Shown one piece after another: positions 1 to 32,000 of a DNA stretch of 32,000 bases. The stretch covers positions 1,260,001 through 1,292,000 of the forward strand of contig OY759724.1 in NCBI GenBank assembly GCA_963662715.1, in the 5' to 3' direction. Below the pieces are notes generated by a model. The model did not search any database. It was not told the DNA's origin and saw only the letters and a list, made by a program, of their open reading frames with translations. Positions within the stretch are counted from its first letter, which is position 1. The number at the start of each line of letters is the position of its first letter. Source of the DNA: Candidatus Omnitrophota bacterium. GTDB taxonomy: Bacteria; Omnitrophota; Gorgyraeia; Zapsychrales; JANLHA01. A program made the position numbers and the translations under genes.

Positions 1-3000
1 CCATGATCGCCCTTTCTGTGCGATAAGGACTAAGGTTTGACATCTTCGGAGAAAGGTTCTGCACCTGCTCTGGAGTCAAGGTGACCAATTCGTCATATTT
101 TGCCGGCGGCTGCACATCGAAAATAACTTCTCCCTGTGCCTGCGTCCTGATTTCAGAAGCAATCTGCGGATTCTCCTTCATTATTTCGGAAATCTTGGAA
201 ACCAAGACAGCTTCTTGCGGCTGGGAAGCGGCGTTCATGGACCCCGTCAAAGCCCTGAGATCGGAATAATTGATATCTTTCGCATCTTTAGCAACAACAG
301 AGGAAACTCTCTCCGGCAGTTCAATCGGAGAAGAAGAAGGCTTTTCTGTTAAGTCATAGGATTTCGCCATGAATTCACTGTTCGGCATTTCAACAAACTT
401 CTTTAAAGCTTTTTCATAATCATGATCCAGGTCCCCCCGGTTTTCCACAACCATAACACCGAGGACCTTCTCCTCTTCAAGCACTCTGAAGACAACCCTT
501 TGATTCCCCAGCCTGAGTTTATTAAGACCTTTTAAGGCCTGGTTGTATTCAAATTTAGACGGTTCCGGGCTCTCGAGGAAAGTTGTAAAGGAATCTGATA
601 ATCTGCTTTGGACTTGATTGAGCTTGGCCTTCCTGACGTCCTTCAACACGCGGACAGTATAGCCTTTAACATTTACCGGCTGAGCGGCTGCGGCCACTTC
701 GGCCGATGAAGAACCTTCAGTTCCTTCCCGTTTAGCGGCAAATTCTTTCTTTGACAGGCCCCAGCGCTGCAGATTATTCATAACCCGATGACGTGTCGAA
801 CCTGTCATGCTCTGTGTGAGGTCAATCAAATCTTCATACAGCTTAACTTCACCCTGGTCTACAGAATCTTGAATTAAATCTTTGATATCATCAAAAGCCG
901 CGCTTTCCTTGGCGTCCACAACAGCGCTGTCCGGAATCGGCATAATCTCCTGCTCCGGAGCGAGACTCTGTTCGGCAACCCGTAAAACCGGTTTAATTTC
1001 AGCATCAAATATTTCCTGTGCTTCTGACTTGGTGATCTTGGCAACGTCCGCCATGCGGGGCAGGGTAATATTAACATTATCGTCCTGCAATTTCACATAG
1101 GCGGCAGCCAAAGCCTGTCCTTTGGGAGAAATCCTTAAGGCATCGCCATACTGAACGACATCCTGAGGTGCTGATATGTAATTCTCTTGAATATAGGTCT
1201 TGGCCCTGGCCATTTCAGATCTGGCTTCAATGGATTTCTTCGGGCTGTTCTGGGTTTCACGGCTGTATGACAAGAGTAGATCAATAAACTTCTTAGGCTC
1301 AGTTCTTAAATCTGTCCGATCCAGTTCCTCCAGGATATCCGCTGCCTTAACGCTGACTCTTCCTCTGCCTTTGGTTAACTGAGCTTTAAACGGTTCGGCC
1401 TTCTTGACCGGACTGGACGTCGTGGCATTAACCACCGCGGATTGTGTCCCGTAATTCTCCGTGAGAATCTGCTGGAATTTAACCCGGTCGCTTGCGCGTA
1501 AAGAAATGATCTCATTACCGAATTTTTCAATCGTCTCAGCATCATCACTGTAAACCTTGACCCTGTTGCCGCGGGAAGTGACGGTAGGCGGAATACTCTG
1601 TTCCACTTTGGCTAATTTATCAACCGTAGGAATGAGTTCTCCGGCTGTCTGACCATCCAAATCAGAATCAACAACATTTGCCGTTAACCGGACCTTAGCA
1701 TCAACATCTATATTCTGATTAATTTCCTGCTCAACGGCATCAACGAAAGCCACAAAATCTTCTTCTTTTAAGTCGCGGTTAATGCCCTTGGGGATAACCA
1801 AATAGAAATTGTCCGGCGGGCCGCGAACCAAGCGCACGCCTCTGAGGTTTTGAGACTTTAATACTTTATTATAGGCTTCTGCCGAGGTCAGGATGACATT
1901 ATTCGCCAGTTCATGATCAGAGAATTCATTAATTACCTTAAATCCGAATTCCCCGTTATCATTTCCGCGCAAAGCATCGACAGTAAACTTGCCGGTGGCT
2001 ATAGATTCTTTAACTTGGGTGTCTAATTCGTCGTAAGGCACATATTTTGAGTCGTTTTTCACCAGGAACATCGCGTCTTGTGCCAATTGAGCTGTAACGA
2101 AATTCCCTAATTCCTCTCGTTTAAACGCCGGATAAGTCGGTTCCAGCTGATCCGTATAAAGCTCAATTCTTGGAGAAAGTTCCGCAGACAGGGCCGCCAC
2201 ATAATTTTCCCTTATAATCTGAGGAAGCGGCTCCATGGTTCCTTCTTCGTGATCAAAGTCTTTTAAACCTTCCTTAAAAGCTGTTCCCATGGCCCCGGCC
2301 TGGTCGCTCTCCTTGGCCAAATTAAGAATAAATTCTCCGCGCCGGATTGCCGCCCCATAGGAAGCGTCCACGCCGGAAGGCAACTGAGGAGCACGCTCAA
2401 CCCCAAAAGAAAGTTTCGGGCTGAACACTTCAAAAGGAGTCCCTGCCTGTTCGATTCTCGCATTAACGCCCGCCGCTGCTAATTTGGCATTAATAACCGT
2501 CAATCTGTCTTCCAGGCCTTTTTCCAAAGACTTGCCTTCGCGATCATAAACCACAAACGTCCCGTCAATATCTTCAAAGAAGGAATTCAACACCGTGTCC
2601 CCTAACTCTTCCTGAACCAGGTCAATCACGGCTTCCCGATGCTCAAGAGCGCTCACGCCAGCAAAATCCACCTTGCTGAATCCAAAGGCCCCGGGAATAA
2701 GCTGTTCAACTTTTTGCTGCGCTTCCTGACGGATAACATCCACGTCTTCCCTGGAAAGGTCTGACGGAAGGATAATACCAACTTCGTCCCCGGAAATTCG
2801 GATGGCCTGGCCGCCATGCTGCCGCATAACCTCATCAACAATCCGAACGCCGGCAGGAATAAGAATATCCACAACTTCTGAAGTATAGCTTTTATCCATA
2901 GCCGCTATCTTCGACATGTCGCCGAAACCAACCCATGCGCGCGGATCCTGCGCTAACTGCTCTTTCACGGCCTGAATGCCTTCCTGACCGGCTTTAACTT

Positions 3001-6000
3001 TAAAATAAGCATTCATGGCGTCAGGAGTAATAACCTTCCAGGTTGACTGCCCTTGCGTTCTGGATAAGAGCTGCATCGCTGCCGCAGAAATCGGAGAAGA
3101 GGAGGCAGAACCGCGGGATTGTCTAATATCAGACAACAGAGCCGATCCTTTTTGTTTGCTGACCGTAATCACACCTTTTGTCGTATTGGCATCCGGGACA
3201 TAGGTAAAAACATTGATATCTTTTGGTGTCATGGCTGCCGAATCATCCAACATAGCAATAGGCATATTTACAATTTCATCCATATCAGGCTCAAACACTA
3301 TACCTATAGGCTGAGCAACGATCTTGTCTGCCAATTCAGGAATAAGAAAATCAGCTGATAAACGGTCTTCTCTGCTCGGGCCAGGCACCTGACCGGACAA
3401 AACCCGGCGCCCAGGATGCGTATGATAAACTCCGAGCAATTTCTTTTCGCCCACGGCATTGGATTCAATCAATTGAGCGACATTTTGTGAATCCGGAACC
3501 AGATGTTGTCCTGTCCTCTCGGAATATTCTGTTAACGGAACCACATCCGTTATATTATACGTGCCTTCCGGTCCCTGTTGACCGAAAAGCAAGCCGGCTG
3601 ACTCTAAATAGGTTTCCTTTTCTTCCTGAGCAGGGATAATACTTGTTAGTCTGGCCAAATGATTAACAATTTTTGAAGGAACTGTGTCTGCGAGTTCAAC
3701 GGATATATTGGGAGTATTCTGCAAATTGTCAACGCTTACATTAGGATTCATCTCCTGCAATTTATCAAGAGAAGCTGTTCGTGCGATTGTGACCGGAGAA
3801 GAAACTGCCGTGGTTTCTCTAATAATAGCCCTGGCGTAGGTGGTCGGGCTTTCGGCAAATCGAACTGTATCGGTTTGTGCCGGATCCCAGGCCGTGCCTT
3901 TTGTTTCTGCTTTATCAACAACATTGGCGACAAAAGCTTTATCAATAGAGCCTTCCTGCGCCAAATTGGTCATCAAGGTATTGACGGCAAGGATAAATCT
4001 TGCGTCACGGGTTCCTGAACCGGTTTCTCCGCGGGTCATCAAACCGCCGTTTTCAATATAGTTGGCAAAAACTTCTTCGCCGTATTCTGCCTCTTCCGGA
4101 GAATAACGATACGAAGAGGCCATAATGTTATCGATGACGCTTACCGCCTGCTGGGTCGCATAATTATCAGACCGTCGGGCCGTGTTCATAATGCCTTGCA
4201 GTTCGCCGCTGGTATATTGCCCGGCTTTTCTCGGCTGATGGTTCTGCACTCTCTTTTCATTGTTGATAATTTCACGATGGAATCTTTCATGGTTGTAAAC
4301 AACGGCCGCATATTCCGTATAAGCTTCTTCGAGACTGACTCCCAGGGAATTCTGAATAGCGCCAACCGTCTGCAGGCTGAAATTATTCAAGTTAATATTT
4401 AACTTTCCGTTATCATAAACAGCTTTTCCGTCTCCTGCCGCAGCATTGGATCTTACGGAAACGATGCTCTTGTCTTTAAAGAAATCTGATTTTGCAACGG
4501 CCGTTTTGATAACATTGAACTGTTCCAGTGTCGGCTTGGCAATCTGGATTGGAGACGAAGAGGCTTCCACCTTTTGGCTTCCGGCGATATAATTTTGGGC
4601 TCTCAGGCTCTCTAACGTTGTTCCGTCCGCTTCCAGGCCACGGCCGTTAACCAACACAACCTCTTCAATACCCAAATCATTGATGATACGCTTCAATTCC
4701 CCGCTTTGCCGGGTGAAATTCGTTAATTGTCCGCTGCTGTTGACTGTGTTTGATCCGCTGTCAACCGCTAACACCAGCTTGCCGTTCTGCTTGCCTACCC
4801 GCATATATCCGCTGTAATCAACGCCGCCGGTCTTCAACCCGCCTAACTCCGGATAGTTTCTTTCATTCATAAAGGTTGCGTGCGGAGCTTTTGTCCCGTC
4901 TGTATAGACCTGTCTGCCCTTTAAGACATAGGTGATTCCTTCTGATAAAACTCCGCGCTCATCATTCGGGGCGGACTGAACTTCATCAATCGCCTGTGTC
5001 AGCCATCCGTACATGGCCGGATTCTTCTGCTCATAACTGCTCAAGCGGACATCTTTTTTCGTTTCCGGAGTAATGTCGACAGCGGACATCATTGACTTAA
5101 CGCTGTTATTAAAATCGCGCCGGATATCTGCCACCTCGGCCTTACCGTACTCGGCCTCCATCTGCCTCAGCTGATCCGCGCCCATGTCAACGATTTCCTG
5201 CACCAAAGCTTTTTCCTGTCCCCTCGGAGTATATTCGTTGCGGCTGATCATTTTTCCTAACCGATTGATCAGTGACGGGGCTCCGGAAACTCCCTCTAAC
5301 AACATCTGCCGGTTGAGGTCATTGGCCTTATTGCTGATTTCGGTCTTTTCCGCGCCGGAAGGCAGGCTATTGACTTTCCGGTTGGCCGAAGCCATCTCTT
5401 TCACAATCGGACGGGCATCATATTGCCGGTTTCCGGTTTCTGCGGCTTTGTTGTACCCCTGGACGGCTTTGTTAAATTGCTTCTTGGCTTCCTCAATGTC
5501 AAGCGCAATATTAGATATAGAGGAAGACGCTGTATCCTGAGAAAGGGCCATGCGGTCCTGGATACCGGAGAAATCTATGGACTGCTTCTTGACGTTGATC
5601 GCATTTACAAAATCCAGAGTTGAAACATTGCCCCATCTATTGACTTCATAAGCCAAGTCTTTCTGCGTATCCGTTAACTGGCTCGCATCCGCTGTTACAG
5701 CAGCTTTAACCTGATCCACGGTCGCATTGTATTGTTTGTAGGCGGCCATGGCCTGCTGCGTCGCGCTTTCCGGCAAATCAAGTTCCTGGACAAAAACTTC
5801 ATAACTGGCTTCCAGCACTTCTTTAAAGGCGCCGGCATCTTTCGTATAAGAAACATTAAAATCTGCCGGGAAGAACGCACTGTCGCCCATAACTTTATCC
5901 AAAGCCGAAATCTTCTGTTTGATTTGATCATCGCTCAGCTTGCCGGCTTTCTTCATTTTAACAGCCGCATTTGTCAAAACAGCTTTCTTGACACCTGCCC

Positions 6001-9000
6001 GGTAACCCTGATCTTCAAGAACCCGTCTGTTTAACTCATCCATTCTGGCTGTAACGGCAGCGGTCTTGACAAAAGAAGCGGCATCCTTGACGGAATACTG
6101 AACTCTTTCTTCAGAGTGGTATTTTCCGGCAACCTTCTTTTGTTTGCTGGTATACTGCTTTCCTGTAGATATATCGCTGTACGCCAGGAGATGACCGGCC
6201 ACGGACATGGAGGTCCCCGGCGCCATAGGGATAGCAGACACCTGAACATTATCTGTCGTCATGCCCCAGAGAATATTGCGGTAATATTCTGTGGACATCT
6301 GGGAAACTTCCATGGCATTGGCTGTTTCTCTGTCATAATCTTCCTGGCGGCTGTGATGGAAATGCACGCCGACTCCGGCCTTGACATTTTCCTCGCCAAG
6401 CATCACCGGTAAGCTTTCCGCCAAGCGCTGAACGCTGAACTGCTGAACCAACCATTCCTTCGCATCCGCCTTGCTCTTCACCTGATCCAGCATCGGGGAC
6501 ACGACTTCCGGACTGGCCAAATCTTTTTCTACCCGGGTCTCTCTCGGTCCGGCTTCACCGACACGATAGCCTAACTGGATTGTGGGGTCTTCGGATATCG
6601 GCTGTGCTTCACTCTCTGTCTTCCCTGTCACCACATATAATAACTTGCCTAATAAATCATCTGTTTTCTCCAGCTGAACGGACTCTAAGCCGGAGATTTC
6701 CATGTCCACGCCTATCTTGCGGTTCTGCAGGCTGTCGACAAAAAGGTCTATGAAGCCCGCATTGTCCAACTCATTAAAATCTTTTTCGGCTTCACTGCGG
6801 ATAGCGGCCCGCAACGCATCATTATTATTAAACAGCTCTACAACCTGCTGTTTAGGCAAACTTGCTATTGTGCTTGGACGTTGTTTTATACTGAAATCCC
6901 TAATTGGAGAACTTGTCAAACCGGATCCGAAACCGGAAGAAATCTTTGGCGCAGAAGACAACTGGAAGGTAGGCAGCAATCCCGAGCTGACAGGAGCCAC
7001 AGGAATGACCGGAGAAGAAACGACCGGCTGTTTAATCGTCGGCATACCCACAGGAGGCGCCAGACCGGTTGAAGATGTCACTTCCCTTGTTGAAAGATCC
7101 GTCATATCTGTTGTTTCAACAGAGCCGTATTTCTGCAATTGGGTATCCACAGAAGCCGGGCTGATATCCCCCATAACCTGCTGAGAAATACTGCCGGCGG
7201 AATCTGAGGATTGAGATATCTGTGACTGATAATAGTTGGTCGCATATGGCATAATGGCTGTCAAAGCTGCCGGAGCGTCTACAACAGGAGCCGGAGAAGT
7301 TCCGCTTGGAGCCCCATCTCCCCGTCCCGAGGCTTCTGATTTTCTAAGATCTGATATCTCGGCAGGATTCTCTTCTGTTTTCCAATTTCTTCTTTGTCTC
7401 TTTGACGTTGAAGAAGCTGTATCTTTTCCAGAATTTTTGGAAGAAGAACTTTCATCTCCCCGCCCCGAAGCTTCCGCTTTTCTAAGATCTGATATCTCGG
7501 CAGGGTTCTCTTCTGTTTTCCAATTTCTTCTTTGTCTCTTTGGTTTTGGAGGCGTCATCGAAGCTTCTTCAATAGAAGAGGACACCTTCACTTCTTTACT
7601 CTGCTCTGGAGGCGTTACGGAAGAATCATCCTGTTTGGGAGGAACAAAACCTTTCTTTTTGCTAGGATCCGTAGAAATCCTCTTGCTGCCCGTAAAGACA
7701 GATGAAATATCAGAAGACGCGTCTAAAATCGGCGAGGATTGTCTTAGCGGGCCTTCGGTTGAAAGATCCAGCATCATCTGCCAATAGTCCTTAACCGCTC
7801 CTGAGAAATCCTCTTCCTTGGTCGCACTCTTATTAGCATAATACGCCGCCAAGACCGTCTTTCTAAAATCTTTTAAGGCTTGAGGGTCTTTTTCCACCTC
7901 AGCAATATCAAACCACCTCTGTCCCATCAAATCACGCGTATTCACATCAAACGCCAATACTCCCGAAAGCGTCACCCGCGTCCCCATTTTCTGCAGTGCT
8001 TCCGCCGTTCCTGCTTTTGTTAATATGCTCTCAAATCTCCTCTGGCTCGTTAACACCGATATCATGTCCTGAGGACTTAACAACGTTAAAGACGTCTCCT
8101 GCGGCCCAGCATATTCCTCCAATGCTCTGGCATAAACCCCTGTCAGTGTATCGCTCTCTTTTTCCGCTTTCGTAAACGAATTGTGCACATGCGCAAATCC
8201 AAGAGAATGATCCGCCTGCTGGTTCTTTAACGCTGTCTTTAAATTGAACGCCGCTGTCGGATACACAAACCGAGGACTCGAGAAGGTCTCGATCCCCAGC
8301 TCCCCATCCAAATACAGGTTGTCTGTCATCCCGTTAATCTGACCGTTTTCTATTGAGAACTGCCCTGCCACCTTCTGCGCCTTGATCGTTTCGATGACTT
8401 TCTGCTCTAACTCTTCATTGCTGATGCTGTCTCTTTCCCGGCCCGGGAACATTTCATGCAGCTTCTCGGCAGAGAAGAACCGCGCCATGGAAATATCCTG
8501 CGCCAAGACAATATCTTTCCCTGATAAGAAGAACCGGTTGCCGTCATCCTGCTCCACTTCCGAAATGATCGGATGTGACGCGATTTCCAAGCCAAACTGA
8601 TACGTGCCGCCACCGTTGACTTTCCGCATGGCCGGCAATGCCCGGGTCCACCCGTAAATATTCTTGTCTAAATCTCTCACATCATTCACACCCAAGCTCT
8701 TGGGAACCAGAATATGGGAGAATGTTCCGCCCGGGTCCATGGCAATCAGGTAAACTCCGAATTCTATAGGCTGGCTAAACTTCCGAACATCTTCCTGGAA
8801 CACTGTCTCAATCTCGCTCAAAGGATATCTGAATTTCGTTCTCTGCGGCGAAACCGCTGCCCCGTTCTCCCTTGGTTTTCTCCCGAATAAACTGATGGGA
8901 GAAGACTGTGCTGTTTCTTTATCTAATAATGATGAGCTTCGCGCAATCTCAACTTTCTGCTCTTTTTGAATAGAGGAAGAAACTTTCGGCTTAGAATCAT

Positions 9001-12000
9001 TAAATGTTCTCACCATATCACCAACGGCTGATTCTGCCTTCCGGGCACCATCTTCTTCCTGAAGCGCAACAACAATATTATCTATTTCAGAGACACCAAA
9101 AGCACCCGCAGCGCTAACCTCCGGCTGCTGCAACTTTTGAACGATTGTTTCTGTTAATTGGTCCGGACTCTTTGCCCCGGACAAAGCAATCTCCGTAACG
9201 ATTTCGCCCAGAACCGGGTTGTCTACAGCTGCCGCATGAATCTTTAATGTATCTCCTTCTTGTGAAACCAGAGGATTTTGCAGCCCGCTAATCACTTCAA
9301 TAGTATTTACTCCCGTCACCATTAAGTCAGACTGTTTATTTAAACTGCTCTGAAGTTTAACTTTTTGCTCTGGAGTTCCCTGCACAGCCACCAAAGACTC
9401 TCCCACCTGCAACGGCATACCCACATCGAGATTATACTGGGTAAAGAATTGCCTAAGCTCTTCATTGCTTTGCATCTTGCCGACCAAAGCTATCAAATCC
9501 TGATCCCCTGCCCCGGAATGGAACCTTATGGCTTCCTCCGGAATATGAAGGAAAGGTGAAACATGGCCAAACAATTCTACGGCTGCTCCGAATTCGGTTT
9601 TCGCAAGAGGCATCTCGGCTAACTTGTGCAAATCTTCCTTGGTAACGATATGACCCGGTTTCTGTAATGTCTGCAATTGATTAAGGAAAGCCACTGTAGA
9701 CTCATCCGTTTCGTCAAACTGACGGCTCTTTTGAATACGCTGTTCTATATGCTTTAATTCCGTCTTCACCTGCTCCAAGGAAAGATCTGTCCGTTGCGAA
9801 TCTTCAATCCCGGCAATCAGGTCATACACTGGGTGATCGTATTTCATGTTTCCCTTAGCCTGATATTTATCCAAAAGATTGCCTACAAGGGTTTTCAATT
9901 CTTCATCCCCAGATTTTTCAACAATGTCTTTCAATTGTGATAAACGACCAACCACAAACCCAGGGGAAGATGTTTCTTTCTTTTCTGTTAAAGCATGATT
10001 TCCGTCATGGAACAAAGCCATCAAGTGACTGACAAAATCCCTTCGTGTCTTTTCCTTGCTAATATATATCTGCGAACCCGGACCTCCTGTTTCACTGTCT
10101 TGGTCATCAAATTCTTTATAATTCGCAAGCGTACCCGGAGCATACATACCCTGTTTATTGTTCGCGACATTCAATTCATCCTGAATTAAATACTGAAGAT
10201 CCACTCCCGCCTCTTGGAATGCCACTAAGAGACGGTCAATTTTCTGGTTAAAGGCGGCTTGGGTTTCCGCATCAAATTGGCCGCCCAGCCGTAAATTAGG
10301 TTTGGACGCCTCGACAGCACTCTTCATTTCTGCAAAAGAAAGATCCTTAACCATGGCCATATTATACTCCCGGCCTGAGGCTAATTGGCCAAAGAGCGGG
10401 CCAACCAAGGATTGATCCCGGCTGTTCTGATAATGCGGGCTTTGAGAGAGGACGTAGAACGGAAGCATTGTGGCTAACAATTCGTTCCATGACCCATCCC
10501 CGGCATGCTCAAAACCATAATGCTCTTGGCCACGCACATCTACACTATATAACCCTTCCTTAAATATACTGCCATCGACAACCTCTCCGCCTTCGTTAAA
10601 TAAAGCTTCTGTTGCCCCGGCCCCTAAAACCCGGTCGAGACGTTTTGTCTGCACCCATTGTTCTCTTAATATCTTTTGCCCTTGCGGTGTCTTATCCAGA
10701 TTATTAAGCGTATCCAGGAAGTGATGGCCTAAAATTTCGTGAATAGGCTCCCAGACCTTCTTATAGGAATCACTCTGTCCTTTTGAACTAAAACCGCTCA
10801 AGGCTGTACGGATATCTGTAGTGCCTCTGGCATGTTCTGCTGCCGCCTCACCTTTCTTGTCCATTCTCCGGCCAGGAACCAAAGAGAAGCTCACCCGCTC
10901 TAATTCTGCTTCTAATTTTTGATCTCCAAAAAGAGCCTCTCCTTGCCCAACCCCCAAAATGTCTTTGGCCAACGGCAAAACATCCCGCTGCCAAATAATA
11001 CTTCTCGTTTCCATTTCTTTGGATATCCGGTTCAACTGGGAAACGACCTTTTCCGCATTATAATCAACCGTGCTTGCCCCCTGTAAAATTCGATATAATT
11101 TAGCCGCTTGAGCATTAGTTAAAGAATCGGACAGGCCTAAATCAAAGCTGCTCTTAAGCTGGTCAAACTTATCCTGAACAACCCCTCTTTCATCAATATA
11201 TCCATTCTCCACTAATTCAGAGAAAAGACTGTCTGCTTTTCTCTGTTTTCTTGCCGCGCGCTCTTTAGAGGAAAGGCCTTTCCCCGTAACCGTAACGACT
11301 GAAGCCAAGTCCTGTGCTGTAACAGGCCGGCCGGTCTCTGAACCAGCTACAGCCAAAATCTGTCTGTTTATTTCTGCTCTTAAAGCATTTTGTTTTTCTG
11401 CTACCACTACTTTCCGTTTCTCCAGCTCGGTTCTTTCTTCTTGAGAAATGTTTCCTTTCTTCTGCAAACCGGATTCCAATTCTTTCAGGTCAGCTTCTGC
11501 TTTCCTCTGCTCAGCCACTAAGGCATTGAGCATCGGCAACACGTCCGCCAGCAAAGCTTCTCCAGCTCTTTCGGCAAGATTAGCCGAAGGAGAGTCTTCC
11601 GAAGCGTTTAATTCATTATATTTGTGCTCGTACAGAAGAGCGATAACCGTATTCTCAACACTAAGGCTCTCCTGCAATTGTTTTTTACCGCGTCCCACAG
11701 GAGCAATAAAGTTATCAATCGACCGGTCATGAACTTCTATTTGGTCAAAATCAGCAATATTATCCGGAACTGTCAAACCCTGCCCGTTATTCAAAGCCTT
11801 GATATATCCGCTATCCAAAGACAAATTCTCTTGCGGAGCCACGGCAATTCTTAATTTGGCCTGCTGCAGTCTTGTTTTATAAGCTTTAGCCTGTGTCGAC
11901 TCGTTGCCGTTGGCATCTCGAGGAGCGACACCCAACAGAGTCAAGGTATCATCTTCACTTAAATTCAATTCCTCGGCAACTTTATTCACCATATAAGGGG

Positions 12001-15000
12001 TCACCATTCTCATCTGCCTGTTTCCGCTTCCCGCCATAACAGAATCCGCCAATTTACCCAATCGGGAATAAAATTTGTATTCCACAGAATTCTTATCATA
12101 ACTTTCCAAAGTCGGTCCCAAAGCATCAATGAAAGCTAAAATTTGCCGGCCTTCTCCATTAGGAGACATGAAACGTAACGGCAATTGCCCGACAGCATTC
12201 TTCATAAAGGTGCTTCTTTCAGCCCGATTCATAAAAATATTCCGCAAATTATTAAATTCCCCTGTCGAGGCATACATTTCATTAGTTATAAGTTCGGTCA
12301 TCATACGCATTTCACGGCCGTTTCTTAAAGCATGTCCCTCACTGCCTCCTATACCTAAATCACTAAGACTCATAAGTTCACTAGCGTATCGCTTCTGATC
12401 ATCCTGTCTCATCTCGACAGCTGCTTTTTCCCTGGCAGCTTTAACTTTTTTCACAACCTTTGCCACATATTTACTTGGTTTCACGCTCTTATCTGCTGAA
12501 ATAACCCGGTCAATGACTCTATCAATCAATTCCGGAGAATAAAAATCATCAAGAGTCAATGTACTCTCAACCAATGCTTCATTCCCGGATATTTGTGCGG
12601 CATTTGCGCTCTGCTCGCGGATCATGCTGTCCGCCTTCTGCCAAACAGGATTATCCCTATAGGTCCCCACGGCATACAAACCAGCCATAATTTTTAAAGC
12701 TCTGAACCGCTGATTGCCTTTATCTTTACCGGTTAAGCCTAAAACTTCCTGAGCCTTTTTGATCGTTCTGACAGAAGGACTTGAATAAAGGCTTGTTGCT
12801 TCACTCAATGTGGCTTTATCTTCTTCCTCCCCTCCGAGAGAACTATTGATAATGCTGAATTGTTTCGCCCGTTCCTGAACAATCTCCATCATAAAGTCAG
12901 AGACCTCTTTGTCGTTTACAACGCCGGCCAAAACTTCTTGCTTGCGCAGGGGATCGTCCTCTGAAGCATAAAGCACGGACATAAAATCTTCCATAGACAG
13001 GTCACCAGGTCCAATTAAACCGGCAGCGGCTAATTCCCCGATATTATTGTCTAAATTCAGGAAATTGGAAAGTCCGGATGTAAAGGAATGAGTGAAGCTA
13101 ATATACGAATTTTGAGCCAAACTCACGGCAACATCCATCCCCTTGACAAAGTTTGCCCGCAGATCATCCTGTGTTAACGGTGCCGCTAAATTGCCTTGAC
13201 TGTCTCTTGTTCTGCGGGCAAGACCAAATGTTCCTGTTGCAGGATCAAGTTGAGGGGCTGTTCCTTGTGGCATAACTTTAAATATTCGGAGCAATGCCTG
13301 TTCCTGCGGACCGCTGAGCGTTGCCAAACTCGCAAAAGTTTCAAGGGCATCAGGATTAATCTGGCGGTCGAGATCGCTCACTCCTTCCGAGACATCGGAA
13401 AGGACCCCGGGAATGGCGGCAAGAGTCTGGAAGTACGTTTCTGCTTCTTGCCCGGAAATATTTACAGCGTCAAACAACTCGCCCACCGTCTGAGGAACAG
13501 CCTGACCGTTCCAAACCTTTCCCTGAGGACGTAATGGAACAAAAGTATCGCTTGCGGTCTTCCCAATAGTAATTGTTGTCTGATTTTCAAACCCGGGATA
13601 TTGTTGAGTGAAGTCTCCCATTTCGTTACGGGATAAAATGGATTTTGTAATATCTGCCACTCTGTCTGCGGCTAAGAAATAAGGTAAGGACTCACCTGCT
13701 GTCGGTCCGCCGTAAATCAGACCTTCCAACATAGACTGTGTTTTGGGAAGCAATAAAGCAAAAATTTCGCTGTTTCTCCCCATTTTCGTTTCCATAAATC
13801 TGGCCGTGGAATCCAAGGCATCCCGTATAACAAAGTCCGTGGCACGGGCTTCTTTAAATTTGTTCATCAAAATAGAATCCGAGGTCAAGGCCTCTGTTCT
13901 TAACAATTCCAAAGCCCTAATAACGTTTTCCCGCCCGCCCCCTGGCGCTGACCGCTCAGCCATAATTGCATCGTCAATCGCCCGGTATTTCGGAGTCATT
14001 GCTAATTCCACGGCTAACCGCGTATTTTCTATTCTTGACGCCATTCTTTGATTCTTATTTAATGTCTTTACGACAAAATCATTATATGCCTTTGGCCCTT
14101 GTTCTCCTGTAGAGCCTTTTTGTTCCGTGGCCAAAAGAACTCGAGTCGGCATATTGGCAAAATCAATAGATTCTTTGCCGCTGGCATCAAAGCTCATAAT
14201 CCCGCGAGGCCGGCCTATAGCCTGCCTGACCATTTCAAAGAAAGACCGCGGAGTAGAAACAACGATCGCGATACTGTCTGCTTTAAAACCGAAGTTTGCA
14301 CCAACGGCTCTCGGCCCGAATGTAATAATAATCGGTGCCTCATTGTCAAAATGCATCTTCTTTAAACTATCGACCTTCCGATTGCCTTTAATAGCCTGCG
14401 AAAGAGTTTCCCCGCTGGCTCTGTCCCAAACAATTTCCCGGCCATTGGTATCCAGAACAATGATTGTTGACTTTTTGTGAGTTGGAAGCTGTCCGACACT
14501 TGCCTCAATTTGTTTTACAACTTTTTCATTCACTAAATATGTATCCGGGAAGAAGAGGTGCAGGGCTCTCTTGGCCAACGACTTCCCTCCGGAAATCGCA
14601 TCAATATTATTAACGATGGCTTTTCCAGGGTTTGATTCACGGGCTGCTATAAATTTATCGGTTTCGTTTTCCCCTGGTCTGAACGGGACCTGCGAACTCC
14701 CCATGGCATTTGAGTCTTTTATACTCATGGTGACCAGTTCATTAGCGCCATAAAGTTTTAGCATTGTGGGAGATAAAGGCGAGGCGCTGATCATTAAGAC
14801 ATTTGATCCTTCAGTCTTAACAAGATCCCTCATAATTGTGTCAAAACTAACCCGGGTGATTGTCTGTGTCACTTCAACGCCTTTCGGATTTCCTTTTTTA
14901 CGACCAAAAATCGGGGATTGGATCAATTCATCCATAACCGGCCTGATGAGATCCTGCACTTTCACATCATAAGCTTCGCCTCCCATCAAACTCACCGGAC

Positions 15001-18000
15001 GGGATCTTTGTTCTCCCAGCGGAGCACTATATGTGCGATACAATAATGGGAGAATTTCCCCCCAGGATTCTATCCCGGCATTGAAAGCAGCGATTAAAGC
15101 GTCCGCTTCCGTATACCCTTCCTTCAACCCGTACTTTTCGAGAACTTTCTTATCCAAAGACAATCTTTTATTTCTATTTCTTGATAGCTTATCCACCCCT
15201 TCATGAATCGTAAAGCCTTCTCGAACCGTGCGCATTGTTTCTCTTTGACCTTTGGAAACCAAAATCTCTGTCAACCATGCCTGGACCAATTCCAAAGAAG
15301 CAATAGCTCTTCCGCCTTTTTCTCCCGGCTTGCTGATCCACTGTTTTCCCTGACTGTCTGTTCCGCTTAAAAAGTGCATCATATCTTCAAAATTCTTTAT
15401 GGTCTGTCTCTGCTTCGGATCCGGATGATTTTTAGCAAGTTTTCTAATAGCTCTGTCTAATGCCTTGAACGCTTCCGTAGAAAAACCCTGCAATACTTCC
15501 GGAACATATCTGACTTCCCCGGTCCGTTTGCTTAGATTAAGGAAAGGCATATATTCCAATTTCGCGGCCTCATCAAGAATCACATGACGGCCAGTCCCTT
15601 CTCCTTTACCATTTACCCTTCTTTTCATGGCATTGTATATATTCGAGTAGAGTTTGCCTTGAGCCTGATCGGCCTTCTGGCCATAGACTAATTTTATAGT
15701 ATACGGGGAGGTCACAACCAAATCGGCATTTTCCAGATTCGCCAATACGCCAGCCGGGTCACTCTGCACATCTTCCATTTTCACTTCGACAATTTTCTTT
15801 AAACCTTGCTTGGCTAATTTTTCACCATGTTGCTTCTTCAGAAAATCTATCTGCTCACGAACCAAGGCATCCGGAACAATAACCAATGTTCCTCTTCCTG
15901 TAAAGCTATTATAAAGGGCCTGTGCAATCATTAAAAACGTGGATTTTCCAGCACCTGTTTGAGCCGTAATATAATTAACTTGCGCAGGAGCTTTCCCTTT
16001 AGTATTACGAGCATGCGCCGCATCAATAACATTAGCCCCGTTTAGAGCCAAAAACATTTCCGGCTGCCCTGCTTGTAGCAATTCATATCCTGTAATTTCC
16101 GAAGCCGTTACAAGAGCCTTGGCCAAGGTAGGATCCAGAAGGGGTTTTCTCGTCCGTATATCCCAAATCGTTGTCAACTGAAGGATTGTCCTAATATCTT
16201 TAATTTCCTGACCGCCAATAAATACTCTTACCGGTTTTCTGCCGTTCATGGCATTGGCGACTTTCTGAAGATCACCATAAGAACTAAGAGTACTCATCTC
16301 AATGACTTGCGGTTTTTTGTCCCGGCCGGTAAACAGAGAGGCGAACCCTTTTGCTTTTATTTTTAGTTCTGATACTATTCTCCTCATTCTGGACCGCTGT
16401 CCCAGCGGCATGACTGTGACGGTCGGGGTTTCTGTGGCGGATTGAGGCGTTGAAGAGCCTTTTTTGGCTGTTGTTTGAGGCGTGGTTGAGGGGGCGTTTT
16501 TCTCCGCAGAAGTAGGAGGCCCGGTCTTCTTGGTAGCGTCTTTTGCTTCTGTTTCGGTCTTCACGTCCCTCTCTTTTGGCGGAACTCTCAATGGCGCTGG
16601 CAACAACGCAATAGACGTCCACAAAGATAACTCGGAAGCAAGTTCTCCCAAATGGGCCAATCCTTTCTCACTGTCCAAGCCTTCCCCGCCGGTTAAAATA
16701 TTCAAAACATATTTCTCTGCAGGAGTCGCTGTGTCCGCTGCCGTTTGTTTGGCCAAATTCATCAAACCCGGAGTAAAAACATGTTGTGTCAAAAGATCAT
16801 TGGCCCCCAGGAAGACCGACAATTCATCAGCTTTGGCTATTTGTTTAACCAAAAACGATCCGCTCAAGCCTTTTTCCCCTACCTCTACACCTAATAAACG
16901 ATGGAATTGATTCCCTTCGCTAAGCAAGGTTTCCATGCTGACCGGCTTTTTCTTTAACGCGGCTTTTCCTGTCCGGCCAAACAAACTCAAATAGCCTCCG
17001 ATACCCCGATTTGTCGCCTCAAGCCTGGCAAGAGAAGAATACGCTGTGGGCATCATAAAATGAATAAGAGGTCCGGTTGTCGTACCGCCTTCCAATCCGC
17101 CACCGACAGCCTTGAAATATTTTTCAATCATTCCGAAATATTTCAATTTATTGGACGGAGCATCGCTGCCATAGTTTGCGCCGAATATATTTAAAACACC
17201 CTTTGCCGTATCTTTTGTGGCTTCCCAAAGAACACCGGCGGAGGCAAAACCGATGCTTCCCTGAAGAGACATCATCGGGACAGTCAATGACTTTTTCAAA
17301 GCCTGACTAACTGTCGCTACCGGAGCTGCTTCCATAGCCCCTATCTTGGCAATTCCTCCGGAGAAAAACTTTTTTACTTGCAGGATATTTGCCCCGGCAA
17401 TAAACAGAAAGGCCGCAGCCAGCCGGGTTTCAGTGGAAAGATCTTTTCCGTCACTGATAAAATTCTTATAAATGTAATTTGGGCCAACATATCCAGAAAC
17501 GCCTGCCGCAGTGGTTCTCAAGACTCCCTTAACCAAGGTTCCCGGCTGGATAGCTGCTATGCCGCTTTTTTGCGCGTCAATAGAAGGAAGAACTTTTTCC
17601 GCAGCTTTCTCAGCGGCTAATTTTGTCCCATATCTTTCAGCTGCGACAGCGAAATTTTCAGGCATCGTGACGCCTGCTTGACCTGACTTAAGCGCATTAA
17701 GAGTTGATCTTTCAGCTAATGCCATACCAACGGAATTAACGACAAAAAATGCCATTCCTAATCCAGCTCCCCAAAGCCCTGACTTGTTAAATGATCTCCC
17801 AAAATCCCCCAAGCTAAAGGATTCCTCATTAATTATAGCTTCCGAATAATCCGATAGCCCTCCGGACAAGCCCCAGGTAGCATACATAGAACCGATACCA
17901 GCCAAACCTTTTAAATTGGCTATGTTGCCGGCACGAGTCAGAAAGCTGCCTTTCATTGTTGACAAGAAGGAACCTGTTCCCAAATTCGGATTATATCCGC

Positions 18001-21000
18001 CCATCTTCCCGGTAAACATCTTGGAAGCAACATAAACAGTGGCAAATAAAGCCGGCCCTTTGGCAGCGCCTCTCAAAGCCGCGGCTCCCCAATTAGCGTC
18101 CCGCTGATCGACAAAAGCAGAGATACCTTCGTTCGCCATAGCGCCCAAGGTCGTTATACCGGTTACAGTCGGTAAACCCACAGCAATTCTCGCCGCCTCA
18201 CCCTTTAAACCTTCAGCTGTCAAAGCCTTGCCAAAAGCTCCCAGCTTAGGATATTTCTCTGCCACACGACCTCCCCAAGCAACTAAACGCGGACTGACTT
18301 TTGCCAAAGTTAAGCCTCGATTCGTAAGGAAAGTAGCGACTTTGGCCGAGCCTTTAAGAAAACCTACTGTCAAAATAGCGCTTTTCAGGTTTTGCTCTAA
18401 ATTCATAAATTCGCCGGTCATGCCCAAATGAATCAAATTCTCAACAAGCAAAGTCGTGGCGACTTTCATTCCGTATTTTTTAATACTTTCTTTAACAACT
18501 TGCTTGGCGCCTTCCTTAATAGTAGCGAGAGTTATCTGCTTTCCAACTTCTAGTCCGGCCTTGACCCCGGCCTGTTTGGCGGCATTGACAATGTTCCCAA
18601 CCCCTGTGAGAGCCAAAATAATGGTAATAGGAGCGGTAATCCCTTCAACCCATCCCTCAACCTGCGCTACGGTATTTAATTTTTTCCCTTCAAAGATAAA
18701 ACCTCTAAAAGTCTGATCTCCGCTGAGCAATCCTTCCGGAAGAATAACATTGCCCTTCCGATCTTTTCTCTCGTCATTGGACAAGGATCCCAGCAAACGA
18801 ACAACATCCTGCCCATCCACAATCCTTCCCATAAGCGCATTTTCATCTTTATCAAAATGCACCGCCAAATAATTATTTGTGTTGGAATCGGTATCATAAA
18901 CATCAAACATGCCGCGATAATCGTTTTGGCTCAAAAGCATAGACCCTATCTGATCATCGGACAATTTATCCGTAGCATAAAAGAAATCCCTGTCATTCAA
19001 CTTTTTATCTTTGGAGTTCTCATCTTTACCGGAGAATCTAATATCATCCACGTCCAGCTTGGTCTTCAGGGGCAAAAGATCGGTAAGGACATTACCCTCA
19101 GCATCGGTAAGATAAGTGTCAAAATCATCTCCGCCAAAACCGCTCCAGCTCATAAAATCCTTTAACGTGATTACCCCTACGGTCGAAACCACCTCTCCAT
19201 TAAACTGGGCTGCTACGTCTGCCGGGAGGTTTTCATCCTCATGAAAGTCTTCACTGTTGTCTTCGACATGCTCTCGCGATCCGGCCTGCCGTCCATACAA
19301 ATTGATTTCACTCGCATAAAATTGCTTCTGAATGCCATTTTCATCAACAACAATAAACTTTTCTCCCTTTCTCATCTTCTTTATCAGCTGAAATGGCATA
19401 TATACGGGGTTGCTCATCATGCTCTGATCTTGCATACGATCCATTACCAGGTCAATTGAACGCATTTCTTCCTCTTCAGCCCATTTCTTAGAACTTACGG
19501 TAACAGGAACCTGCTTGCCGCCTATATTAAGAAATACCTGCTTCAAGTCACCGGATTTTGGACCAAAAACATGACTTTGATCGATTTGATGCATGGCAAT
19601 AATATTACCATCCGCATCCAGTTTCAAAACGATCTGGTCATTATCTCCCCTGCCGTCGGATTTGCTGCTGAAAAAGCCCGCTTTTCTCTTAGTCTGAAAA
19701 TCATTTAAAGCCTGATCAAGCTCTTCCCCTGTCACACCTCTAAGATCCTGCAGCATCTCTTCGTTATCCAATCTGCGATCAAAGGCATAAGCTATGCGTC
19801 CGCTTTTCGTAAGCATTCTATATATCTTCTCGCTGGAGTTATTCACAAAAGCATAGGACCCATCACGGATAACGGCTCCATTTGTTGTGCCGCCTCTTAA
19901 AATCTGCACCACTCTTGACATCTGAGGATATAAAGGTAAAACAACGACTCCAGACCCGGTCTCAAGATTAATAAGCAATTCACCGCCGCCATAACTGTCC
20001 GTACCAATCAGGCTATTCATGGCATTCAGAGAAGCTTCTAATGTCGCGTCTATTTCTGTTCCGGCGTCTTCTGCTGTTGATGCCAGCATAATCCCGTCCA
20101 CAGACATCCCGTTATACTCAACGCCAAAAGTATAGTCATCATTCGCATCACCCAAATCCAGATAAGCTAAAGATCCGCCCCCTAATATGTCTTTAACCCT
20201 GAACTTCTGGGCAAAAGCTTTGTTGGGATCGTAGCCGCTGCTTTCATCATTGGCCGGATCATCTTTCTTCAGCACCGATAAAACACCACCCACAACGTTC
20301 GGAAGAAGAACCCCGCCATTCTCTGCCATCCCCGCGTTATTTTCATCATTATAAGCATTCTCATTATAAATTGAAGTTAACAAGGAATACGTCGTTGGCG
20401 TAAGAACTCCACCCGAGCCCAAGACAAATGTCAGTCGTCCGTTCCCGCTGGTCGTCCAGTCATCAATGGTGGCAGCTATCTCCTGATCAGGAGTCAGATA
20501 AACCGTTCCGTCTTCCCCGGTTCTTTTATTTTTGATCGAATACATGCCTCCGCTGTCTATTTGAAATTCCGGCCGGCCGGCTGCCTTGGATTTTTCAGGG
20601 TCTTCCGGAACAAAAGCAAAAGATTCCCAAACCCCTCCCTTTTCTGCGAACCGGGCCGTCCCTGAAAAATTCACGTTCATGATTCCCAAAACTTCCTGAG
20701 CTCCGTTGAAAAGCTCCTGAGCCGAATAGACGATAGCGCCATCGGATTCTCTCTCTTTACCATCAATACCTCTTGATTCAACAACAACATTGAAGAACGC
20801 CATGACTTCTCTTAATGCCGTCTCTTCCACATCCGCCATCTGTCCATCCGTGGCTTCGGCAATAATAGCGGCAACATCTTTGTCAGAAATAAAATATTTC
20901 GGTTTTACCGGGGCCATAGCAAACTCTTGATACCCCGGCGTTTCTAAATCCTTTTTATACTGAGCATAATCTTTCTGATATTGACTCGCCACCTTTTCAA

Positions 21001-24000
21001 TCTTGTTTAATATCTTCTGCACCGTCGGGTTGTTTTTCAAAGCTTCCAGATCATCGGGAAGCGGGGCGCTAAGATCATCGACCTTTGACCGTGCATAGGC
21101 ATTAATCTGGCCGGCCAAATAAAGGTTCATTTTCTGAGTGAAAACTTTAGCAACTTCCTCCATTGTATACTGCTTATTTAAATCCATTTGCTCTCTGGCA
21201 GCAAAAAGATGGAATTGACCGTAAATCTCTCCCATTTTAATACCGATAAGCAACTGATCTAAATTAAAACCAATCCGTCTTCCGCCCTCCACAACTTTTA
21301 TTCCCGCCAATCTGCCATCCGCCTCATCGCTATAGAAAAGATCCGCAGTGATTCTTTCTCCCGTACTCTTTGCGTCTTCTCCTTCTCCTACTTTAATCTT
21401 GCTGTTCTCCCGGACAGAAAGGAACGGAATTCCTGAATTGGCGTCTCGAGCTGATTTATCTATGGCATAAATGCTTCCCACCCCAAACGGCGTATGGGTT
21501 GGTGTGCCGGTAAAAACTTTGGATTTCTTTCCCGTGGCCTCATCGGTGACGATTTGACCAAAAGCAAAAGCGAGGCCCTTTGCCTTTGTCTTGTTCTCAT
21601 CCAGATATTCTTCATCGTTCAGGGATGTCAAATCAGACGCACGATATACAACCAACCCCTGTTTGACCGACAACTCATCCGGCCTCAAAAGCAATGCTCC
21701 TTCAGCCGGGGCATCTTTAAAGTTTACGGCTTCTTCCTCTTCTGCCGACTCTCCCTGGGCTTTCTTTTCCTGTATTTCGCTAAAATCAATATCTATTTCC
21801 GTTGGATTTAGACCTAAAACATCGCCTCTGGCAACCCGGAAATAGCTGTTGGCCAAAGAAAGGTCATCAGCCCAAAATGCCGTTACTTTTCCACCGACAT
21901 TTCTTAATTTATTAATCACAAAATCCGGAGTCTTTCCGACAACGGATTCCACAATATAATCGATATTCAACTGGGTGGGGTCATCCTTCATGGCCTGGGT
22001 AATATGCAAATCATTGTAGGCCGCAGACCTCTCGTCCATCAAGCCTTTCATAGCGGCAAGAGTCAGGCGTCCGTCCCGCCCTGTTACGCGGACATTTCCG
22101 TCCTTCAATTGAACGGTTTCATCAAAATCGCTCACAAGCAAAGCCACATTTTTCTGATAACCATCTTCCATATATCCGAGACGGACCTGTTGTTTGAAGC
22201 CTTTTGATGATGTGATCTCTGCAGATGAAACCTCCTGGCTTTCATCTACATGGCCCTCCAAGGCCCCGCTTTGCTTAAGAAGAAATGTTTGGCTTTGGTC
22301 AATATATGTCAGCGTGTTACCGCCGTCTCTGATAGAAATCGCCCCATTCGCTAAAAATATTGATTCAGCCACGAAAGGCGTGAAAGCCTCATCTACGGTA
22401 ACCGTCTCTCCCGCTTCTTCAAGTTCGGCTTTTATTTCTTGAGTATCTCCTAAAATAACCTTTGTCTGTACATGCAATAAACCTTTGATCCCAGCTAAGT
22501 TGCCCGAAGCAACACCATCGAGAATTTCGACATCATCAGCAGCATTCACCTTATAAACGTCTTTCAACCTTTTAACGCTGTTAACCCTATTCTCAACATA
22601 AAAACTCGACAGAGATTGATTCATCTGCAAAGGATTCTCTTCCGTACCAAAATTTGCCGTAAGCCATGGATTTGCCAGGAAAGAAAGGCCTCTCGTCCCC
22701 TGCCCCTTAACCTGATTCGTATCTTCTTCATTCGCATTACCTTCATAGTCTTCGGCCGCATAGATATCGTCACCGCTGACCCCGCCCACTCCAGCCAAAT
22801 AAACATTGACCGCGCTTCCGTTTTCCAATGAAAGACGGGTTACATGTTTGGGGTTCATCACAACATTATCGTGCGCCATACCTTCCACATCTTCAGAAGA
22901 AAGACCGCCTGGGCCTGGAGTCCCGCCACCCTTGGAAACCAACCTTTCTCCCAGCCCGGGAATCATAGCAAGCAATTGAGGACTTAGAATCTTTTCAAAA
23001 AAGGCAACGCTCGCAGACGCGCCATCCCCTTGCCCCTCTACTTCCCCTTGAACTGCCCGGCCGCCGACAAAAGGTTTGAGCATGCCGTCTTCATCAATAC
23101 CAAAAAGAGAAGCGCCTTCTCCCCGTTCAAAATCTAACACCGTGGAATCAAGCTTATTCCCTTCCCTGTCCTTCAGCGTTATTGTCGCCTTAGGATCTTT
23201 TGTCAATTCGCCCGCACCCCAGAGATGCGTAAATTTCGGGTCGTTTATCTTTGTGGCAAAGAAATCGCCCTCTTCCCCTATATCGCCGATTTTTTCTTCA
23301 TCAAACTTAACCCGGAGATCCTTAATCTTTGCAGCCACCTCCAGCTTTTGCTCCAAAGTTAACTCATCAACTTCTTCGGGGGTAGACAAACCTAGTTCTG
23401 CCTGCAATAATGTCCTGAAAGCTTCCGTATTCACCAGATTTTTCAATTCAAGGGAACTCACCAAAAACGAATCCCCGGTATATCCCATTTGCCCTTCCTG
23501 TCCTCTTAAATAGTAGGAAATCGAATTATCATCATTAATTTTAACTATTGTGTTGTTAACAGTCATTTGTCCATTAAGAGGATGTGCCCCGTCTTCATTC
23601 CCGTATACGGCAATTTTCGGATTCCTGGCAACAAACTCATCCACGCGGATCACAAAAGGATGGGCTTCATAAATCCCTGCTTCTTTGTCATGTAAAAATA
23701 GATACGGAAGAGCTCCACCAGTTTCTTCATTATATAGCATATCCGTGGAGTACAATTCAGCAACGCCCTGTTCTATTGTTTTGTCATAAACAACCGAGCC
23801 TTCTTTCTTTTCTCCGCCTTCTTCCCCTTTAGTAATATAGTGAATATAACTTCCTAAAATAGCCGCGTCATCAAATCTCAATTGTTGAGTAGCTTGGTCT
23901 ATGGATGTTTTCGCCTCGGCAATTAAGCCGGTGGCCGATGCTTCTCTAGTAATAAAATTTTCCGCCCCACCCATTTGCGCCAATAATTCTGTTTCGATAT

Positions 24001-27000
24001 CACTCCCTGTCTCTTCTGCGGATTCAGCTGCCGAAAAAACATCTTCCAGCTCAATCCCCAAACCTTCCAACTCATCTAAAATTTGCGCCAATCTGACACT
24101 TTTTTCCGCAAAATGATCTGTCTCAGGAGAAAGATTCCCCCCAGCGGCAACTAAGCTTTCAAAAGTCACACCTATAGCCGCCAGATTATCTTTAATGCGT
24201 GTTAACCTTTCAGCAGCCGTTCTTTTACTGGAAAAACGGGAAAATATCGCCCCGGAAACCAACTCAGGGCTTAATGTTCCGTCCGGATTTGCTATCCGGC
24301 CATAATATGCTTTTGCAAGAAATGCCGTTGGGCTGGTATGAGAGTCTAATATTCCGCCGGTTAAATCAGCATAAGAAATACCGTTTCCTTTTGCTATGGC
24401 CCGCACCATAACACCGTCTCCGGGGTCTACAGGCGACATATTGTCTTGCAGAACAATCGGATTCTCTTCTGATCCGCCAAAAGCAAAATCCGTCCGCAAT
24501 TGCCCTTGGCCAGTCTCATCTACAAAACCGCTGCCCATGAAACTGAAAACATTCGTTCCCATGTCATTGACAGTGGCCAATTCCGTATCTTCAGCTATAT
24601 CATATTTTGCATAAAGTTTTTTGACAGAAGCGTCATACTCAGCTTGTGTAGGAACTCCTGCTTCCTCATTTACTGAAGAGGCCCCGGAAAAAGCGACCTT
24701 TATCTGCCCATCTACCTCTTTAATATCCAGCCCATCTAATGCAATACCGCTGGCTTCCAGAGCTTCAAGAACTCCCGCTTTCTTTTCTTCATCCCAAGCT
24801 GTCCCTTCCTGGCCTTCCAAAGCGCTATAAAAAGTGATCTCGCCCTGCCCGGATAAAGCGGCTAAAATAGCGTCATTAACATCCTCTGTTTTCAGCGGGG
24901 CTGTTTCTTGTCTTTCTTCCTTCTTTACTGAAGAGGCTCCGGAAAAAGCGACCTTTATTTGCCCATCTACCTCTTTAATATCCAGCCCATCTAATGCAAT
25001 ACCGCTGGCTTCCAGGGCTTCAAGAACTCCCGCTTTCTTTTCTTCATCCCAGGTTGTCCCTTCCTCAGCATCCAAGCTGCCATAAAAAGCGATCTCTCCC
25101 TGTCCGGATAAAGCGGCGGAAATAGCGTCATTGACATTCTCTGTTTTTACCGGCTCTGATTCTTCTTCAGCCTCCGGCTGAGCAAGAGCTTTAATTTCCC
25201 GATTCAAAGCTATTTTATCATTCAGTGTTTCCCAATCCTGCCGGGTCATTCTTTCTTTAAAAAAGTTAACCGCAATGCTCGAGATATCGCTGTCTGCCGT
25301 GGTTGTCGCCAAAACATTGGTGATCAAATCTTTTATAGGGCCTTCGGCTATGGCCAAATCCATAACCGTTTCTTCCAAATTTCCCAGCGTATCAACAGCA
25401 TCAAGAGCTTCGGTAATTTCTTCAACAGCATCTGCCGAAAGTTCCGGGAAAATTTTGGCAAAAATAGCCTGCATGGCCACAGCTTCTACACCCAAAAGCT
25501 TTTTCTTTAATGTGCTGTTGACATTTCCATCCGCATTAGCTTTCTTAATATCTTCCAGGGTGATACCCAAGGCATTAAGCTCAGCCAGTTCTGCCGCAAC
25601 ATCCGCTGTTTCAACTTTACCTTCAGCAATGCCTTTAAGTGTCACGCCTTTTTCGTTGAGAGCAGTAACTATCTGGTCAAATCTTTCCGCTTTGGCCTTG
25701 ATATCCACAGCCATCTCCACTGGCCCCTTAGACTTGGAAGATACTCCCAGGTTTTCAAGGCTTGCCAAATGTTCGGCAAATTCCGGATCTTCTGCGGCCA
25801 ACCCATCCAAAACAGAAGGTTCCGAAGTATCTTCCACCAAGTCGGTTTTATTCAATTCTTCCACCAAAGCAACTAATTTCTCGGTTCTCTCTTCTTCTGA
25901 AAGATTGGCTATATCAGCAAGGCCATATTTTTGAATAACAGCCTGGATATTTTTCACTCTAATGGAATATCCCGCAATAGAGTCCAAGCTGGCTTGATTC
26001 AAAGCATCTTTAAAACCCACATAACTCGTACTCATCAGATGATCAACGCCTTTTTCTCCGCTTTCTTTTACAATTTGATACTTAGAAGTAGACGTTGTTC
26101 TTTCTCCGATAAGGATGTCATCATCTGTTGTGAAAAGATCTCCCGCAATATTCCAACTGGCTTTTCCAGATCCTTCCCAAAGAGGGCCGGAATCCACTAA
26201 CTGAGACCTAGTTACTTTCTCCGCCAAACTTGCCTCCATAGTAGTCAATCTGGTCTTTTTCGGAGTAATATCTCTTTCAGTACTTAAAATAAGACTTTCA
26301 ATTTCATTTATTTTTTGCTCTATAGCTTGTTTTTGTTCGTCCGTTTTCGTTCCAGATTCAACCTGCTGCTCCAAATACGCTTTCTCTTCTTCTAATTTTG
26401 AAATTTTCGTTTCCAAGCCTTCAATTTCCGCTGATAAAGCAGAGACATCCTGTTTCATCTGTTCAACTCTGGCCTCATAACTCTCTCTGCCTTGTTCTTC
26501 TCTTTCTTTTTCAGACAAGCGATGCGCCTGAATGGATCTCACGACAGAAATATTCGGTTTCTTTTCCTTTTGATCTTTAGCGGATTCTTGTTCTTTGTCC
26601 GCATCCCCTTTATTTTGCTCCCTTTCTTTAACTTCCTCAGAATCATCAGAGCTTTCCGGAATATCATCTGCTTTTTCCTGATATGCCGGAGTGTCTATGG
26701 GCTTCTCTGTTAAAGCTATTTCCGGAACCTCATAACCCGAGTCTGATGTTGTTTCCGTTGCAGGAACAGCCAAGCTACTCCAGGAATCCAAGCCTCCTGT
26801 CAAAGTTTCAGAATTAAATGACCAACTCCCATCTGTCTCCTGGGTATAAACAGCATATCCCACATCCTCAAAGCCAAGACCCCAAGTCAAGTCATAGCCA
26901 TCACCCGCTCCGCCACCCATGTTCAGGGTTTCGGTTTCGTTCGTTTCCAAGATTTTTTCTTCATTTTCCGGCAAAACATCCGTGCCAAAAGTTAAGAATT

Positions 27001-30000
27001 CCGGCTGGGCTGCTGCTGTCTTTAGTGCTTCTTCATCAACAACAACTTCTTCGGGAATTTCAAAACCTTCAGCCGCATCAACGTCAACAGCGGTTTCTTC
27101 CGTTTTTGCAACAACTTCGGCGCTAGGCACGCCTTCAATTCCGGCGGCAGCAAGACCGACTACGGCATCAATCCCCGCCACGGTCACTTCTCCATCGGTT
27201 TGGACTTCCCGTTCTCCCTGCATTTCGTCCCCGACCACCGTGCCCAAGGATCTAATTTTCATAATGGTCGGATCAAAACCCAACTCTTCAGCCTCTTCTT
27301 TACTGAATTTTCTCCCATCATAAAGATATGCACCGCTTTCAGGATCATACGACATAAAACCGATATAATGACGTCCGGTAAGATTATCGGTCTGTCTGAA
27401 TGCCCGGCCCTTTGTCAAAATATGCTGAGAGGAACCAGTCCCTCGAACAAAAGGACTGGAACGAAAAGCGACTATAGGGGAAGACTCTCCCTCAGAATCT
27501 TTAGAAATTAATGCCTCAATTAAATTTTGCACATCCAGCTTCGTCAGCTTTACAGCCTCTTCTCCTTGCTCCAGATTACCGCTTTCTTCTTTTCCGGTGT
27601 CTTCTTCCATTTCAAAATAAACACTCAGCACCCCGTCCTCTAGCTCTCCAATGTGTAATCTATTTAAATTAACACCTTCTTCTTTTAGAGCTGTTACAAT
27701 TTTTCCCGTCTCTTCATCATCCCAAAACTCAGTTTTTTCTTCAGCTTTTAACCCGCCAAATTCAGCCACAGAACCAACCAAATCCGCATCAAACATCCAG
27801 TCCACAGGAAGAACACCGACAATACCAAACATAGCCGCTAAAGTCTTAACCCCCGGCCCCACCAAATCCCATAAACTATCTACAGTTACTAAATCATATT
27901 TAATATAATAAGGGGTTTCTGCCGTATTTTCACCAATCAAAATCTTTCGGCTTGCCTCGGTAAACGGATCTTTATGAAAAACAAATTTCGTTATTCCCTC
28001 AGAGGTGTTTTCTTTAAGGAAGCTTATTATAAAATCAAAAATTTGTTCCCTGGAGAGCGGCTCTGTTTCTTCCGTTGCACCCGCAAAAGAAACATTTAAA
28101 TTTCCTTCAATCTCTTTTATATCCAGACCTTCTAAAGAAATTCCTTCCGCTTCCAAAGCATTTAAAACCTCTTCCTTCTTTTCCTTGTTCCAGTCTGTTC
28201 CTCCCTCAAGCGCGGCCTCGGAAAAAACAACATCTCCTTCTTCCCCGGATAAAATAGCCGTGATCGCATCCATCACCTTTTCTTTTGCAACGGATTTTGT
28301 TGTTCCTTCGCTGTCCTCGCCTTCCTCAAAATAAACATCAAGCTGACCGTTCTGCAGTTCTCTAATACTCAATTCTTCCACATCCACGCCCTCTGCTTCC
28401 AAAGCTTTTAAAAGCTTCTCTTTTTTCCCGGATTTCCCCCATTCATCCTCCCGGGCAATCGGCCTGTAAGCAAAACCAAGGATATCCCTATATACCTTAA
28501 TATATCCGGGATCGCTGGAAACGGCAGAAGCCACATATTCAACACTGCGCTTAATATTTGAAATGGCAGAACCGGCTGCGGCCTGAGAAAAATTGTCAAC
28601 CCAGAAACCGATTTGATTATCCTCAACCATCAGAAGAAAAGACATCCCAACTTCTATGTTAATTTCTTCATCTGTCTTATCGGCATCCTTTAAATCATCC
28701 GAAACGGCATCACTGTCATCCCAGCCCCAGGCATACCAAGCATCCGGAGCATTATATCCGCCCTCTTGCTCTTTAGCTTCCTCTCTTTCCTTTTCAAGTT
28801 CTTCTCTTTTTTCCTGAGCCTTAAGAACCACATCCAAAGTAATACCACCCATATGAGCTAGTTCATCAGTATATGTGCTGAAATCAGAAAGACTGTTAAA
28901 AGACCCGCCTACCGGAGCTGCTGTCACCCAGTTGCCCACCAAATTTTGTCCAAAACGGATAAAAGAATCCCCCACGGTCTGCCAGAAAATAGAACCATAC
29001 TCGTTAGCTTCCTTATCGTTCTTATAATTCTCTCCGTCTTTGGCTGCTTCGCTTCCGTTGGCCGCATTATAGGAATTTTTAAAAGTTCCGGCTATGCTGG
29101 CGAACAATCCTTCTGTTATCACAGACCCCAAGAAAATCATAGTCGAAGCCCAAAACGTTTGAAACCTATCTTCCTTTTTCTTTACTTTTCCATTAGCATC
29201 CTTCTCAGAAAAATCATCTTCCGGGAATAGCCATTGTGCCAGAAGAACCGATATCGTTGTCTGTACAAGCCCTCGGACCATAGTCCCCCAGAACGAATTA
29301 TGAACAAAGGCAATATCTGCTGTTCCATTCCCATCCGTATCTAAAAGTTCAACCGGTGTTTTTCCGGTAATAATATTTTCAACATAAGCCTTTCCGTCTC
29401 CATCTTTATAGGGGTCTCCATTTTCATTTACTATTTTAGGATCATTCTTTTTATCTTCATCATCTAAATTATGATATTCACCCACATCTCCGCCATACCA
29501 AATTTCAGCCATTAAAGCCTGCCCTATAAGATTTCCAAATTGCCCAATCAGCTGGGACGCCATACTGCTACTATCAAAAGTATCTTTAAATAAAGACCTT
29601 AAAATATAATTCATCAGCCCTCCAGCCATACGCTGCAAGGCCATAAACCCAAGTTCCCCCAAGTTGACCATAAAAGAATTATATCCAGCTTTAGCAGTAT
29701 CAAAAGTGTTTTGCCAAAGATTCGCTTGCTCCTCAGGACTCATGTTAGGGTTATTGGCAAGAGCATCCTGCAGGGCGGCATTTGCCTCATTAGTAGCATA
29801 ATTTGTTTTAGATTTATCTGAATTATCACTCAGGCCAACCAATTCTCTGTTTCCCAGAGCGTCTGTGTCCCTGCTGGCTGGCTCATCAAACATAGCATCA
29901 GCAGCTGCATCCAACCCCATAACAACCAAACCTACAGCAATATCAGCCGCCAAAGAAGAAACCAACCCTACCACTACTGACTTGAGGACTTCGTCATCTA

Positions 30001-31708
30001 TATCTAAATGTTCTTCTAAATATTCAGCCACTTTTACCTGAATATAAGCCTTAAGAGCTCCAACAGCAAAACCTTTAGCAAAGGCCTTGAGAATATCCCA
30101 AATTCTTGCCCCCACGCCCATATTACTTGTGGTGGCGTAAGGATTTCCTCCTTTACCAAAAATCTTAGTTAAAAATCCTTTTATTTTACTAAATGCAGAT
30201 TTTATCTTAGTAATTATTTTACCCCAAACACTTTGGGCATCCGAGCCAAAACCGGCATAGCCGGCAATAAATCCAGCTGCGGCGCCAATAAGAGCGCCTT
30301 TCAGAGCGCCTTCTTTACCATCCATCAAATACCCTATGGCCGCACCGGCTGCAGCTCCTATTCCGGCATTTATGGCAACAGCACTCCAGTCAACGGAAGA
30401 AGCCGCATCTGCCCCACCTCCATCTCCGATGGCTGACGGGTCAGCACTTGGGTCAGCCGCTCCGATACCCGCCATATAATTTAACCCTATAGAACAAGCA
30501 ATCGTTATAGCCGTGCTTAATATAAAAGCGGTGCTTTCACAATCATCGCCTCCGTCATTAATACAATTTACATAATAAGCCTCCCCAACAGCTGAACCAA
30601 AGGTTGAGGACGCCAAAGAGATAATCACCCCCAGAGGGCCGCCCATAATATAAGCAATAACTATTTGAATGACCATAGAGATAACAGCGGCAAAAATATC
30701 CGATCCGGACATCAAGCCAGGCAAATCATCTGATTTATCGACCCACTTGTTGCCCCAAACAAAGGCTTTCATCGCATCCGAAATAGGCTCATAGGCAATA
30801 TCTTCCTGGCGGTCCAGATTTAAGGCAAGCACAAAACCACTGGCTTTTGCCTTGAAATCACCCCGGCCCATAGAATGCGGTTTCCCTATATCATTATAAT
30901 AAACTTTTTCTGTATCAACTGAGGTAACAGTCACAAAGTGTTCGGAACCGAAATTCGCAACAAACGGAGTCTTCAGATAAAGCATGTCCTCCGCATCAAT
31001 TTTTACGGCCTGAACATTTAAGCCATATCCTCTTGCCACTTCTTCGATGGCAAAAAGCGACGTTTTAAGAAATTTTTCTCCCGGCCTGACAATATCATTC
31101 AACAAATCCACAGAAAGCGTAGCCACAGATATTTCCGAAAGAGAAGTAGGAATACTTTTTTGATCTAATAAATCTTTTAAGGCATAAACACCGCAGTTGA
31201 AAGGATGAATGTTGGGATCGCTGATCCATTCTCTTACAGATTGGACATATTTAGCGTCAATTTTCGTCTTTGAAGAAATAAAAACGCTTTTTTCTCCGGC
31301 CAAAGGGTCCTGAGGATCGGACGTAAGGCCAAGCTTAATCTGCGCATTGTCTTTATTTTCAATCTGTTCCAGCAAATTTCCTACGCCGGAAGCCAATTGA
31401 GCAGAAAGTATCTGTTCTTGAGAAATCTGAGGATTTTGCGGATCTAAAGCAACAACTTGAACCGGAGATGTTTTTGCTCCCCAAAGCACTGCGGGGTTAT
31501 AGTTAAAAGCCCAGCTAACCTGTTCCGGCACAAATATTAACACAATTGCTAAAGCGACTGTCCTGATCCAGGTCTTAAATCGGCTTCTAAAATATTCTTC
31601 TTTAACTTCTTTTTGGACATTAAGATTGGACGCAGAGTCTAACCCGTTGCTAGCAATAACACTAGACACACTTTGTCCACCTTGGTTTTTGTCCAATCTA
31701 AAGTTCAT
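1..31708 (-). CDS. Giant multi-domain membrane-anchored protein, 5' complete and 3' truncated by the window edge (at least 10,569 codons in window)
   Basis: ATG at 31708..31706 follows an in-frame TAA at 31712..31714. Manual translation of this frame is continuously open from 31708 to about 24900. Exact codon checks at more than 20 further sites, down to codon 2..4, stay in the same frame and yield recognisable motifs. The supplied ORF track has no ORF in this frame, consistent with an unterminated ORF. Confidence 0.9.
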   Translation of the reverse strand, partial: MNFRLDKNQGGQSVSSVIASNGLDSASNLNVQKEVKEEYFRSRFKTWIRTVALAIVLIFVPEQVSWAFNYNPAVLWGAKTSPVQVVALDPQNPQISQEQILSAQLASGVGNLLEQIENKDNAQIKLGLTSDPQDPLAGEKSVFISSKTKIDAKYVQSVREWISDPNIHPFNCGVYALKDLLDQKSIPTSLSEISVATLSVDLLNDIVRPGEKFLKTSLFAIEEVARGYGLNVQAVKIDAEDMLYLKTPFVANFGSEHFVTVTSVDTEKVYYNDIGKPHSMGRGDFKAKASGFVLALNLDRQEDIAYEPISDAMKAFVWGNKWVDKSDDLPGLMSGSDIFAAVISMVIQIVIAYIMGGPLGVIISLASSTFGSAVGEAYYVNCINDGGDDCESTAFILSTAITIACSIGLNYMAGIGAADPSADPSAIGDGGGADAASSVDWSAVAINAGIGAAAGAAIGYLMDGKEGALKGALIGAAAGFIAGYAGFGSDAQSVWGKIITKIKSAFSKIKGFLTKIFGKGGNPYATTSNMGVGARIWDILKAFAKGFAVGALKAYIQVKVAEYLEEHLDIDDEVLKSVVVGLVSSLAADIAVGLVVMGLDAAADAMFDEPASRDTDALGNRELVGLSDNSDKSKTNYATNEANAALQDALANNPNMSPEEQANLWQNTFDTAKAGYNSFMVNLGELGFMALQRMAGGLMNYILRSLFKDTFDSSSMASQLIGQFGNLIGQALMAEIWYGGDVGEYHNLDDEDKKNDPKIVNENGDPYKDGDGKAYVENIITGKTPVELLDTDGNGTADIAFVHNSFWGTMVRGLVQTTISVLLAQWLFPEDDFSEKDANGKVKKKEDRFQTFWASTMIFLGSVITEGLFASIAGTFKNSYNAANGSEAAKDGENYKNDKEANEYGSIFWQTVGDSFIRFGQNLVGNWVTAAPVGGSFNSLSDFSTYTDELAHMGGITLDVVLKAQEKREELEKEREEAKEQEGGYNAPDAWYAWGWDDSDAVSDDLKDADKTDEEINIEVGMSFLLMVEDNQIGFWVDNFSQAAAGSAISNIKRSVEYVASAVSSDPGYIKVYRDILGFAYRPIAREDEWGKSGKKEKLLKALEAEGVDVEELSIRELQNGQLDVYFEEGEDSEGTTKSVAKEKVMDAITAILSGEEGDVVFSEAALEGGTDWNKEKKEEVLNALEAEGISLEGLDIKEIEGNLNVSFAGATEETEPLSREQIFDFIISFLKENTSEGITKFVFHKDPFTEASRKILIGENTAETPYYIKYDLVTVDSLWDLVGPGVKTLAAMFGIVGVLPVDWMFDADLVGSVAEFGGLKAEEKTEFWDDEETGKIVTALKEEGVNLNRLHIGELEDGVLSVYFEMEEDTGKEESGNLEQGEEAVKLTKLDVQNLIEALISKDSEGESSPIVAFRSSPFVRGTGSSQHILTKGRAFRQTDNLTGRHYIGFMSYDPESGAYLYDGRKFSKEEAEELGFDPTIMKIRSLGTVVGDEMQGEREVQTDGEVTVAGIDAVVGLAAAGIEGVPSAEVVAKTEETAVDVDAAEGFEIPEEVVVDEEALKTAAAQPEFLTFGTDVLPENEEKILETNETETLNMGGGAGDGYDLTWGLGFEDVGYAVYTQETDGSWSFNSETLTGGLDSWSSLAVPATETTSDSGYEVPEIALTEKPIDTPAYQEKADDIPESSDDSEEVKEREQNKGDADKEQESAKDQKEKKPNISVVRSIQAHRLSEKEREEQGRESYEARVEQMKQDVSALSAEIEGLETKISKLEEEKAYLEQQVESGTKTDEQKQAIEQKINEIESLILSTERDITPKKTRLTTMEASLAEKVTRSQLVDSGPLWEGSGKASWNIAGDLFTTDDDILIGERTTSTSKYQIVKESGEKGVDHLMSTSYVGFKDALNQASLDSIAGYSIRVKNIQAVIQKYGLADIANLSEEERTEKLVALVEELNKTDLVEDTSEPSVLDGLAAEDPEFAEHLASLENLGVSSKSKGPVEMAVDIKAKAERFDQIVTALNEKGVTLKGIAEGKVETADVAAELAELNALGITLEDIKKANADGNVNSTLKKKLLGVEAVAMQAIFAKIFPELSADAVEEITEALDAVDTLGNLEETVMDLAIAEGPIKDLITNVLATTTADSDISSIAVNFFKERMTRQDWETLNDKIALNREIKALAQPEAEEESEPVKTENVNDAISAALSGQGEIAFYGSLDAEEGTTWDEEKKAGVLEALEASGIALDGLDIKEVDGQIKVAFSGASSVKKEERQETAPLKTEDVNDAILAALSGQGEITFYSALEGQEGTAWDEEKKAGVLEALEASGIALDGLDIKEVDGQIKVAFSGASSVNEEAGVPTQAEYDASVKKLYAKYDIAEDTELATVNDMGTNVFSFMGSGFVDETGQGQLRTDFAFGGSEENPIVLQDNMSPVDPGDGVMVRAIAKGNGISYADLTGGILDSHTSPTAFLAKAYYGRIANPDGTLSPELVSGAIFSRFSSKRTAAERLTRIKDNLAAIGVTFESLVAAGGNLSPETDHFAEKSVRLAQILDELEGLGIELEDVFSAAESAEETGSDIETELLAQMGGAENFITREASATGLIAEAKTSIDQATQQLRFDDAAILGSYIHYITKGEEGGEKKEGSVVYDKTIEQGVAELYSTDMLYNEETGGALPYLFLHDKEAGIYEAHPFVIRVDEFVARNPKIAVYGNEDGAHPLNGQMTVNNTIVKINDDNSISYYLRGQEGQMGYTGDSFLVSSLELKNLVNTEAFRTLLQAELGLSTPEEVDELTLEQKLEVAAKIKDLRVKFDEEKIGDIGEEGDFFATKINDPKFTHLWGAGELTKDPKATITLKDREGNKLDSTVLDFERGEGASLFGIDEDGMLKPFVGGRAVQGEVEGQGDGASASVAFFEKILSPQLLAMIPGLGERLVSKGGGTPGPGGLSSEDVEGMAHDNVVMNPKHVTRLSLENGSAVNVYLAGVGGVSGDDIYAAEDYEGNANEEDTNQVKGQGTRGLSFLANPWLTANFGTEENPLQMNQSLSSFYVENRVNSVKRLKDVYKVNAADDVEILDGVASGNLAGIKGLLHVQTKVILGDTQEIKAELEEAGETVTVDEAFTPFVAESIFLANGAISIRDGGNTLTYIDQSQTFLLKQSGALEGHVDESQEVSSAEITSSKGFKQQVRLGYMEDGYQKNVALLVSDFDETVQLKDGNVRVTGRDGRLTLAAMKGLMDERSAAYNDLHITQAMKDDPTQLNIDYIVESVVGKTPDFVINKLRNVGGKVTAFWADDLSLANSYFRVARGDVLGLNPTEIDIDFSEIQEKKAQGESAEEEEAVNFKDAPAEGALLLRPDELSVKQGLVVYRASDLTSLNDEEYLDENKTKAKGLAFAFGQIVTDEATGKKSKVFTGTPTHTPFGVGSIYAIDKSARDANSGIPFLSVRENSKIKVGEGEDAKSTGERITADLFYSDEADGRLAGIKVVEGGRRIGFNLDQLLIGIKMGEIYGQFHLFAAREQMDLNKQYTMEEVAKVFTQKMNLYLAGQINAYARSKVDDLSAPLPDDLEALKNNPTVQKILNKIEKVASQYQKDYAQYKKDLETPGYQEFAMAPVKPKYFISDKDVAAIIAEATDGQMADVEETALREVMAFFNVVVESRGIDGKERESDGAIVYSAQELFNGAQEVLGIMNVNFSGTARFAEKGGVWESFAFVPEDPEKSKAAGRPEFQIDSGGMYSIKNKRTGEDGTVYLTPDQEIAATIDDWTTSGNGRLTFVLGSGGVLTPTTYSLLTSIYNENAYNDENNAGMAENGGVLLPNVVGGVLSVLKKDDPANDESSGYDPNKAFAQKFRVKDILGGGSLAYLDLGDANDDYTFGVEYNGMSVDGIMLASTAEDAGTEIDATLEASLNAMNSLIGTDSYGGGELLINLETGSGVVVLPLYPQMSRVVQILRGGTTNGAVIRDGSYAFVNNSSEKIYRMLTKSGRIAYAFDRRLDNEEMLQDLRGVTGEELDQALNDFQTKRKAGFFSSKSDGRGDNDQIVLKLDADGNIIAMHQIDQSHVFGPKSGDLKQVFLNIGGKQVPVTVSSKKWAEEEEMRSIDLVMDRMQDQSMMSNPVYMPFQLIKKMRKGEKFIVVDENGIQKQFYASEINLYGRQAGSREHVEDNSEDFHEDENLPADVAAQFNGEVVSTVGVITLKDFMSWSGFGGDDFDTYLTDAEGNVLTDLLPLKTKLDVDDIRFSGKDENSKDKKLNDRDFFYATDKLSDDQIGSMLLSQNDYRGMFDVYDTDSNTNNYLAVHFDKDENALMGRIVDGQDVVRLLGSLSNDERKDRKGNVILPEGLLSGDQTFRGFIFEGKKLNTVAQVEGWVEGITAPITIILALTGVGNIVNAAKQAGVKAGLEVGKQITLATIKEGAKQVVKESIKKYGMKVATTLLVENLIHLGMTGEFMNLEQNLKSAILTVGFLKGSAKVATFLTNRGLTLAKVSPRLVAWGGRVAEKYPKLGAFGKALTAEGLKGEAARIAVGLPTVTGITTLGAMANEGISAFVDQRDANWGAAALRGAAKGPALFATVYVASKMFTGKMGGYNPNLGTGSFLSTMKGSFLTRAGNIANLKGLAGIGSMYATWGLSGGLSDYSEAIINEESFSLGDFGRSFNKSGLWGAGLGMAFFVVNSVGMALAERSTLNALKSGQAGVTMPENFAVAAERYGTKLAAEKAAEKVLPSIDAQKSGIAAIQPGTLVKGVLRTTAAGVSGYVGPNYIYKNFISDGKDLSTETRLAAAFLFIAGANILQVKKFFSGGIAKIGAMEAAPVATVSQALKKSLTVPMMSLQGSIGFASAGVLWEATKDTAKGVLNIFGANYGSDAPSNKLKYFGMIEKYFKAVGGGLEGGTTTGPLIHFMMPTAYSSLARLEATNRGIGGYLSLFGRTGKAALKKKPVSMETLLSEGNQFHRLLGVEVGEKGLSGSFLVKQIAKADELSVFLGANDLLTQHVFTPGLMNLAKQTAADTATPAEKYVLNILTGGEGLDSEKGLAHLGELASELSLWTSIALLPAPLRVPPKERDVKTETEAKDATKKTGPPTSAEKNAPSTTPQTTAKKGSSTPQSATETPTVTVMPLGQRSRMRRIVSELKIKAKGFASLFTGRDKKPQVIEMSTLSSYGDLQKVANAMNGRKPVRVFIGGQEIKDIRTILQLTTIWDIRTRKPLLDPTLAKALVTASEITGYELLQAGQPEMFLALNGANVIDAAHARNTKGKAPAQVNYITAQTGAGKSTFLMIAQALYNSFTGRGTLVIVPDALVREQIDFLKKQHGEKLAKQGLKKIVEVKMEDVQSDPAGVLANLENADLVVTSPYTIKLVYGQKADQAQGKLYSNIYNAMKRRVNGKGEGTGRHVILDEAAKLEYMPFLNLSKRTGEVRYVPEVLQGFSTEAFKALDRAIRKLAKNHPDPKQRQTIKNFEDMMHFLSGTDSQGKQWISKPGEKGGRAIASLELVQAWLTEILVSKGQRETMRTVREGFTIHEGVDKLSRNRNKRLSLDKKVLEKYGLKEGYTEADALIAAFNAGIESWGEILPLLYRTYSAPLGEQRSRPVSLMGGEAYDVKVQDLIRPVMDELIQSPIFGRKKGNPKGVEVTQTITRVSFDTIMRDLVKTEGSNVLMISASPLSPTMLKLYGANELVTMSIKDSNAMGSSQVPFRPGENETDKFIAARESNPGKAIVNNIDAISGGKSLAKRALHLFFPDTYLVNEKVVKQIEASVGQLPTHKKSTIIVLDTNGREIVWDRASGETLSQAIKGNRKVDSLKKMHFDNEAPIIITFGPRAVGANFGFKADSIAIVVSTPRSFFEMVRQAIGRPRGIMSFDASGKESIDFANMPTRVLLATEQKGSTGEQGPKAYNDFVVKTLNKNQRMASRIENTRLAVELAMTPKYRAIDDAIMAERSAPGGGRENVIRALELLRTEALTSDSILMNKFKEARATDFVIRDALDSTARFMETKMGRNSEIFALLLPKTQSMLEGLIYGGPTAGESLPYFLAADRVADITKSILSRNEMGDFTQQYPGFENQTTITIGKTASDTFVPLRPQGKVWNGQAVPQTVGELFDAVNISGQEAETYFQTLAAIPGVLSDVSEGVSDLDRQINPDALETFASLATLSGPQEQALLRIFKVMPQGTAPQLDPATGTFGLARRTRDSQGNLAAPLTQDDLRANFVKGMDVAVSLAQNSYISFTHSFTSGLSNFLNLDNNIGELAAAGLIGPGDLSMEDFMSVLYASEDDPLRKQEVLAGVVNDKEVSDFMMEIVQERAKQFSIINSSLGGEEEDKATLSEATSLYSSPSVRTIKKAQEVLGLTGKDKGNQRFRALKIMAGLYAVGTYRDNPVWQKADSMIREQSANAAQISGNEALVESTLTLDDFYSPELIDRVIDRVISADKSVKPSKYVAKVVKKVKAAREKAAVEMRQDDQKRYASELMSLSDLGIGGSEGHALRNGREMRMMTELITNEMYASTGEFNNLRNIFMNRAERSTFMKNAVGQLPLRFMSPNGEGRQILAFIDALGPTLESYDKNSVEYKFYSRLGKLADSVMAGSGNRQMRMVTPYMVNKVAEELNLSEDDTLTLLGVAPRDANGNESTQAKAYKTRLQQAKLRIAVAPQENLSLDSGYIKALNNGQGLTVPDNIADFDQIEVHDRSIDNFIAPVGRGKKQLQESLSVENTVIALLYEHKYNELNASEDSPSANLAERAGEALLADVLPMLNALVAEQRKAEADLKELESGLQKKGNISQEERTELEKRKVVVAEKQNALRAEINRQILAVAGSETGRPVTAQDLASVVTVTGKGLSSKERAARKQRKADSLFSELVENGYIDERGVVQDKFDQLKSSFDLGLSDSLTNAQAAKLYRILQGASTVDYNAEKVVSQLNRISKEMETRSIIWQRDVLPLAKDILGVGQGEALFGDQKLEAELERVSFSLVPGRRMDKKGEAAAEHARGTTDIRTALSGFSSKGQSDSYKKVWEPIHEILGHHFLDTLNNLDKTPQGQKILREQWVQTKRLDRVLGAGATEALFNEGGEVVDGSIFKEGLYSVDVRGQEHYGFEHAGDGSWNELLATMLPFYVLSQSPHYQNSRDQSLVGPLFGQLASGREYNMAMVKDLSFAEMKSAVEASKPNLRLGGQFDAETQAAFNQKIDRLLVAFQEAGVDLQYLIQDELNVANNKQGMYAPGTLANYKEFDDQDSETGGPGSQIYISKEKTRRDFVSHLMALFHDGNHALTEKKETSSPGFVVGRLSQLKDIVEKSGDEELKTLVGNLLDKYQAKGNMKYDHPVYDLIAGIEDSQRTDLSLEQVKTELKHIEQRIQKSRQFDETDESTVAFLNQLQTLQKPGHIVTKEDLHKLAEMPLAKTEFGAAVELFGHVSPFLHIPEEAIRFHSGAGDQDLIALVGKMQSNEELRQFFTQYNLDVGMPLQVGESLVAVQGTPEQKVKLQSSLNKQSDLMVTGVNTIEVISGLQNPLVSQEGDTLKIHAAAVDNPVLGEIVTEIALSGAKSPDQLTETIVQKLQQPEVSAAGAFGVSEIDNIVVALQEEDGARKAESAVGDMVRTFNDSKPKVSSSIQKEQKVEIARSSSLLDKETAQSSPISLFGRKPRENGAAVSPQRTKFRYPLSEIETVFQEDVRKFSQPIEFGVYLIAMDPGGTFSHILVPKSLGVNDVRDLDKNIYGWTRALPAMRKVNGGGTYQFGLEIASHPIISEVEQDDGNRFFLSGKDIVLAQDISMARFFSAEKLHEMFPGRERDSISNEELEQKVIETIKAQKVAGQFSIENGQINGMTDNLYLDGELGIETFSSPRFVYPTAAFNLKTALKNQQADHSLGFAHVHNSFTKAEKESDTLTGVYARALEEYAGPQETSLTLLSPQDMISVLTSQRRFESILTKAGTAEALQKMGTRVTLSGVLAFDVNTRDLMGQRWFDIAEVEKDPQALKDFRKTVLAAYYANKSATKEEDFSGAVKDYWQMMLDLSTEGPLRQSSPILDASSDISSVFTGSKRISTDPSKKKGFVPPKQDDSSVTPPEQSKEVKVSSSIEEASMTPPKPKRQRRNWKTEENPAEISDLRKAEASGRGDESSSSKNSGKDTASSTSKRQRRNWKTEENPAEISDLRKSEASGRGDGAPSGTSPAPVVDAPAALTAIMPYATNYYQSQISQSSDSAGSISQQVMGDISPASVDTQLQKYGSVETTDMTDLSTREVTSSTGLAPPVGMPTIKQPVVSSPVIPVAPVSSGLLPTFQLSSAPKISSGFGSGLTSSPIRDFSIKQRPSTIASLPKQQVVELFNNNDALRAAIRSEAEKDFNELDNAGFIDLFVDSLQNRKIGVDMEISGLESVQLEKTDDLLGKLLYVVTGKTESEAQPISEDPTIQLGYRVGEAGPRETRVEKDLASPEVVSPMLDQVKSKADAKEWLVQQFSVQRLAESLPVMLGEENVKAGVGVHFHHSRQEDYDRETANAMEVSQMSTEYYRNILWGMTTDNVQVSAIPMAPGTSMSVAGHLLAYSDISTGKQYTSKQKKVAGKYHSEERVQYSVKDAASFVKTAAVTARMDELNRRVLEDQGYRAGVKKAVLTNAAVKMKKAGKLSDDQIKQKISALDKVMGDSAFFPADFNVSYTKDAGAFKEVLEASYEVFVQELDLPESATQQAMAAYKQYNATVDQVKAAVTADASQLTDTQKDLAYEVNRWGNVSTLDFVNAINVKKQSIDFSGIQDRMALSQDTASSSISNIALDIEEAKKQFNKAVQGYNKAAETGNRQYDARPIVKEMASANRKVNSLPSGAEKTEISNKANDLNRQMLLEGVSGAPSLINRLGKMISRNEYTPRGQEKALVQEIVDMGADQLRQMEAEYGKAEVADIRRDFNNSVKSMMSAVDITPETKKDVRLSSYEQKNPAMYGWLTQAIDEVQSAPNDERGVLSEGITYVLKGRQVYTDGTKAPHATFMNERNYPELGGLKTGGVDYSGYMRVGKQNGKLVLAVDSGSNTVNSSGQLTNFTRQSGELKRIINDLGIEEVVLVNGRGLEADGTTLESLRAQNYIAGSQKVEASSSPIQIAKPTLEQFNVIKTAVAKSDFFKDKSIVSVRSNAAAGDGKAVYDNGKLNINLNNFSLQTVGAIQNSLGVSLEEAYTEYAAVVYNHERFHREIINNEKRVQNHQPRKAGQYTSGELQGIMNTARRSDNYATQQAVSVIDNIMASSYRYSPEEAEYGEEVFANYIENGGLMTRGETGSGTRDARFILAVNTLMTNLAQEGSIDKAFVANVVDKAETKGTAWDPAQTDTVRFAESPTTYARAIIRETTAVSSPVTIARTASLDKLQEMNPNVSVDNLQNTPNISVELADTVPSKIVNHLARLTSIIPAQEEKETYLESAGLLFGQQGPEGTYNITDVVPLTEYSERTGQHLVPDSQNVAQLIESNAVGEKKLLGVYHTHPGRRVLSGQVPGPSREDRLSADFLIPELADKIVAQPIGIVFEPDMDEIVNMPIAMLDDSAAMTPKDINVFTYVPDANTTKGVITVSKQKGSALLSDIRQSRGSASSSPISAAAMQLLSRTQGQSTWKVITPDAMNAYFKVKAGQEGIQAVKEQLAQDPRAWVGFGDMSKIAAMDKSYTSEVVDILIPAGVRIVDEVMRQHGGQAIRISGDEVGIILPSDLSREDVDVIRQEAQQKVEQLIPGAFGFSKVDFAGVSALEHREAVIDLVQEELGDTVLNSFFEDIDGTFVVYDREGKSLEKGLEDRLTVINAKLAAAGVNARIEQAGTPFEVFSPKLSFGVERAPQLPSGVDASYGAAIRRGEFILNLAKESDQAGAMGTAFKEGLKDFDHEEGTMEPLPQIIRENYVAALSAELSPRIELYTDQLEPTYPAFKREELGNFVTAQLAQDAMFLVKNDSKYVPYDELDTQVKESIATGKFTVDALRGNDNGEFGFKVINEFSDHELANNVILTSAEAYNKVLKSQNLRGVRLVRGPPDNFYLVIPKGINRDLKEEDFVAFVDAVEQEINQNIDVDAKVRLTANVVDSDLDGQTAGELIPTVDKLAKVEQSIPPTVTSRGNRVKVYSDDAETIEKFGNEIISLRASDRVKFQQILTENYGTQSAVVNATTSSPVKKAEPFKAQLTKGRGRVSVKAADILEELDRTDLRTEPKKFIDLLLSYSRETQNSPKKSIEARSEMARAKTYIQENYISAPQDVVQYGDALRISPKGQALAAAYVKLQDDNVNITLPRMADVAKITKSEAQEIFDAEIKPVLRVAEQSLAPEQEIMPIPDSAVVDAKESAAFDDIKDLIQDSVDQGEVKLYEDLIDLTQSMTGSTRHRVMNNLQRWGLSKKEFAAKREGTEGSSSAEVAAAAQPVNVKGYTVRVLKDVRKAKLNQVQSRLSDSFTTFLESPEPSKFEYNQALKGLNKLRLGNQRVVFRVLEEEKVLGVMVVENRGDLDHDYEKALKKFVEMPNSEFMAKSYDLTEKPSSSPIELPERVSSVVAKDAKDINYSDLRALTGSMNAASQPQEAVLVSKISEIMKENPQIASEIRTQAQGEVIFDVQPPAKYDELVTLTPEQVQNLSPKMSNLSPYRTERAIM
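420..661 (-). other. RelE/ParE-like toxin-fold module embedded in the giant protein
   Basis: The translation is YTVRVLKDVRKAKLNQVQSRLSDSFTTFLESPEPSKFEYNQALKGLNKLRLGNQRVVFRVLEEEKVLGVMVVENRGD. It matches the family pattern y.i.......l.kl......i...i..l...P......LkG....yRlRvGdyRviy.v.d....v.vl.v.hR. Confidence 0.6.
2630..2945 (-). other. GGDEF-like / nucleotidyl-cyclase palm domain with variant signature SGDEV
   Basis: AWVGFGDMSKIAAMDKSYTSEVVDILI...GGQAIRISGDEVGIILPS aligns by eye with the GGDEF consensus DiDhFKxiNDxxGHxxGDxxL...RxGGDEFxxxL. SGDEV lies at 2780..2794. Confidence 0.45.
3270..3630 (-). other. JAB/MPN+ (JAMM) metalloprotease domain, RadC-like PSxxD variant
   Basis: The N-terminal ESAGLLFG at about 3590..3612 matches the ExcGlLxG motif. 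It is followed by LLGVYHTHPGRRVLSGQVPGPSREDR, with H-T-H at 3416..3424, Ser at 3374..3376 and Asp at 3365..3367. The loop between HxH and PSxxD is longer than canonical. Confidence 0.7.
4277..4291 (-). other. HExxH motif (HERFH), candidate zincin metalloprotease active site
   Basis: The checked translation is TEYAAVVYNHERFHREIIN. This is a motif only. A chance occurrence in a protein of this size is plausible. Confidence 0.25.
6880..7310 (-). other. S/P/V/G/T-rich low-complexity linker
   Basis: The translation is rich in S, P, V and G, for example KQPVVSSPVIPVAPVSSGLLPTFQLSSAPKISSGFGSGLTSSPIRDF. Confidence 0.55.
7315..7542 (-). repeat. Two 90-nt near-identical copies with a 138-nt (46-aa) in-frame period, encoding KRQRRNWKTEENPAEISDLRK[A/S]EASGRGD
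   Basis: Copy 1 (7315..7404) and copy 2 (7453..7542) differ at about 6 of 90 positions and are separated by a 48-nt diverged spacer. The translation was checked codon by codon. Confidence 0.9.
14190..16080 (-). other. SF2 / SecA-like DEAD-type ATPase module
   Basis: Motif I is AQTGAGKS (15941..15964). Motif II is VILDEAA (15563..15583). A motif III-like LMISASPLSPTMLKLYG lies near 14770..14800 and resembles the SecA GMTGTA..EF..IY pattern. Motif VI is QAIGRPRG (14201..14224). Order and spacing fit a two-RecA-lobe ATPase. Confidence 0.7.
16400..16585 (-). other. Basic K/T/P/S-rich low-complexity linker
   Basis: The translation is PPKERDVKTETEAKDATKKTGPPTSAEKNAPSTTPQTTAKKGSSTPQS. Confidence 0.6.
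16650..18660 (-). other. Second Gly/Ala-rich multi-pass hydrophobic block, immediately N-terminal to the ATPase module
   Basis: Checked translations include GITAPITIILALTGVGNIVNAA (about 18600) and GLWGAGLGMAFFVVNSVGMALA (about 17740). Less rigorous translation gives RLAAAFLFIAGANILQV and IAVGLPTVTGITTLGAMA. The block ends with LSLWTSIALLPAPL (about 16600). Confidence 0.55.
24669..25178 (-). repeat. In-frame tandem duplication, 2 x 255 bp (85 aa), each unit carrying one copy of the ~40-aa W-D-E-E-K-K motif
   Basis: The string gcccatctacctctttaatatccagcccatctaatgcaataccgctggcttcca occurs at 24706 and 24961, a 255-nt period. The core differs at only a few positions. Both units encode WDEEKKAGVLEALEASGIALDGLDIKEVDGQIKVAFSGASSV. 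Confidence 0.9.
26280..26520 (-). other. Charged coiled-coil-like segment
   Basis: The translation reads LSEKEREEQGRESYEARVEQMKQDVSALSAEIEGLETKISKLEEEKAYLEQQVESGTKTDEQKQAIEQKINEIESLIL, with a heptad-like E/K/Q/L pattern. Confidence 0.5.
27605..28441 (-). repeat. Three diverged copies of a ~40-aa protein motif (W-x-x-E-K-K...L-x-A-L-E-A-E-G-[IV]...L-x-I-x-E...V-x-F)
   Basis: Copy a (28322..28441) is WGKSGKKEKLLKALEAEGVDVEELSIRELQNGQLDVYFEE. Copy b (28079..28198) is TDWNKEKKEEVLNALEAEGISLEGLDIKEIEGNLNVSFAG. Copy c (27605..27727) is FWDDEETGKIVTALKEEGVNLNRLHIGELEDGVLSVYFEME. Confidence 0.8.
29081..30706 (-). other. First Gly/Ala-rich multi-pass hydrophobic block, with one soluble insertion
   Basis: Translated hydrophobic segments include IFAAVISMVIQIVIAYIMGGPLGVIISLASSTFG, STAFILSTAITIACSIGLNYMAGIG, WSAVAINAGIGAAAGAAIGYLM, GALIGAAAGFIAGYAGFG, VVVGLVSSLAADIAVGLVVMGL, VRGLVQTTISVLLAQWLF and TFWASTMIFLGSVITEGLFASIAGTF. 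Confidence 0.55.
30809..31231 (-). other. Peptidase C39-like (papain-fold) cysteine peptidase domain
   Basis: HPFNCGVYALKDLL has Cys172 at 31193..31195. FVANFGSEHFVTVTSVD has His257 at 30938..30940. YYNDIG has Asp273 at 30890..30892, 16 residues after the His. Spacing and local context match the C39 Cys/His/Asp pattern (xCGxxAL, HFVVl, xDP). Confidence 0.65.
31511..31570 (-). other. N-terminal signal-anchor transmembrane helix (residues ~47-66, WIRTVALAIVLIFVPEQVSW)
   Basis: A hydrophobic 20-residue stretch follows the basic segment KEEYFRSRFK. The positive-inside rule suggests an N-in orientation. Confidence 0.6.
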
Positions 31709-31718
31709 TTTTTATAAT

Positions 31719-31880
31719 TTAAAAATTAACCAGCTTTAATTTGCAGCATTTGGCCAACTGGCGACCCTGAGTACAAGTGGTAGGAAAAATTTGAAGCTTA
31801 CTAGGTAATGACACAGAATAACAATTATTATATTTTACTTTGAATCCACCTCCGTTTAAATTTGATTTAGTTTTAGACAT
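31719..31880 (-). CDS. Speculative 53-aa basic, Cys-rich small ORF (MSKTKSNLNGGGFKVKYNNCYSVSLPSKLQIFPTTCTQGRQLAKCCKLKLVNF)
   Basis: This is the internal Met of the listed 69-aa ORF and lies downstream of the terminator hairpin. Its stop codon at 31719..31721 is 10 nt from the giant-gene ATG. Against it being real: it is clearly more AT-rich than the giant ORF, it has no convincing RBS, and there is no room for a promoter after the terminator. Confidence 0.25.
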   Translation of the reverse strand: MSKTKSNLNGGGFKVKYNNCYSVSLPSKLQIFPTTCTQGRQLAKCCKLKLVNF

Positions 31881-31890
31881 TGGCTTACCC

Positions 31891-31924
31891 AAAAACAAAA
31901 AAGCCACCAAGTGGTCTTGGTAGC
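31891..31924 (-). terminator. Rho-independent terminator-like hairpin plus T-tract for a minus-strand gene ending beyond or near the right window edge
   Basis: The minus strand reads gctaccaag-acca-cttggtggc, a 9-bp stem with one G-U pair and a 4-nt loop. It is followed by ttttttgttttt. Confidence 0.6.
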
Positions 31925-32000
31925 CCATAAAATTGCTACAAAATTTCAGAAATGCTTTCTGTTAGCAAAAATTTCATTATTCTGTTGGCCCTCTTTTTTG

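What the first reader, a model, noticed from the sequence alone, without database searches (positions are those of the whole stretch)
1..31708. A single open reading frame of at least 31.7 kb fills the window and is invisible in the ORF track
The minus-strand frame starting at ATG 31708 has no TAA, TAG or TGA anywhere I translated. That covers 31708 to about 24900 continuously, a less rigorous pass from there to position 2, and exact codon checks at more than 20 sites. It leaves the window still open at position 2, giving at least 10,569 codons with the C-terminus missing. Genes this long are extremely rare in prokaryotes. The track contains only ORFs of 219 aa or less, none of them in this frame, so an automated reading of the track would call the window ORF-free or recoded.
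Basis: seen in the sequence. Interest (0 to 1): 0.95.

Follow-up and report, generated by a model that had tools for sequence, protein, structure and literature searches.

The report
Omnitrophota giant gene, 5' 31.7 kb
The window really is filled by one unbroken 31.7-kb gene, but it belongs to an already described family of giant membrane-protein genes of the tiny predatory or symbiotic Omnitrophota bacteria, so its size is expected there; the one possibly new thing is a short Ser-Ser-Pro motif that separates the modules in its last third.

Summary
The minus-strand frame from ATG 31708 to position 2 has 10,569 sense codons and no stop. The other five frames have 339-826 stops, so chance is about 1e-290. 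The coding signature is uniform along the frame, and the ORF lister omits it only because it runs off the window.

The protein is almost free of repeats and is not an assembly artefact. Its N-terminus has a TM helix and a C39 cysteine peptidase whose Cys172/His257/Asp273 triad is invariant in 75 relatives and whose fold matches PCAT1, ComA and LahT. This N-terminus has 114 relatives in GTDB species genomes, nearly all Candidatus Omnitrophota MAGs. In 74 of 82 loci the ORF runs open to the end of the fetched DNA. In 58 of 62 loci two T2SSF genes lie directly upstream.

Giant Omnitrophota genes with this architecture are published (Seymour 2023; West-Roberts 2023; Nielsen and Lui 2026, up to 147,155 aa). 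This is therefore a new member of a known kind.

One added lead: the last 3,000 aa are an array of modules (JAB, GGDEF-like, RelE-like, HExxH) separated by a conserved SSP[IV] motif, seen 9 times where about 0.1 is expected. Homology with relatives breaks at these motifs. They may be processing or hinge sites, which is untested.

The parts
2..31708 (-). Giant CDS, 10,569 codons from ATG 31708. The 3' end lies beyond the window.
   Evidence: no in-frame stop and a uniform coding signature; not listed by the ORF tool because it runs off the window.
31901..31926 (-). Intrinsic-terminator-like hairpin plus T-run upstream of the gene, probably ending the upstream T2SSF or leader transcript.
   Evidence: The hairpin is conserved in L004 and L005.
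31709..31797 (-). Conserved leader of about 90 nt immediately 5' of the ATG. A sigma-70-like site lies at 31860-31832.
   Evidence: 67-69% identity to L004, L005 and L003, with blocks of perfect identity; promoter-like site. Rfam: none.
31505..31573 (-). TM helix 1 (aa 46-68), running into the invariant PEQxSWAFNYNP motif (aa 61-72).
   Evidence: Kyte-Doolittle scan. Invariant columns in the 30- and 75-sequence alignments.
30749..31411 (-). C39 cysteine peptidase domain (aa ~100-320) with catalytic Cys172, His257 and Asp273.
   Evidence: Pfam PF03412 at E 5e-7, above the gathering score. The triad is invariant in 75 sequences. AF2 pLDDT is 80-96 here. Foldseek top hits are PCAT1, LahT150, the ComA peptidase domain and the HlyB C39-like domain.
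29849..30721 (-). Gly/Ala-rich membrane block (aa 330-620) with hydrophobic helices at aa 338-356 and 578-596 and a glycine-zipper match.
   Evidence: Kyte-Doolittle. Gly-zipper_YMGG and Rick_17kDa_Anti, both below the gathering score. AF2 predicts long helices.
24662..25180 (-). Two tandem copies (78% identical) of a module of about 85 aa (aa 2177-2349). More diverged copies lie at aa 1095-1231 (window 28016-28426) and aa 1336-1371 (27596-27703). This is the only internal repeat.
   Evidence: Self-BLAST. TRF finds 255 bp x 1.9 at 24661-25147.
16559..18661 (-). Second Gly/Ala-rich, membrane-like block (aa ~4350-5050), followed by a Pro/Thr/Ser linker (aa 5040-5110).
   Evidence: Hydrophobic segments at aa 4356-4374 and 4647-4665. 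Sequence read.
13829..16111 (-). Divergent P-loop ATPase with two RecA-like halves. Motifs: Walker A GAGKST (aa 5252-5257), DEAA (aa ~5380), SAS (aa ~5641), ITFGPRAVGANFGF (aa 5795), QAIGRPRG (aa 5829). About 250 aa are inserted between motifs II and III, the position of the insert in SecA.
   Evidence: Pfam DEAD at E 1e-3, below the gathering score. Motifs are conserved in the 4-sequence alignment. hhalign against E. coli SecA gives E 2.6e-3 over motifs I to II. The PDB profile search hits only ABC Walker A regions. Family unresolved.
2..8905 (-). C-terminal module array (aa 7602 to beyond 10569), punctuated by SSP[IV] at aa 7602, 7991, 8231, 8266, 9051, 9303, 9537, 10098 and 10459. In window coordinates: 8894-8905, 7727-7738, 7007-7018, 6902-6913, 4547-4558, 3791-3802, 3089-3100, 1406-1417, 323-334.
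   Evidence: Conserved in relatives, and homology breaks fall at the motifs.
4277..4291 (-). HExxH motif (HERFH, aa 9140-9144) in module aa 9053-9302. Possible zincin-like metallopeptidase.
   Evidence: Read from the sequence. Conserved as HEKFH in P0041. No Pfam match.
3101..3796 (-). JAB/MPN metalloprotease module (aa 9305-9536) with H9429-x-H9431 and S9445-x-x-D9448.
   Evidence: Pfam Prok-JAB 28.8 bits and JAB 23.5 bits, both above the gathering score. The motif is conserved in P0042.
1418..3094 (-). Module aa 9539-10097 with a degenerate GGDEF-like palm domain (SGDEVG, aa 9639-9644).
   Evidence: Pfam GGDEF at E 2e-3, below the gathering score.
431..619 (-). RelE/ParE-like toxin-fold domain (aa 10364-10426) within module aa 10100-10458.
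   Evidence: phrog_1213 RelE-like toxin at E 1.7e-4. Pfam ParE_toxin at E 0.03.

Best explanation
The window holds the promoter-proximal 31.7 kb (10,569 or more codons) of a genuine single giant gene of a Candidatus Omnitrophota bacterium. It belongs to the published family of giant membrane-protein genes that begin with a TM anchor plus a C39 peptidase and lie directly downstream of a type II secretion / type IV pilus-like locus.

Shown:
- The open frame is continuous and coding throughout.
- The head is a catalytically intact C39 peptidase.
- There are two membrane-like blocks.
- There is a divergent two-lobed P-loop ATPase at aa ~5250-5840.
- The tail is an array of unrelated enzymatic modules (HExxH, JAB, GGDEF-like, RelE-like and unknowns) separated by a conserved SSP[IV] peptide motif.
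- Relatives differ by whole modules, and the differences start at these motifs.

Inferred:
- The protein is inserted in the cell membrane through its N-terminal and central hydrophobic blocks.
- Its export or threading is helped by its own ATPase and the neighbouring secretion machine. The near-total lack of cysteine fits an exported, unfolded-state substrate.
- The C-terminal modules act on or in the host or prey cell during the epibiotic or predatory life of these ultra-small bacteria.
- My preferred sub-hypothesis, at about 30%, is that the SSP[IV] junctions are processing or hinge sites at which the array is cut, or isomerised by the locus-encoded prolyl isomerase, into separately acting effectors.
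For: Continuity and coding:
- No stop in 10,570 codons, against 339-826 stops in the other frames.
- Uniform codon-position bias along the gene.
- Almost no internal repeats.

Family and taxon:
- The N-terminal 700 aa hit 29 proteins, all carrying PF03412. Nearly all named ones are Candidatus Omnitrophica/Omnitrophota MAG proteins.
- There are 114 relatives in GTDB species genomes.
- 74 of 82 loci stay open to the end of the fetched DNA, up to at least 3,800 aa.
- 58 of 62 loci have two T2SSF genes directly upstream.
- The window's 292-bp leader aligns with the closest relatives, L004 and L005.
- L004 and L005 are collinear with aa 1-3522, L001 with aa 4122-7994, P0006 with aa 5126-7157, and P0041 plus P0040 with aa 8152-10569.
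- P0003, an Omnitrophica MAG protein, has the same C39 head and the same ATPase in one ORF.

C39 domain:
- Pfam match above the gathering score.
- Invariant Cys/His/Asp.
- Foldseek to PCAT1, LahT, ComA and the HlyB C39-like domain, with TM-score 0.68-0.74 on the target.

Modules:
- JAB above the gathering score; GGDEF-like and ParE-like weak; RelE-like phrog match.

SSP motif:
- 10 copies where 0.27 are expected, 9 of them in the last 2,970 aa.
- Codons differ between copies, so selection is on the peptide.
- Conserved in L001 while its flanks diverge.
- 7, 4, 10, 5 and 7 copies in related array fragments, against 0.15 or fewer expected.
- Absent from 211,000 aa of N-terminal parts of relatives: 8 observed, 4.5 expected.
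- Homology blocks end at the motifs.

Cysteine:
- 4 Cys in 10,569 aa, none after residue 405.

Literature describing the same architecture and locus.
Against: - The organism is inferred only from homologs. The window has no marker gene, and only 292 bp lie outside the ORF.
- The T2SS-like neighbourhood cannot be seen in the window itself.
- The ATPase could not be assigned. Pfam SecA_DEAD did not hit, DEAD is below threshold, the PDB profile matches only ABC Walker A regions, and the AF2 model was unusable at pLDDT 41.
- TM segments come from a crude hydropathy scan.
- No glycosyl-hydrolase, glycosyltransferase, dockerin or adhesin domains were found, although these underlie the published cell-wall-degradation hypothesis.
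- Nothing shows that the protein is made, exported or cleaved. C39 peptidases cut after Gly-Gly, not at Ser-Ser-Pro. Some SSP copies are only 15-45 aa apart, which fits a linker or hinge as well as a cleavage site.
- aa 3522-4122 and aa 7994-8152 are not bridged by any single relative.
Confidence: 0.85

Rival explanations
1. The giant protein functions as one uncleaved, membrane-anchored surface 'coat' or adhesion scaffold. The SSP[IV] motifs are only flexible or modified (for example O-glycosylated or phosphorylated) linkers between domains, and the C39 and JAB peptidases act on other substrates.
For: - Published proposals describe a coat or adhesin role (PMC10066038). West-Roberts note that the C39 domain may cleave other substrates.
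- Some SSP copies are only 15-45 aa apart, and their upstream flanks are enriched in Ser, Thr and Ala, as linkers are.
- C39 specificity is for Gly-Gly (established knowledge; structural neighbours).
Against: - The tail modules (JAB, GGDEF-like, RelE-like) are typical cytoplasmic enzymes or toxins, not adhesion domains.
- No adhesin, Ig, dockerin or lectin domains were found.
- The strict conservation of four residues at junctions goes beyond what a passive linker needs.
Confidence: 0.35
2. The long ORF is an assembly artefact: a chimera of several genes, or collapsed or expanded repeats that happen to stay in frame.
For: It comes from an uncultured source, and no reads are available. No single relative bridges aa 3522-4122 or aa 7994-8152.
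Against: - A chance open frame has a probability of about 1e-290.
- The only repeat is a 255-bp tandem of 1.9 copies.
- Codon bias is uniform.
- Collinear homologs occur in independent assemblies.
- P0003 links the C39 head and the ATPase in one ORF.
- 74 of 82 related loci are likewise open-ended.
Confidence: 0.03
3. It is a 'polyvalent protein' or other cargo of a phage, plasmid or conjugative element (Iyer et al. 2017 type) rather than a chromosomal Omnitrophota gene.
For: A faint LPD38 (large polyvalent protein-associated domain) match at E 8e-3, below threshold. The protein has a multi-enzyme, module-shuffled tail with peptidases, and a RelE-like domain.
Against: - No tblastn match in 50,697 phage or 72,556 plasmid records.
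- No match in IMG/VR.
- Relatives sit in MAG contigs of up to 2 Mb, next to a conserved T2SS-like locus.
- No MuF, SNF2, methylase or ParB-type polyvalent hallmarks were found.
Confidence: 0.03

Closest known systems
Giant genes of Candidatus Omnitrophota with an N-terminal C39 peptidase ('Archaeovorin'-type and related; West-Roberts et al. 2023, bioRxiv 10.1101/2023.11.21.568195; Seymour et al. 2023, PMC10066038; Nielsen and Lui 2026, bioRxiv 10.64898/2026.06.07.730766; type example is the 39,678-aa protein of Velamenicoccus archaeovorus LiM)
   Same: - A single ORF of tens of kb.
- An N-terminal TM or signal segment followed by a C39 peptidase.
- Several TM regions.
- A divergent DEAD/SecA-like ATPase preceded by a membrane block.
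- Few recognisable domains, and poor sequence conservation outside the head.
- A T2SS/T4P-like locus directly upstream in relatives.
- Homologs are almost exclusively from Omnitrophota MAGs.
   Different: - The visible 10.6 kAA contain none of the glycosyltransferase, glycoside-hydrolase, methyltransferase or NUDIX set that defines Archaeovorins, and no dockerin or TSP3 repeats.
- Pfam SecA_DEAD itself does not score.
- Only 5 proteins among 1.84 billion representatives match the ATPase region, so this is a rare sub-lineage.
- The tail is an SSP[IV]-delimited array with JAB, GGDEF-like, RelE-like and HExxH modules. I did not find this junction motif mentioned in the two giant-gene preprints that I searched for such terms.
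Peptidase-containing ABC transporters (PCAT1, ComA, LahT; C39 double-glycine proteases) and the C39-like domain of HlyB
   Same: The N-terminal domain has the C39 fold with an intact Cys-His-Asp triad and is followed by membrane helices. The best PDB fold matches are PCAT1, LahT150 and ComA. The best PDB sequence-profile hits of the distant ATPase are ABC exporter Walker A regions.
   Different: - About 5,000 aa separate the peptidase from the ATPase.
- There is no ABC signature (LSGGQ).
- The ATPase has a second RecA-like lobe with helicase-type motifs V and VI.
- With the positive-inside rule, the C39 domain lies after TM1, so it may face outwards.
- No double-glycine leader substrates are evident.
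Polyvalent proteins of phages and conjugative elements, and multi-effector polymorphic toxins (Iyer, Burroughs, Aravind)
   Same: One huge polypeptide strings together unrelated enzymatic or toxin modules and peptidases. Modules are swapped between relatives. Proteolytic release has been proposed.
   Different: The context is chromosomal and next to a T2SS-like locus. There is no match in phage, plasmid or viral collections. Hallmark polyvalent domains are absent, and the protein has a large membrane-embedded N-terminal half.

Membership tests
Omnitrophota giant genes (Seymour 2023; West-Roberts 2023; Nielsen and Lui 2026) | A single uninterrupted ORF longer than 20 kb (Seymour) or a product of at least 10 kAA (Nielsen and Lui). 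West-Roberts use more than 30,000 aa. | tested here: met
   At least 31,707 nt and 10,569 aa, still open at the window edge. The 30,000-aa threshold cannot be judged because the 3' end is missing.
Omnitrophota giant genes (Seymour 2023; West-Roberts 2023; Nielsen and Lui 2026) | A C39 peptidase domain close to the N-terminus, next to a signal or TM segment. | tested here: met
   PF03412 at E 5e-7, above the gathering score. TM helix at aa 46-68. Invariant Cys172/His257/Asp273. Foldseek to PCAT1, LahT and ComA.
Omnitrophota giant genes (Seymour 2023; West-Roberts 2023; Nielsen and Lui 2026) | Numerous transmembrane regions. | tested here: inconclusive
   Six or seven strongly hydrophobic 19-mers (aa 50, 338, 578, 1282, 4356, 4647) and two Gly/Ala-rich blocks, from a Kyte-Doolittle scan only. 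No dedicated TM predictor was available.
Omnitrophota giant genes (Seymour 2023; West-Roberts 2023; Nielsen and Lui 2026) | A divergent SecA_DEAD / SecA preprotein-binding-like ATPase. | tested here: inconclusive
   Walker A, DEAA, SAS and motifs V/VI are present and conserved. Pfam DEAD scores E 1e-3, below threshold, and SecA_DEAD is not reported. The PDB profile search hits only ABC Walker A regions. AF2 failed.
Omnitrophota giant genes (Seymour 2023; West-Roberts 2023; Nielsen and Lui 2026) | A type II secretion / type IV pilus-like locus immediately upstream. | not testable with these tools
   Only 292 bp lie upstream in the window. In relatives, 58 of 62 loci have two T2SSF genes directly upstream. 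The window's leader aligns with that of L004 and L005, which have them.
Omnitrophota giant genes (Seymour 2023; West-Roberts 2023; Nielsen and Lui 2026) | Encoded in an Omnitrophota genome. | tested here: met
   Indirect. Named homologs of the head, ATPase and tail are almost all Candidatus Omnitrophota/Omnitrophica MAG proteins. The window has no marker gene.
Archaeovorin subtype (West-Roberts 2023) | Consistent presence of glycosyltransferases, methyltransferases, glycoside hydrolases, peptidases, SAM methylases and NUDIX hydrolases. | tested here: not met
   Pfam, NCBIfam, PHROGs and PADLOC scans of all 10,569 aa find only C39, JAB, weak DEAD, weak GGDEF and a RelE-like domain. The unseen 3' part might still carry the others.
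Dockerin-type subtype (West-Roberts 2023) | [quoted passage not shown] | tested here: not met
   No such Pfam hits. The protein is essentially non-repetitive.
Peptidase-containing ABC transporters (PCAT) | C39 peptidase, a six-helix ABC exporter TM domain and an ABC nucleotide-binding domain with the LSGGQ signature, in about 700 aa. | tested here: not met
   Only the C39 fold matches. No ABC_tran or ABC_membrane Pfam hit. No LSGGQ between Walker A and Walker B (sequence). The ATPase lies 5,000 aa away.
JAB/JAMM metalloproteases | The JAMM motif E...HxH...S-x-x-D coordinating zinc. | tested here: met
   Prok-JAB 28.8 bits and JAB 23.5 bits, both above the gathering score. H9429-T-H9431 and S9445-R-E-D9448 are present, with 13 instead of 7 residues between them. 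The motif is conserved in P0042. Activity was not tested.
Polyvalent proteins of mobile elements | Encoded by a phage or conjugative element, with LPD domains plus MuF, SNF2, methylase or similar modules. | tested here: not met
   Only a faint LPD38 hit (E 8e-3, 16.6 bits against a cut-off of 27). No phage, plasmid or IMG/VR matches.

The most novel reading that the evidence does not exclude
The conserved [A/I/V/S]-[S/V/A]-S-S-P-[I/V/L] peptide that punctuates the C-terminal third of this protein, and the tails of related Omnitrophota giants, is the so-far-unknown signal that partitions giant proteins into functional units. It would act either as a proteolytic processing site or as a prolyl-isomerase-dependent hinge used during export. 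It would also mark the junctions at which effector-like modules (JAB, GGDEF, RelE-like, metallopeptidase, methyltransferase) are swapped between lineages. The giant gene would then be a membrane-anchored 'effector polyprotein' with a cassette-exchange grammar.
Probability: 0.25. Interest if true: 0.75.

Novelty: new member of a known kind. Interest (0 to 1): 0.38.

Why it matters
The giant ORF adds one more divergent member to a family already known to be common in Omnitrophota. It also shows why ORF tracks and MAG annotation under-call such genes. They run off contigs, or are split by frameshifts and scaffold gaps, as seen in L001, L003 and L084.

The more useful outcome is the SSP[IV] junction motif. 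West-Roberts et al. state that missing information on cleavage points blocks the dissection of giant proteins. A conserved, array-specific four-residue motif that coincides with homology breakpoints gives a concrete hypothesis for where the units begin and end. It can be tested by proteomics and with peptides, and it gives a practical rule for cutting these proteins into pieces for structure prediction.

Tried and rejected
- The ATPase-region profile found nothing in GTDB genomes, IMG/VR or JGI metagenomes. It found only 5 proteins among 1.84 billion representatives.
- tblastn of aa 5100-8000 against phages and plasmids gave no match.
- phmmer of the whole protein against PDB gave 0 hits.
- The profile of the ATPase against PDB gave only Walker A-level ABC hits.
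- AF2 of the ATPase with a 4-sequence alignment gave pLDDT 41 and was not used for fold search.
- NCBIfam, PHROGs and PADLOC added only a RelE-like hit and weak JAB/E1-E2 hits.
- Rfam found nothing in the window or in the L005 leader.
- I considered a DNA-level role for the SSP motif (a recombination site) and rejected it, because codon choice differs between copies.
- I considered compositional bias as the cause of the motif and rejected it, because the N-terminal 7,560 aa here and 211,000 aa of relatives' N-terminal parts show no enrichment.
- I considered recoding or an alternative genetic code. It is unnecessary, because there is no in-frame TGA, TAA or TAG at all.
Full report
**1. The observation**

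- Six-frame translation shows that minus-strand frame 1 is open for 10,570 codons, from the stop at + 31712-31714 to window position 2. The other five frames contain 339-826 stops.
- The first start codon is ATG at + 31708, giving 10,569 aa, and the frame is still open at the window edge.
- From base composition, the chance of such a run is about 1e-290.
- Each 1,000-codon block has the same coding signature: GC1 0.50-0.58, GC2 0.36-0.42, purine at position 1 in 63-73% of codons, and no in-frame stops against 44-96 in each of the two shifted frames.
- The mechanical ORF list tops out at 219 aa, because it omits ORFs that run off the sequence. That is the whole reason the gene is 'invisible', and no recoding is involved.

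**2. Not an artefact**

- The protein is almost free of internal repeats. Self-comparison finds only one module of about 85 aa, at aa 1095-1231, 1336-1371 and 2177-2349. TRF finds one 255-bp tandem of 1.9 copies at 24661-25147.
- Independent assemblies carry collinear homologs:
  - L004 and L005 (GTDB MAG contigs) match aa 1-1087 at 60%, then aa 1433-1561 and aa 2543-3522.
  - L001 (ENA) matches aa 4122-7994 at 39-58%.
  - P0006 matches aa 5126-7157.
  - P0041 and P0040 match aa 8152-9195, aa 9196-9296 and aa 10078-10569.
  - P0003, a 4,475-aa partial protein of an Omnitrophica MAG, has both the N-terminal head and the ATPase in one ORF.
- Read mapping could not be done.

**3. Anatomy**

- Upstream of the ATG (31709-32000) there is a terminator-like hairpin at 31926-31901 and a promoter-like site at 31860-31832. 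A leader of about 90 nt just before the ATG is conserved with L004, L005 and L003. Rfam finds nothing there.
- The protein starts with a basic stretch, a TM helix (aa 46-68) and an invariant PEQxSWAFNYNP motif.
- A C39 cysteine peptidase follows.
  - Pfam PF03412 scores E 5e-7, above the gathering score.
  - Cys172, His257 and Asp273 are invariant in 75 sequences.
  - The AF2 model has pLDDT 80-96 over aa 100-320.
  - The best Foldseek matches are PCAT1, the LahT150 double-glycine protease, the ComA peptidase domain and the HlyB C39-like domain, with TM-score 0.68-0.74 on the target.
- A Gly/Ala-rich membrane block (aa 330-620) follows. After it come about 3,700 aa with no recognisable domain, and then a second membrane-like block (aa ~4350-5050) and a Pro/Thr/Ser linker.
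- At aa 5200-5960 lies a P-loop ATPase with Walker A GAGKST, DEAA, SAS, ITFGPRAVGANFGF and QAIGRPRG. These motifs are conserved in three relatives.
  - An insert of about 250 aa lies between motifs II and III, where SecA carries its preprotein-binding domain (established knowledge).
  - The family assignment stays open. Pfam DEAD is sub-threshold. The PDB profile search gives only ABC Walker A hits. AF2 failed.
- The whole protein has no PDB sequence match.
- It has only four cysteines (172, 382, 390, 405), so none in the last 10,164 residues.

**4. The tail**

- From aa 7602 onward the protein is punctuated by SSP[IV], at aa 7602, 7991, 8231, 8266, 9051, 9303, 9537, 10098 and 10459. One further copy lies at aa 1409. 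That makes 10 observed where 0.27 are expected.
- Codons differ among the copies, so the constraint is on the peptide.
- SSP is the most significantly recurrent tripeptide in the tail, but not in the first 7,560 aa. It is also not enriched in 211,000 aa of N-terminal parts of 67 relatives, with 8 observed against 4.5 expected.
- The segments between the motifs include:
  - an HExxH module (aa 9053-9302; HERFH is conserved as HEKFH in P0041);
  - a JAB/MPN metalloprotease (aa 9305-9536; above the Pfam gathering scores; the HxH...SxxD motif is conserved in P0042);
  - a degenerate GGDEF-like module (aa 9539-10097; E 2e-3);
  - a module with a RelE/ParE-like domain (aa 10364-10426; phrog_1213 at E 1.7e-4; ParE_toxin at E 0.03);
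  - several modules with no match.
- The motif is conserved in relatives while its flanks diverge (L001). Related tail fragments are packed with it:
  - P0040 has 7 copies and P0041 has 4.
  - Three pieces of L084 have 10, 5 and 7 copies, against 0.04-0.13 expected. Those pieces are separated only by scaffold N-runs, so they are probably one gene.
- Homology blocks end at the motifs.
  - P0041 carries about 290 extra aa, and homology resumes exactly at SSP (giant aa 9051, P0041 residue 1186).
  - P0040 shares aa 9196-9296. It then has about 1,190 aa of other modules (methyltransferases, GGDEF) where this protein has JAB plus the GGDEF-like module. Homology resumes about 20 aa before the SSPV at aa 10098.
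  - P0042 shares the JAB module up to SSSPI and then diverges.
- Three positions read SSS[IV] here (aa 7577, 8043, 8728). At two of them (7577 and 8728) the aligned relatives have SSP[IV].

**5. Who and where**

- The head (aa 1-700) finds 29 proteins, all with PF03412. The named ones are almost all 'Candidatus Omnitrophica/Omnitrophota bacterium'.
- A scan of GTDB species genomes finds 114 relatives, of which 80 were kept, again almost all Omnitrophota MAGs. Some carry the placeholder label 'uncultured Planctomycetales', and there is one Elusimicrobia and one Caldithrix bin.
- In 74 of 82 loci the homologous ORF is open to the end of the DNA fetched, up to at least 3,800 aa.
- In 58 of 62 loci with enough upstream sequence, two T2SSF genes, a 147-aa ORF and an ORF of about 1,300 aa lie directly upstream.
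- The ATPase and tail homologs that carry names are also Omnitrophota, apart from one 'Deltaproteobacteria' bin.
- Phage, plasmid, IMG/VR and JGI metagenome searches with the central region were empty.

**6. Comparison with what is known**

- Giant ORFs longer than 20 kb were reported in 77 of 116 Velamenicoccia genomes and in many other Omnitrophota genomes. [quoted passage not shown]
- West-Roberts et al. describe the same layout. It has an N-terminal C39 near a signal peptide, many TM regions and divergent SecA_DEAD domains. A conserved T2SS-like locus with gspD, gspE and gspF, pilin genes and a Rotamase_2 prolyl isomerase lies upstream. They suggest autoproteolysis but state that cleavage points are unknown.
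- Nielsen and Lui list 5,761 proteins of at least 10 kAA, the longest 147,155 aa. [quoted passage not shown] They do not mention cleavage, linkers or motifs.
- The present gene is therefore a new member of a known kind. It does not fit the Archaeovorin or Dockerin subtypes on the domains visible here.

**7. How it most likely works**

- Shown: a single translated unit with a catalytically competent C39 head, membrane blocks, an ATPase and a modular tail.
- Inferred:
  - The protein is anchored in the cytoplasmic membrane.
  - Its own ATPase and the adjacent secretion or pilus machine help to thread parts of it outward. The lack of Cys fits transport in an unfolded state.
  - The tail supplies enzymatic or toxin-like activities for interaction with the host or prey. 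Aravind's group reads Omnitrophota giants in a similar way, as batteries of effectors (PMC12419801).
- Whether the tail is cut at the SSP junctions (by the C39, JAB, HExxH or another protease), or the Ser-Pro bond is a hinge for the locus-encoded prolyl isomerase, or the motif is a modified linker, is open. I put processing or hinge function at about 25-30%.

**8. Verdict**

- Novelty: new member of a known kind.
- Interest: about 0.38. The gene itself is ordinary for its phylum, and the score is raised somewhat by the SSP junction motif and the module-swapping pattern.

Noticed in passing
window 2-8905 (aa 7602-10569); also L001, L084, P0040, P0041, P0042: The SSP[IVL] peptide motif recurs at module junctions only in the C-terminal arrays of this and related Omnitrophota giant proteins. 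Homology with relatives breaks at these motifs, so modules look swapped like cassettes.
   Followed up: yes
window 31709-32000; L004:9354-10000; L005:9297-10000: The non-coding leader of the giant gene is conserved. It has a terminator-like hairpin (31926-31901) and about 90 nt just before the ATG with blocks of perfect identity. In L004 and L005 a near-consensus promoter (TTGCAT-17-TATAAT) lies about 330 nt upstream of the ATG, followed by a conserved RNA of about 150 nt that ends at the hairpin. This could be an attenuator or small RNA. There is no Rfam match.
   Followed up: partly
window, whole CDS (Cys codons at aa 172, 382, 390, 405): Cysteine is extremely depleted: 4 Cys in 10,569 aa, one of them the C39 nucleophile, and none in the last 10,164 residues. 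Relatives are also low, with a median of 0.16%.
   Followed up: partly
window 7340-7402 and 7478-7540 (aa 8057-8077 and 8103-8123): An exact 21-aa duplicate, KRQRRNWKTEENPAEISDLRK, occurs 46 aa apart within a Ser/Pro-rich, probably disordered segment (aa 7993-8265). It is a basic, NLS-like patch of unknown meaning.
   Followed up: no
window 24662-25180, 27596-27703, 28016-28426: A small module of about 85 aa (consensus ...EEKKAGVLEALEASGIALDGLDIKEVDGQIKVAFSG...) is present in about five copies. The two youngest are 78% identical in protein, and the underlying 255-bp DNA tandem scores 90% matches. These regions have no match in the closest relatives, L004 and L005. No family match.
   Followed up: partly
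L001 (ENA ERZ21869602), L003 (JGI 3300009782) and L084 (JAQUNN010000001.1): Related giant genes are annotated as several shorter genes because of frame shifts (L001 goes through frames 2, 3, 2; L003 has a shift at about aa 550, whereas the upstream genes compared are 100% identical in L005, whose ORF stays open) or 100-N scaffold gaps (L084). Databases therefore under-count and mislabel these genes, for example as 'M24 family metallopeptidase, partial' or 'diguanylate cyclase, partial'.
   Followed up: partly
P0041 / P0040 (NCBI MAG TPA, Candidatus Omnitrophota): P0041 ends exactly where P0040 begins relative to this protein (aa 9195 and 9196). They are probably two contig fragments of one giant gene of the same MAG.
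   Followed up: no
window 13829-16111 (aa 5200-5960): The ATPase region is extraordinarily isolated. A full HMMER scan of 1.84 billion representative proteins returned only 5 matches, although the N-terminal C39 head has more than 100 relatives.
   Followed up: yes

Follow-up and report, generated by a model that had tools for sequence, protein, structure and literature searches.

Does a short peptide motif that recurs along a giant protein mark the borders between its modules, and might the protein be cut there? The question arises from the 32,000-nucleotide stretch of Omnitrophota DNA analysed here (hereafter, the window), in which an original prediction noted ten copies of S-S-P-[I/V], judged them over-represented, and read them as module junctions and possibly as cleavage sites of a polyprotein. 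We found that the SSP[I/V]-type junction motif is real and apparently undescribed, and that it really does mark flexible linkers between independently folding modules, here and in Omnitrophota relatives. The best overall explanation, to which we attach about even confidence, is a junction motif that most likely serves as an endoprotease recognition site at which a polyprotein would be cut into separate proteins.

A giant reading frame and its modules

Nearly the whole window is occupied by a single ORF on the minus strand, at least 10,569 aa long, whose C-terminus lies past the window's low end. Its closest relatives are proteins from Omnitrophota MAGs, and every named relative comes from a Candidatus Omnitrophota/Omnitrophica MAG apart from one record titled Planctomycetales. 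The C39-like domain near its N-terminus matched Pfam PF03412 at aa 216-296 (E 1e-6, 28.9 bits, cut-off 22), has catalytic-type contexts around Cys172 ('NCGVYAL') and a His ('SEHFVTV'), and is flanked by hydrophobic or TM segments according to hydropathy (aa ~42-60 and 330-600). Pfam searches of the ORF also returned PF00270 DEAD near aa 5247-5385, below the cut-off (E 0.0024, 18.1 bits, cut-off 26), and no match to PF07517 (SecA DEAD-like). The module order given in the original prediction was right, with the JAB, GGDEF palm and HExxH modules supported and the RelE/ParE-like assignment weak (Pfam E 0.03, Foldseek not significant). The ORF and its recognisable modules are as follows.

2..31708, minus strand: giant ORF, aa 1-10,569; Met start at 31708, no stop in frame over 10,570 codons, runs off the window's low end
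30809..31261, minus strand: peptidase C39-like (papain-fold) domain, about aa 150-300, near the N-terminus; Pfam PF03412
3803..4546, minus strand: HExxH (zincin-like) module, aa 9055-9302; HExxH present, 60% identity to L001, no match in Pfam, NCBIfam and PDB sequence searches
3101..3790, minus strand: JAB/MPN module, aa 9307-9536; Pfam Prok-JAB 28.8 bits (cut-off 25), AF2 pLDDT 84-96, Foldseek matches to CSN6 and Rpn11 (MPN fold)
1418..3088, minus strand: GGDEF/palm-like module, aa 9541-10097; weak Pfam GGDEF match, AF2 pLDDT about 90, fold search support (Foldseek matches to diguanylate cyclases and Cas10), about 50 homologues
335..1405, minus strand: 357-aa module with a helical domain (AF2 pLDDT 85-94) and a weak RelE/ParE-like C-terminal part (Pfam ParE_toxin E 0.03, RelE fold not significant by Foldseek)

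Over-representation of SSP[IV] in the giant ORF

The giant ORF holds ten in-frame copies of SSP[IV] where its composition predicts 0.27 (Poisson P about 4e-13), which bears out the claimed over-representation. All ten lie at the coordinates and in the peptides originally quoted, in one minus-strand frame of a single ORF. The shuffled controls proposed with the prediction (2000 global shuffles and 2000 shuffles in 50-500 aa blocks) gave mean counts of 0.26-0.36 and never more than 4. Because SSP is the most enriched tripeptide of the protein (14 vs 2.1 expected) and SSPI its joint commonest tetrapeptide, the choice of SSP[IV] is not purely post hoc. Nine of the ten sites fall within the final 28% of the protein (P about 8e-5). 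The reported lack of copies from about 9000 to 27000 is correct for SSP[IV], as SSP occurs there only as SSPG (9959-9970) and SSPS (12773-12784). The sites, from the N-terminal side, are listed below.

27473..27484, minus strand: SSPI, aa 1409; isolated N-proximal site, with SSPF 8 aa later
8894..8905, minus strand: SSPI, aa 7602; opens the C-proximal array and a 389-aa module
7727..7738, minus strand: SSPI, aa 7991; opens a low-complexity spacer holding a 30-aa duplication
7007..7018, minus strand: SSPV, aa 8231; inside a low-complexity S/P-rich spacer, not conserved, SSSI in the closest relatives (L001)
6902..6913, minus strand: SSPI, aa 8266; opens a 785-aa module, kept in L001 and L002
4547..4558, minus strand: SSPI, aa 9051; opens the HExxH module, the L001 homology block begins exactly at the site
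3791..3802, minus strand: SSPV, aa 9303; HExxH/JAB junction, L001 homology ends 7 aa upstream, pLDDT<50 near the model end
3089..3100, minus strand: SSPI, aa 9537; JAB/GGDEF-like junction, P0001 homology runs exactly as far as the aligned ASSPV/SSSPI, site in a linker of pLDDT<50 (model residues 244-273) flanked by two confident domains
1406..1417, minus strand: SSPV, aa 10098; leads into the following module, kept in L001 and L002, SSPA at the aligned position of P0002, low pLDDT in both AF2 models near their ends
323..334, minus strand: SSPI, aa 10459; closes the RelE/ParE-like part as a junction, kept in L001 and L002, pLDDT<50 stretch (model residues 370-380)

The sites at 7007-7018 and 27473-27484 are weaker junctions. 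Relative L001 has no counterpart to aa 7435-8142 of the giant ORF.

The motif lies at module junctions

Homology between the window and L001 comes in blocks that open at sites 9051 and 10098 and break off just short of 9303, with unrelated modules between them, and JAB homology with P0001 likewise terminates at an aligned motif. Residues 987-1527 of P0023 and 2734-3277 of P0067 share 34% identity and have the motif at both ends in each protein, and the JAB module comes after the motif at differing positions in P0043, P0041, and P0039. In these alignments, modules bounded by the motif are swapped, lost, and permuted among relatives. Overall, 213 of 734 HSP ends fall close to a motif, where random placement gives 48±16, the end points not being mutually independent. 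In relatives, Pfam boundaries place the motif three residues after HATPase_c and on both sides of Methyltransf_28 and Metallophos domains. Further, the conserved N-domain also exists as a stand-alone protein, which ends where the linker and the first motif begin.

Structure prediction, in which sites buried in domain cores had been named as counter-evidence to the junction reading, put none of the five sites tested inside the core of a fold. Three of the five lie close to the end of a model, where confidence would be low regardless, and are uninformative; the second AF2 model was built on a very shallow alignment. The two internal sites (residues 248-251 of model 1 and 375-378 of model 2) are in linkers with pLDDT<50 between confident domains. 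Shuffles, AF2 models, homology breaks at the motif, and the de novo tripeptide ranks given below all support the reading of these sites as inter-module junctions.

Definition and spread of the motif among Omnitrophota

Sixteen motif-bearing Omnitrophota multi-module proteins contain 124 motifs vs 3.2 expected. The motif is specific at each position in these proteins, with serine at positions 1 and 2, proline at position 3, and V54/I47/L23/M4 at position 4. Outside the four core positions, only position -1 carries extra information and the other flanks are free. The fuller motif is [S/A/V/T]-S-S-P-[V/I/L], a short linear protein motif, and variants such as TSP, ASP, and STP are scarcely used. 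Codons differ among the motif sites, and both serine codon families (TCN and AGY) and all four proline codons are used; because codons vary and both serine families occur, selection acts at the protein level.

SSP ranks first among de novo tripeptides in eight homologous Omnitrophota proteins (P0001 and seven found by an exhaustive search) and second in a ninth. It is again the top tripeptide in an independent family of 120 proteins retrieved by the conserved N-domain alone, in which no motif occurs in the 38,284 aa of the N-domain and 43 occur in the 17,109 aa just downstream (1.7 expected, 25-fold). Neighbouring genes (15,976 aa) contain no motif vs 24 in the three target proteins. The motif is not proteome-wide. 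Most Omnitrophota homologues of the same modules are without it, and it is confined to a subset of multi-module proteins. On the question of whether homologous giant proteins conserve the motif at module boundaries, it is kept there in a subset of Omnitrophota relatives. Orthologous positions also show site turnover (SSPV/SSSI and SSSPV/SGSPV); proline is therefore not indispensable at every site.

Is the motif a cleavage site?

As in a polyprotein, the same short motif recurs at unit junctions, in exposed linkers. The strict Tat consensus [ST]RR.F[LIV]K occurs three times in 154 kaa, and two of the three begin no more than two residues after a motif; one of these post-motif Tat copies opens a module that carries a Tse3-type muramidase domain (peptidoglycan muramidase). 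Sec-like signal peptides begin directly after the motif in P0041, P0043, and P0067. The stand-alone form of the N-domain described above is a further hint of cleavage. Signal peptides starting right after the motif are what a polyprotein processing site would predict, and with this circumstantial support from sequence it is plausible that the motifs are polyprotein cleavage sites. Under such a mechanism, an endoprotease would recognise the SSP[I/V]-type motif in the linker and cut the polyprotein into separate proteins, cutting would expose the Tat or Sec signal peptides that start immediately after the motif in some pieces, and the pieces bearing them would then be exported on their own. The combination of proline and an aliphatic residue suits a protease cutting just after or just before [V/I/L], a lead taken from general protease knowledge. 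Internal Tat or hydrophobic segments can also function uncut, as in dual Sec/Tat-inserted membrane proteins such as the actinobacterial Rieske proteins, and the post-motif segments could be topology elements or gene-fusion relics.

The original prediction further proposed that the polyprotein carries its own proteases. C39, JAB, and HExxH modules are indeed present in the chain, but none is tied to the motif. Relatives that lack the motif show the same enrichment of HExxH modules, JAB is found in motif-bearing and motif-free sets alike, C39 is absent from the motif-rich family of 3-4 kaa, and no serine-protease signature was found in cis in the motif-bearing proteins. None of these cis protease classes (HExxH, JAB, C39, and serine) co-varies with the motif. 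A more far-reaching version of the cleavage reading, which we hold as possible at somewhat less than even confidence, is that SSP[V/I/L] would be a cleavage code and the giant genes 'operons in one reading frame', with products released by a dedicated putative protease and sorted individually, either to the cytoplasm or through Tat/Sec by signal peptides that would reach an N-terminal position only once the chain is cut.

Alternatively, the motif might be functional and uncut, a docking or modification site that organises or regulates modules within one intact giant chain; candidates are glycosylation or phosphorylation of the serines and binding of a partner such as a chaperone, prolyl isomerase, or the export machinery of the protein itself. 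Strictly specified positions between free flanks are what recognition motifs of all sorts typically show, the motif lies in exposed low-confidence linkers, and the published literature leaves it undecided whether these proteins act as single chains. A cyclophilin-type prolyl isomerase gene lies directly upstream of two syntenic motif-rich genes, but it is absent at the third locus examined. Docking or modification also fails to explain that signal peptides begin precisely behind the motif, or that the motif lies at the natural end of domains also found free-standing, and we consider it unlikely, though worth weighing.

More doubtful is a passive linker cassette, in which a proline-containing cap stops secondary structure and insulates folding modules, is inherited with them, and is read by no enzyme. 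The motif is always in linkers, many relatives manage without it, and at orthologous sites Ser or Ala replaces Pro and Gly replaces Ser. A spacer, however, has no need of two invariant serines and an aliphatic residue, nor would it account for the scarce use of TSP, ASP, and STP, for retention of the motif at both module ends despite only 34% identity, or for serine being maintained across two codon families.

A signal that acts in DNA or in translation, with the repeats serving to recombine cassettes or to start translation internally, is very improbable and largely refuted by the codon tables. Module exchange does occur at motif points, and position 4 is I/V/L/M, residues encoded by near-cognate start codons. 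Against this, the codons vary freely (TCN and AGY for Ser, all four for Pro), Val is mostly GTT, GTC, and GTA, which are not start codons and match background usage, and twelve variable bases are unable to support homologous recombination. Chance or compositional bias of Ser/Pro-rich linkers, to which one site (aa 8231) in an S/P-rich low-complexity stretch might point, is refuted by 50-aa block shuffles that keep local composition and still give at most four of the ten, by the P of about 4e-13, and by replication of the enrichment in independent proteins, and its probability is negligible.

Comparison with known systems

In polymorphic toxins, junction motifs (e.g., VENN of CdiA and PxxxxDPxGL of Rhs) separate the conserved from the exchangeable part, and allele homology breaks exactly there. 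The SSP[V/I/L] motif is similar in being a short conserved peptide where homology breaks between conserved and exchangeable parts. Those proteins, however, have only one junction, ahead of one C-terminal toxin with an immunity gene behind it, in contrast to at least ten junctions per protein and enzyme-like modules here. Genes downstream of the motif-rich genes at three relatives' loci are housekeeping genes. Given the many junctions per protein, the enzyme-like modules, and these downstream genes, a CdiA/Rhs-type polymorphic toxin does not fit the part of the gene inside the window, which stops short of the gene's own 3' end.

MARTX toxins of Vibrio and relatives are huge polypeptides whose strain-variable, unrelated effector modules are released at short linkers by their own C80 cysteine protease domain, which cuts after Leu; they have RTX-type repeats and type I secretion. 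The giant ORF resembles them as one very large chain with an array of unrelated enzyme modules and short linkers between. It differs in its motif and in that Pfam found neither a C80 cysteine protease domain, nor RTX/GD-rich repeats, nor signs of type I secretion in the window, and cleavage is inferred here.

The P97/P102/P146 adhesins of Mycoplasma hyopneumoniae are cleaved at S/T-X-F|X-D/E in predicted disordered regions; their termini were mapped by mass spectrometry, and the motif was defined before the protease was known (PMC3322551). They are likewise large bacterial proteins with a short motif in disordered regions, but their motif, lineage, and biology (surface adhesins) are different, and the evidence there is mapped termini rather than sequence alone.

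Also close are the known Omnitrophota giant proteins (West-Roberts et al. 2023; 2026 complete-genome survey), with which the ORF shares Omnitrophota relatives, a length above 10 kaa, N-terminal membrane segments, and a C39 peptidase domain, and whose histidine-kinase ATPase, methyltransferase, and GGDEF-type content was found in its relatives. It differs from the 'Archaeovorins' among them in that their dockerin/TSP3 or glycosyl-hydrolase content was not found; Pfam gave no match to glycosyl hydrolase/transferase, NUDIX, dockerin, or TSP3 repeats in the window's 10,569 aa, and the C-terminal part beyond the window could differ. Both publications discuss architecture and neither mentions a junction or cleavage motif; the former raises possible proteolytic processing and states that information on cleavage points is lacking. 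One study could not split giant proteins for structure prediction because cleavage points were unknown. The motif bears on the field's stated open question of whether giant Omnitrophota proteins are single chains or are cut into many. As a border motif that can be found by a regular expression, it allows practical segmentation of giant proteins for annotation and modelling, predicts exact peptide termini for proteomics, and gives a handle on the responsible protease through genes that co-occur with motif density across genomes.

Viral polyproteins (e.g., picornavirus 3C sites at Q|G and coronavirus sites at LQ|S) are similar in having a free-flanked signature of 4-5 residues at junctions, exposed linkers, and protease modules in the chain. 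Here, in contrast, the gene is that of a cellular bacterium and exceeds 10,000 codons, with processing predicted from sequence. Should cleavage be confirmed, these giant genes would do in a bacterial cell what polyprotein expression does in viruses, on a scale without precedent.

Motif enrichment and anatomy in the giant gene

Six-frame translation of the window recovered a single minus-strand frame without a stop across 10,570 codons, which reaches the low end of the window while still open, and whose C-terminus lies outside. The window covers the gene short of its 3' end and of any neighbour genes. Pfam searches placed a peptidase C39 domain N-proximally (above cut-off), a glycine-zipper region amid hydrophobic segments and a JAB domain; all that pointed to a SecA-like domain was a weak match to a DEAD helicase near aa 5300. 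The domains typical of 'Archaeovorins' did not turn up in Pfam searches of the frame. The nearest public proteins all belong to Candidatus Omnitrophota MAGs, and the gene matches what has been published on Omnitrophota giant genes, namely membrane segments at the N-terminus and C39 domains. Sequence searches of NCBIfam and PDB assigned neither the HExxH module nor any other module to a family, and the RelE/ParE assignment was not firmed up by further testing. Across the whole window, plus-strand GC skew was negative in all 2-kb bins (-0.09 to -0.30), so the coding strand is G-rich throughout, and G+C drops from 0.48 to 0.41 toward the 5' end of the gene. Further features are as follows.

Features of the giant gene (window coordinates, minus strand)
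31708: Met start of the open reading frame
31193-31195, 30563-30565, 30539-30541 and 30494-30496: the only four cysteines of the 10,569-aa protein, all in its first 405 residues; Cys172 stands in the C39 catalytic-type context 'NCGVYAL'
27449-27460: SSPF, eight residues past the isolated N-proximal SSPI (GESSPIVAFRSSPFVRG)
7739-8905 and 4559-6913: two more modules with HxH-type strings (AHVHNS; VHFHHSRQEDYD), which may represent degenerate JAB-like sites or metal sites of another kind; Pfam gave these modules no support
7313-7402 and 7451-7540 (aa 8103-8132 and 8057-8086): a duplicated basic/acidic unit of 30 aa, KRQRRNWKTEENPAEISDLRK[A/S]EASGRGD, both copies ending in RGD, in a low-complexity spacer between two SSP sites

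The ten in-frame SSP[IV] occurrences of the original prediction were all correct in position and flanking residues, confirming the motif itself. Composition alone predicts 0.27 occurrences (Poisson P ~4e-13). The enrichment also withstood shuffling, as 2000 global and 2000 within-block shuffles (blocks of 50, 100, 200 or 500 residues) averaged 0.26-0.36 occurrences with a maximum of four, which excludes chance. SSP is the most enriched tripeptide of the protein (14 vs 2.1 expected) and SSPI its joint commonest tetrapeptide; given that SSP ranks first among all tripeptides, the choice of motif was not cherry-picked. Nine of the ten sites fall within the last 28% of the protein as seen (P ~8e-5), and SSP[IV] is, as originally noted, missing from window positions 9000 to 27000, a stretch with just SSPG and SSPS. 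In relatives, paired sites 10-14 residues apart were found in the related giant gene L001 (526/540, 3323/3334 and 6711/6724) and in the related protein P0067 (1737/1747).

Ten sites of the window and 117 from relatives, a set chosen by the motif, were combined into a sequence logo (positions -15 to +18). Information was confined to five positions, namely position -1 (S, A, V, T or I; ~1 bit), the two serines, the proline and the aliphatic residue (V 0.42, I 0.39, L 0.19), with the rest at noise level. In 16 motif-bearing proteins, 124 SSP[IVL] were observed vs 3.2 expected; single substitutions were rare, the next-best variants (SSS, SSA and SAP followed by I/V/L) being enriched just 3-4-fold, and Met was the sole further residue favoured at the fourth position. 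Codons vary freely between sites and genomes, with serine drawn from both codon families and valine codons at background usage, so the constraint acts on the protein. This variation rules out a DNA-level repeat or recombination site, and internal start codons at position 4 were rejected because the valine codons are mostly not GTG. We regard both the position of the motif and selection on it as established.

The motif marks module junctions

That the motif lies at conserved inter-module junctions, as originally predicted, was borne out by five independent lines of evidence: homology break points, Pfam domain borders, structure models, a motif-independent protein sample and a comparison with neighbour genes. 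Queried with the HExxH and JAB modules, a word index gave a single match, the Omnitrophota fragment P0001. This fragment (647 aa) carries four SSP[IV]; it is 55% identical to the window JAB module up to an aligned ASSPV/SSSPI and unrelated beyond. A search of the genome collection yielded two relatives only, L001 and L002 (53-54% identity), each with 20 SSP[IVL] in an open frame of ~7,100 aa, and two metagenome scans gave no matches. The L002 record (CAZAXH010000003.1) bears the title 'uncultured Planctomycetales bacterium'. The giant gene in it shares 53% identity with that of the window, is collinear with that of the Omnitrophota MAG L001 and has its frame broken by a masked run of N.

One block shared by the window and L001 has its start precisely on the aa 9051 motif and stops 7 residues short of the next motif; the motif at aa 10098 opens the following block. 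Between the two blocks, the window encodes the JAB and GGDEF-like modules and L001 encodes four modules unrelated to these, with the motif at the borders of each. A second family gave a similar picture: a module with the motif on both sides occupies differing positions in P0023 (987-1527) and P0067 (2734-3277) at only 34% identity, the rank at which a JAB module comes after the motif differs among P0043, P0041 and P0039, and two genes at one chromosomal locus have common sequence at their ends only. Taking every pair together, 213 of the 734 alignment ends lay within ~20 residues of a motif, compared with 48±16 for random motif positions; these ends are not mutually independent.

Domain borders agreed with these breaks. 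According to curated Pfam borders in relatives, the motif comes three residues after a histidine-kinase ATPase domain, and Methyltransf_28 and Metallophos domains are bracketed by it. A model of aa 9290-10110, built on a 31-sequence alignment (mean pLDDT of the model 79.6), contained two confident domains, matched by Foldseek to MPN/JAB and to a GGDEF/Cas10-type palm, and its internal motif (model residues 248-251) sits inside a linker with pLDDT<50 (residues 244-273). In a second model (aa 10085-10569), which rests on a very shallow alignment, the site at aa 10459 falls in a loop with pLDDT<50. Three further sites also lay in low-confidence stretches but near model ends, where low confidence is expected anyway.

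For a sample picked irrespective of the motif, we used a conserved N-terminal domain (N-domain) family, consisting of a Sec signal peptide and a ~340-aa conserved domain ('FWVNLRPDSP', 'YYSLILAQWFK', end 'Y.SGG'), with 319 database matches. In the best 120 of these 319 proteins, SSP[IVLM] was absent from the N-domains (0 in 38,284 aa, 2.5 expected) and occurred 43 times downstream (17,109 aa, 1.7 expected); among tripeptides SSP once more ranked first, as did SSPI and SSPV among tetrapeptides. At three loci, 45 neighbour genes (15,976 aa) contained no motif vs 24 in the three target proteins, which rules out a proteome-wide bias.

The N-domain occupies aa 1 to ~350 of P0041, P0043, P0023, P0039 and P0067. 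It also occurs free-standing (342-356 aa, on 100-260 kb contigs), ending where the linker begins. P0185 (537 aa) has only the N-domain, SSPI and a C-terminal domain, and a third form adds 5-10 cargo modules. The N-domain protein resembles a chassis that carries interchangeable modules. Many multi-module Omnitrophota proteins, with or without the SSP motif, end in a conserved ~140-aa domain ('GGIDFRxLPI...EW..IE.M..GI.PS.ERIKEY..C....LSCIADILR.EEE'; P0041 3160-3295, P0043 3239-3371, P0067 3906-4038, P0023 2697-2828 and others), for which Pfam and NCBIfam have no model and which often lies 8-15 residues past the last SSP[IVL].

Distribution and turnover

In a de novo count on 74 homologues from an exhaustive search, SSP ranked first among tripeptides in seven proteins and second in one more. 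Approximately fifty lacked the motif, though they are Omnitrophota proteins as well, so the motif is confined to a subset of lineages or protein families. In these motif-free relatives, no alternative junction motif was prominent, with only a weak excess of SSA[IVL] (19 vs 6.6). Internal Tat signals in P0071 (aa 385-420) and P0124 (~60 aa past the N-domain), SRRNFLK and SRRGFLK, are preceded by 'NDP.NV.I' instead of SSP, which may be a second junction type in motif-poor relatives.

Sites also turn over. Four of six alignable window sites are kept in L001, exchange with SSSI was seen at two sites (window aa 8231; L001 1279), and the L001 site in a shared spacer lies 50 residues off that of the window. 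The N-domain family has SSPI in some members and SSSI in others at orthologous positions, and likewise SSSP[VI] or SGSP[VI]. Short linear motifs within disordered regions typically show such gain and loss.

Possible processing at the motif

The best-supported mechanism for the motif is endoproteolytic processing of a polyprotein, a reading to which we give an even chance. An endoprotease would cut at the motif, and internal Tat or Sec signals would thereby become N-terminal. Across 154,250 aa of these proteins there are three matches to the strict Tat consensus [ST]RR.F[LIV]K, two of which begin one or two residues past the motif (SSPI-TRREFLKNAAIGLGTVAVAA and SSPV-NISRRGFIKKTAKIAGVVAV; chance ~1e-5). 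The former heads module 313-620 of P0002, which ends at the next motif and in which a Tse3-type peptidoglycan muramidase domain scores at the Pfam cut-off; the place of this kind of enzyme must be outside the cytoplasm. Sec-like signal peptides (a Lys-rich start, ~15 hydrophobic residues and a polar end), called like the Tat signals by consensus and hydropathy and not by a trained predictor, directly follow the motif in P0041 (twice), P0043 and P0067, the first three being paralogous. The modules also resemble whole proteins, as in the free-standing N-domain and in P0185. These are the hints that make the originally proposed cleavage sites plausible. The V/I/L/M after the proline recalls elastase/subtilisin-type or zinc-protease sites: elastase- and subtilisin-type serine proteases act on Ala-Ala-Pro-Val/Leu/Met substrates and cut after the aliphatic residue, and many zinc proteases prefer a hydrophobic P1' and cut before it.

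Alternatively, the motif may be read and left uncut, as a docking or modification site. This fits its specificity and exposure, and finds faint support in a cyclophilin-type peptidyl-prolyl isomerase gene directly upstream of the syntenic motif-rich P0043 and P0023 (L004 9199-9741 and L005 1151-1690, with uvrD downstream); however, no isomerase gene is present at the third locus (P0041, beside dnaA-dnaN-gyrBA), and the signal peptides are left unexplained. Internal Tat signals do work uncleaved in some dual Sec/Tat membrane proteins, and for this reason our estimate for cleavage stays at about one half. A passive proline cap would be in line with the occasional replacement of the proline, but two serines kept invariant across codon families and conservation of the motif at 34% identity argue against it.

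The proposal that the protein carries its own proteases found no firm backing: C39, JAB and HExxH modules are present, but no link of any of them to the motif emerged. HExxH modules are 10-18-fold enriched in motif-rich and motif-free relatives alike, JAB is likewise found in both sets, and C39 is missing from the motif-rich family of 3-4 kaa. A serine protease in cis was rejected, no signature having been found. Signal peptidase I was dismissed as well: it is blocked by Pro at +1, even though the small residues at -3 and -1 would suit it.

Comparison with known systems

The nearest functional models are MARTX toxins, viral polyproteins, Mycoplasma hyopneumoniae adhesins and the junction motifs of polymorphic toxins, and the motif protein belongs to none of them. 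MARTX toxins combine a C80 protease with RTX repeats, neither of which Pfam found in the window frame, and polymorphic toxins have one junction and an immunity gene, whereas here there are many junctions and no immunity-type neighbour turned up at the three loci. Mycoplasma hyopneumoniae adhesins are processed in a motif-directed manner with mapped termini (PMC3322551), whereas the cut sites here are predicted. In a text search of a limited collection, where absence is not proof, the two papers on Omnitrophota giant genes described no such motif, and no paper combined Omnitrophota with polyproteins. One of these two papers states that the cleavage points are unknown; the motif makes this explicitly open processing question directly testable and provides a practical rule for dissecting Omnitrophota giant proteins.

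Follow-up and report, generated by a model that had tools for sequence, protein, structure and literature searches.

Few predicted proteins are larger than the giant proteins of Omnitrophota, of which a catalogue lists 916 (10.64898/2026.06.07.730766), and next to nothing is known of what they do; prey attachment, cell-wall degradation and cleavage into shorter products have been proposed on the strength of a few recognisable domains. RelE/ParE modules, for their part, are known as stand-alone toxins of toxin-antitoxin systems, as C-terminal tips of polymorphic toxins and as parts of small fusions. The free-standing toxins considered here, WP_002163075.1 (Bacillus thuringiensis p113275), WP_068657042.1 (Paenibacillus crassostreae pPC03) and Escherichia coli RelE, are of the stand-alone kind, 86-95 aa long with an antitoxin gene upstream, and the closest free-standing relatives of the module described below have a small antitoxin gene directly upstream, annotated in one case as XRE-family. 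Tox-RelE is a polymorphic-toxin domain with the R61 and R81 residues of RelE, and in such proteins the toxin lies at the extreme C-terminus, together with RHS or filamentous repeats, HINT-type releasing peptidases and a downstream immunity gene, Imm54 (PMC3482391). In the MARTX toxins, which act on eukaryotic cells, the effectors form an internal array and are freed by a peptidase of the same protein (PMC6315884, PMC4453568). Multidomain and fused RelE/ParE toxins are also documented, including 195 single-gene antitoxin-toxin fusions (PMC11980606), and for the Archaeovorin-type giants of Omnitrophota proteolytic processing has been proposed (10.1101/2023.11.21.568195). In text searches of the latter paper the terms RelE, ParE and antitoxin did not occur, and in a 2026 Omnitrophota preprint the few matches displayed concern flanking genes or unrelated words, with none of those passages describing a RelE/ParE domain inside a giant protein.

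The window analysed here, the whole 32,000-nucleotide stretch of DNA, comes from a probable predatory Omnitrophota bacterium and carries one giant ORF, in which bases 416-664 encode a divergent but real RelE/ParE-superfamily domain. The module has the fold order and the equivalents of RelE K54, R61, R81 and Y87 in common with the three free-standing toxins, but it is enclosed on both sides by the polypeptide of a protein exceeding 10,000 aa, has four residues inserted ahead of the last Tyr and carries an additional C-terminal helix, and, embedded as it is in a giant ORF, it is not a small stand-alone protein with an adjacent antitoxin gene. It resembles Tox-RelE (PMC3482391) in being a RelE-fold, putatively RNase-type module with R61 and R81 equivalents in a large, multidomain and probably exported protein with peptidase domains, whereas it differs from polymorphic toxins in that the domain is interior and the cassette that holds it is conserved while the neighbours vary. 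Whole-ORF Pfam scans contained no RHS or filamentous haemagglutinin repeats and no HINT or other typical releasing peptidases. The first-pass annotation had likened the domain to the C-terminal toxin cassettes of polymorphic toxin systems; this likeness may hold for the mode of action, but it does not amount to membership, since the domain is interior and no RHS, FHA or HINT elements and no immunity gene were found.

A comparator with a similar layout is the MARTX family (PMC6315884, PMC4453568), which likewise consists of large polypeptides with an internal array of discrete domains whose repertoire differs by cassette exchange. For the window protein, however, release and delivery are hypothetical, the boundary motif is SSP[IV], the taxon is Omnitrophota and the presumed target is prokaryotic prey; RTX repeats and the C80 protease had no Pfam match (E ≤ 0.01 for the first 10,000 aa, E ≤ 10 for the last 700 aa and E ≤ 0.5 for the C-terminal cassettes). 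That a RelE fold can work inside a larger polypeptide is evident from Cami1 (CARF-RelE, PDB 8phb), which is among our Foldseek matches, from ToxM and from the antitoxin-toxin fusions (PMC11980606), and the order of a helical domain followed by a toxin-like domain in the window cassette recalls these fusions. In such cases the protein is a few hundred residues long and its sensor or antitoxin domain is recognisable, whereas the window host is ~30-100 times larger and its partner domain is unmatched. With the Archaeovorin-type giants (10.1101/2023.11.21.568195), the window protein shares an N-terminal C39 domain close to a segment of membrane or signal type, putative transmembrane helices at scattered places, a weak DEAD/SecA-like ATPase signal and GGDEF- and methyltransferase-type modules, and its closest relatives are found in Omnitrophota MAGs.

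Results

Layout of the giant reading frame

The stop-free minus-strand frame that contains the module spans window positions 2..31711 and encodes at least 10,569 aa; besides it, there is no other gene inside the window, and no separate antitoxin or immunity gene is visible there; the gene's 3' end lies beyond both the window and the loci retrieved for its relatives. The coordinates of the features discussed are collected in Table 1. From the N-terminus, a membrane segment and the C39-like domain are followed by a long undefined middle and then, in a C-terminal "beads-on-a-string" region, by cassettes such as the JAB-like and GGDEF-like ones. Whole-ORF Pfam scans returned only the C39, Gly-zipper and JAB matches together with weak DEAD (E 0.0039) and GGDEF signals, and SecA_DEAD had no match in the scan of the first 10,000 aa. 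Two clear and three weaker hydrophobic segments were observed, and the predicted membrane topology is ambiguous. In a cassette neighbouring the RelE-like one the active-site motif is degenerate, with SGDEV where GGDEF is expected. No internal repeats of the giant protein were detected by BLASTP, and it contains no second RelE-like copy (best other tile, 8.4 bits).

Table 1. Features of the window, in order along the giant protein
Feature	Position	Strand	Residues (aa)	Remarks
Terminator-like hairpin of the preceding gene	31926-31901			
Giant ORF	2..31708	-		start codon ATG at 31708; 3' end not reached in the window; single stop-free frame
Peptidase_C39-like domain, near N-terminus	30821..31063	-	217-297	PF03412, 28.1 bits (gathering score 22)
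JAB/MPN metallopeptidase-like domain	3356..3697	-	cassette 9304-9538	Prok-JAB, 28.8 bits (gathering score 25)
SSPV motif, N-terminal cassette boundary	1406..1417	-	10099-10102	L002/L003 homology block begins here
N-terminal cassette part	899..1405	-	10103-10271	well-conserved helical segment ITLPRMADVAKITKSEAQEIFDAEI; alignment
Four-helix, HTH-like domain	716..898	-	10272-10332	AF2 helices; kept in relatives
Low-complexity Ser/Ala-rich linker from helical to toxin-like domain	665..715	-		GSSSAEVAAAAQPVNVK; pLDDT <50
RelE/ParE-superfamily (BECR-fold) domain core	416..664	-	10350-10432	Pfam, phmmer, tblastn, hhalign, AF2 + Foldseek
C-terminal extension after the toxin-like core	335..415	-		EKALKKFVEMPNSEFMAKSYDLTEKPS; predicted helical by AF2; without counterpart in free-standing relatives
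SSPI motif, C-terminal cassette boundary	323..334	-	10460-10463	

The domain is truly interior and not terminal, in agreement with the first-pass annotation. At least 138 aa follow the module within the window, and in two related giant proteins, L002 and L003, the ORF continues past it for >3,300 aa and ~2,230 aa, respectively.

Sequence evidence for a RelE/ParE-superfamily domain

The peptide LKG...LRLGNQRVVFRVLEEEKVLGVMVVENRG, from which a RelE/ParE-like fold inside the giant ORF had been proposed, is present on the minus strand and in frame within the stop-free ORF. The proposal stood or fell with profile or structural similarity to the superfamily above background, and such similarity was found by several independent lines, namely Pfam, hhalign, tblastn and Foldseek. 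The domain had been located correctly, at 420-661 (aa 10351-10431), though with limits that are slightly too narrow: the core starts at beta1 (GYTVRVL) and ends at the Tyr aligned with RelE Y87, and the extra helix after it reaches approximately base 371.

In Pfam, the module matched ParE_toxin (PF05016) over profile positions 3-85 of 89 with an E value of 0.006 and 17.6 bits, where the gathering score is 23, and the homologous module of the distant relative P0002 matched Toxin_YhaV with an E value of 9.2e-5 and 22.9 bits against a gathering score of 35, so that the curated family thresholds of Pfam and NCBIfam are all missed by the module and its P0002 homologue. The module copies of L002 and L003 alone matched no Pfam family, the window module matched nothing in NCBIfam, and PADLOC found nothing relevant. 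A phmmer search of PDB sequences gave E. coli RelE and an archaeal RelE as the best matches, each over the full length. When 418 overlapping tiles (~25,000 aa) from the window protein and related giant proteins were scored with a profile HMM of E. coli-type RelE proteins, the window module ranked first with 17.4 bits and an E value of 8e-5; leaving aside this module and the homologous one of P0002, the highest tile reached 5.3 bits, a margin of ~12 bits.

A tblastn search of 7.3 Gb of plasmid DNA with the 89-aa module gave matches in 51 records with a best E value of 1e-3, covering 81-88% of the query at 27-32% identity, and all 25 of the matches listed from these records coincide with genes whose annotation reads RelE/ParE family toxin or plasmid stabilization system. 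Alignment of the module family with the free-standing toxins by hhalign gave a P value of 1.9e-5 and a probability of 78%, and the free-standing toxins used for this alignment themselves pass the PF05016 gathering score, with 39.2 and 29.6 bits. The corresponding hhalign comparison with a narrow E. coli RelE family was weak (P 0.0087), because all 120 homologues returned for that family are ≥68% identical to RelE. A profile of three to four family members run against PDB sequences produced only noise (endoglucanase, myoglobin and eIF2alpha, for example), with no gain in sensitivity over a search by the single sequence.

Predicted structure and catalytic positions

The superfamily is expected to begin with beta1-alpha1-alpha2, to continue with an antiparallel sheet of three strands and to end in a helix, and this fold is recovered in the AF2 model built from a three-sequence alignment (E8-13, H18-37, a low-confidence stretch at 40-53, E55-58, E61-68, E73-80 and H86-98). 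The order is beta-alpha, the low-confidence stretch at the place of RelE's second helix, then beta-beta-beta-alpha, with a pTM of 0.62; model confidence is moderate (pLDDT 63-64), and the model is poor at the second of the N-terminal helices. In a Foldseek search of the PDB, the best 36 matches are all toxin or complex entries of RelE, YoeB, HigB, ParE or Cami1, the top one with an E value of 2.6e-4 and a probability of 1.00, at TM-scores of 0.3-0.6. The C-terminal extension is modelled as helices at residues 86-98 and 101-106, whereas in the alignment the free-standing relatives stop at NRGD[IV]Y and are without the extra C-terminal helix.

The alignment keeps equivalents of RelE K54, R61, R81 and Y87 in the window module. 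The R61 equivalent is invariant in all four lineages, the R81 position reads R/R/R/K, and a basic residue is kept at the K54 position although identity between the lineages is no more than 26-44%. RelE K52 has no equivalent in the module, and the position of R83 is occupied by Leu. The module and bona fide toxins share the signature [KR]LR[LIV]G..R[VIL].F...NRGD..Y. A dN/dS of 0.10 between the L002 and L003 copies indicates that the domain is under purifying selection as a fixed part of the cassette. Because the equivalents of K54, R61, R81 and Y87 are kept, an RNase of the RelE type, or failing that a module that binds RNA or the ribosome, is more likely here than a gyrase poison of the ParE type.

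Cassette boundaries and relatives

The RelE-like domain forms the C-terminal part of a 361-aa cassette that runs from SSPV to SSPI. The first-pass annotation had described SSP[I/V] motifs as flanking the domain itself, which is apt for SSPI, 28 aa after the domain, but not for SSPV, which lies ~250 aa upstream; the motifs flank the whole cassette. Its N-terminal part gave only weak Pfam hints (Toprim_C_rpt, E 0.02-0.03; TFIIB, E 0.11). Counts of SSP[IV] are 10, 19 and 15 against ~0.3 expected, an enrichment of ~40-60 fold with varied codons, and several homology blocks between relatives have their first or last residue on an SSP motif or no more than ~10 aa away from one, with different cassettes in between. 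The RelE-like cassette region is 53-54% identical to L002 and L003, whereas the adjacent cassettes differ. These patterns show an internal array of exchangeable cassettes, for which an "effector" role is putative. The idea that SSP[IV] is a DNA-level recombination site was rejected, since the motif is spelled with freely varying codons for Ser, Pro and Ile/Val.

Relatives of the module are few. Among 1.84 billion representatives searched exhaustively with HMMER, P0001 and P0002 were the only ones, so the family is rare or poorly sampled; P0002 is a distant 1,485-aa protein with homologous helical and toxin-like domains. Word-indexed homologue searches with the module alone or with a four-sequence alignment found nothing, nor did metagenome scans with conserved cassette peptides, and a look-up of the exact P0001 sequence gave no record. 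The closest relatives come from an Omnitrophota MAG and from a MAG labelled Planctomycetales, and SAM-methyltransferase-like cassettes are present in relatives.

The helical domain upstream of the module

AF2 models the HTH-like domain as helices H2-16, H20-31, H36-47 and H52-63. The domain precedes the toxin-like domain, in unchanged order, in every relative found (L002, L003 and P0002). An antitoxin-like fold had been suggested as something to seek in this preceding segment, and no sequence test supports one: Pfam had no match to RHH, Phd/YefM or HTH families in the segment, a profile search of the PDB with the helical domain returned only a spurious PPR-repeat match, and its hhalign comparison with the antitoxins that belong to the closest free-standing toxins had a P value of 0.41. 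The reading of the upstream segment as an antitoxin is therefore rejected as unsupported, not disproved, though it holds that a helical, HTH-like domain always accompanies the toxin-like one. A 181-aa model of the two domains has a pTM of 0.39, which gives no confident packing between them, and the linker (model residues 63-75) has a pLDDT below 50.

Discussion

Our preferred reading, held tentatively and at somewhat less than an even chance, is that the module is a latent effector of the RNase type, one of many cassettes in a giant protein of the Archaeovorin type, from which proteolysis may free it. While tethered in a polypeptide of >10,000 aa the module would be latent, because an enzyme of the RelE type has to reach the A site of the ribosome, and the helical domain conserved upstream may mask it as well. 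Only once it had been cut out at the edges of its cassette, plausibly by the C39 or JAB domains of the protein itself, would it become active, and the freed domain might act on translation in a prey cell or in the producer. Several points speak against this reading: the curated thresholds are missed, the models are of moderate confidence, the K52 and R83 equivalents are absent, no antitoxin or immunity gene is visible, the membrane topology is ambiguous, and, contrary to the model of a polymorphic tip, the RelE-like cassette is conserved between relatives and not hypervariable as in classic polymorphic toxins. The resemblance to RelE/ParE on which all this is built could in principle be that of an unrelated alpha/beta segment, and the scores of the single sequence, all below the curated thresholds, and the noise-level result of the family profile against the PDB would suit such an accident; but independent methods and lineages (tblastn, hhalign, Foldseek, ParE_toxin and YhaV matches and the ~12-bit margin) converge on one superfamily in the same register, and a chance resemblance is disfavoured as very improbable indeed.

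Two further explanations accept the fold and differ in its use. The conservation of the module together with its neighbours, and not in polymorphic form, would also be expected of an exapted, non-toxic RelE-fold module, a structural, RNA-binding, ribosome-docking or protein-interaction unit that does not kill and is never released; the same explanation would accommodate the undetected antitoxin or immunity partner, the strong divergence below all curated thresholds, the absent K52 and R83 equivalents, the extra C-terminal helix that free-standing toxins lack and the degenerate motifs of neighbouring cassettes, such as SGDEV for GGDEF. We nevertheless consider exaptation rather unlikely, since it does not readily explain why the R61, R81 and Y87 equivalents and a basic residue at the K54 position persist across such divergent lineages, or why the NRGD..Y signature of bona fide toxins is preserved; the low dN/dS implies constraint, yet does not discriminate exaptation from an effector. 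Rather doubtful, in our judgement, is a captured and fused antitoxin-toxin operon in relBE/parDE order that would serve the producer as a growth-arrest, quality-control or defence switch regulated in cis. Here the domain order is that of the closest free-standing relatives, with their antitoxin gene just upstream (XRE-family in one), the helical domain is always beside the toxin-like domain, even in P0002, single-gene fusions are documented in number (195 in PMC11980606), and the identifiable neighbour cassettes (JAB, GGDEF-like and the SAM-methyltransferase-like ones of relatives) use cytoplasmic substrates. Against a fused operon, the helical domain has no detectable similarity to antitoxin, RHH, Phd/YefM or HTH families or to the cognate antitoxins, and the two-domain model shows no confident packing.

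The preferred reading of a latent effector can be extended to the giants as a whole, which would then be polyprotein "effector trains" cut at SSP[IV] by C39 or JAB, with the RelE-like cassette as a warhead that blocks translation in prey but is restrained in the producer, both through its tether and through a helical cis-antitoxin of a new kind; this bolder form we regard as decidedly improbable. Judging by the two key papers, of which the 2026 preprint contributes only the matches displayed from it, the domain would be the first nuclease-toxin-like module reported in Omnitrophota giants, and it extends the known contexts of RelE/ParE domains to the interior of a polypeptide of >10,000 residues. 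A toxin-like domain in such a place also prompts one to ask how the producer would escape poisoning itself with no separate antitoxin. At ~90 aa, and with predicted catalytic Arg and Tyr residues, it is a small testable piece, and together with the SSP[IV] cassette mosaic it makes the idea of a polyprotein processed into effectors concretely testable.

The C39-like and JAB-like domains are both candidate processing peptidases, as read from their matches and motifs. In the former, a candidate Cys lies at approximately aa 172, upstream of the matched stretch, and in the latter the motif H-T-H...S-R-E-D is present with an atypical spacer of 13 residues.

Sequence and structural assignment of the module

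In six-frame analysis a single minus-strand frame stays free of stops from base 31711 to base 2 (10,570 codons, first ATG at 31708); its 3' end lies beyond the window, as it runs off at base 1. There was no second plausible gene in the window, the remaining ORFs being short, within the giant gene, and nearly all on the opposite strand. An upstream hairpin probably terminates the preceding gene. Plus-strand GC skew is negative in all 2-kb bins of the window (-0.09 to -0.30), and GC content goes from 41% at the 5' end of the giant gene to 47-48% at its 3' end. The peptide that a first-pass annotation had read as a RelE/ParE-like toxin fold is found in frame, with bases 420..661 encoding amino acids 10351-10431 (YTVRVLKDVRKAKLNQVQSRLSDSFTTFLESPEPSKFEYNQALKGLNKLRLGNQRVVFRVLEEEKVLGVMVVENRGDLDHD).

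The module sequence is too divergent for automatic annotation. NCBIfam and PADLOC scans of the window gave no match for it, and Pfam ParE_toxin (PF05016) aligned with residues 14-88 of a 100-aa segment at E 0.006, covering nearly the whole profile (positions 3-85 of 89) but missing the gathering score (17.6 versus 23 bits). With phmmer against all PDB sequences, E. coli RelE came top (four sequence variants, E 0.2-0.4, RelE residues 8-91 aligned), followed by the archaeal RelE 1wmi. Since these scores are insufficient by themselves, several independent tests were run. In a background control, an HMM built on 106 RelE proteins of the E. coli type was applied to 418 overlapping 120-aa tiles from the window protein, two related giant ORFs, and the related protein P0002; the window module ranked first (17.4 bits, E 8e-5) and the homologous module of P0002 second (9.6 bits), with the best unrelated tile at 5.3 bits. 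A tblastn search of 7.3 Gb of plasmid DNA with the 89-aa module returned 51 records (best E 1e-3 to 4e-3, identity 27-32%, coverage 81-88%), and among the matches listed 25 of 25 fall under genes named "type II toxin-antitoxin system RelE/ParE family toxin" or "plasmid stabilization system". Two of these plasmid-borne, free-standing toxins (86-87 aa) exceed the PF05016 gathering score (39.2 and 29.6 bits), and hhalign matched them to a four-member alignment of the giant modules with P 1.9e-5 and a probability of 78% over 62 columns. The P0002 module independently matches Toxin_YhaV, another family of the superfamily, although below its gathering score (E 9.2e-5, 22.9 versus 35 bits), and multiple alignment gave a signature common to modules and toxins, [KR]LR[LIV]G..R[VIL].F ... 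NRGD..Y.

The AlphaFold2 model of the module, from a three-sequence alignment (pLDDT 64, pTM 0.62), has a RelE/ParE-type order: beta strand 8-13, helix 18-37, a stretch modelled with low confidence, strands 55-58, 61-68, and 73-80, and helix 86-98. The top 36 consecutive Foldseek matches in the PDB are all RelE/ParE-type toxin entries or complexes (RelE, RelE1/2, YoeB, HigB/HigB2, ParE, PfiT) or Cami1, a RelE-like nuclease; 4fxh_B scores best (E 2.6e-4, probability 1.00), and target-normalised TM-scores reach 0.59. A prior single-sequence model of 181 aa retrieved the same toxin families with weaker E values. The background control, tblastn, hhalign, the YhaV match of P0002, and Foldseek together uphold the proposed fold; chance resemblance is unlikely, and we consider the assignment by fold and homology sound.

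Relatives and interior position

Searched exhaustively with HMMER, 1.84 billion representatives yielded only two relatives of the 181-aa query, P0001 (1,885 aa, E 7.9e-21) and P0002 (1,485 aa, E 2.8e-4), both aligned over the helical and the toxin-like parts. A GTDB genome scan added two loci, L002 and L003, with 53-54% identity, and P0001 is almost identical to the L002 protein across their overlap. The ORF of L002 fills its entire 21.4-kb locus and continues for >3,300 aa C-terminal to the module, and that of L003 for about 2,230 aa, which bears out the earlier claim that the module is not terminal. The domains of L002 and L003 differ by 10 non-synonymous and 21 synonymous changes; the resulting dN/dS of 0.10 points to purifying selection on the module. 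The L003 giant ORF stops at 18061, and another long ORF, in a different frame (17866-21366, ~200-base overlap), reaches the locus end; the frame change could be a frameshift, an assembly error, or a genuine gene boundary.

P0002 is encoded by L001 218-4675 (JGI 3300017613, contig Ga0186781_1136646) next to an Rrf2/sulfur-assimilation gene cluster. It is Lys/Asn-rich and has two repeated faint GNAT-like modules with DSA[ML]T motifs between them. Its helical-domain and RelE-like unit lies near the C-terminus, so the unit is not confined to proteins of >10,000 aa.

Architecture of the host protein

Besides a Peptidase_C39 domain that keeps candidate Cys (FNCGVYAL) and His (GSEHF) residues, Pfam scans found a glycine zipper, a degenerate GGDEF-like module, and a JAB/MPN domain that exceeds its gathering score with its cassette scanned alone and whose motif has an atypical 13-residue spacer. 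A hydropathy scan gave two clear candidate transmembrane segments and three weaker ones. The C39 domain and the weak DEAD-helicase signal, which is preceded by a hydrophobic segment (aa 4357-4375), fit the architecture of Archaeovorin-type Omnitrophota giants, for which membrane association and C39/S8 cleavage into smaller products have been proposed (West-Roberts et al., 10.1101/2023.11.21.568195). The terms RelE, ParE, and antitoxin do not appear in the text of that study, and the matches listed for a 2026 Omnitrophota preprint concern flanking genes or unrelated words, with no RelE-type domain inside a giant protein among them.

Coordinates of features in the giant gene and accessions of related loci
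Feature	Bases or contig	Amino acids	Strand	Remarks
Terminator-like hairpin	31926-31901		minus	11 pairs + T-run, ~190 bp upstream of giant-gene ATG
Peptidase_C39	30821-31063		minus	Near N-terminus; Pfam 28.1 bits, above gathering score
DEAD-helicase signal, weak	about 15554-15970	about 5250-5390	minus	Pfam E 0.0039
JAB/MPN cassette	3101-3802	9304-9538	minus	H-T-H...S-R-E-D motif
Degenerate GGDEF-like cassette	1418-3100	9538-10099	minus	SGDEV
SSP[IV] sites	323-334 (SSPI aa 10460), 1406-1417 (SSPV aa 10099)	1410, 7603, 7992, 8232, 8267, 9052, 9304, 9538, 10099, 10460	minus	
RelE/ParE-like module, core	416-664	10350-10432	minus	
L002	JAKQKX010000073.1			Candidatus Omnitrophota MAG; GTDB genome scan
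L003	CAZAXH010000003.1			Labelled Planctomycetales; GTDB genome scan

Motif-bounded cassettes

The window protein has 10 copies of the motif SSP[IV], where shuffled sequences predict 0.24, and 9 of the 10 lie between aa 7603 and aa 10460; L002 and L003 have 19 and 15 copies where about 0.3 are expected, an enrichment of about 40-60 fold. The Ser, Pro, and Ile/Val codons of the motif are all variable, so the constraint operates at peptide rather than DNA level. When the window protein was compared with L002 and L003 by BLASTP, discrete homology blocks emerged, several of whose boundaries coincide with SSP motifs or lie within about 10 aa of them: window 9052-9297 corresponds to L002 1874-2119 (SSP at window 9052 and 9304, L002 1874 and 2128), and window 10097-10570 to L002 3326-3789 (SSP at window 10099, L002 3328). 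In the interval separating the two blocks, about 800 aa of the window protein comprise the JAB and GGDEF-like cassettes, whereas L002 has about 1,200 unrelated aa (aa 2128-3328) that, read by eye from P0001, appear to contain methyltransferase-like and several GGDEF-like modules. SSP[IV] behaves like a peptide-level cassette boundary, for example a protease or modification site, and the cassette exchange is reminiscent of MARTX effector repertoires.

The RelE-like domain forms the C-terminal part of a 361-aa cassette from SSPV (aa 10099) to SSPI (aa 10460). N-terminal to it are a flexible Ser/Ala linker (pLDDT <50) and, in the 181-aa model, a four-helix domain with a helix-turn-helix-like sequence pattern, which co-occurs with the toxin-like domain in all relatives found, including the otherwise unrelated P0002. 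The stretch past SSPI (window 2-322, aa 10464-10570) is the best conserved seen, LVTLTPEQVQNLSPKM.NLSPYRTERAI..., and its L002 counterpart (aa 3685-3850) carries on as ...VVLKGDGTAYDGNNRIIWAQKMNAPLKAYVP, similar by eye to a ParB/sulfiredoxin-type motif; a Pfam scan of this cassette at E up to 0.5 gave no match.

Discussion

The giant protein carries an interior RelE/ParE-fold domain that is under purifying selection and has a conserved helical domain as its partner. It sits in a cassette delimited by motifs, one of a mosaic of cassettes, and the same polypeptide also bears peptidase domains. The RelE fold is familiar from stand-alone toxin-antitoxin toxins. As Tox-RelE it also forms C-terminal toxin tips in polymorphic toxin systems (PMC3482391), and it is part of some small fused or multidomain proteins (PMC11980606; Cami1, PDB 8phb), while MARTX toxins hold internal arrays of exchangeable effectors that are freed by an in-cis protease (PMC6315884). 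The Omnitrophota giant unites a RelE-fold domain with an internal exchangeable-cassette array in a different host protein, which, unlike MARTX, is without RTX and C80 elements and has another boundary motif, and, unlike polymorphic toxin systems, is without RHS and HINT elements; no antitoxin or immunity partner of the module is recognisable. On defining features that were tested, the module falls outside classic type II toxin-antitoxin systems, polymorphic toxin systems, and MARTX, so the cassette resemblance to polymorphic toxins suggested in the first-pass annotation does not extend to membership, though by analogy the module plausibly works like each of them. Its homology is well supported; toxin function and release remain proposals.

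In the alignments, RelE K54, R61, R81, and Y87 correspond to Lys, Arg, Arg (in ENRGD), and Tyr of the window module; the Arg at the R61 position is invariant in 4 of 4 lineages, and the R81 position reads R/R/R/K. Tox-RelE is defined by R61 and R81 equivalents (Zhang et al., PMC3482391), and because these are kept here, whereas ParE-type gyrase poisons lack RNase catalytic residues (Gerdes, PMC11980606), the alignment favours an RNase-type domain, and the module may be an RNase-type toxin. Equivalents of K52 and R83 are absent from the window module, in line with a less probable rival reading, an exapted, non-toxic module.

As an RNase-type toxin, the module would be latent while tethered in the giant polypeptide, because RelE has to reach the ribosomal A site, and the helical partner may mask it as a further brake. 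A second, also less probable alternative is a captured, fused toxin-antitoxin unit that is active in the producer; the helical-then-toxin-like order mirrors the antitoxin-toxin gene order of the closest free-standing relatives. The helical domain has no significant similarity to Pfam families or PDB sequences and no resemblance to the antitoxins encoded upstream of those toxins, which leaves the earlier suggestion of an antitoxin-like fold in the preceding segment unsupported. For the latent toxin, proteolysis near the cassette boundaries would free the module, which might then target translation of prey or of the producer itself. In L002, repeated segments such as KRGGMMQVSSSVVARPSPMAMAQAQPGGMMQVSS, with Gly-Gly, lie C-terminal to the module at about aa 3880-4040; since C39 peptidases and, typically where it is C-terminal, JAB peptidases cut after this dipeptide, the repeats could be alternative candidate processing sites.

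Follow-up and report, generated by a model that had tools for sequence, protein, structure and literature searches.

The window, that is, the whole stretch of 32,000 nucleotides analysed here, is filled by one giant open reading frame (ORF) on the minus strand (Table 1). A six-frame scan revealed a stop-free frame from nt 2 to 31711, equivalent to 10,570 amino acids, and no second ORF of more than 250 residues was found in the window. The closest homologues of the encoded protein are proteins from Candidatus Omnitrophica/Omnitrophota MAGs, and the source organism is probably a predatory Omnitrophota nanobacterium. The giant protein is C39-peptidase-headed, membrane-anchored and modular. It is almost free of cysteine, and self-BLAST detected no internal repeats at E<1e-5. 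Its C39-like region is also matched, weakly, by NCBIfam models of bacteriocin-exporter peptidases. Among the handful of catalytic domains that can be recognised in this 10,570-residue stretch is a JAB module, which occupies an internal position with at least 1,030 residues of the giant protein on its C-terminal side.

Table 1. Features of the giant ORF and its JAB module, with nucleotide positions in the window.
Feature	Position (nt)	Strand	Remarks
Single giant ORF	2..31708	-	At least 10,569 codons; ATG at 31706-31708; 3' end lies past window position 1
Candidate catalytic Cys173 of the C39-like peptidase	31193-31195	-	Sequence position
Peptidase C39-like domain, near N-terminus	30821..31063	-	PF03412, E 1.6e-7, 31.7 bits (cutoff 22)
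Glycine-zipper membrane segment	30254..30376	-	Inside the N-terminal hydrophobic-helix cluster, aa 47-610
DEAD/SecA-like P-loop helicase stretch	15551..15970	-	AQTGAGKST ... ILDEAA; PF00270, E 6.9e-4, below gathering score
HERFH, possible zincin (candidate)	4277..4291	-	Sole HExxH in the ORF, 0.07 expected
SSPV linker motif	3791..3802	-	Upstream of JAB module
JAB/MPN+ (JAMM) module, 210 aa	3092..3721	-	Giant-protein residues 9331-9540; profile, AlphaFold, Foldseek, 27 homologues
Predicted general base Glu, E9370, in ESAGLLFG	3602..3604	-	Conserved in 21/25 family sequences covering the column
Predicted zinc ligands H-T-H, H9430 and H9432	3416..3424	-	First His in 24/28, second His in 27/28
13-residue spacer PGRRVLSGQVPGP, HxH to Ser	3377..3415	-	Family hallmark
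S-R-E-D, S9446 and D9449 (predicted third zinc ligand)	3365..3376	-	Ser in 24/28, Asp in 28/28
SSPI linker motif	3089..3100	-	Immediately downstream of JAB module
Tandem module of two GGDEF-like (palm/cyclase-like) halves	1412..3091	-	FGDM...RISGDEVGIILP and FGFKVINE...VRGPPDNFYLVIP

The minus-strand translation of nt 3092-3721 (...YLESAGLLFGQQ...LLGVYHTHPGRRVLSGQVPGPSREDRL...) contains E9370, H9430, H9432, S9446 and D9449, that is, all the E, HxH and S-x-x-D residues that the sequence-only reading had attributed to a JAMM zinc site. This reading had placed the module at 3270-3630; the motifs do all fall inside that interval, but the whole domain is wider and takes up the full translated segment. 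Its location on the minus strand and within a single giant ORF is an addition to that reading. A single instance of the pattern H.H.{5,20}S..D is present in the ORF of 10,570 aa, where about 0.06 would be expected from composition, so that the motif alone is only suggestive and the decisive support comes from the profile and structure evidence, on which we reject a chance motif as the explanation. The isolated module matches Pfam Prok-JAB with an E-value of 9.4e-7 (29.2 bits for a gathering cutoff of 25) and Pfam JAB, PF01398, with 23.7 bits (cutoff 22.5). In longer contexts, the Prok-JAB score lies just under the cutoff of 25, at 24.9 for a segment of 1,570 aa and 23.6 for one of 5,000 aa. 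Since the JAB score stays below threshold in whole-protein scans, the domain has probably been missed by published surveys, and tiled scans are needed to detect it.

The NCBIfam desampylase model and the Cap3-type JAB models of PADLOC also gave weak matches, whose alignments run from Glu40 to Asp119 of the module; CBASS JAB and E1-E2-JAB were the only PADLOC defence models matched, with E-values from 2e-4 to 0.06. A search of the PDB with the single module sequence gave no matches, and all 29 matches of the family profile in the PDB are MPN/JAB proteins. Among the Pfam matches reported for the 1,570-aa segment (E<=1) and for the module (E<=0.01), the RadC profile does not appear, nor do Toxin-JAB1 and DUF4329. 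Of the initial proposal of a JAMM/RadC-type enzyme, the JAB and Prok-JAB part is thus upheld by scores above gathering for the isolated module, while we rejected the RadC-type part, RadC not being among the Pfam matches reported. Judging from these scores, the affinity of the module is to peptidase-type JAB families and not to RadC or Tox-JAB. Together with the predicted fold described below, they indicate that nt 3092-3721 encode an apparently active JAB/MPN+ domain of an unusual subfamily.

The AlphaFold model of the JAB module has a pLDDT of 87.5 and a pTM of 0.85. Comparison with the PDB using Foldseek yielded 108 matches at E<=1e-3, the best 50 of these 108 being MPN-domain chains or complexes containing them; the matches listed include Zn-bound Rpn11, an Rpn11-homologue:ubiquitin complex, CSN6, Rpn8, BRCC36, Cap3 and a bacterial Ubl-DUB. 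In BFVD, a viral library, the named significant matches are also MPN/JAB proteins. The predicted fold is confidently MPN. Known MPN structures give moderate TM-scores (0.4-0.5 when normalised to the query and up to 0.67 when normalised to the target), so that the periphery of the module differs from them. About 60 additional residues extend beyond the core at the C-terminus, forming two strands and a helix in the model. In the model, strand 94-101 ends with the HxH motif and S-x-x-D is found on a helical turn, which is the canonical JAMM arrangement; the spacer between the two is predicted to form a short turn of helix (residues 105-108, pLDDT 86-93).

A HMMER search among 1.84 billion representatives, clustered at 50% identity, provided 27 relatives, and conservation was counted over 28 sequences including the window. 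All 27 relatives reside inside long multi-module proteins, those that are named belong to Candidatus Omnitrophota, and the overall identity within the family is 25-58%. A protein homologue search with a single-sequence query retrieved one partial relative; the same type of search with the family alignment, and scans of metagenomes, gave no matches. Most relatives have kept the catalytic Glu, His-x-His, Ser and Asp. Some of these residues have been lost in a degenerate subclade (P0019, P0022, P0025 and P0026), which indicates that in the clade of the window the catalytic residues are being retained. The canonical JAMM motif, EXnHS/THX7SXXD, has an x7 spacing (PMC300881), and the sequence-only reading had counted 13 residues here instead of about 7. 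This count is correct, and comparison across the homologues reveals the long loop as a fixed trait of the family: the spacer measures 13 residues in 25 of the 28 sequences, while one sequence has 12 and another 14, with a range of 12-14 in all family sequences and no instance of the canonical H-x-H-x7-S-x-x-D spacing. It includes an invariant Gly and the near-invariant Pro of 'PGPS'.

Small JAB homologues carry signal-peptide-like N-termini and the JAB-bearing relatives are all poor in Cys, features that are consistent with export. In the neighbourhoods of three homologues (P0005, P0014 and P0032), we found neither a conserved partner gene nor a Ubl, E1 or E2 partner; another homologue, P0024, lies on a 1.7-kb contig without neighbouring genes. 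Tiled Pfam scans of the whole giant ORF gave no match to ThiF, E2, ubiquitin or ThiS/MoaD. The classical class of JAMM substrates is thus missing from the ORF and from the surroundings of these three homologues.

On its N-terminal side, the JAB module directly follows the module bearing the HERFH motif, for which a Pfam scan gave no match. On the other side lies the tandem GGDEF-like module, which Pfam GGDEF matches with an E-value of 0.002 in the window and with 24.7 bits, above the cutoff of 23.8, in the homologous module of P0015. With the GGDEF-like module as query, the protein homologue search returned no matches, and its AlphaFold model, based on a 3-sequence alignment, is unusable (pLDDT 39.6). 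A module with 39% identity to it across 538 aa is present in the giant ORF of L001, the one locus obtained in the genome scan, which has only this neighbouring module in common with the window; no JAB was found within its visible 6,750 aa. A weak ParE/RelE-like stretch is also seen among the neighbours of the JAB module.

Sequence and model together make it moderately likely that the JAB module is a JAMM/MPN+ zinc metallohydrolase of a small and distinct subfamily, carried as interchangeable cargo by a C39-headed Omnitrophota giant protein and probably acting in trans. By comparison with the canonical JAMM site, H9430, H9432 and D9449 would hold Zn2+, the zinc-bound water would be activated by E9370, and S9446 would help to stabilise the tetrahedral intermediate. 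The 13-residue spacer would form an ordered extra turn beside the metal site and probably reshape the substrate cleft, in which case the specificity should differ from that of ubiquitin-type JAMMs. Hydrolysis of a peptide or isopeptide bond in trans is the most likely activity that we infer; it would take place at an extended C-terminal tail of the substrate, which may be a cell-surface or prey-cell target or a partner protein. The module would be one exchangeable enzymatic cargo among many in the giant protein. The family is rare and has no member within the 6,750 aa of L001 that are visible, which points to an optional cargo instead of a core processing enzyme, and a role as the giant proteins' general processing protease is improbable. 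Counting against this explanation are the moderate TM-scores, the Pfam score just under the cutoff in the context of the long protein, the missing Ubl, E1 or E2 partner, the proposal by Zhang et al. 2012 that divergent exported JAB toxins may be nucleases, and the topology of the JAB-bearing stretch: beyond residue ~4,670 of the giant protein hydrophobic segments are absent, and this stretch also contains NTP-using domains.

A role in maturation appears unlikely, though less so than the other alternatives. In such a scheme, the JAB would be a cis- or trans-acting protease of the polyprotein that frees the cargo modules by cutting after the Gly-Gly of a conserved C-terminal GGID[FL] domain of relatives or at [ST]SSP[VI], comparable to the trimming of Ubl precursors by JAMM enzymes after Gly-Gly and to the autoprocessing domains of MARTX toxins. 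GGID[FL] is indeed found exactly once in each of 13 family proteins, 62-136 aa from the sequence end, and is missing from all four proteins whose JAB is degenerate; this association is, however, confounded by phylogeny and sampled from JAB-bearing proteins only, and the C-terminus of the window protein itself lies outside the window. The linker motif SSP[VIL] is enriched about 19-fold across the family (58 observed for 3.1 expected), with 10 occurrences for 0.45 expected in the giant ORF. Several module boundaries near the JAB bear [ST]SSP[VI] linkers, the JAB module of the window and those of several relatives are flanked by the motif on both sides, and in seven homologues it is located 11-30 residues ahead of the JAB match. 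Yet SSP[VIL] is absent from 16 of the 27 JAB-bearing sequences examined (relatives and window ORF), which led us to reject the cutting of SSP linkers as the main explanation, and JAMM enzymes are not known to cleave Ser/Pro linkers. The JAB module is also rare among long proteins and absent from the visible part of L001. According to published work, the cleavage points of giant proteins are not known and C39 or S8 domains might process them, a view that lends some weight to processing. Less likely again is the more specific version, in which the JAB with its x13 spacer would be a Gly-Gly-directed maturation protease that clips the GGID[FL] domain or [ST]SSP[VI] junctions after export and releases cargo onto or into prey. 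Were this version true, the giant and modular proteins of Omnitrophota would gain their first concrete sites of cleavage together with an enzyme that processes them.

It is improbable on present evidence that the JAB serves deconjugation or trimming in a coupling with its GGDEF-like neighbour, in the manner of the Cap3/CD-NTase or Bil Ubl-DUB pairs. Cap3 reverses CD-NTase conjugation in type II CBASS, and both Cap3 and a bacterial Ubl-DUB appear among the structural matches, just as the only PADLOC defence models matched are of the CBASS JAB and E1-E2-JAB types, but with weak scores. The tandem GGDEF-like module comes directly after the JAB in the window and P0010 and directly before it in P0015; adjacency is nevertheless restricted to these 3 of 28 sequences, two of which are close relatives, and the visible part of L001 contains the GGDEF-like module but no JAB. 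Neither E1, E2 nor Ubl was found in the ORF or beside the homologues examined, and GGDEF palm domains are not known to be related to CD-NTases. We give equally little credence to a nuclease-type toxin delivered to prey, as proposed for RadC, Tox-JAB-1 and Tox-JAB-2. The suggestion by Zhang et al. 2012 (PMC3482391) that divergent exported JAB toxin domains of polymorphic toxins may be nucleases, the toxin-like ParE/RelE-like neighbour and the exported, Cys-free character of the ORF would fit such a function. Against it, the best Pfam matches are the peptidase-type Prok-JAB and JAB, with RadC, Toxin-JAB1 and DUF4329 not among them, the weak NCBIfam match is a desampylase, the JAB module is internal instead of C-terminal, and no immunity gene is visible within the window, the 3' flank lying outside. 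Lastly, many MPN domains are non-catalytic, and a catalytically dead, MPN-minus-like scaffold serving protein-protein contacts only would agree with the presence of CSN6 and Rpn8 among the top Foldseek matches and with the loss of catalytic residues in four family members. We regard this as very improbable for the window protein, in which the five catalytic positions are intact; in a family with overall identities of 25-58%, the great majority of members conserve them.

The JAB module extends the domain catalogue of the Omnitrophota giant proteins, which are largely 'Pfam-dark' and have lengths between 10,000 and over 100,000 aa. The fixed 13-residue spacer defines a compact module family that can serve as a profile for searches. 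The prokaryotic JAB domains characterised so far mostly work in the cytosol as partners of ubiquitin-like systems; the occurrence of a JAB in modular proteins that are exported, almost devoid of cysteine and without a Ubl partner points to a different class of substrate. Should the module process the polyprotein, or attack conjugates or cell-wall isopeptides of the prey, it would offer an experimental handle on giant-protein biology.

When compared with known systems, the module finds its best profile match in the prokaryotic JAMM peptidases (Prok-JAB PF14464; AfJAMM, the haloarchaeal desampylase HvJAMM1 and Ubl-tail trimmers of the Mec+/QbsD type), with which it has the E...HxH...SxxD residues and the MPN fold in common; DSY2949 (2kks) and the Caldiarchaeum Rpn11 homologue reach target-normalised TM-scores of ~0.64-0.67. 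In these enzymes the spacer from HxH to Ser counts 7 residues instead of 13 and the C-terminal extension of two strands and a helix is lacking. They are small cytosolic proteins, whereas the window module belongs to an exported or giant multi-module protein and has no Ubl, E1 or sulfur-carrier partner gene beside three of its homologues. The eukaryotic MPN+ deubiquitinases (Rpn11, CSN5, BRCC36, AMSH) dominate the profile and Foldseek lists and share the fold and the catalytic motif, but identity is only 11-20%, Ins-1, Ins-2 and the corresponding complexes are not evident, and in the bacterial module the insertion sits between HxH and Ser, elsewhere than Ins-1 and Ins-2.

CBASS Cap3 and the Bil Ubl-deubiquitinases are bacterial JAB isopeptidases that are recovered as structural matches (9ild_A and 8tyx_B) and through the weak PADLOC JAB matches, and the nucleotide-cyclase-like module adjoining the JAB in the window forms a loose parallel to Cap3 and its CD-NTase. 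In contrast to these operon genes, the window JAB is a domain of a giant protein, its neighbour is GGDEF-like and not a CD-NTase, an E1/E2 (Cap2) or Ubl partner was looked for in the ORF and beside three homologues without success, and scores as low as these fall well short of membership. The Tox-JAB domains of polymorphic toxins (PMC3482391) resemble the window module in that a JAB is exported within a large modular protein engaged in inter-organism conflict; they differ from it in being C-terminal, and in the window no RHS or filamentous repeats and no immunity gene were identified. As regards the Omnitrophota giant proteins themselves, the searchable text of West-Roberts et al. 2023 and of the 2026 complete-genome preprint contains no mention of JAB, JAMM or MPN. 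As described in these sources, including the 'PF03412 Peptidase C39 group' of the preprint, they exceed 10,000 aa and have an N-terminal C39-like peptidase near membrane helices, as does the window protein, which also has in common with them a DEAD/SecA-like stretch, GGDEF-like content and a mostly Pfam-dark sequence.

The sequence-only reading had taken nt 3270-3630 for a JAB/MPN+ domain with intact JAMM motifs and an unusually long loop between HxH and Ser. The pattern H.H.{5,20}S..D occurs once in 10,570 aa, compared with about 0.06 occurrences by chance (estimated from composition), so the motif alone is suggestive, not decisive. On the isolated 210-aa module (nt 3092-3721), Pfam recognises both Prok-JAB (29.2 bits, gathering 25, E 9.4e-7) and JAB PF01398 (23.7 bits, gathering 22.5); in 1,570-aa and 5,000-aa queries, Prok-JAB scores 24.9 and 23.6, slightly below its gathering value. 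RadC, Toxin-JAB1 and DUF4329 are absent from the reported Pfam matches, and the proposed "RadC-type" label is dropped. PADLOC returned only JAB (Cap3-type) models for the module and NCBIfam only a desampylase model, all as weak matches whose alignments run from Glu to Asp across the long spacer. The family profile gave 29 distinct matches among PDB sequences at E<=10, all of them MPN/JAB proteins.

Using a 21-sequence family alignment, AlphaFold2 predicted an MPN fold for the module with a mean pLDDT of 87.5 and a pTM of 0.85. Foldseek gave 108 PDB matches for this model at E<=1e-3, and all 50 of those listed are MPN-domain chains or complexes containing such chains, among them CSN6, a Caldiarchaeum Rpn11 homologue with ubiquitin, Rpn8/Rpn11, BRCC36, DSY2949, a bacterial Ubl-deubiquitinase and Cap3. 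The named significant matches from a viral-library structure search are also MPN/JAB proteins. In the model, HxH lies at the end of strand 94-101 and S-x-x-D at a helical turn, a predicted placement like that of canonical JAMM enzymes, while the spacer insert is modelled as a short but ordered turn at residues 105-108 (pLDDT 86-93). Pfam, the other libraries, the PDB profile, AlphaFold2/Foldseek and residue placement are five concordant lines of evidence that the stretch is a JAB/MPN+ domain. The sequence-only observation is thus confirmed and its interpretation supported apart from the "RadC-type" label, with the enzymatic function being a prediction.

A HMMER search of 1.84 billion representative proteins recovered 27 relatives (E 1e-31 to 3e-4), nearly all inside long multi-module proteins of up to 7,277 aa or their fragments; where a taxon is named, the relative is a hypothetical protein from a Candidatus Omnitrophica/Omnitrophota MAG. 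The zinc-site residues, all present in the window as had been read, are conserved across the family alignment: Glu is kept in 21/25 sequences, the first His in 24/28 (one has Cys), the second in 27/28, Ser in 24/28 and Asp in 28/28, with Gly114 and Glu144 invariant. Catalytic residues are lost in a small subclade of relatives (P0019, P0022, P0025) and in P0026, which shows that selection maintains them in the window's clade. The His-to-Ser spacer, with a conserved PGPS immediately ahead of Ser, has 13 residues in 25/28 sequences, with single cases of 12 and of 14, whereas the published JAMM motif, EXnHS/THX7SXXD, has X7 (PMC300881). The long loop is therefore a fixed family trait that marks these modules out as a JAB clade of their own.

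Features of the giant ORF, its 5' flank and the GGID[FL] set (nt positions in the window unless marked)
Feature	Position	Strand	Remark
Terminator-like hairpin and T-run	31901-31926	-	~190 nt upstream of the giant-gene ATG
Promoter-like site	31832-31860	-	same strand as giant gene
Start ATG	31706-31708	-	ORF crosses left window end
Peptidase_C39	30821-31195	-	near N-terminus; Pfam, 31.7 bits
Glycine-zipper membrane segment		-	Pfam
DEAD-like P-loop stretch		-	AQTGAGKST (Walker A) and DEAA; Pfam, sub-threshold
HERFH	4277-4291	-	sole HExxH, 0.07 expected; 250-aa module directly upstream of JAB
[ST]SSP[VI] flanking JAB	3791-3802; 3089-3100	-	both sides
ESAGLLFG	3581-3604	-	giant-ORF frame
HTH	3416-3424	-	giant-ORF frame
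13-residue spacer PGRRVLSGQVPGP	3377-3415	-	giant-ORF frame
SRED	3365-3376	-	giant-ORF frame
GGDEF match		-	directly after JAB, within the module of the next row; Pfam, sub-threshold
Two GGDEF-like halves, ~560 aa	1412-3091	-	directly downstream of JAB
ParE/RelE-toxin-like stretch (...GNQRVVFRVLEEEKVLGVMVVENR)	437-658	-	weak; Pfam ParE_toxin E 0.033; after GGDEF-like unit
Eight other [ST]SSP[VI]	aa 1410, 7603, 7992, 8232, 8267, 9052, 10099, 10460		giant ORF
GGID[FL] set	JAB relatives P0004-P0018, P0023, P0032; loci L002 13321-13720, L005 15219-15425

The host is a single stop-free minus-strand frame spanning nt 31711-2; it has at least 10,569 codons from its ATG and is open at the left window edge; the ORF scan found no other ORF >250 aa in the window. 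The hairpin upstream presumably ends the preceding gene. All four Cys lie within aa 173-406, leaving the next 10,164 residues Cys-free, and relatives are similarly poor (1 in 7,277 aa, 0 in 3,166 aa, 0 in 6,750 aa). Hydrophobic segments cluster at aa 47-610, with a few weak ones up to aa ~4,650 and none thereafter.

Pfam scans tiled over the whole ORF recognised very few domains. The FNCG cysteine of the C39 domain is one of the four Cys, and the catalytic Cys (FNCGVYAL) and His (EHFVTV) are apparently retained. If so, the protein carries two peptidases, of families C39 and JAMM, known members of which cleave after Gly-Gly. Modules follow one another through the C-terminal third, several of them bounded by [ST]SSP[VI], in the order HExxH module, JAB, two-half GGDEF-like module and ParE/RelE-like stretch. 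The HERFH module, which matched no Pfam domain, may be a second metallopeptidase. The GGDEF-like halves carry SGDEV and GPPDNF where GGDEF would stand, which suggests a pseudo-dimeric palm/cyclase-like unit; its AlphaFold prediction reached a pLDDT of only 39.6. This module is 39% identical to part of a giant ORF at another locus, L001 (CAZQQI010000004.1, 8853-29104, from a MAG labelled "uncultured Planctomycetales bacterium"), which is open over all 20,252 bases covered, lacks Cys and shares only the GGDEF-like module with the window protein; its visible 6,750 aa contain no JAB. JAB and the GGDEF-like module are also neighbours in two relatives, P0010 and P0015, the latter with the two modules swapped; in both, the VRGPPDNFY and FKVIND elements stand in the order opposite to the window's. 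Other relatives pair JAB with HATPase_c, methyltransferase, Metallophos or GDPD domains.

The [ST]SSP[VI] motif occurs 10 times in the giant ORF against 0.45 expected (about 20-fold), concentrated in the C-terminal third at apparent module boundaries, and 58 times against 3.1 across the family, where it delimits modules in 10/26 relatives. The motif may serve as a linker or as a site of processing or glycosylation.

By analogy with JAMM enzymology (PMC300881), H9430, H9432 and D9449 would hold zinc, E9370 would activate water and S9446 would support the intermediate. The x13 insert, adjoining the active site, would be expected to alter substrate recognition. A dead scaffold is contradicted by the intact, conserved catalytic site, and the profiles give no support to a JAB toxin of the nuclease type (Zhang et al. 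2012, PMC3482391). It is unlikely that the module regulates its GGDEF-like neighbour in the manner of Cap3, as that adjacency occurs in only 3/28 sequences and the Pfam scans of the ORF gave no E1 or E2. The neighbourhoods of three relatives contain no Ubl, E1 or E2 genes and no conserved partner gene; the contig of a fourth, P0024, is too short to include neighbours.

Self-maturation is attractive because JAMM enzymes cut after Gly-Gly. Thirteen JAB-family proteins have exactly one GGID[FL], 62-136 aa before the sequence end. The motif stands at the start of a conserved C-terminal domain that lacks annotation and comes in two kinds; all four proteins with a degenerate JAB are without the motif. 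The GGID[FL]-bearing proteins also have signal-peptide-like N-termini (MKRKFPKILYFL...). However, the association is confounded by phylogeny, and the window stops short of the protein's C-terminus. The JAB module is most likely an optional, trans-acting (iso)peptidase cargo. Three points favour this over a role in general processing or as a deubiquitinase of the classical Ubl systems: by sequence it is closest to peptidase-type JAB families, few long proteins carry it, and its modular, Cys-free hosts, which have signal-peptide-like N-termini or membrane anchors, come without a Ubl partner in the ORF and neighbourhoods scanned. Its substrate may be a prey or surface protein that has an extended tail, a Ubl/SAMP-type conjugate of prey, or a cell-wall isopeptide.

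The overall architecture of the window protein matches that of the Omnitrophota giant proteins in West-Roberts et al. 2023 and in a 2026 preprint, where they form the "PF03412 C39 group". The searchable text of both sources is silent on JAB, JAMM and MPN, an omission that is understandable because full-length scans under-score the domain. The JAB domain itself is very well known and the host class already described; new here are the lack of a Ubl partner, the setting in long multi-module proteins and the x13 spacer.

Follow-up and report, generated by a model that had tools for sequence, protein, structure and literature searches.

At this locus, the question is whether a giant protein combines a membrane domain with a SecA-like motor ATPase in one polypeptide, as the original prediction held for a 32,000-nucleotide window of a Candidatus Omnitrophota genome (assembly GCA_963662715.1, contig OY759724.1, positions 1,260,001 to 1,292,000). 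Divergent SecA-type ATPase domains come after transmembrane anchors in published giant Omnitrophota proteins, which have been proposed to export themselves (West-Roberts et al. 2023, bioRxiv 10.1101/2023.11.21.568195). That report bears out the prediction's statement that divergent SecA_DEAD domains and transmembrane regions occur together in such proteins. Many transmembrane helices have been predicted in these proteins (bioRxiv 10.1101/2023.11.21.568195; bioRxiv 10.64898/2026.06.07.730766), predictions that West-Roberts et al. termed unreliable (bioRxiv 10.1101/2023.11.21.568195), and PF07517 and PF03412 architecture clusters have also been reported (bioRxiv 10.64898/2026.06.07.730766). The arrangement of hydrophobic regions plus an ATPase has been known since 2023, and a built-in translocation engine is a hypothesis already in the literature; we read the present protein as a more divergent form.

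A six-frame stop-free scan and translation revealed only one long reading frame in the window, on the minus strand at 31711..2. The giant ORF (2..31708, ATG at 31708; all features below lie on this minus strand) is supported by the collinear homologs L001, L022, P0002, and P0004 and encodes at least 10,570 amino acids, with its 3' end past the low edge of the window. This one polypeptide encloses a G/A-rich hydrophobic block, a linker, an N-terminal extension of the ATPase, and the ATPase core. Both its single ORF of >10,000 aa and its N-terminal signal anchor and C39-like peptidase resemble those of Archaeovorin-type and dockerin-type giant Omnitrophota proteins (bioRxiv 10.1101/2023.11.21.568195). 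Unlike in Archaeovorins, most of the listed enzyme domains (glycosyl transferases and glycosyl hydrolases, methyltransferases, and NUDIX) were undetected across the 10,570-aa stretch.

Pfam, family alignment, and Foldseek analyses supported an SF2-type ATPase core at aa 5212-5845 (14177..16078), preceded by a conserved extension containing FTGRDK and VFIGGxE that aligned with L001 (aa 5116-5211; 16079..16366). Motifs Q, I, Ia, Ib, II, III, IV, V, and VI occur in canonical order and are conserved over six family members at 24-57% identity, which by alignment greatly exceeds chance expectation. Translation placed motifs I, II, and VI and the motif III region where the original prediction had located them. 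Motif I, or Walker A, is AQTGAGKST (aa 5250-5258; 15938..15964), with QTGxxKST or MTGSGKST in relatives, and motif II, or Walker B, is VILDEAA (aa 5377-5383; 15563..15583), with DEGH in P0002 and DEGG in L022. Motif III is LMISASPLS (aa 5639-5647; 14771..14797), whose S513 and S515 (query-segment numbering) do not vary among the five sequences aligned. The motif V region, PIIITFGPRAVGANFGF, lies at 14285..14335, followed by motif VI, QAIGRPRG, in the arginine finger region (aa 5830-5837; 14201..14224), where the family consensus is IGRxRG versus HRIGRxGR in DEAD-box/DExH helicases. Judged by its motifs, the ATPase is a complete SF2-type P-loop enzyme that is apparently catalytically competent.

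Family alignment also revealed an insertion of ~250 aa between motifs II and III (aa 5390-5635; 14807..15544), which has a highly conserved core, RPVSxMGGEAYDVKVQD, and no Pfam match. The site corresponds to that of PPXD, which in a SecA alignment is a variable region flanked by DEVD and GMTGTA. As far as the alignment predicts, a large domain inserted in the first lobe is shared with SecA (NBD1-PPXD-NBD2), as are the SF2-like two-lobe ATPase, the Walker A and B motifs, and motifs III and VI. Large insertions at this position are, to our knowledge, uncommon among nucleic-acid helicases and characteristic of SecA, as established SecA structures show; in RIG-I and Hef, unlike in the present family, the insertion is located after motif III, as seen in RIG-I structures. 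By alignment, this insertion at the site of the SecA preprotein-binding domain is the one SecA-like trait left.

The original prediction called the ATPase SecA-like, a label that family assignment did not support. The only Pfam matches were DEAD (E 2.8e-5 to 1.3e-4, with 24.3 bits falling under the gathering score of 26) and ResIII (E 8.9e-4 to 8e-3, below its gathering score), both best on the RecA1 piece. ResIII, one of the profiles the prediction had named, was recovered below threshold along with DEAD, while SecA_DEAD, SecA_PP_bind, and SecA_SW gave no match even at E <= 10, and a home-made SecA HMM scored ~0 bits. By hhalign, the family profile reached 27% with E. coli RhlE, 13% with UvrB, 6% with RecQ, and 2-6% with SecA (6.3% with a 13-sequence SecA alignment); scores were 24-37 for SF2 proteins and SecA versus 12-21 for SF1 Rep/UvrD and Rho. 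With an ATPase model of low confidence (mean pLDDT 47.5) as the query, the best Foldseek match was RIG-I (E 3.6e-5, prob 0.90), and the top 50 were mostly SF2 two-RecA ATPases, including INO80, Hef, Snf2, RapA, Dicer, MDA5, and the eIF4A DEAD domain, most of them bearing accessory or inserted domains. SecA was absent among these 50, and because the model is poor, this fold evidence is weak. Sequence and profile similarity to SecA was undetectable outside the P-loop region, and the ATPase lacks the helical scaffold, the wing, and the C-terminal domain of SecA. By sequence criteria, it is a very divergent SF2 enzyme of DEAD/DExH-like type.

Combining these features, we consider it highly probable that a membrane-associated segment is followed by an SF2 ATPase. 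The giant protein would be anchored in the membrane, with its G/A-rich region leading through ~70 aa of basic, disordered linker into a two-lobed SF2 ATPase of ~630 aa, whose first RecA lobe carries the conserved ~250-aa domain after motif II and before motif III. As ATP is bound and hydrolyzed in the interlobe cleft, the RecA lobes would open and close, and this movement may drive stepwise motion along a linear polymer partly gripped by the inserted domain. Such a working mode would be SecA-like, with or without SecA ancestry, and the substrate would be a polypeptide. Like SecA, the ATPase would act at the cytoplasmic membrane face; unlike SecA, which docks on SecYEG, the motor would be covalently fused to a putative membrane anchor. 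The protein's insertion into the membrane, its topology, its hydrolysis of ATP, and its substrate are all features that we infer. The polypeptide-motor mechanism in itself is plausible but tentative, somewhat more probable than action on a nucleic acid, and we give the whole package of anatomy and mechanism roughly even chances.

The same matches may instead indicate a nucleic acid-dependent SF2 helicase or translocase of the DEAD-box, DExH, or RIG-I-like type within a multi-enzyme giant protein, acting on RNA or DNA, for example that of prey or the cell's own, with the hydrophobic block merely an anchor that has no translocation role. DEAD-box/DExH helicases such as RhlE and RIG-I-like or Hef-type enzymes provided the best Pfam, hhalign, and Foldseek matches, and motifs I, Ia, Ib, II, and III resemble the DEAD-box consensus, with motif II close to the DEAx/DExH form. 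The wording of motif I (AQTGxGKS), motif II (DEAx), and motif III (SAS) is nearest to that of DEAD-box RNA helicases, which favors a nucleic acid substrate. However, these similarities are weak and SF2-generic, and SecA has the same core, so they are compatible with a protein substrate. The insertion at the PPXD site also argues against a nucleic acid substrate, as does the setting of the module, unlike that of DEAD-box/DExH helicases, within a giant membrane-anchored protein from a class reported to carry SecA-type domains (bioRxiv 10.1101/2023.11.21.568195). Furthermore, no nucleic acid-binding accessory domain was recognizable near the ATPase. We regard this alternative as possible but unlikely.

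A second alternative concerns ancestry, with the ATPase truly descended, after extreme divergence, from the SecA_DEAD and preprotein-binding module of other giant Omnitrophota proteins. The phylum-level context and the order of parts (N-terminal C39 domain, transmembrane regions, and ATPase) are alike, with hydrophobic regions immediately preceding a DEAD-type P-loop ATPase devoid of SecA scaffold and wing domains, and the insertion occupies the PPXD site. By eye, LEYMPFLNLS after motif II is loosely like SecA IDEARTPLIIS, and RVSFDTIMRD...ISAS before motif III is loosely like SecA ITFQNYFRLY...GMTGTA. The published giant SecA_DEAD clade has "exceedingly long branches" (bioRxiv 10.1101/2023.11.21.568195), and the present family, which includes an Omnitrophota relative, likewise consists of very long-branch sequences. 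Against such descent, a phmmer search of 1.84 billion representatives recovered only four relatives, none a Pfam-recognizable SecA_DEAD protein. In addition, the ATPase was unmatched by Pfam SecA_DEAD and SecA_PP_bind at the thresholds tried, unlike published giant Omnitrophota proteins, and neither hhalign, the SecA HMM, nor the Foldseek top 50 preferred SecA. Direct descent appears doubtful.

One further relative, a metagenome contig, brought the total in public data to approximately five, a scarcity that also sets the ATPase apart from those of published giant Omnitrophota proteins; L022 was pulled from metagenomes by a degenerate DNA pattern for motif V. By these searches, the ATPase family is extremely rare. 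The architecture is kept in relatives: P0002, which derives from a MAG of Candidatus Omnitrophota, carries a signal anchor and a C39-like domain at its N terminus, and a mildly hydrophobic block rich in G and A precedes its ATPase by ~560 aa.

In the present protein, the G/A-rich, mildly hydrophobic block (aa 4350-5046; 16574..18664) is an outlier in composition and hydropathy, with G at 13.4% and A at 13.1% (aa 4350-5020) versus 8.2% and 9.5% protein-wide. Mean Kyte-Doolittle (KD) hydropathy was +0.15 for aa 4501-5000 and +0.14 for the N-terminal bin, compared with -0.16 to -0.59 for all other bins. The block is 39% identical to that of L001, with near-identical islands, and gave no match in Pfam, NCBIfam, or PHROG searches and no repeats on self-comparison. 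The linker that follows (aa 5047-5115; 16367..16573) is conserved with L001 in neither length nor sequence, and its translation is basic, low-complexity, and T/P/K/S-rich, in line with the basic T/P/K linker that had been described between the block and the ATPase.

The block had been described as multi-pass, with ~650 aa of hydrophobic segments, which overstated a real G/A-rich outlier, as only two 19-aa windows (aa 4357-4375 and 4648-4666) reached KD 1.6 and approximately three further segments were marginal. Transmembrane candidate 1, GITAPITIILALTGVGNIV (aa 4357-4375; 18587..18643; KD 1.77, Wimley-White octanol -3.1 kcal), is near-identical in L001, and candidate 2, LWGAGLGMAFFVVNSVGMALA (aa 4646-4666; 17714..17776; KD 1.63, octanol -3.3 kcal), keeps its hydrophobicity there. 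L001 is also hydrophobic at marginal candidate 3, LAAAFLFIAGANILQVKKF (aa 4764-4782; 17366..17422; KD 1.41, octanol -1.2), so that the three best segments are all kept, and another marginal segment is VPMMSLQGSIGFASAGVLW (aa 4811-4829; 17225..17281; KD 1.12, octanol -2.9). On the octanol scale, three to four segments were marginal (aa 4766-84, 4811-29, 4877-97, and 5028-46), a grade that recurs in soluble regions of the giant protein, such as -2.4 right after Walker A. We count two confident candidate membrane helices and up to approximately three weaker ones in the ~700-aa region, which is probably a membrane-associated segment. With both SF2 profile matches and candidate membrane helices found, the membrane-plus-ATPase finding is not refuted; a hydrophobic segment directly upstream of an SF2 ATPase stands, "multi-pass" is too strong, and "SecA-like" is unsupported.

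The block could also be a spacer that is soluble and either helical or partly disordered, or a segment of glycine-zipper type with only peripheral membrane contact, leaving the ATPase untethered there, as only 2 of its ~12 hydrophobic peaks reach KD 1.6, marginal octanol scores are equalled in soluble regions, lysine (7.8%) is spread throughout, the P0002 counterpart has no segment with KD >= 1.6, no membrane-protein family matched, and a single-sequence AlphaFold model (mean pLDDT 34.8) lacked confident packing; we find this rather improbable, since candidates 1 and 2 are uncharged over 19-21 residues, transmembrane-grade on two scales, and kept in L001, published giant proteins have many predicted transmembrane helices, and the block holds the sole interior bin with positive hydropathy.

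The window holds a single reading frame of note, a minus-strand ORF that opens at 31711, has an ATG at 31708 and continues without a stop for 10,570 codons to base 2 and past the window edge, encoding a giant protein of at least 10,570 aa. The region under study spans aa ~4350 to 5840 of this protein. Consistent with the original prediction, the translation contained a Gly/Ala-rich, mildly hydrophobic block (aa ~4350 to 5046; 16574-18664), a basic T/P/K/S-rich low-complexity linker (aa 5047 to 5115) and a P-loop ATPase, in that order.

The ATPase is of the SF2 type. We found the motifs AQTGAGKST (15938-15964), VILDEAA (15563-15583), LMISASPLS (14771-14797) and QAIGRPRG (14201-14224) at the positions predicted, and Walker A (AQTGAGKST, aa 5250 to 5258) and Walker B (VILDEAA, aa 5377 to 5383) were kept in all relatives covering the region. 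Motifs I (GxGK[ST]) and II (DExx) lie in the predicted first RecA lobe, and motifs III, IV, V and VI are present in canonical order. An alignment of six family members contained the complete SF2 set in this order: motif Q (aGQxexF), I (A/GQTGxGKST), Ia (VPDALVREQ), Ib (DxVVT), II (DEAA, DEGH or DEGG), III (SAS, with both serines, S513 and S515 of the segment, invariant), IV (LHxFxxDT), V (PIIITFGxRxxGAN) and VI (IGRxRG, the arginine finger). Because the catalytic residues are intact, the ATPase is likely an active enzyme.

None of the SF2 profiles (DEAD, ResIII or Helicase_C) matched the ATPase above its curated Pfam threshold. The DEAD profile (PF00270) reached a statistically suggestive 22.1 to 24.3 bits against a gathering score (GA) of 26, with an E value of 1.3e-4 on the 741-aa segment and of 2.8e-5 (24.3 bits) on a 200-aa piece, and ResIII (PF04851) reached 16.5 to 19.6 bits against a GA of 22.5 (E 8.9e-4 to 8e-3). 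Helicase_C (PF00271) gave no match. Searches of PDB sequences by phmmer and profile hmmsearch returned nothing significant, only P-loop-level matches to ABCB1 (E 0.02) and adenylate kinase, and NCBIfam, PADLOC and PHROGs yielded nothing meaningful. An AlphaFold2 model built on a 5-sequence alignment had a mean pLDDT of 47.5, with parts of both lobes at 60 to 86. In Foldseek comparisons with the PDB, most matches of this low-confidence model were to two-lobe ATPases of SF2, often carrying accessory domains, with TM-scores of ~0.15. RIG-I was the best match (E 3.6e-5, probability 0.90), and INO80, Hef, Snf2, RapA, Dicer, MDA5, Brr2 and the DEAD domain of eIF4A were also matched. We take the Foldseek result as weak support for the superfamily only.

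The "SecA-like" label of the original prediction fared less well, as none of the methods applied (Pfam, hhalign, a home-made HMM and Foldseek) preferred SecA. For SecA_DEAD (PF07517) there was no match in the window segment up to E 10 or in the four relatives up to E 1, so that the Pfam comparison offered sub-threshold DEAD and ResIII but neither SecA_DEAD nor Helicase_C. SecA_PP_bind and SecA_SW did not match the ATPase even at E <= 10, and the SecA helical scaffold and wing (PF07516) did not match in the 2,134 aa downstream of it. Likewise, the structural comparison with the pLDDT 47.5 model placed no SecA among the best 50 PDB matches. For hhalign, we compared the family profile with a SecA motor alignment of 13 sequences (PLSDB tblastn matches plus E. 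coli SecA), an alignment of three DEAD-box sequences and, as controls, individual SF2, SF1 and Rho sequences of E. coli. Probabilities were at most 27% throughout, without preference for SecA: RhlE gave 27%, UvrB 13%, the 13-sequence SecA alignment 6.3%, RecQ 6%, the single SecA sequence 2.2%, and Rep, UvrD and Rho each below 0.5%. Home-made HMMs of the 13 SecA sequences and of DEAD-box proteins, run with --max, both scored ~0 bits. With hhalign and Foldseek values low overall, these comparisons withhold support from SecA rather than exclude it.

One SecA-like trait apparently survives at the level of sequence organization, a conserved insertion of ~250 aa (aa 5390 to 5635, with the core RPVSxMGGEAYDVKVQD) between motifs II and III. 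In our SecA alignment the variable preprotein cross-linking domain (PPXD; PF01043) occupies the same site, between DEVD and GMTGTA. The insertion had no similarity to PPXD detectable by Pfam or hhalign, and the AlphaFold2 model did not resolve its structure with confidence. In inserted-domain helicases such as RIG-I, the insertion instead follows motif III.

The ATPase belongs to a very small family. A phmmer search of 1.84 billion representative proteins with the ATPase segment (aa 5130 to 5870) identified four relatives, one of which, P0001, is 57% identical to the segment and is encoded on a metagenome contig of 11.9 kb from ENA (L001), which is collinear with aa 4123 to 7995 of the window protein at 39 to 58% identity. 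A second, P0002, is a truncated ORF of 4,475 aa and the one relative assigned to an organism, 'MAG: Candidatus Omnitrophota bacterium isolate STA_64'. For the window, which contains no marker genes, this is no more than suggestive of an origin in the phylum Omnitrophota. The other two, P0003 and P0004, are fragments. We detected a further metagenome contig (L022), collinear with aa 5172 to 7230, by a hand-made degenerate DNA pattern for motif V. A word-indexed search of 5.8 billion proteins returned only P0001, whether the query was the ATPase sequence or its profile, and other scans of genome and metagenome contigs found nothing or the P0002 contig again.

These relatives also informed the surroundings of the ATPase. 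The block on L001 is 39% identical to that of the window, with near-identical islands that include the three best hydrophobic segments. By BLASTP, P0002 and the window protein have in common only the N-terminal signal anchor with the C39-like region, and the ATPase. A separate block of this kind, G/A-rich and mildly hydrophobic, precedes the ATPase of P0002 by ~560 aa, and the block-then-ATPase order therefore recurs even without alignable block sequence. Downstream of the ATPase, ~2,100 aa (aa 5870 to 7995; ~7730-14100) have conserved, collinear counterparts in L001, L022 and P0004 at 24 to 58% identity. The ATPase is therefore the first part of a conserved module that extends much further. 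This downstream region had no Pfam match in the window, L001 or P0004.

Both metagenome contigs switch reading frame twice, L001 around 4029-4056 and 6158-6215 and L022 around 1891-1920 and 2375-2383, and gene callers break their giant-gene homologues into separate ORFs. The switches could stem from errors in sequencing or assembly, or else be true disruptions of the gene or programmed frameshifts.

The block had been described as a multi-pass membrane region, a description that proved too strong. The hydrophobic, G/A-rich outlier is real: Gly and Ala make up 13.4% and 13.1% of the block against 8.2% and 9.5% of the entire protein, and aa 4501 to 5000 is the sole interior 500-aa bin with positive mean Kyte-Doolittle (KD) hydropathy (+0.15; +0.14 for the N-terminal bin and -0.16 to -0.59 for every other bin). 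However, only two segments pass both KD >= 1.6 and an octanol value below -3, with about three marginal ones besides. KD reached 1.6 in just two 19-residue windows of the block, aa 4357 to 4375 and aa 4648 to 4666, and the Wimley-White octanol scale supported the same two (-3.1 and -3.3 kcal). The octanol-marginal candidates (aa 4766-84, 4811-29, 4877-97 and 5028-46) have scores equaled in soluble parts of the protein, and the remainder of the block is G/A/T/K-rich and amphipathic. Charge counts around the candidates were too even for topology assignment. The block had no match in Pfam, NCBIfam or PHROGs and no relatives in the word-indexed search of 5.8 billion proteins, and self-BLAST revealed neither internal repeats nor likeness to the N-terminal transmembrane/Gly-zipper region. 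Modelling the block from its sequence alone with AlphaFold was uninformative (pLDDT 34.8), and we left that model out of the fold search.

Stronger transmembrane segments than those of the block occur in the N-terminal 900 aa. By hydropathy, a signal-anchor helix (TVALAIVLIFVPEQVSWAF) lies at aa 51 to 69 (~31503-31559), and the protein's strongest transmembrane candidates cluster at aa 330 to 870 (~29100-30720), specifically at aa 339 to 357, 395 to 413, 579 to 597, 811 to 829 and 852 to 870. Gly-zipper_YMGG and Rick_17kDa_Anti matched aa 445 to 485 (30257-30379), both below the Pfam threshold. As a candidate for a multi-pass membrane domain, the region at aa 330 to 870 convinces us more than the block at aa 4350 to 5046. 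Between the signal anchor and this cluster is a Peptidase_C39 domain (aa 216 to 296; 30824-31066) that exceeded the Pfam threshold (E 1.1e-6; 28.9 bits against a GA of 22) and keeps candidate catalytic Cys (FNCGVYAL) and His (SEHFVTV) residues; the Omnitrophota relative P0002 also has the signal anchor and C39-like region. Toward the C terminus, a Prok-JAB/JAB (MPN) match at aa 9354 to 9453 (3353-3652; E 2e-5; 24.9 bits, just under the GA of 25) carries a JAMM-like motif, HTHPG...SRED, and may represent a second processing domain, of metalloprotease type, ~3,500 aa downstream of the ATPase. GGDEF (diguanylate cyclase) matched weakly at aa 9594 to 9670 (2702-2932; E 0.011; 16 bits, below the GA of 23.8).

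Giant Omnitrophota proteins have been described with N-terminal C39 peptidase domains, GGDEF domains, numerous but admittedly unreliable transmembrane predictions, and divergent SecA_DEAD and SecA preprotein-binding domains without scaffold and wing, including transmembrane anchors 'followed by secA related domains' (West-Roberts et al. 2023, bioRxiv 10.1101/2023.11.21.568195). The combination of transmembrane regions and divergent SecA_DEAD named in the original prediction agrees with that description. The same authors proposed that adjacent transmembrane regions may anchor the motor and that the motor may export the giant protein itself (10.1101/2023.11.21.568195); a built-in translocation engine is therefore a published hypothesis and not a new one. 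The 916 long proteins of a 2026 preprint include some architecture clusters with C39 only and others with SecA_DEAD only (10.64898/2026.06.07.730766). The window ORF resembles the published proteins in its length of at least 10,570 aa, its N-terminal anchor, its above-threshold C39 domain and its Omnitrophota relative. In contrast to the published modules, its ATPase is unrecognizable as SecA_DEAD and belongs to a very divergent family. Overall, the original prediction held in part, both in what it observed and in how it was interpreted, and we rate the window as a more divergent form of the published arrangement. Since the ATPase lies beyond SecA_DEAD recognition, surveys that count SecA_DEAD matches probably under-count such motors; a module can diverge past that model and still retain every SF2 catalytic motif, together with an insertion where SecA has its PPXD.

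In the best-supported arrangement, which we infer as regards membrane insertion, topology, activity and substrate alike, the G/A-rich region would place two to five helices in the inner membrane, and the basic, disordered linker would tether the SF2 motor at the cytoplasmic face. As ATP drives the two RecA lobes open and closed, a linear polymer would be moved along, with the conserved ~250-aa insertion helping to grip it. We tentatively favor a polypeptide as the substrate because of the insertion site and context. A nucleic acid, suggested by the wording of the motifs and the best weak matches, would be a somewhat less likely substrate. An ABC-transporter nucleotide-binding domain was rejected because its motif order (Walker A, LSGGQ, Walker B) and conservation did not fit; the lone SGG stretch (ISGGK) occurs ~320 aa past Walker B, and the relatives do not share it.

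If the polypeptide reading is followed further, the ATPase with its insertion could be an unrecognized SF2 family turned membrane-tethered polypeptide motor, whether it arose apart from SecA or diverged from it in the extreme. The giant protein would then be able to thread thousands of its own or a partner's residues through the inner membrane with no need of the canonical Sec ATPase. We regard this proposal as a whole as improbable. Embedded ATPase modules are the only obvious dedicated-motor candidates for making, inserting and exporting proteins of tens of thousands of residues, and the ~760-aa segment at aa 5112 to 5870 is a compact, expressible construct. With the general arrangement being published, the gain is incremental unless the substrate proves to be a polypeptide.

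Outside Omnitrophota, too, a very large protein can contain a SecA-type ATPase. Most of a 13.8-kb Legionella geestiana plasmid (NZ_CP041715.1; L015) is taken up by one hypothetical protein of 2,948 aa (453-9296), which holds a SecA-motor-like domain just 25% identical to E. coli SecA.

As for base composition, plus-strand GC skew was negative across the whole window (-0.06 to -0.32) and strongest at 26000-30000, toward the 5' part of the gene, which is consistent with one long minus-strand gene. AT skew changed sign near 17000-19000 and 29000-32000. The skew pattern of the window probably reflects amino-acid composition rather than replication.
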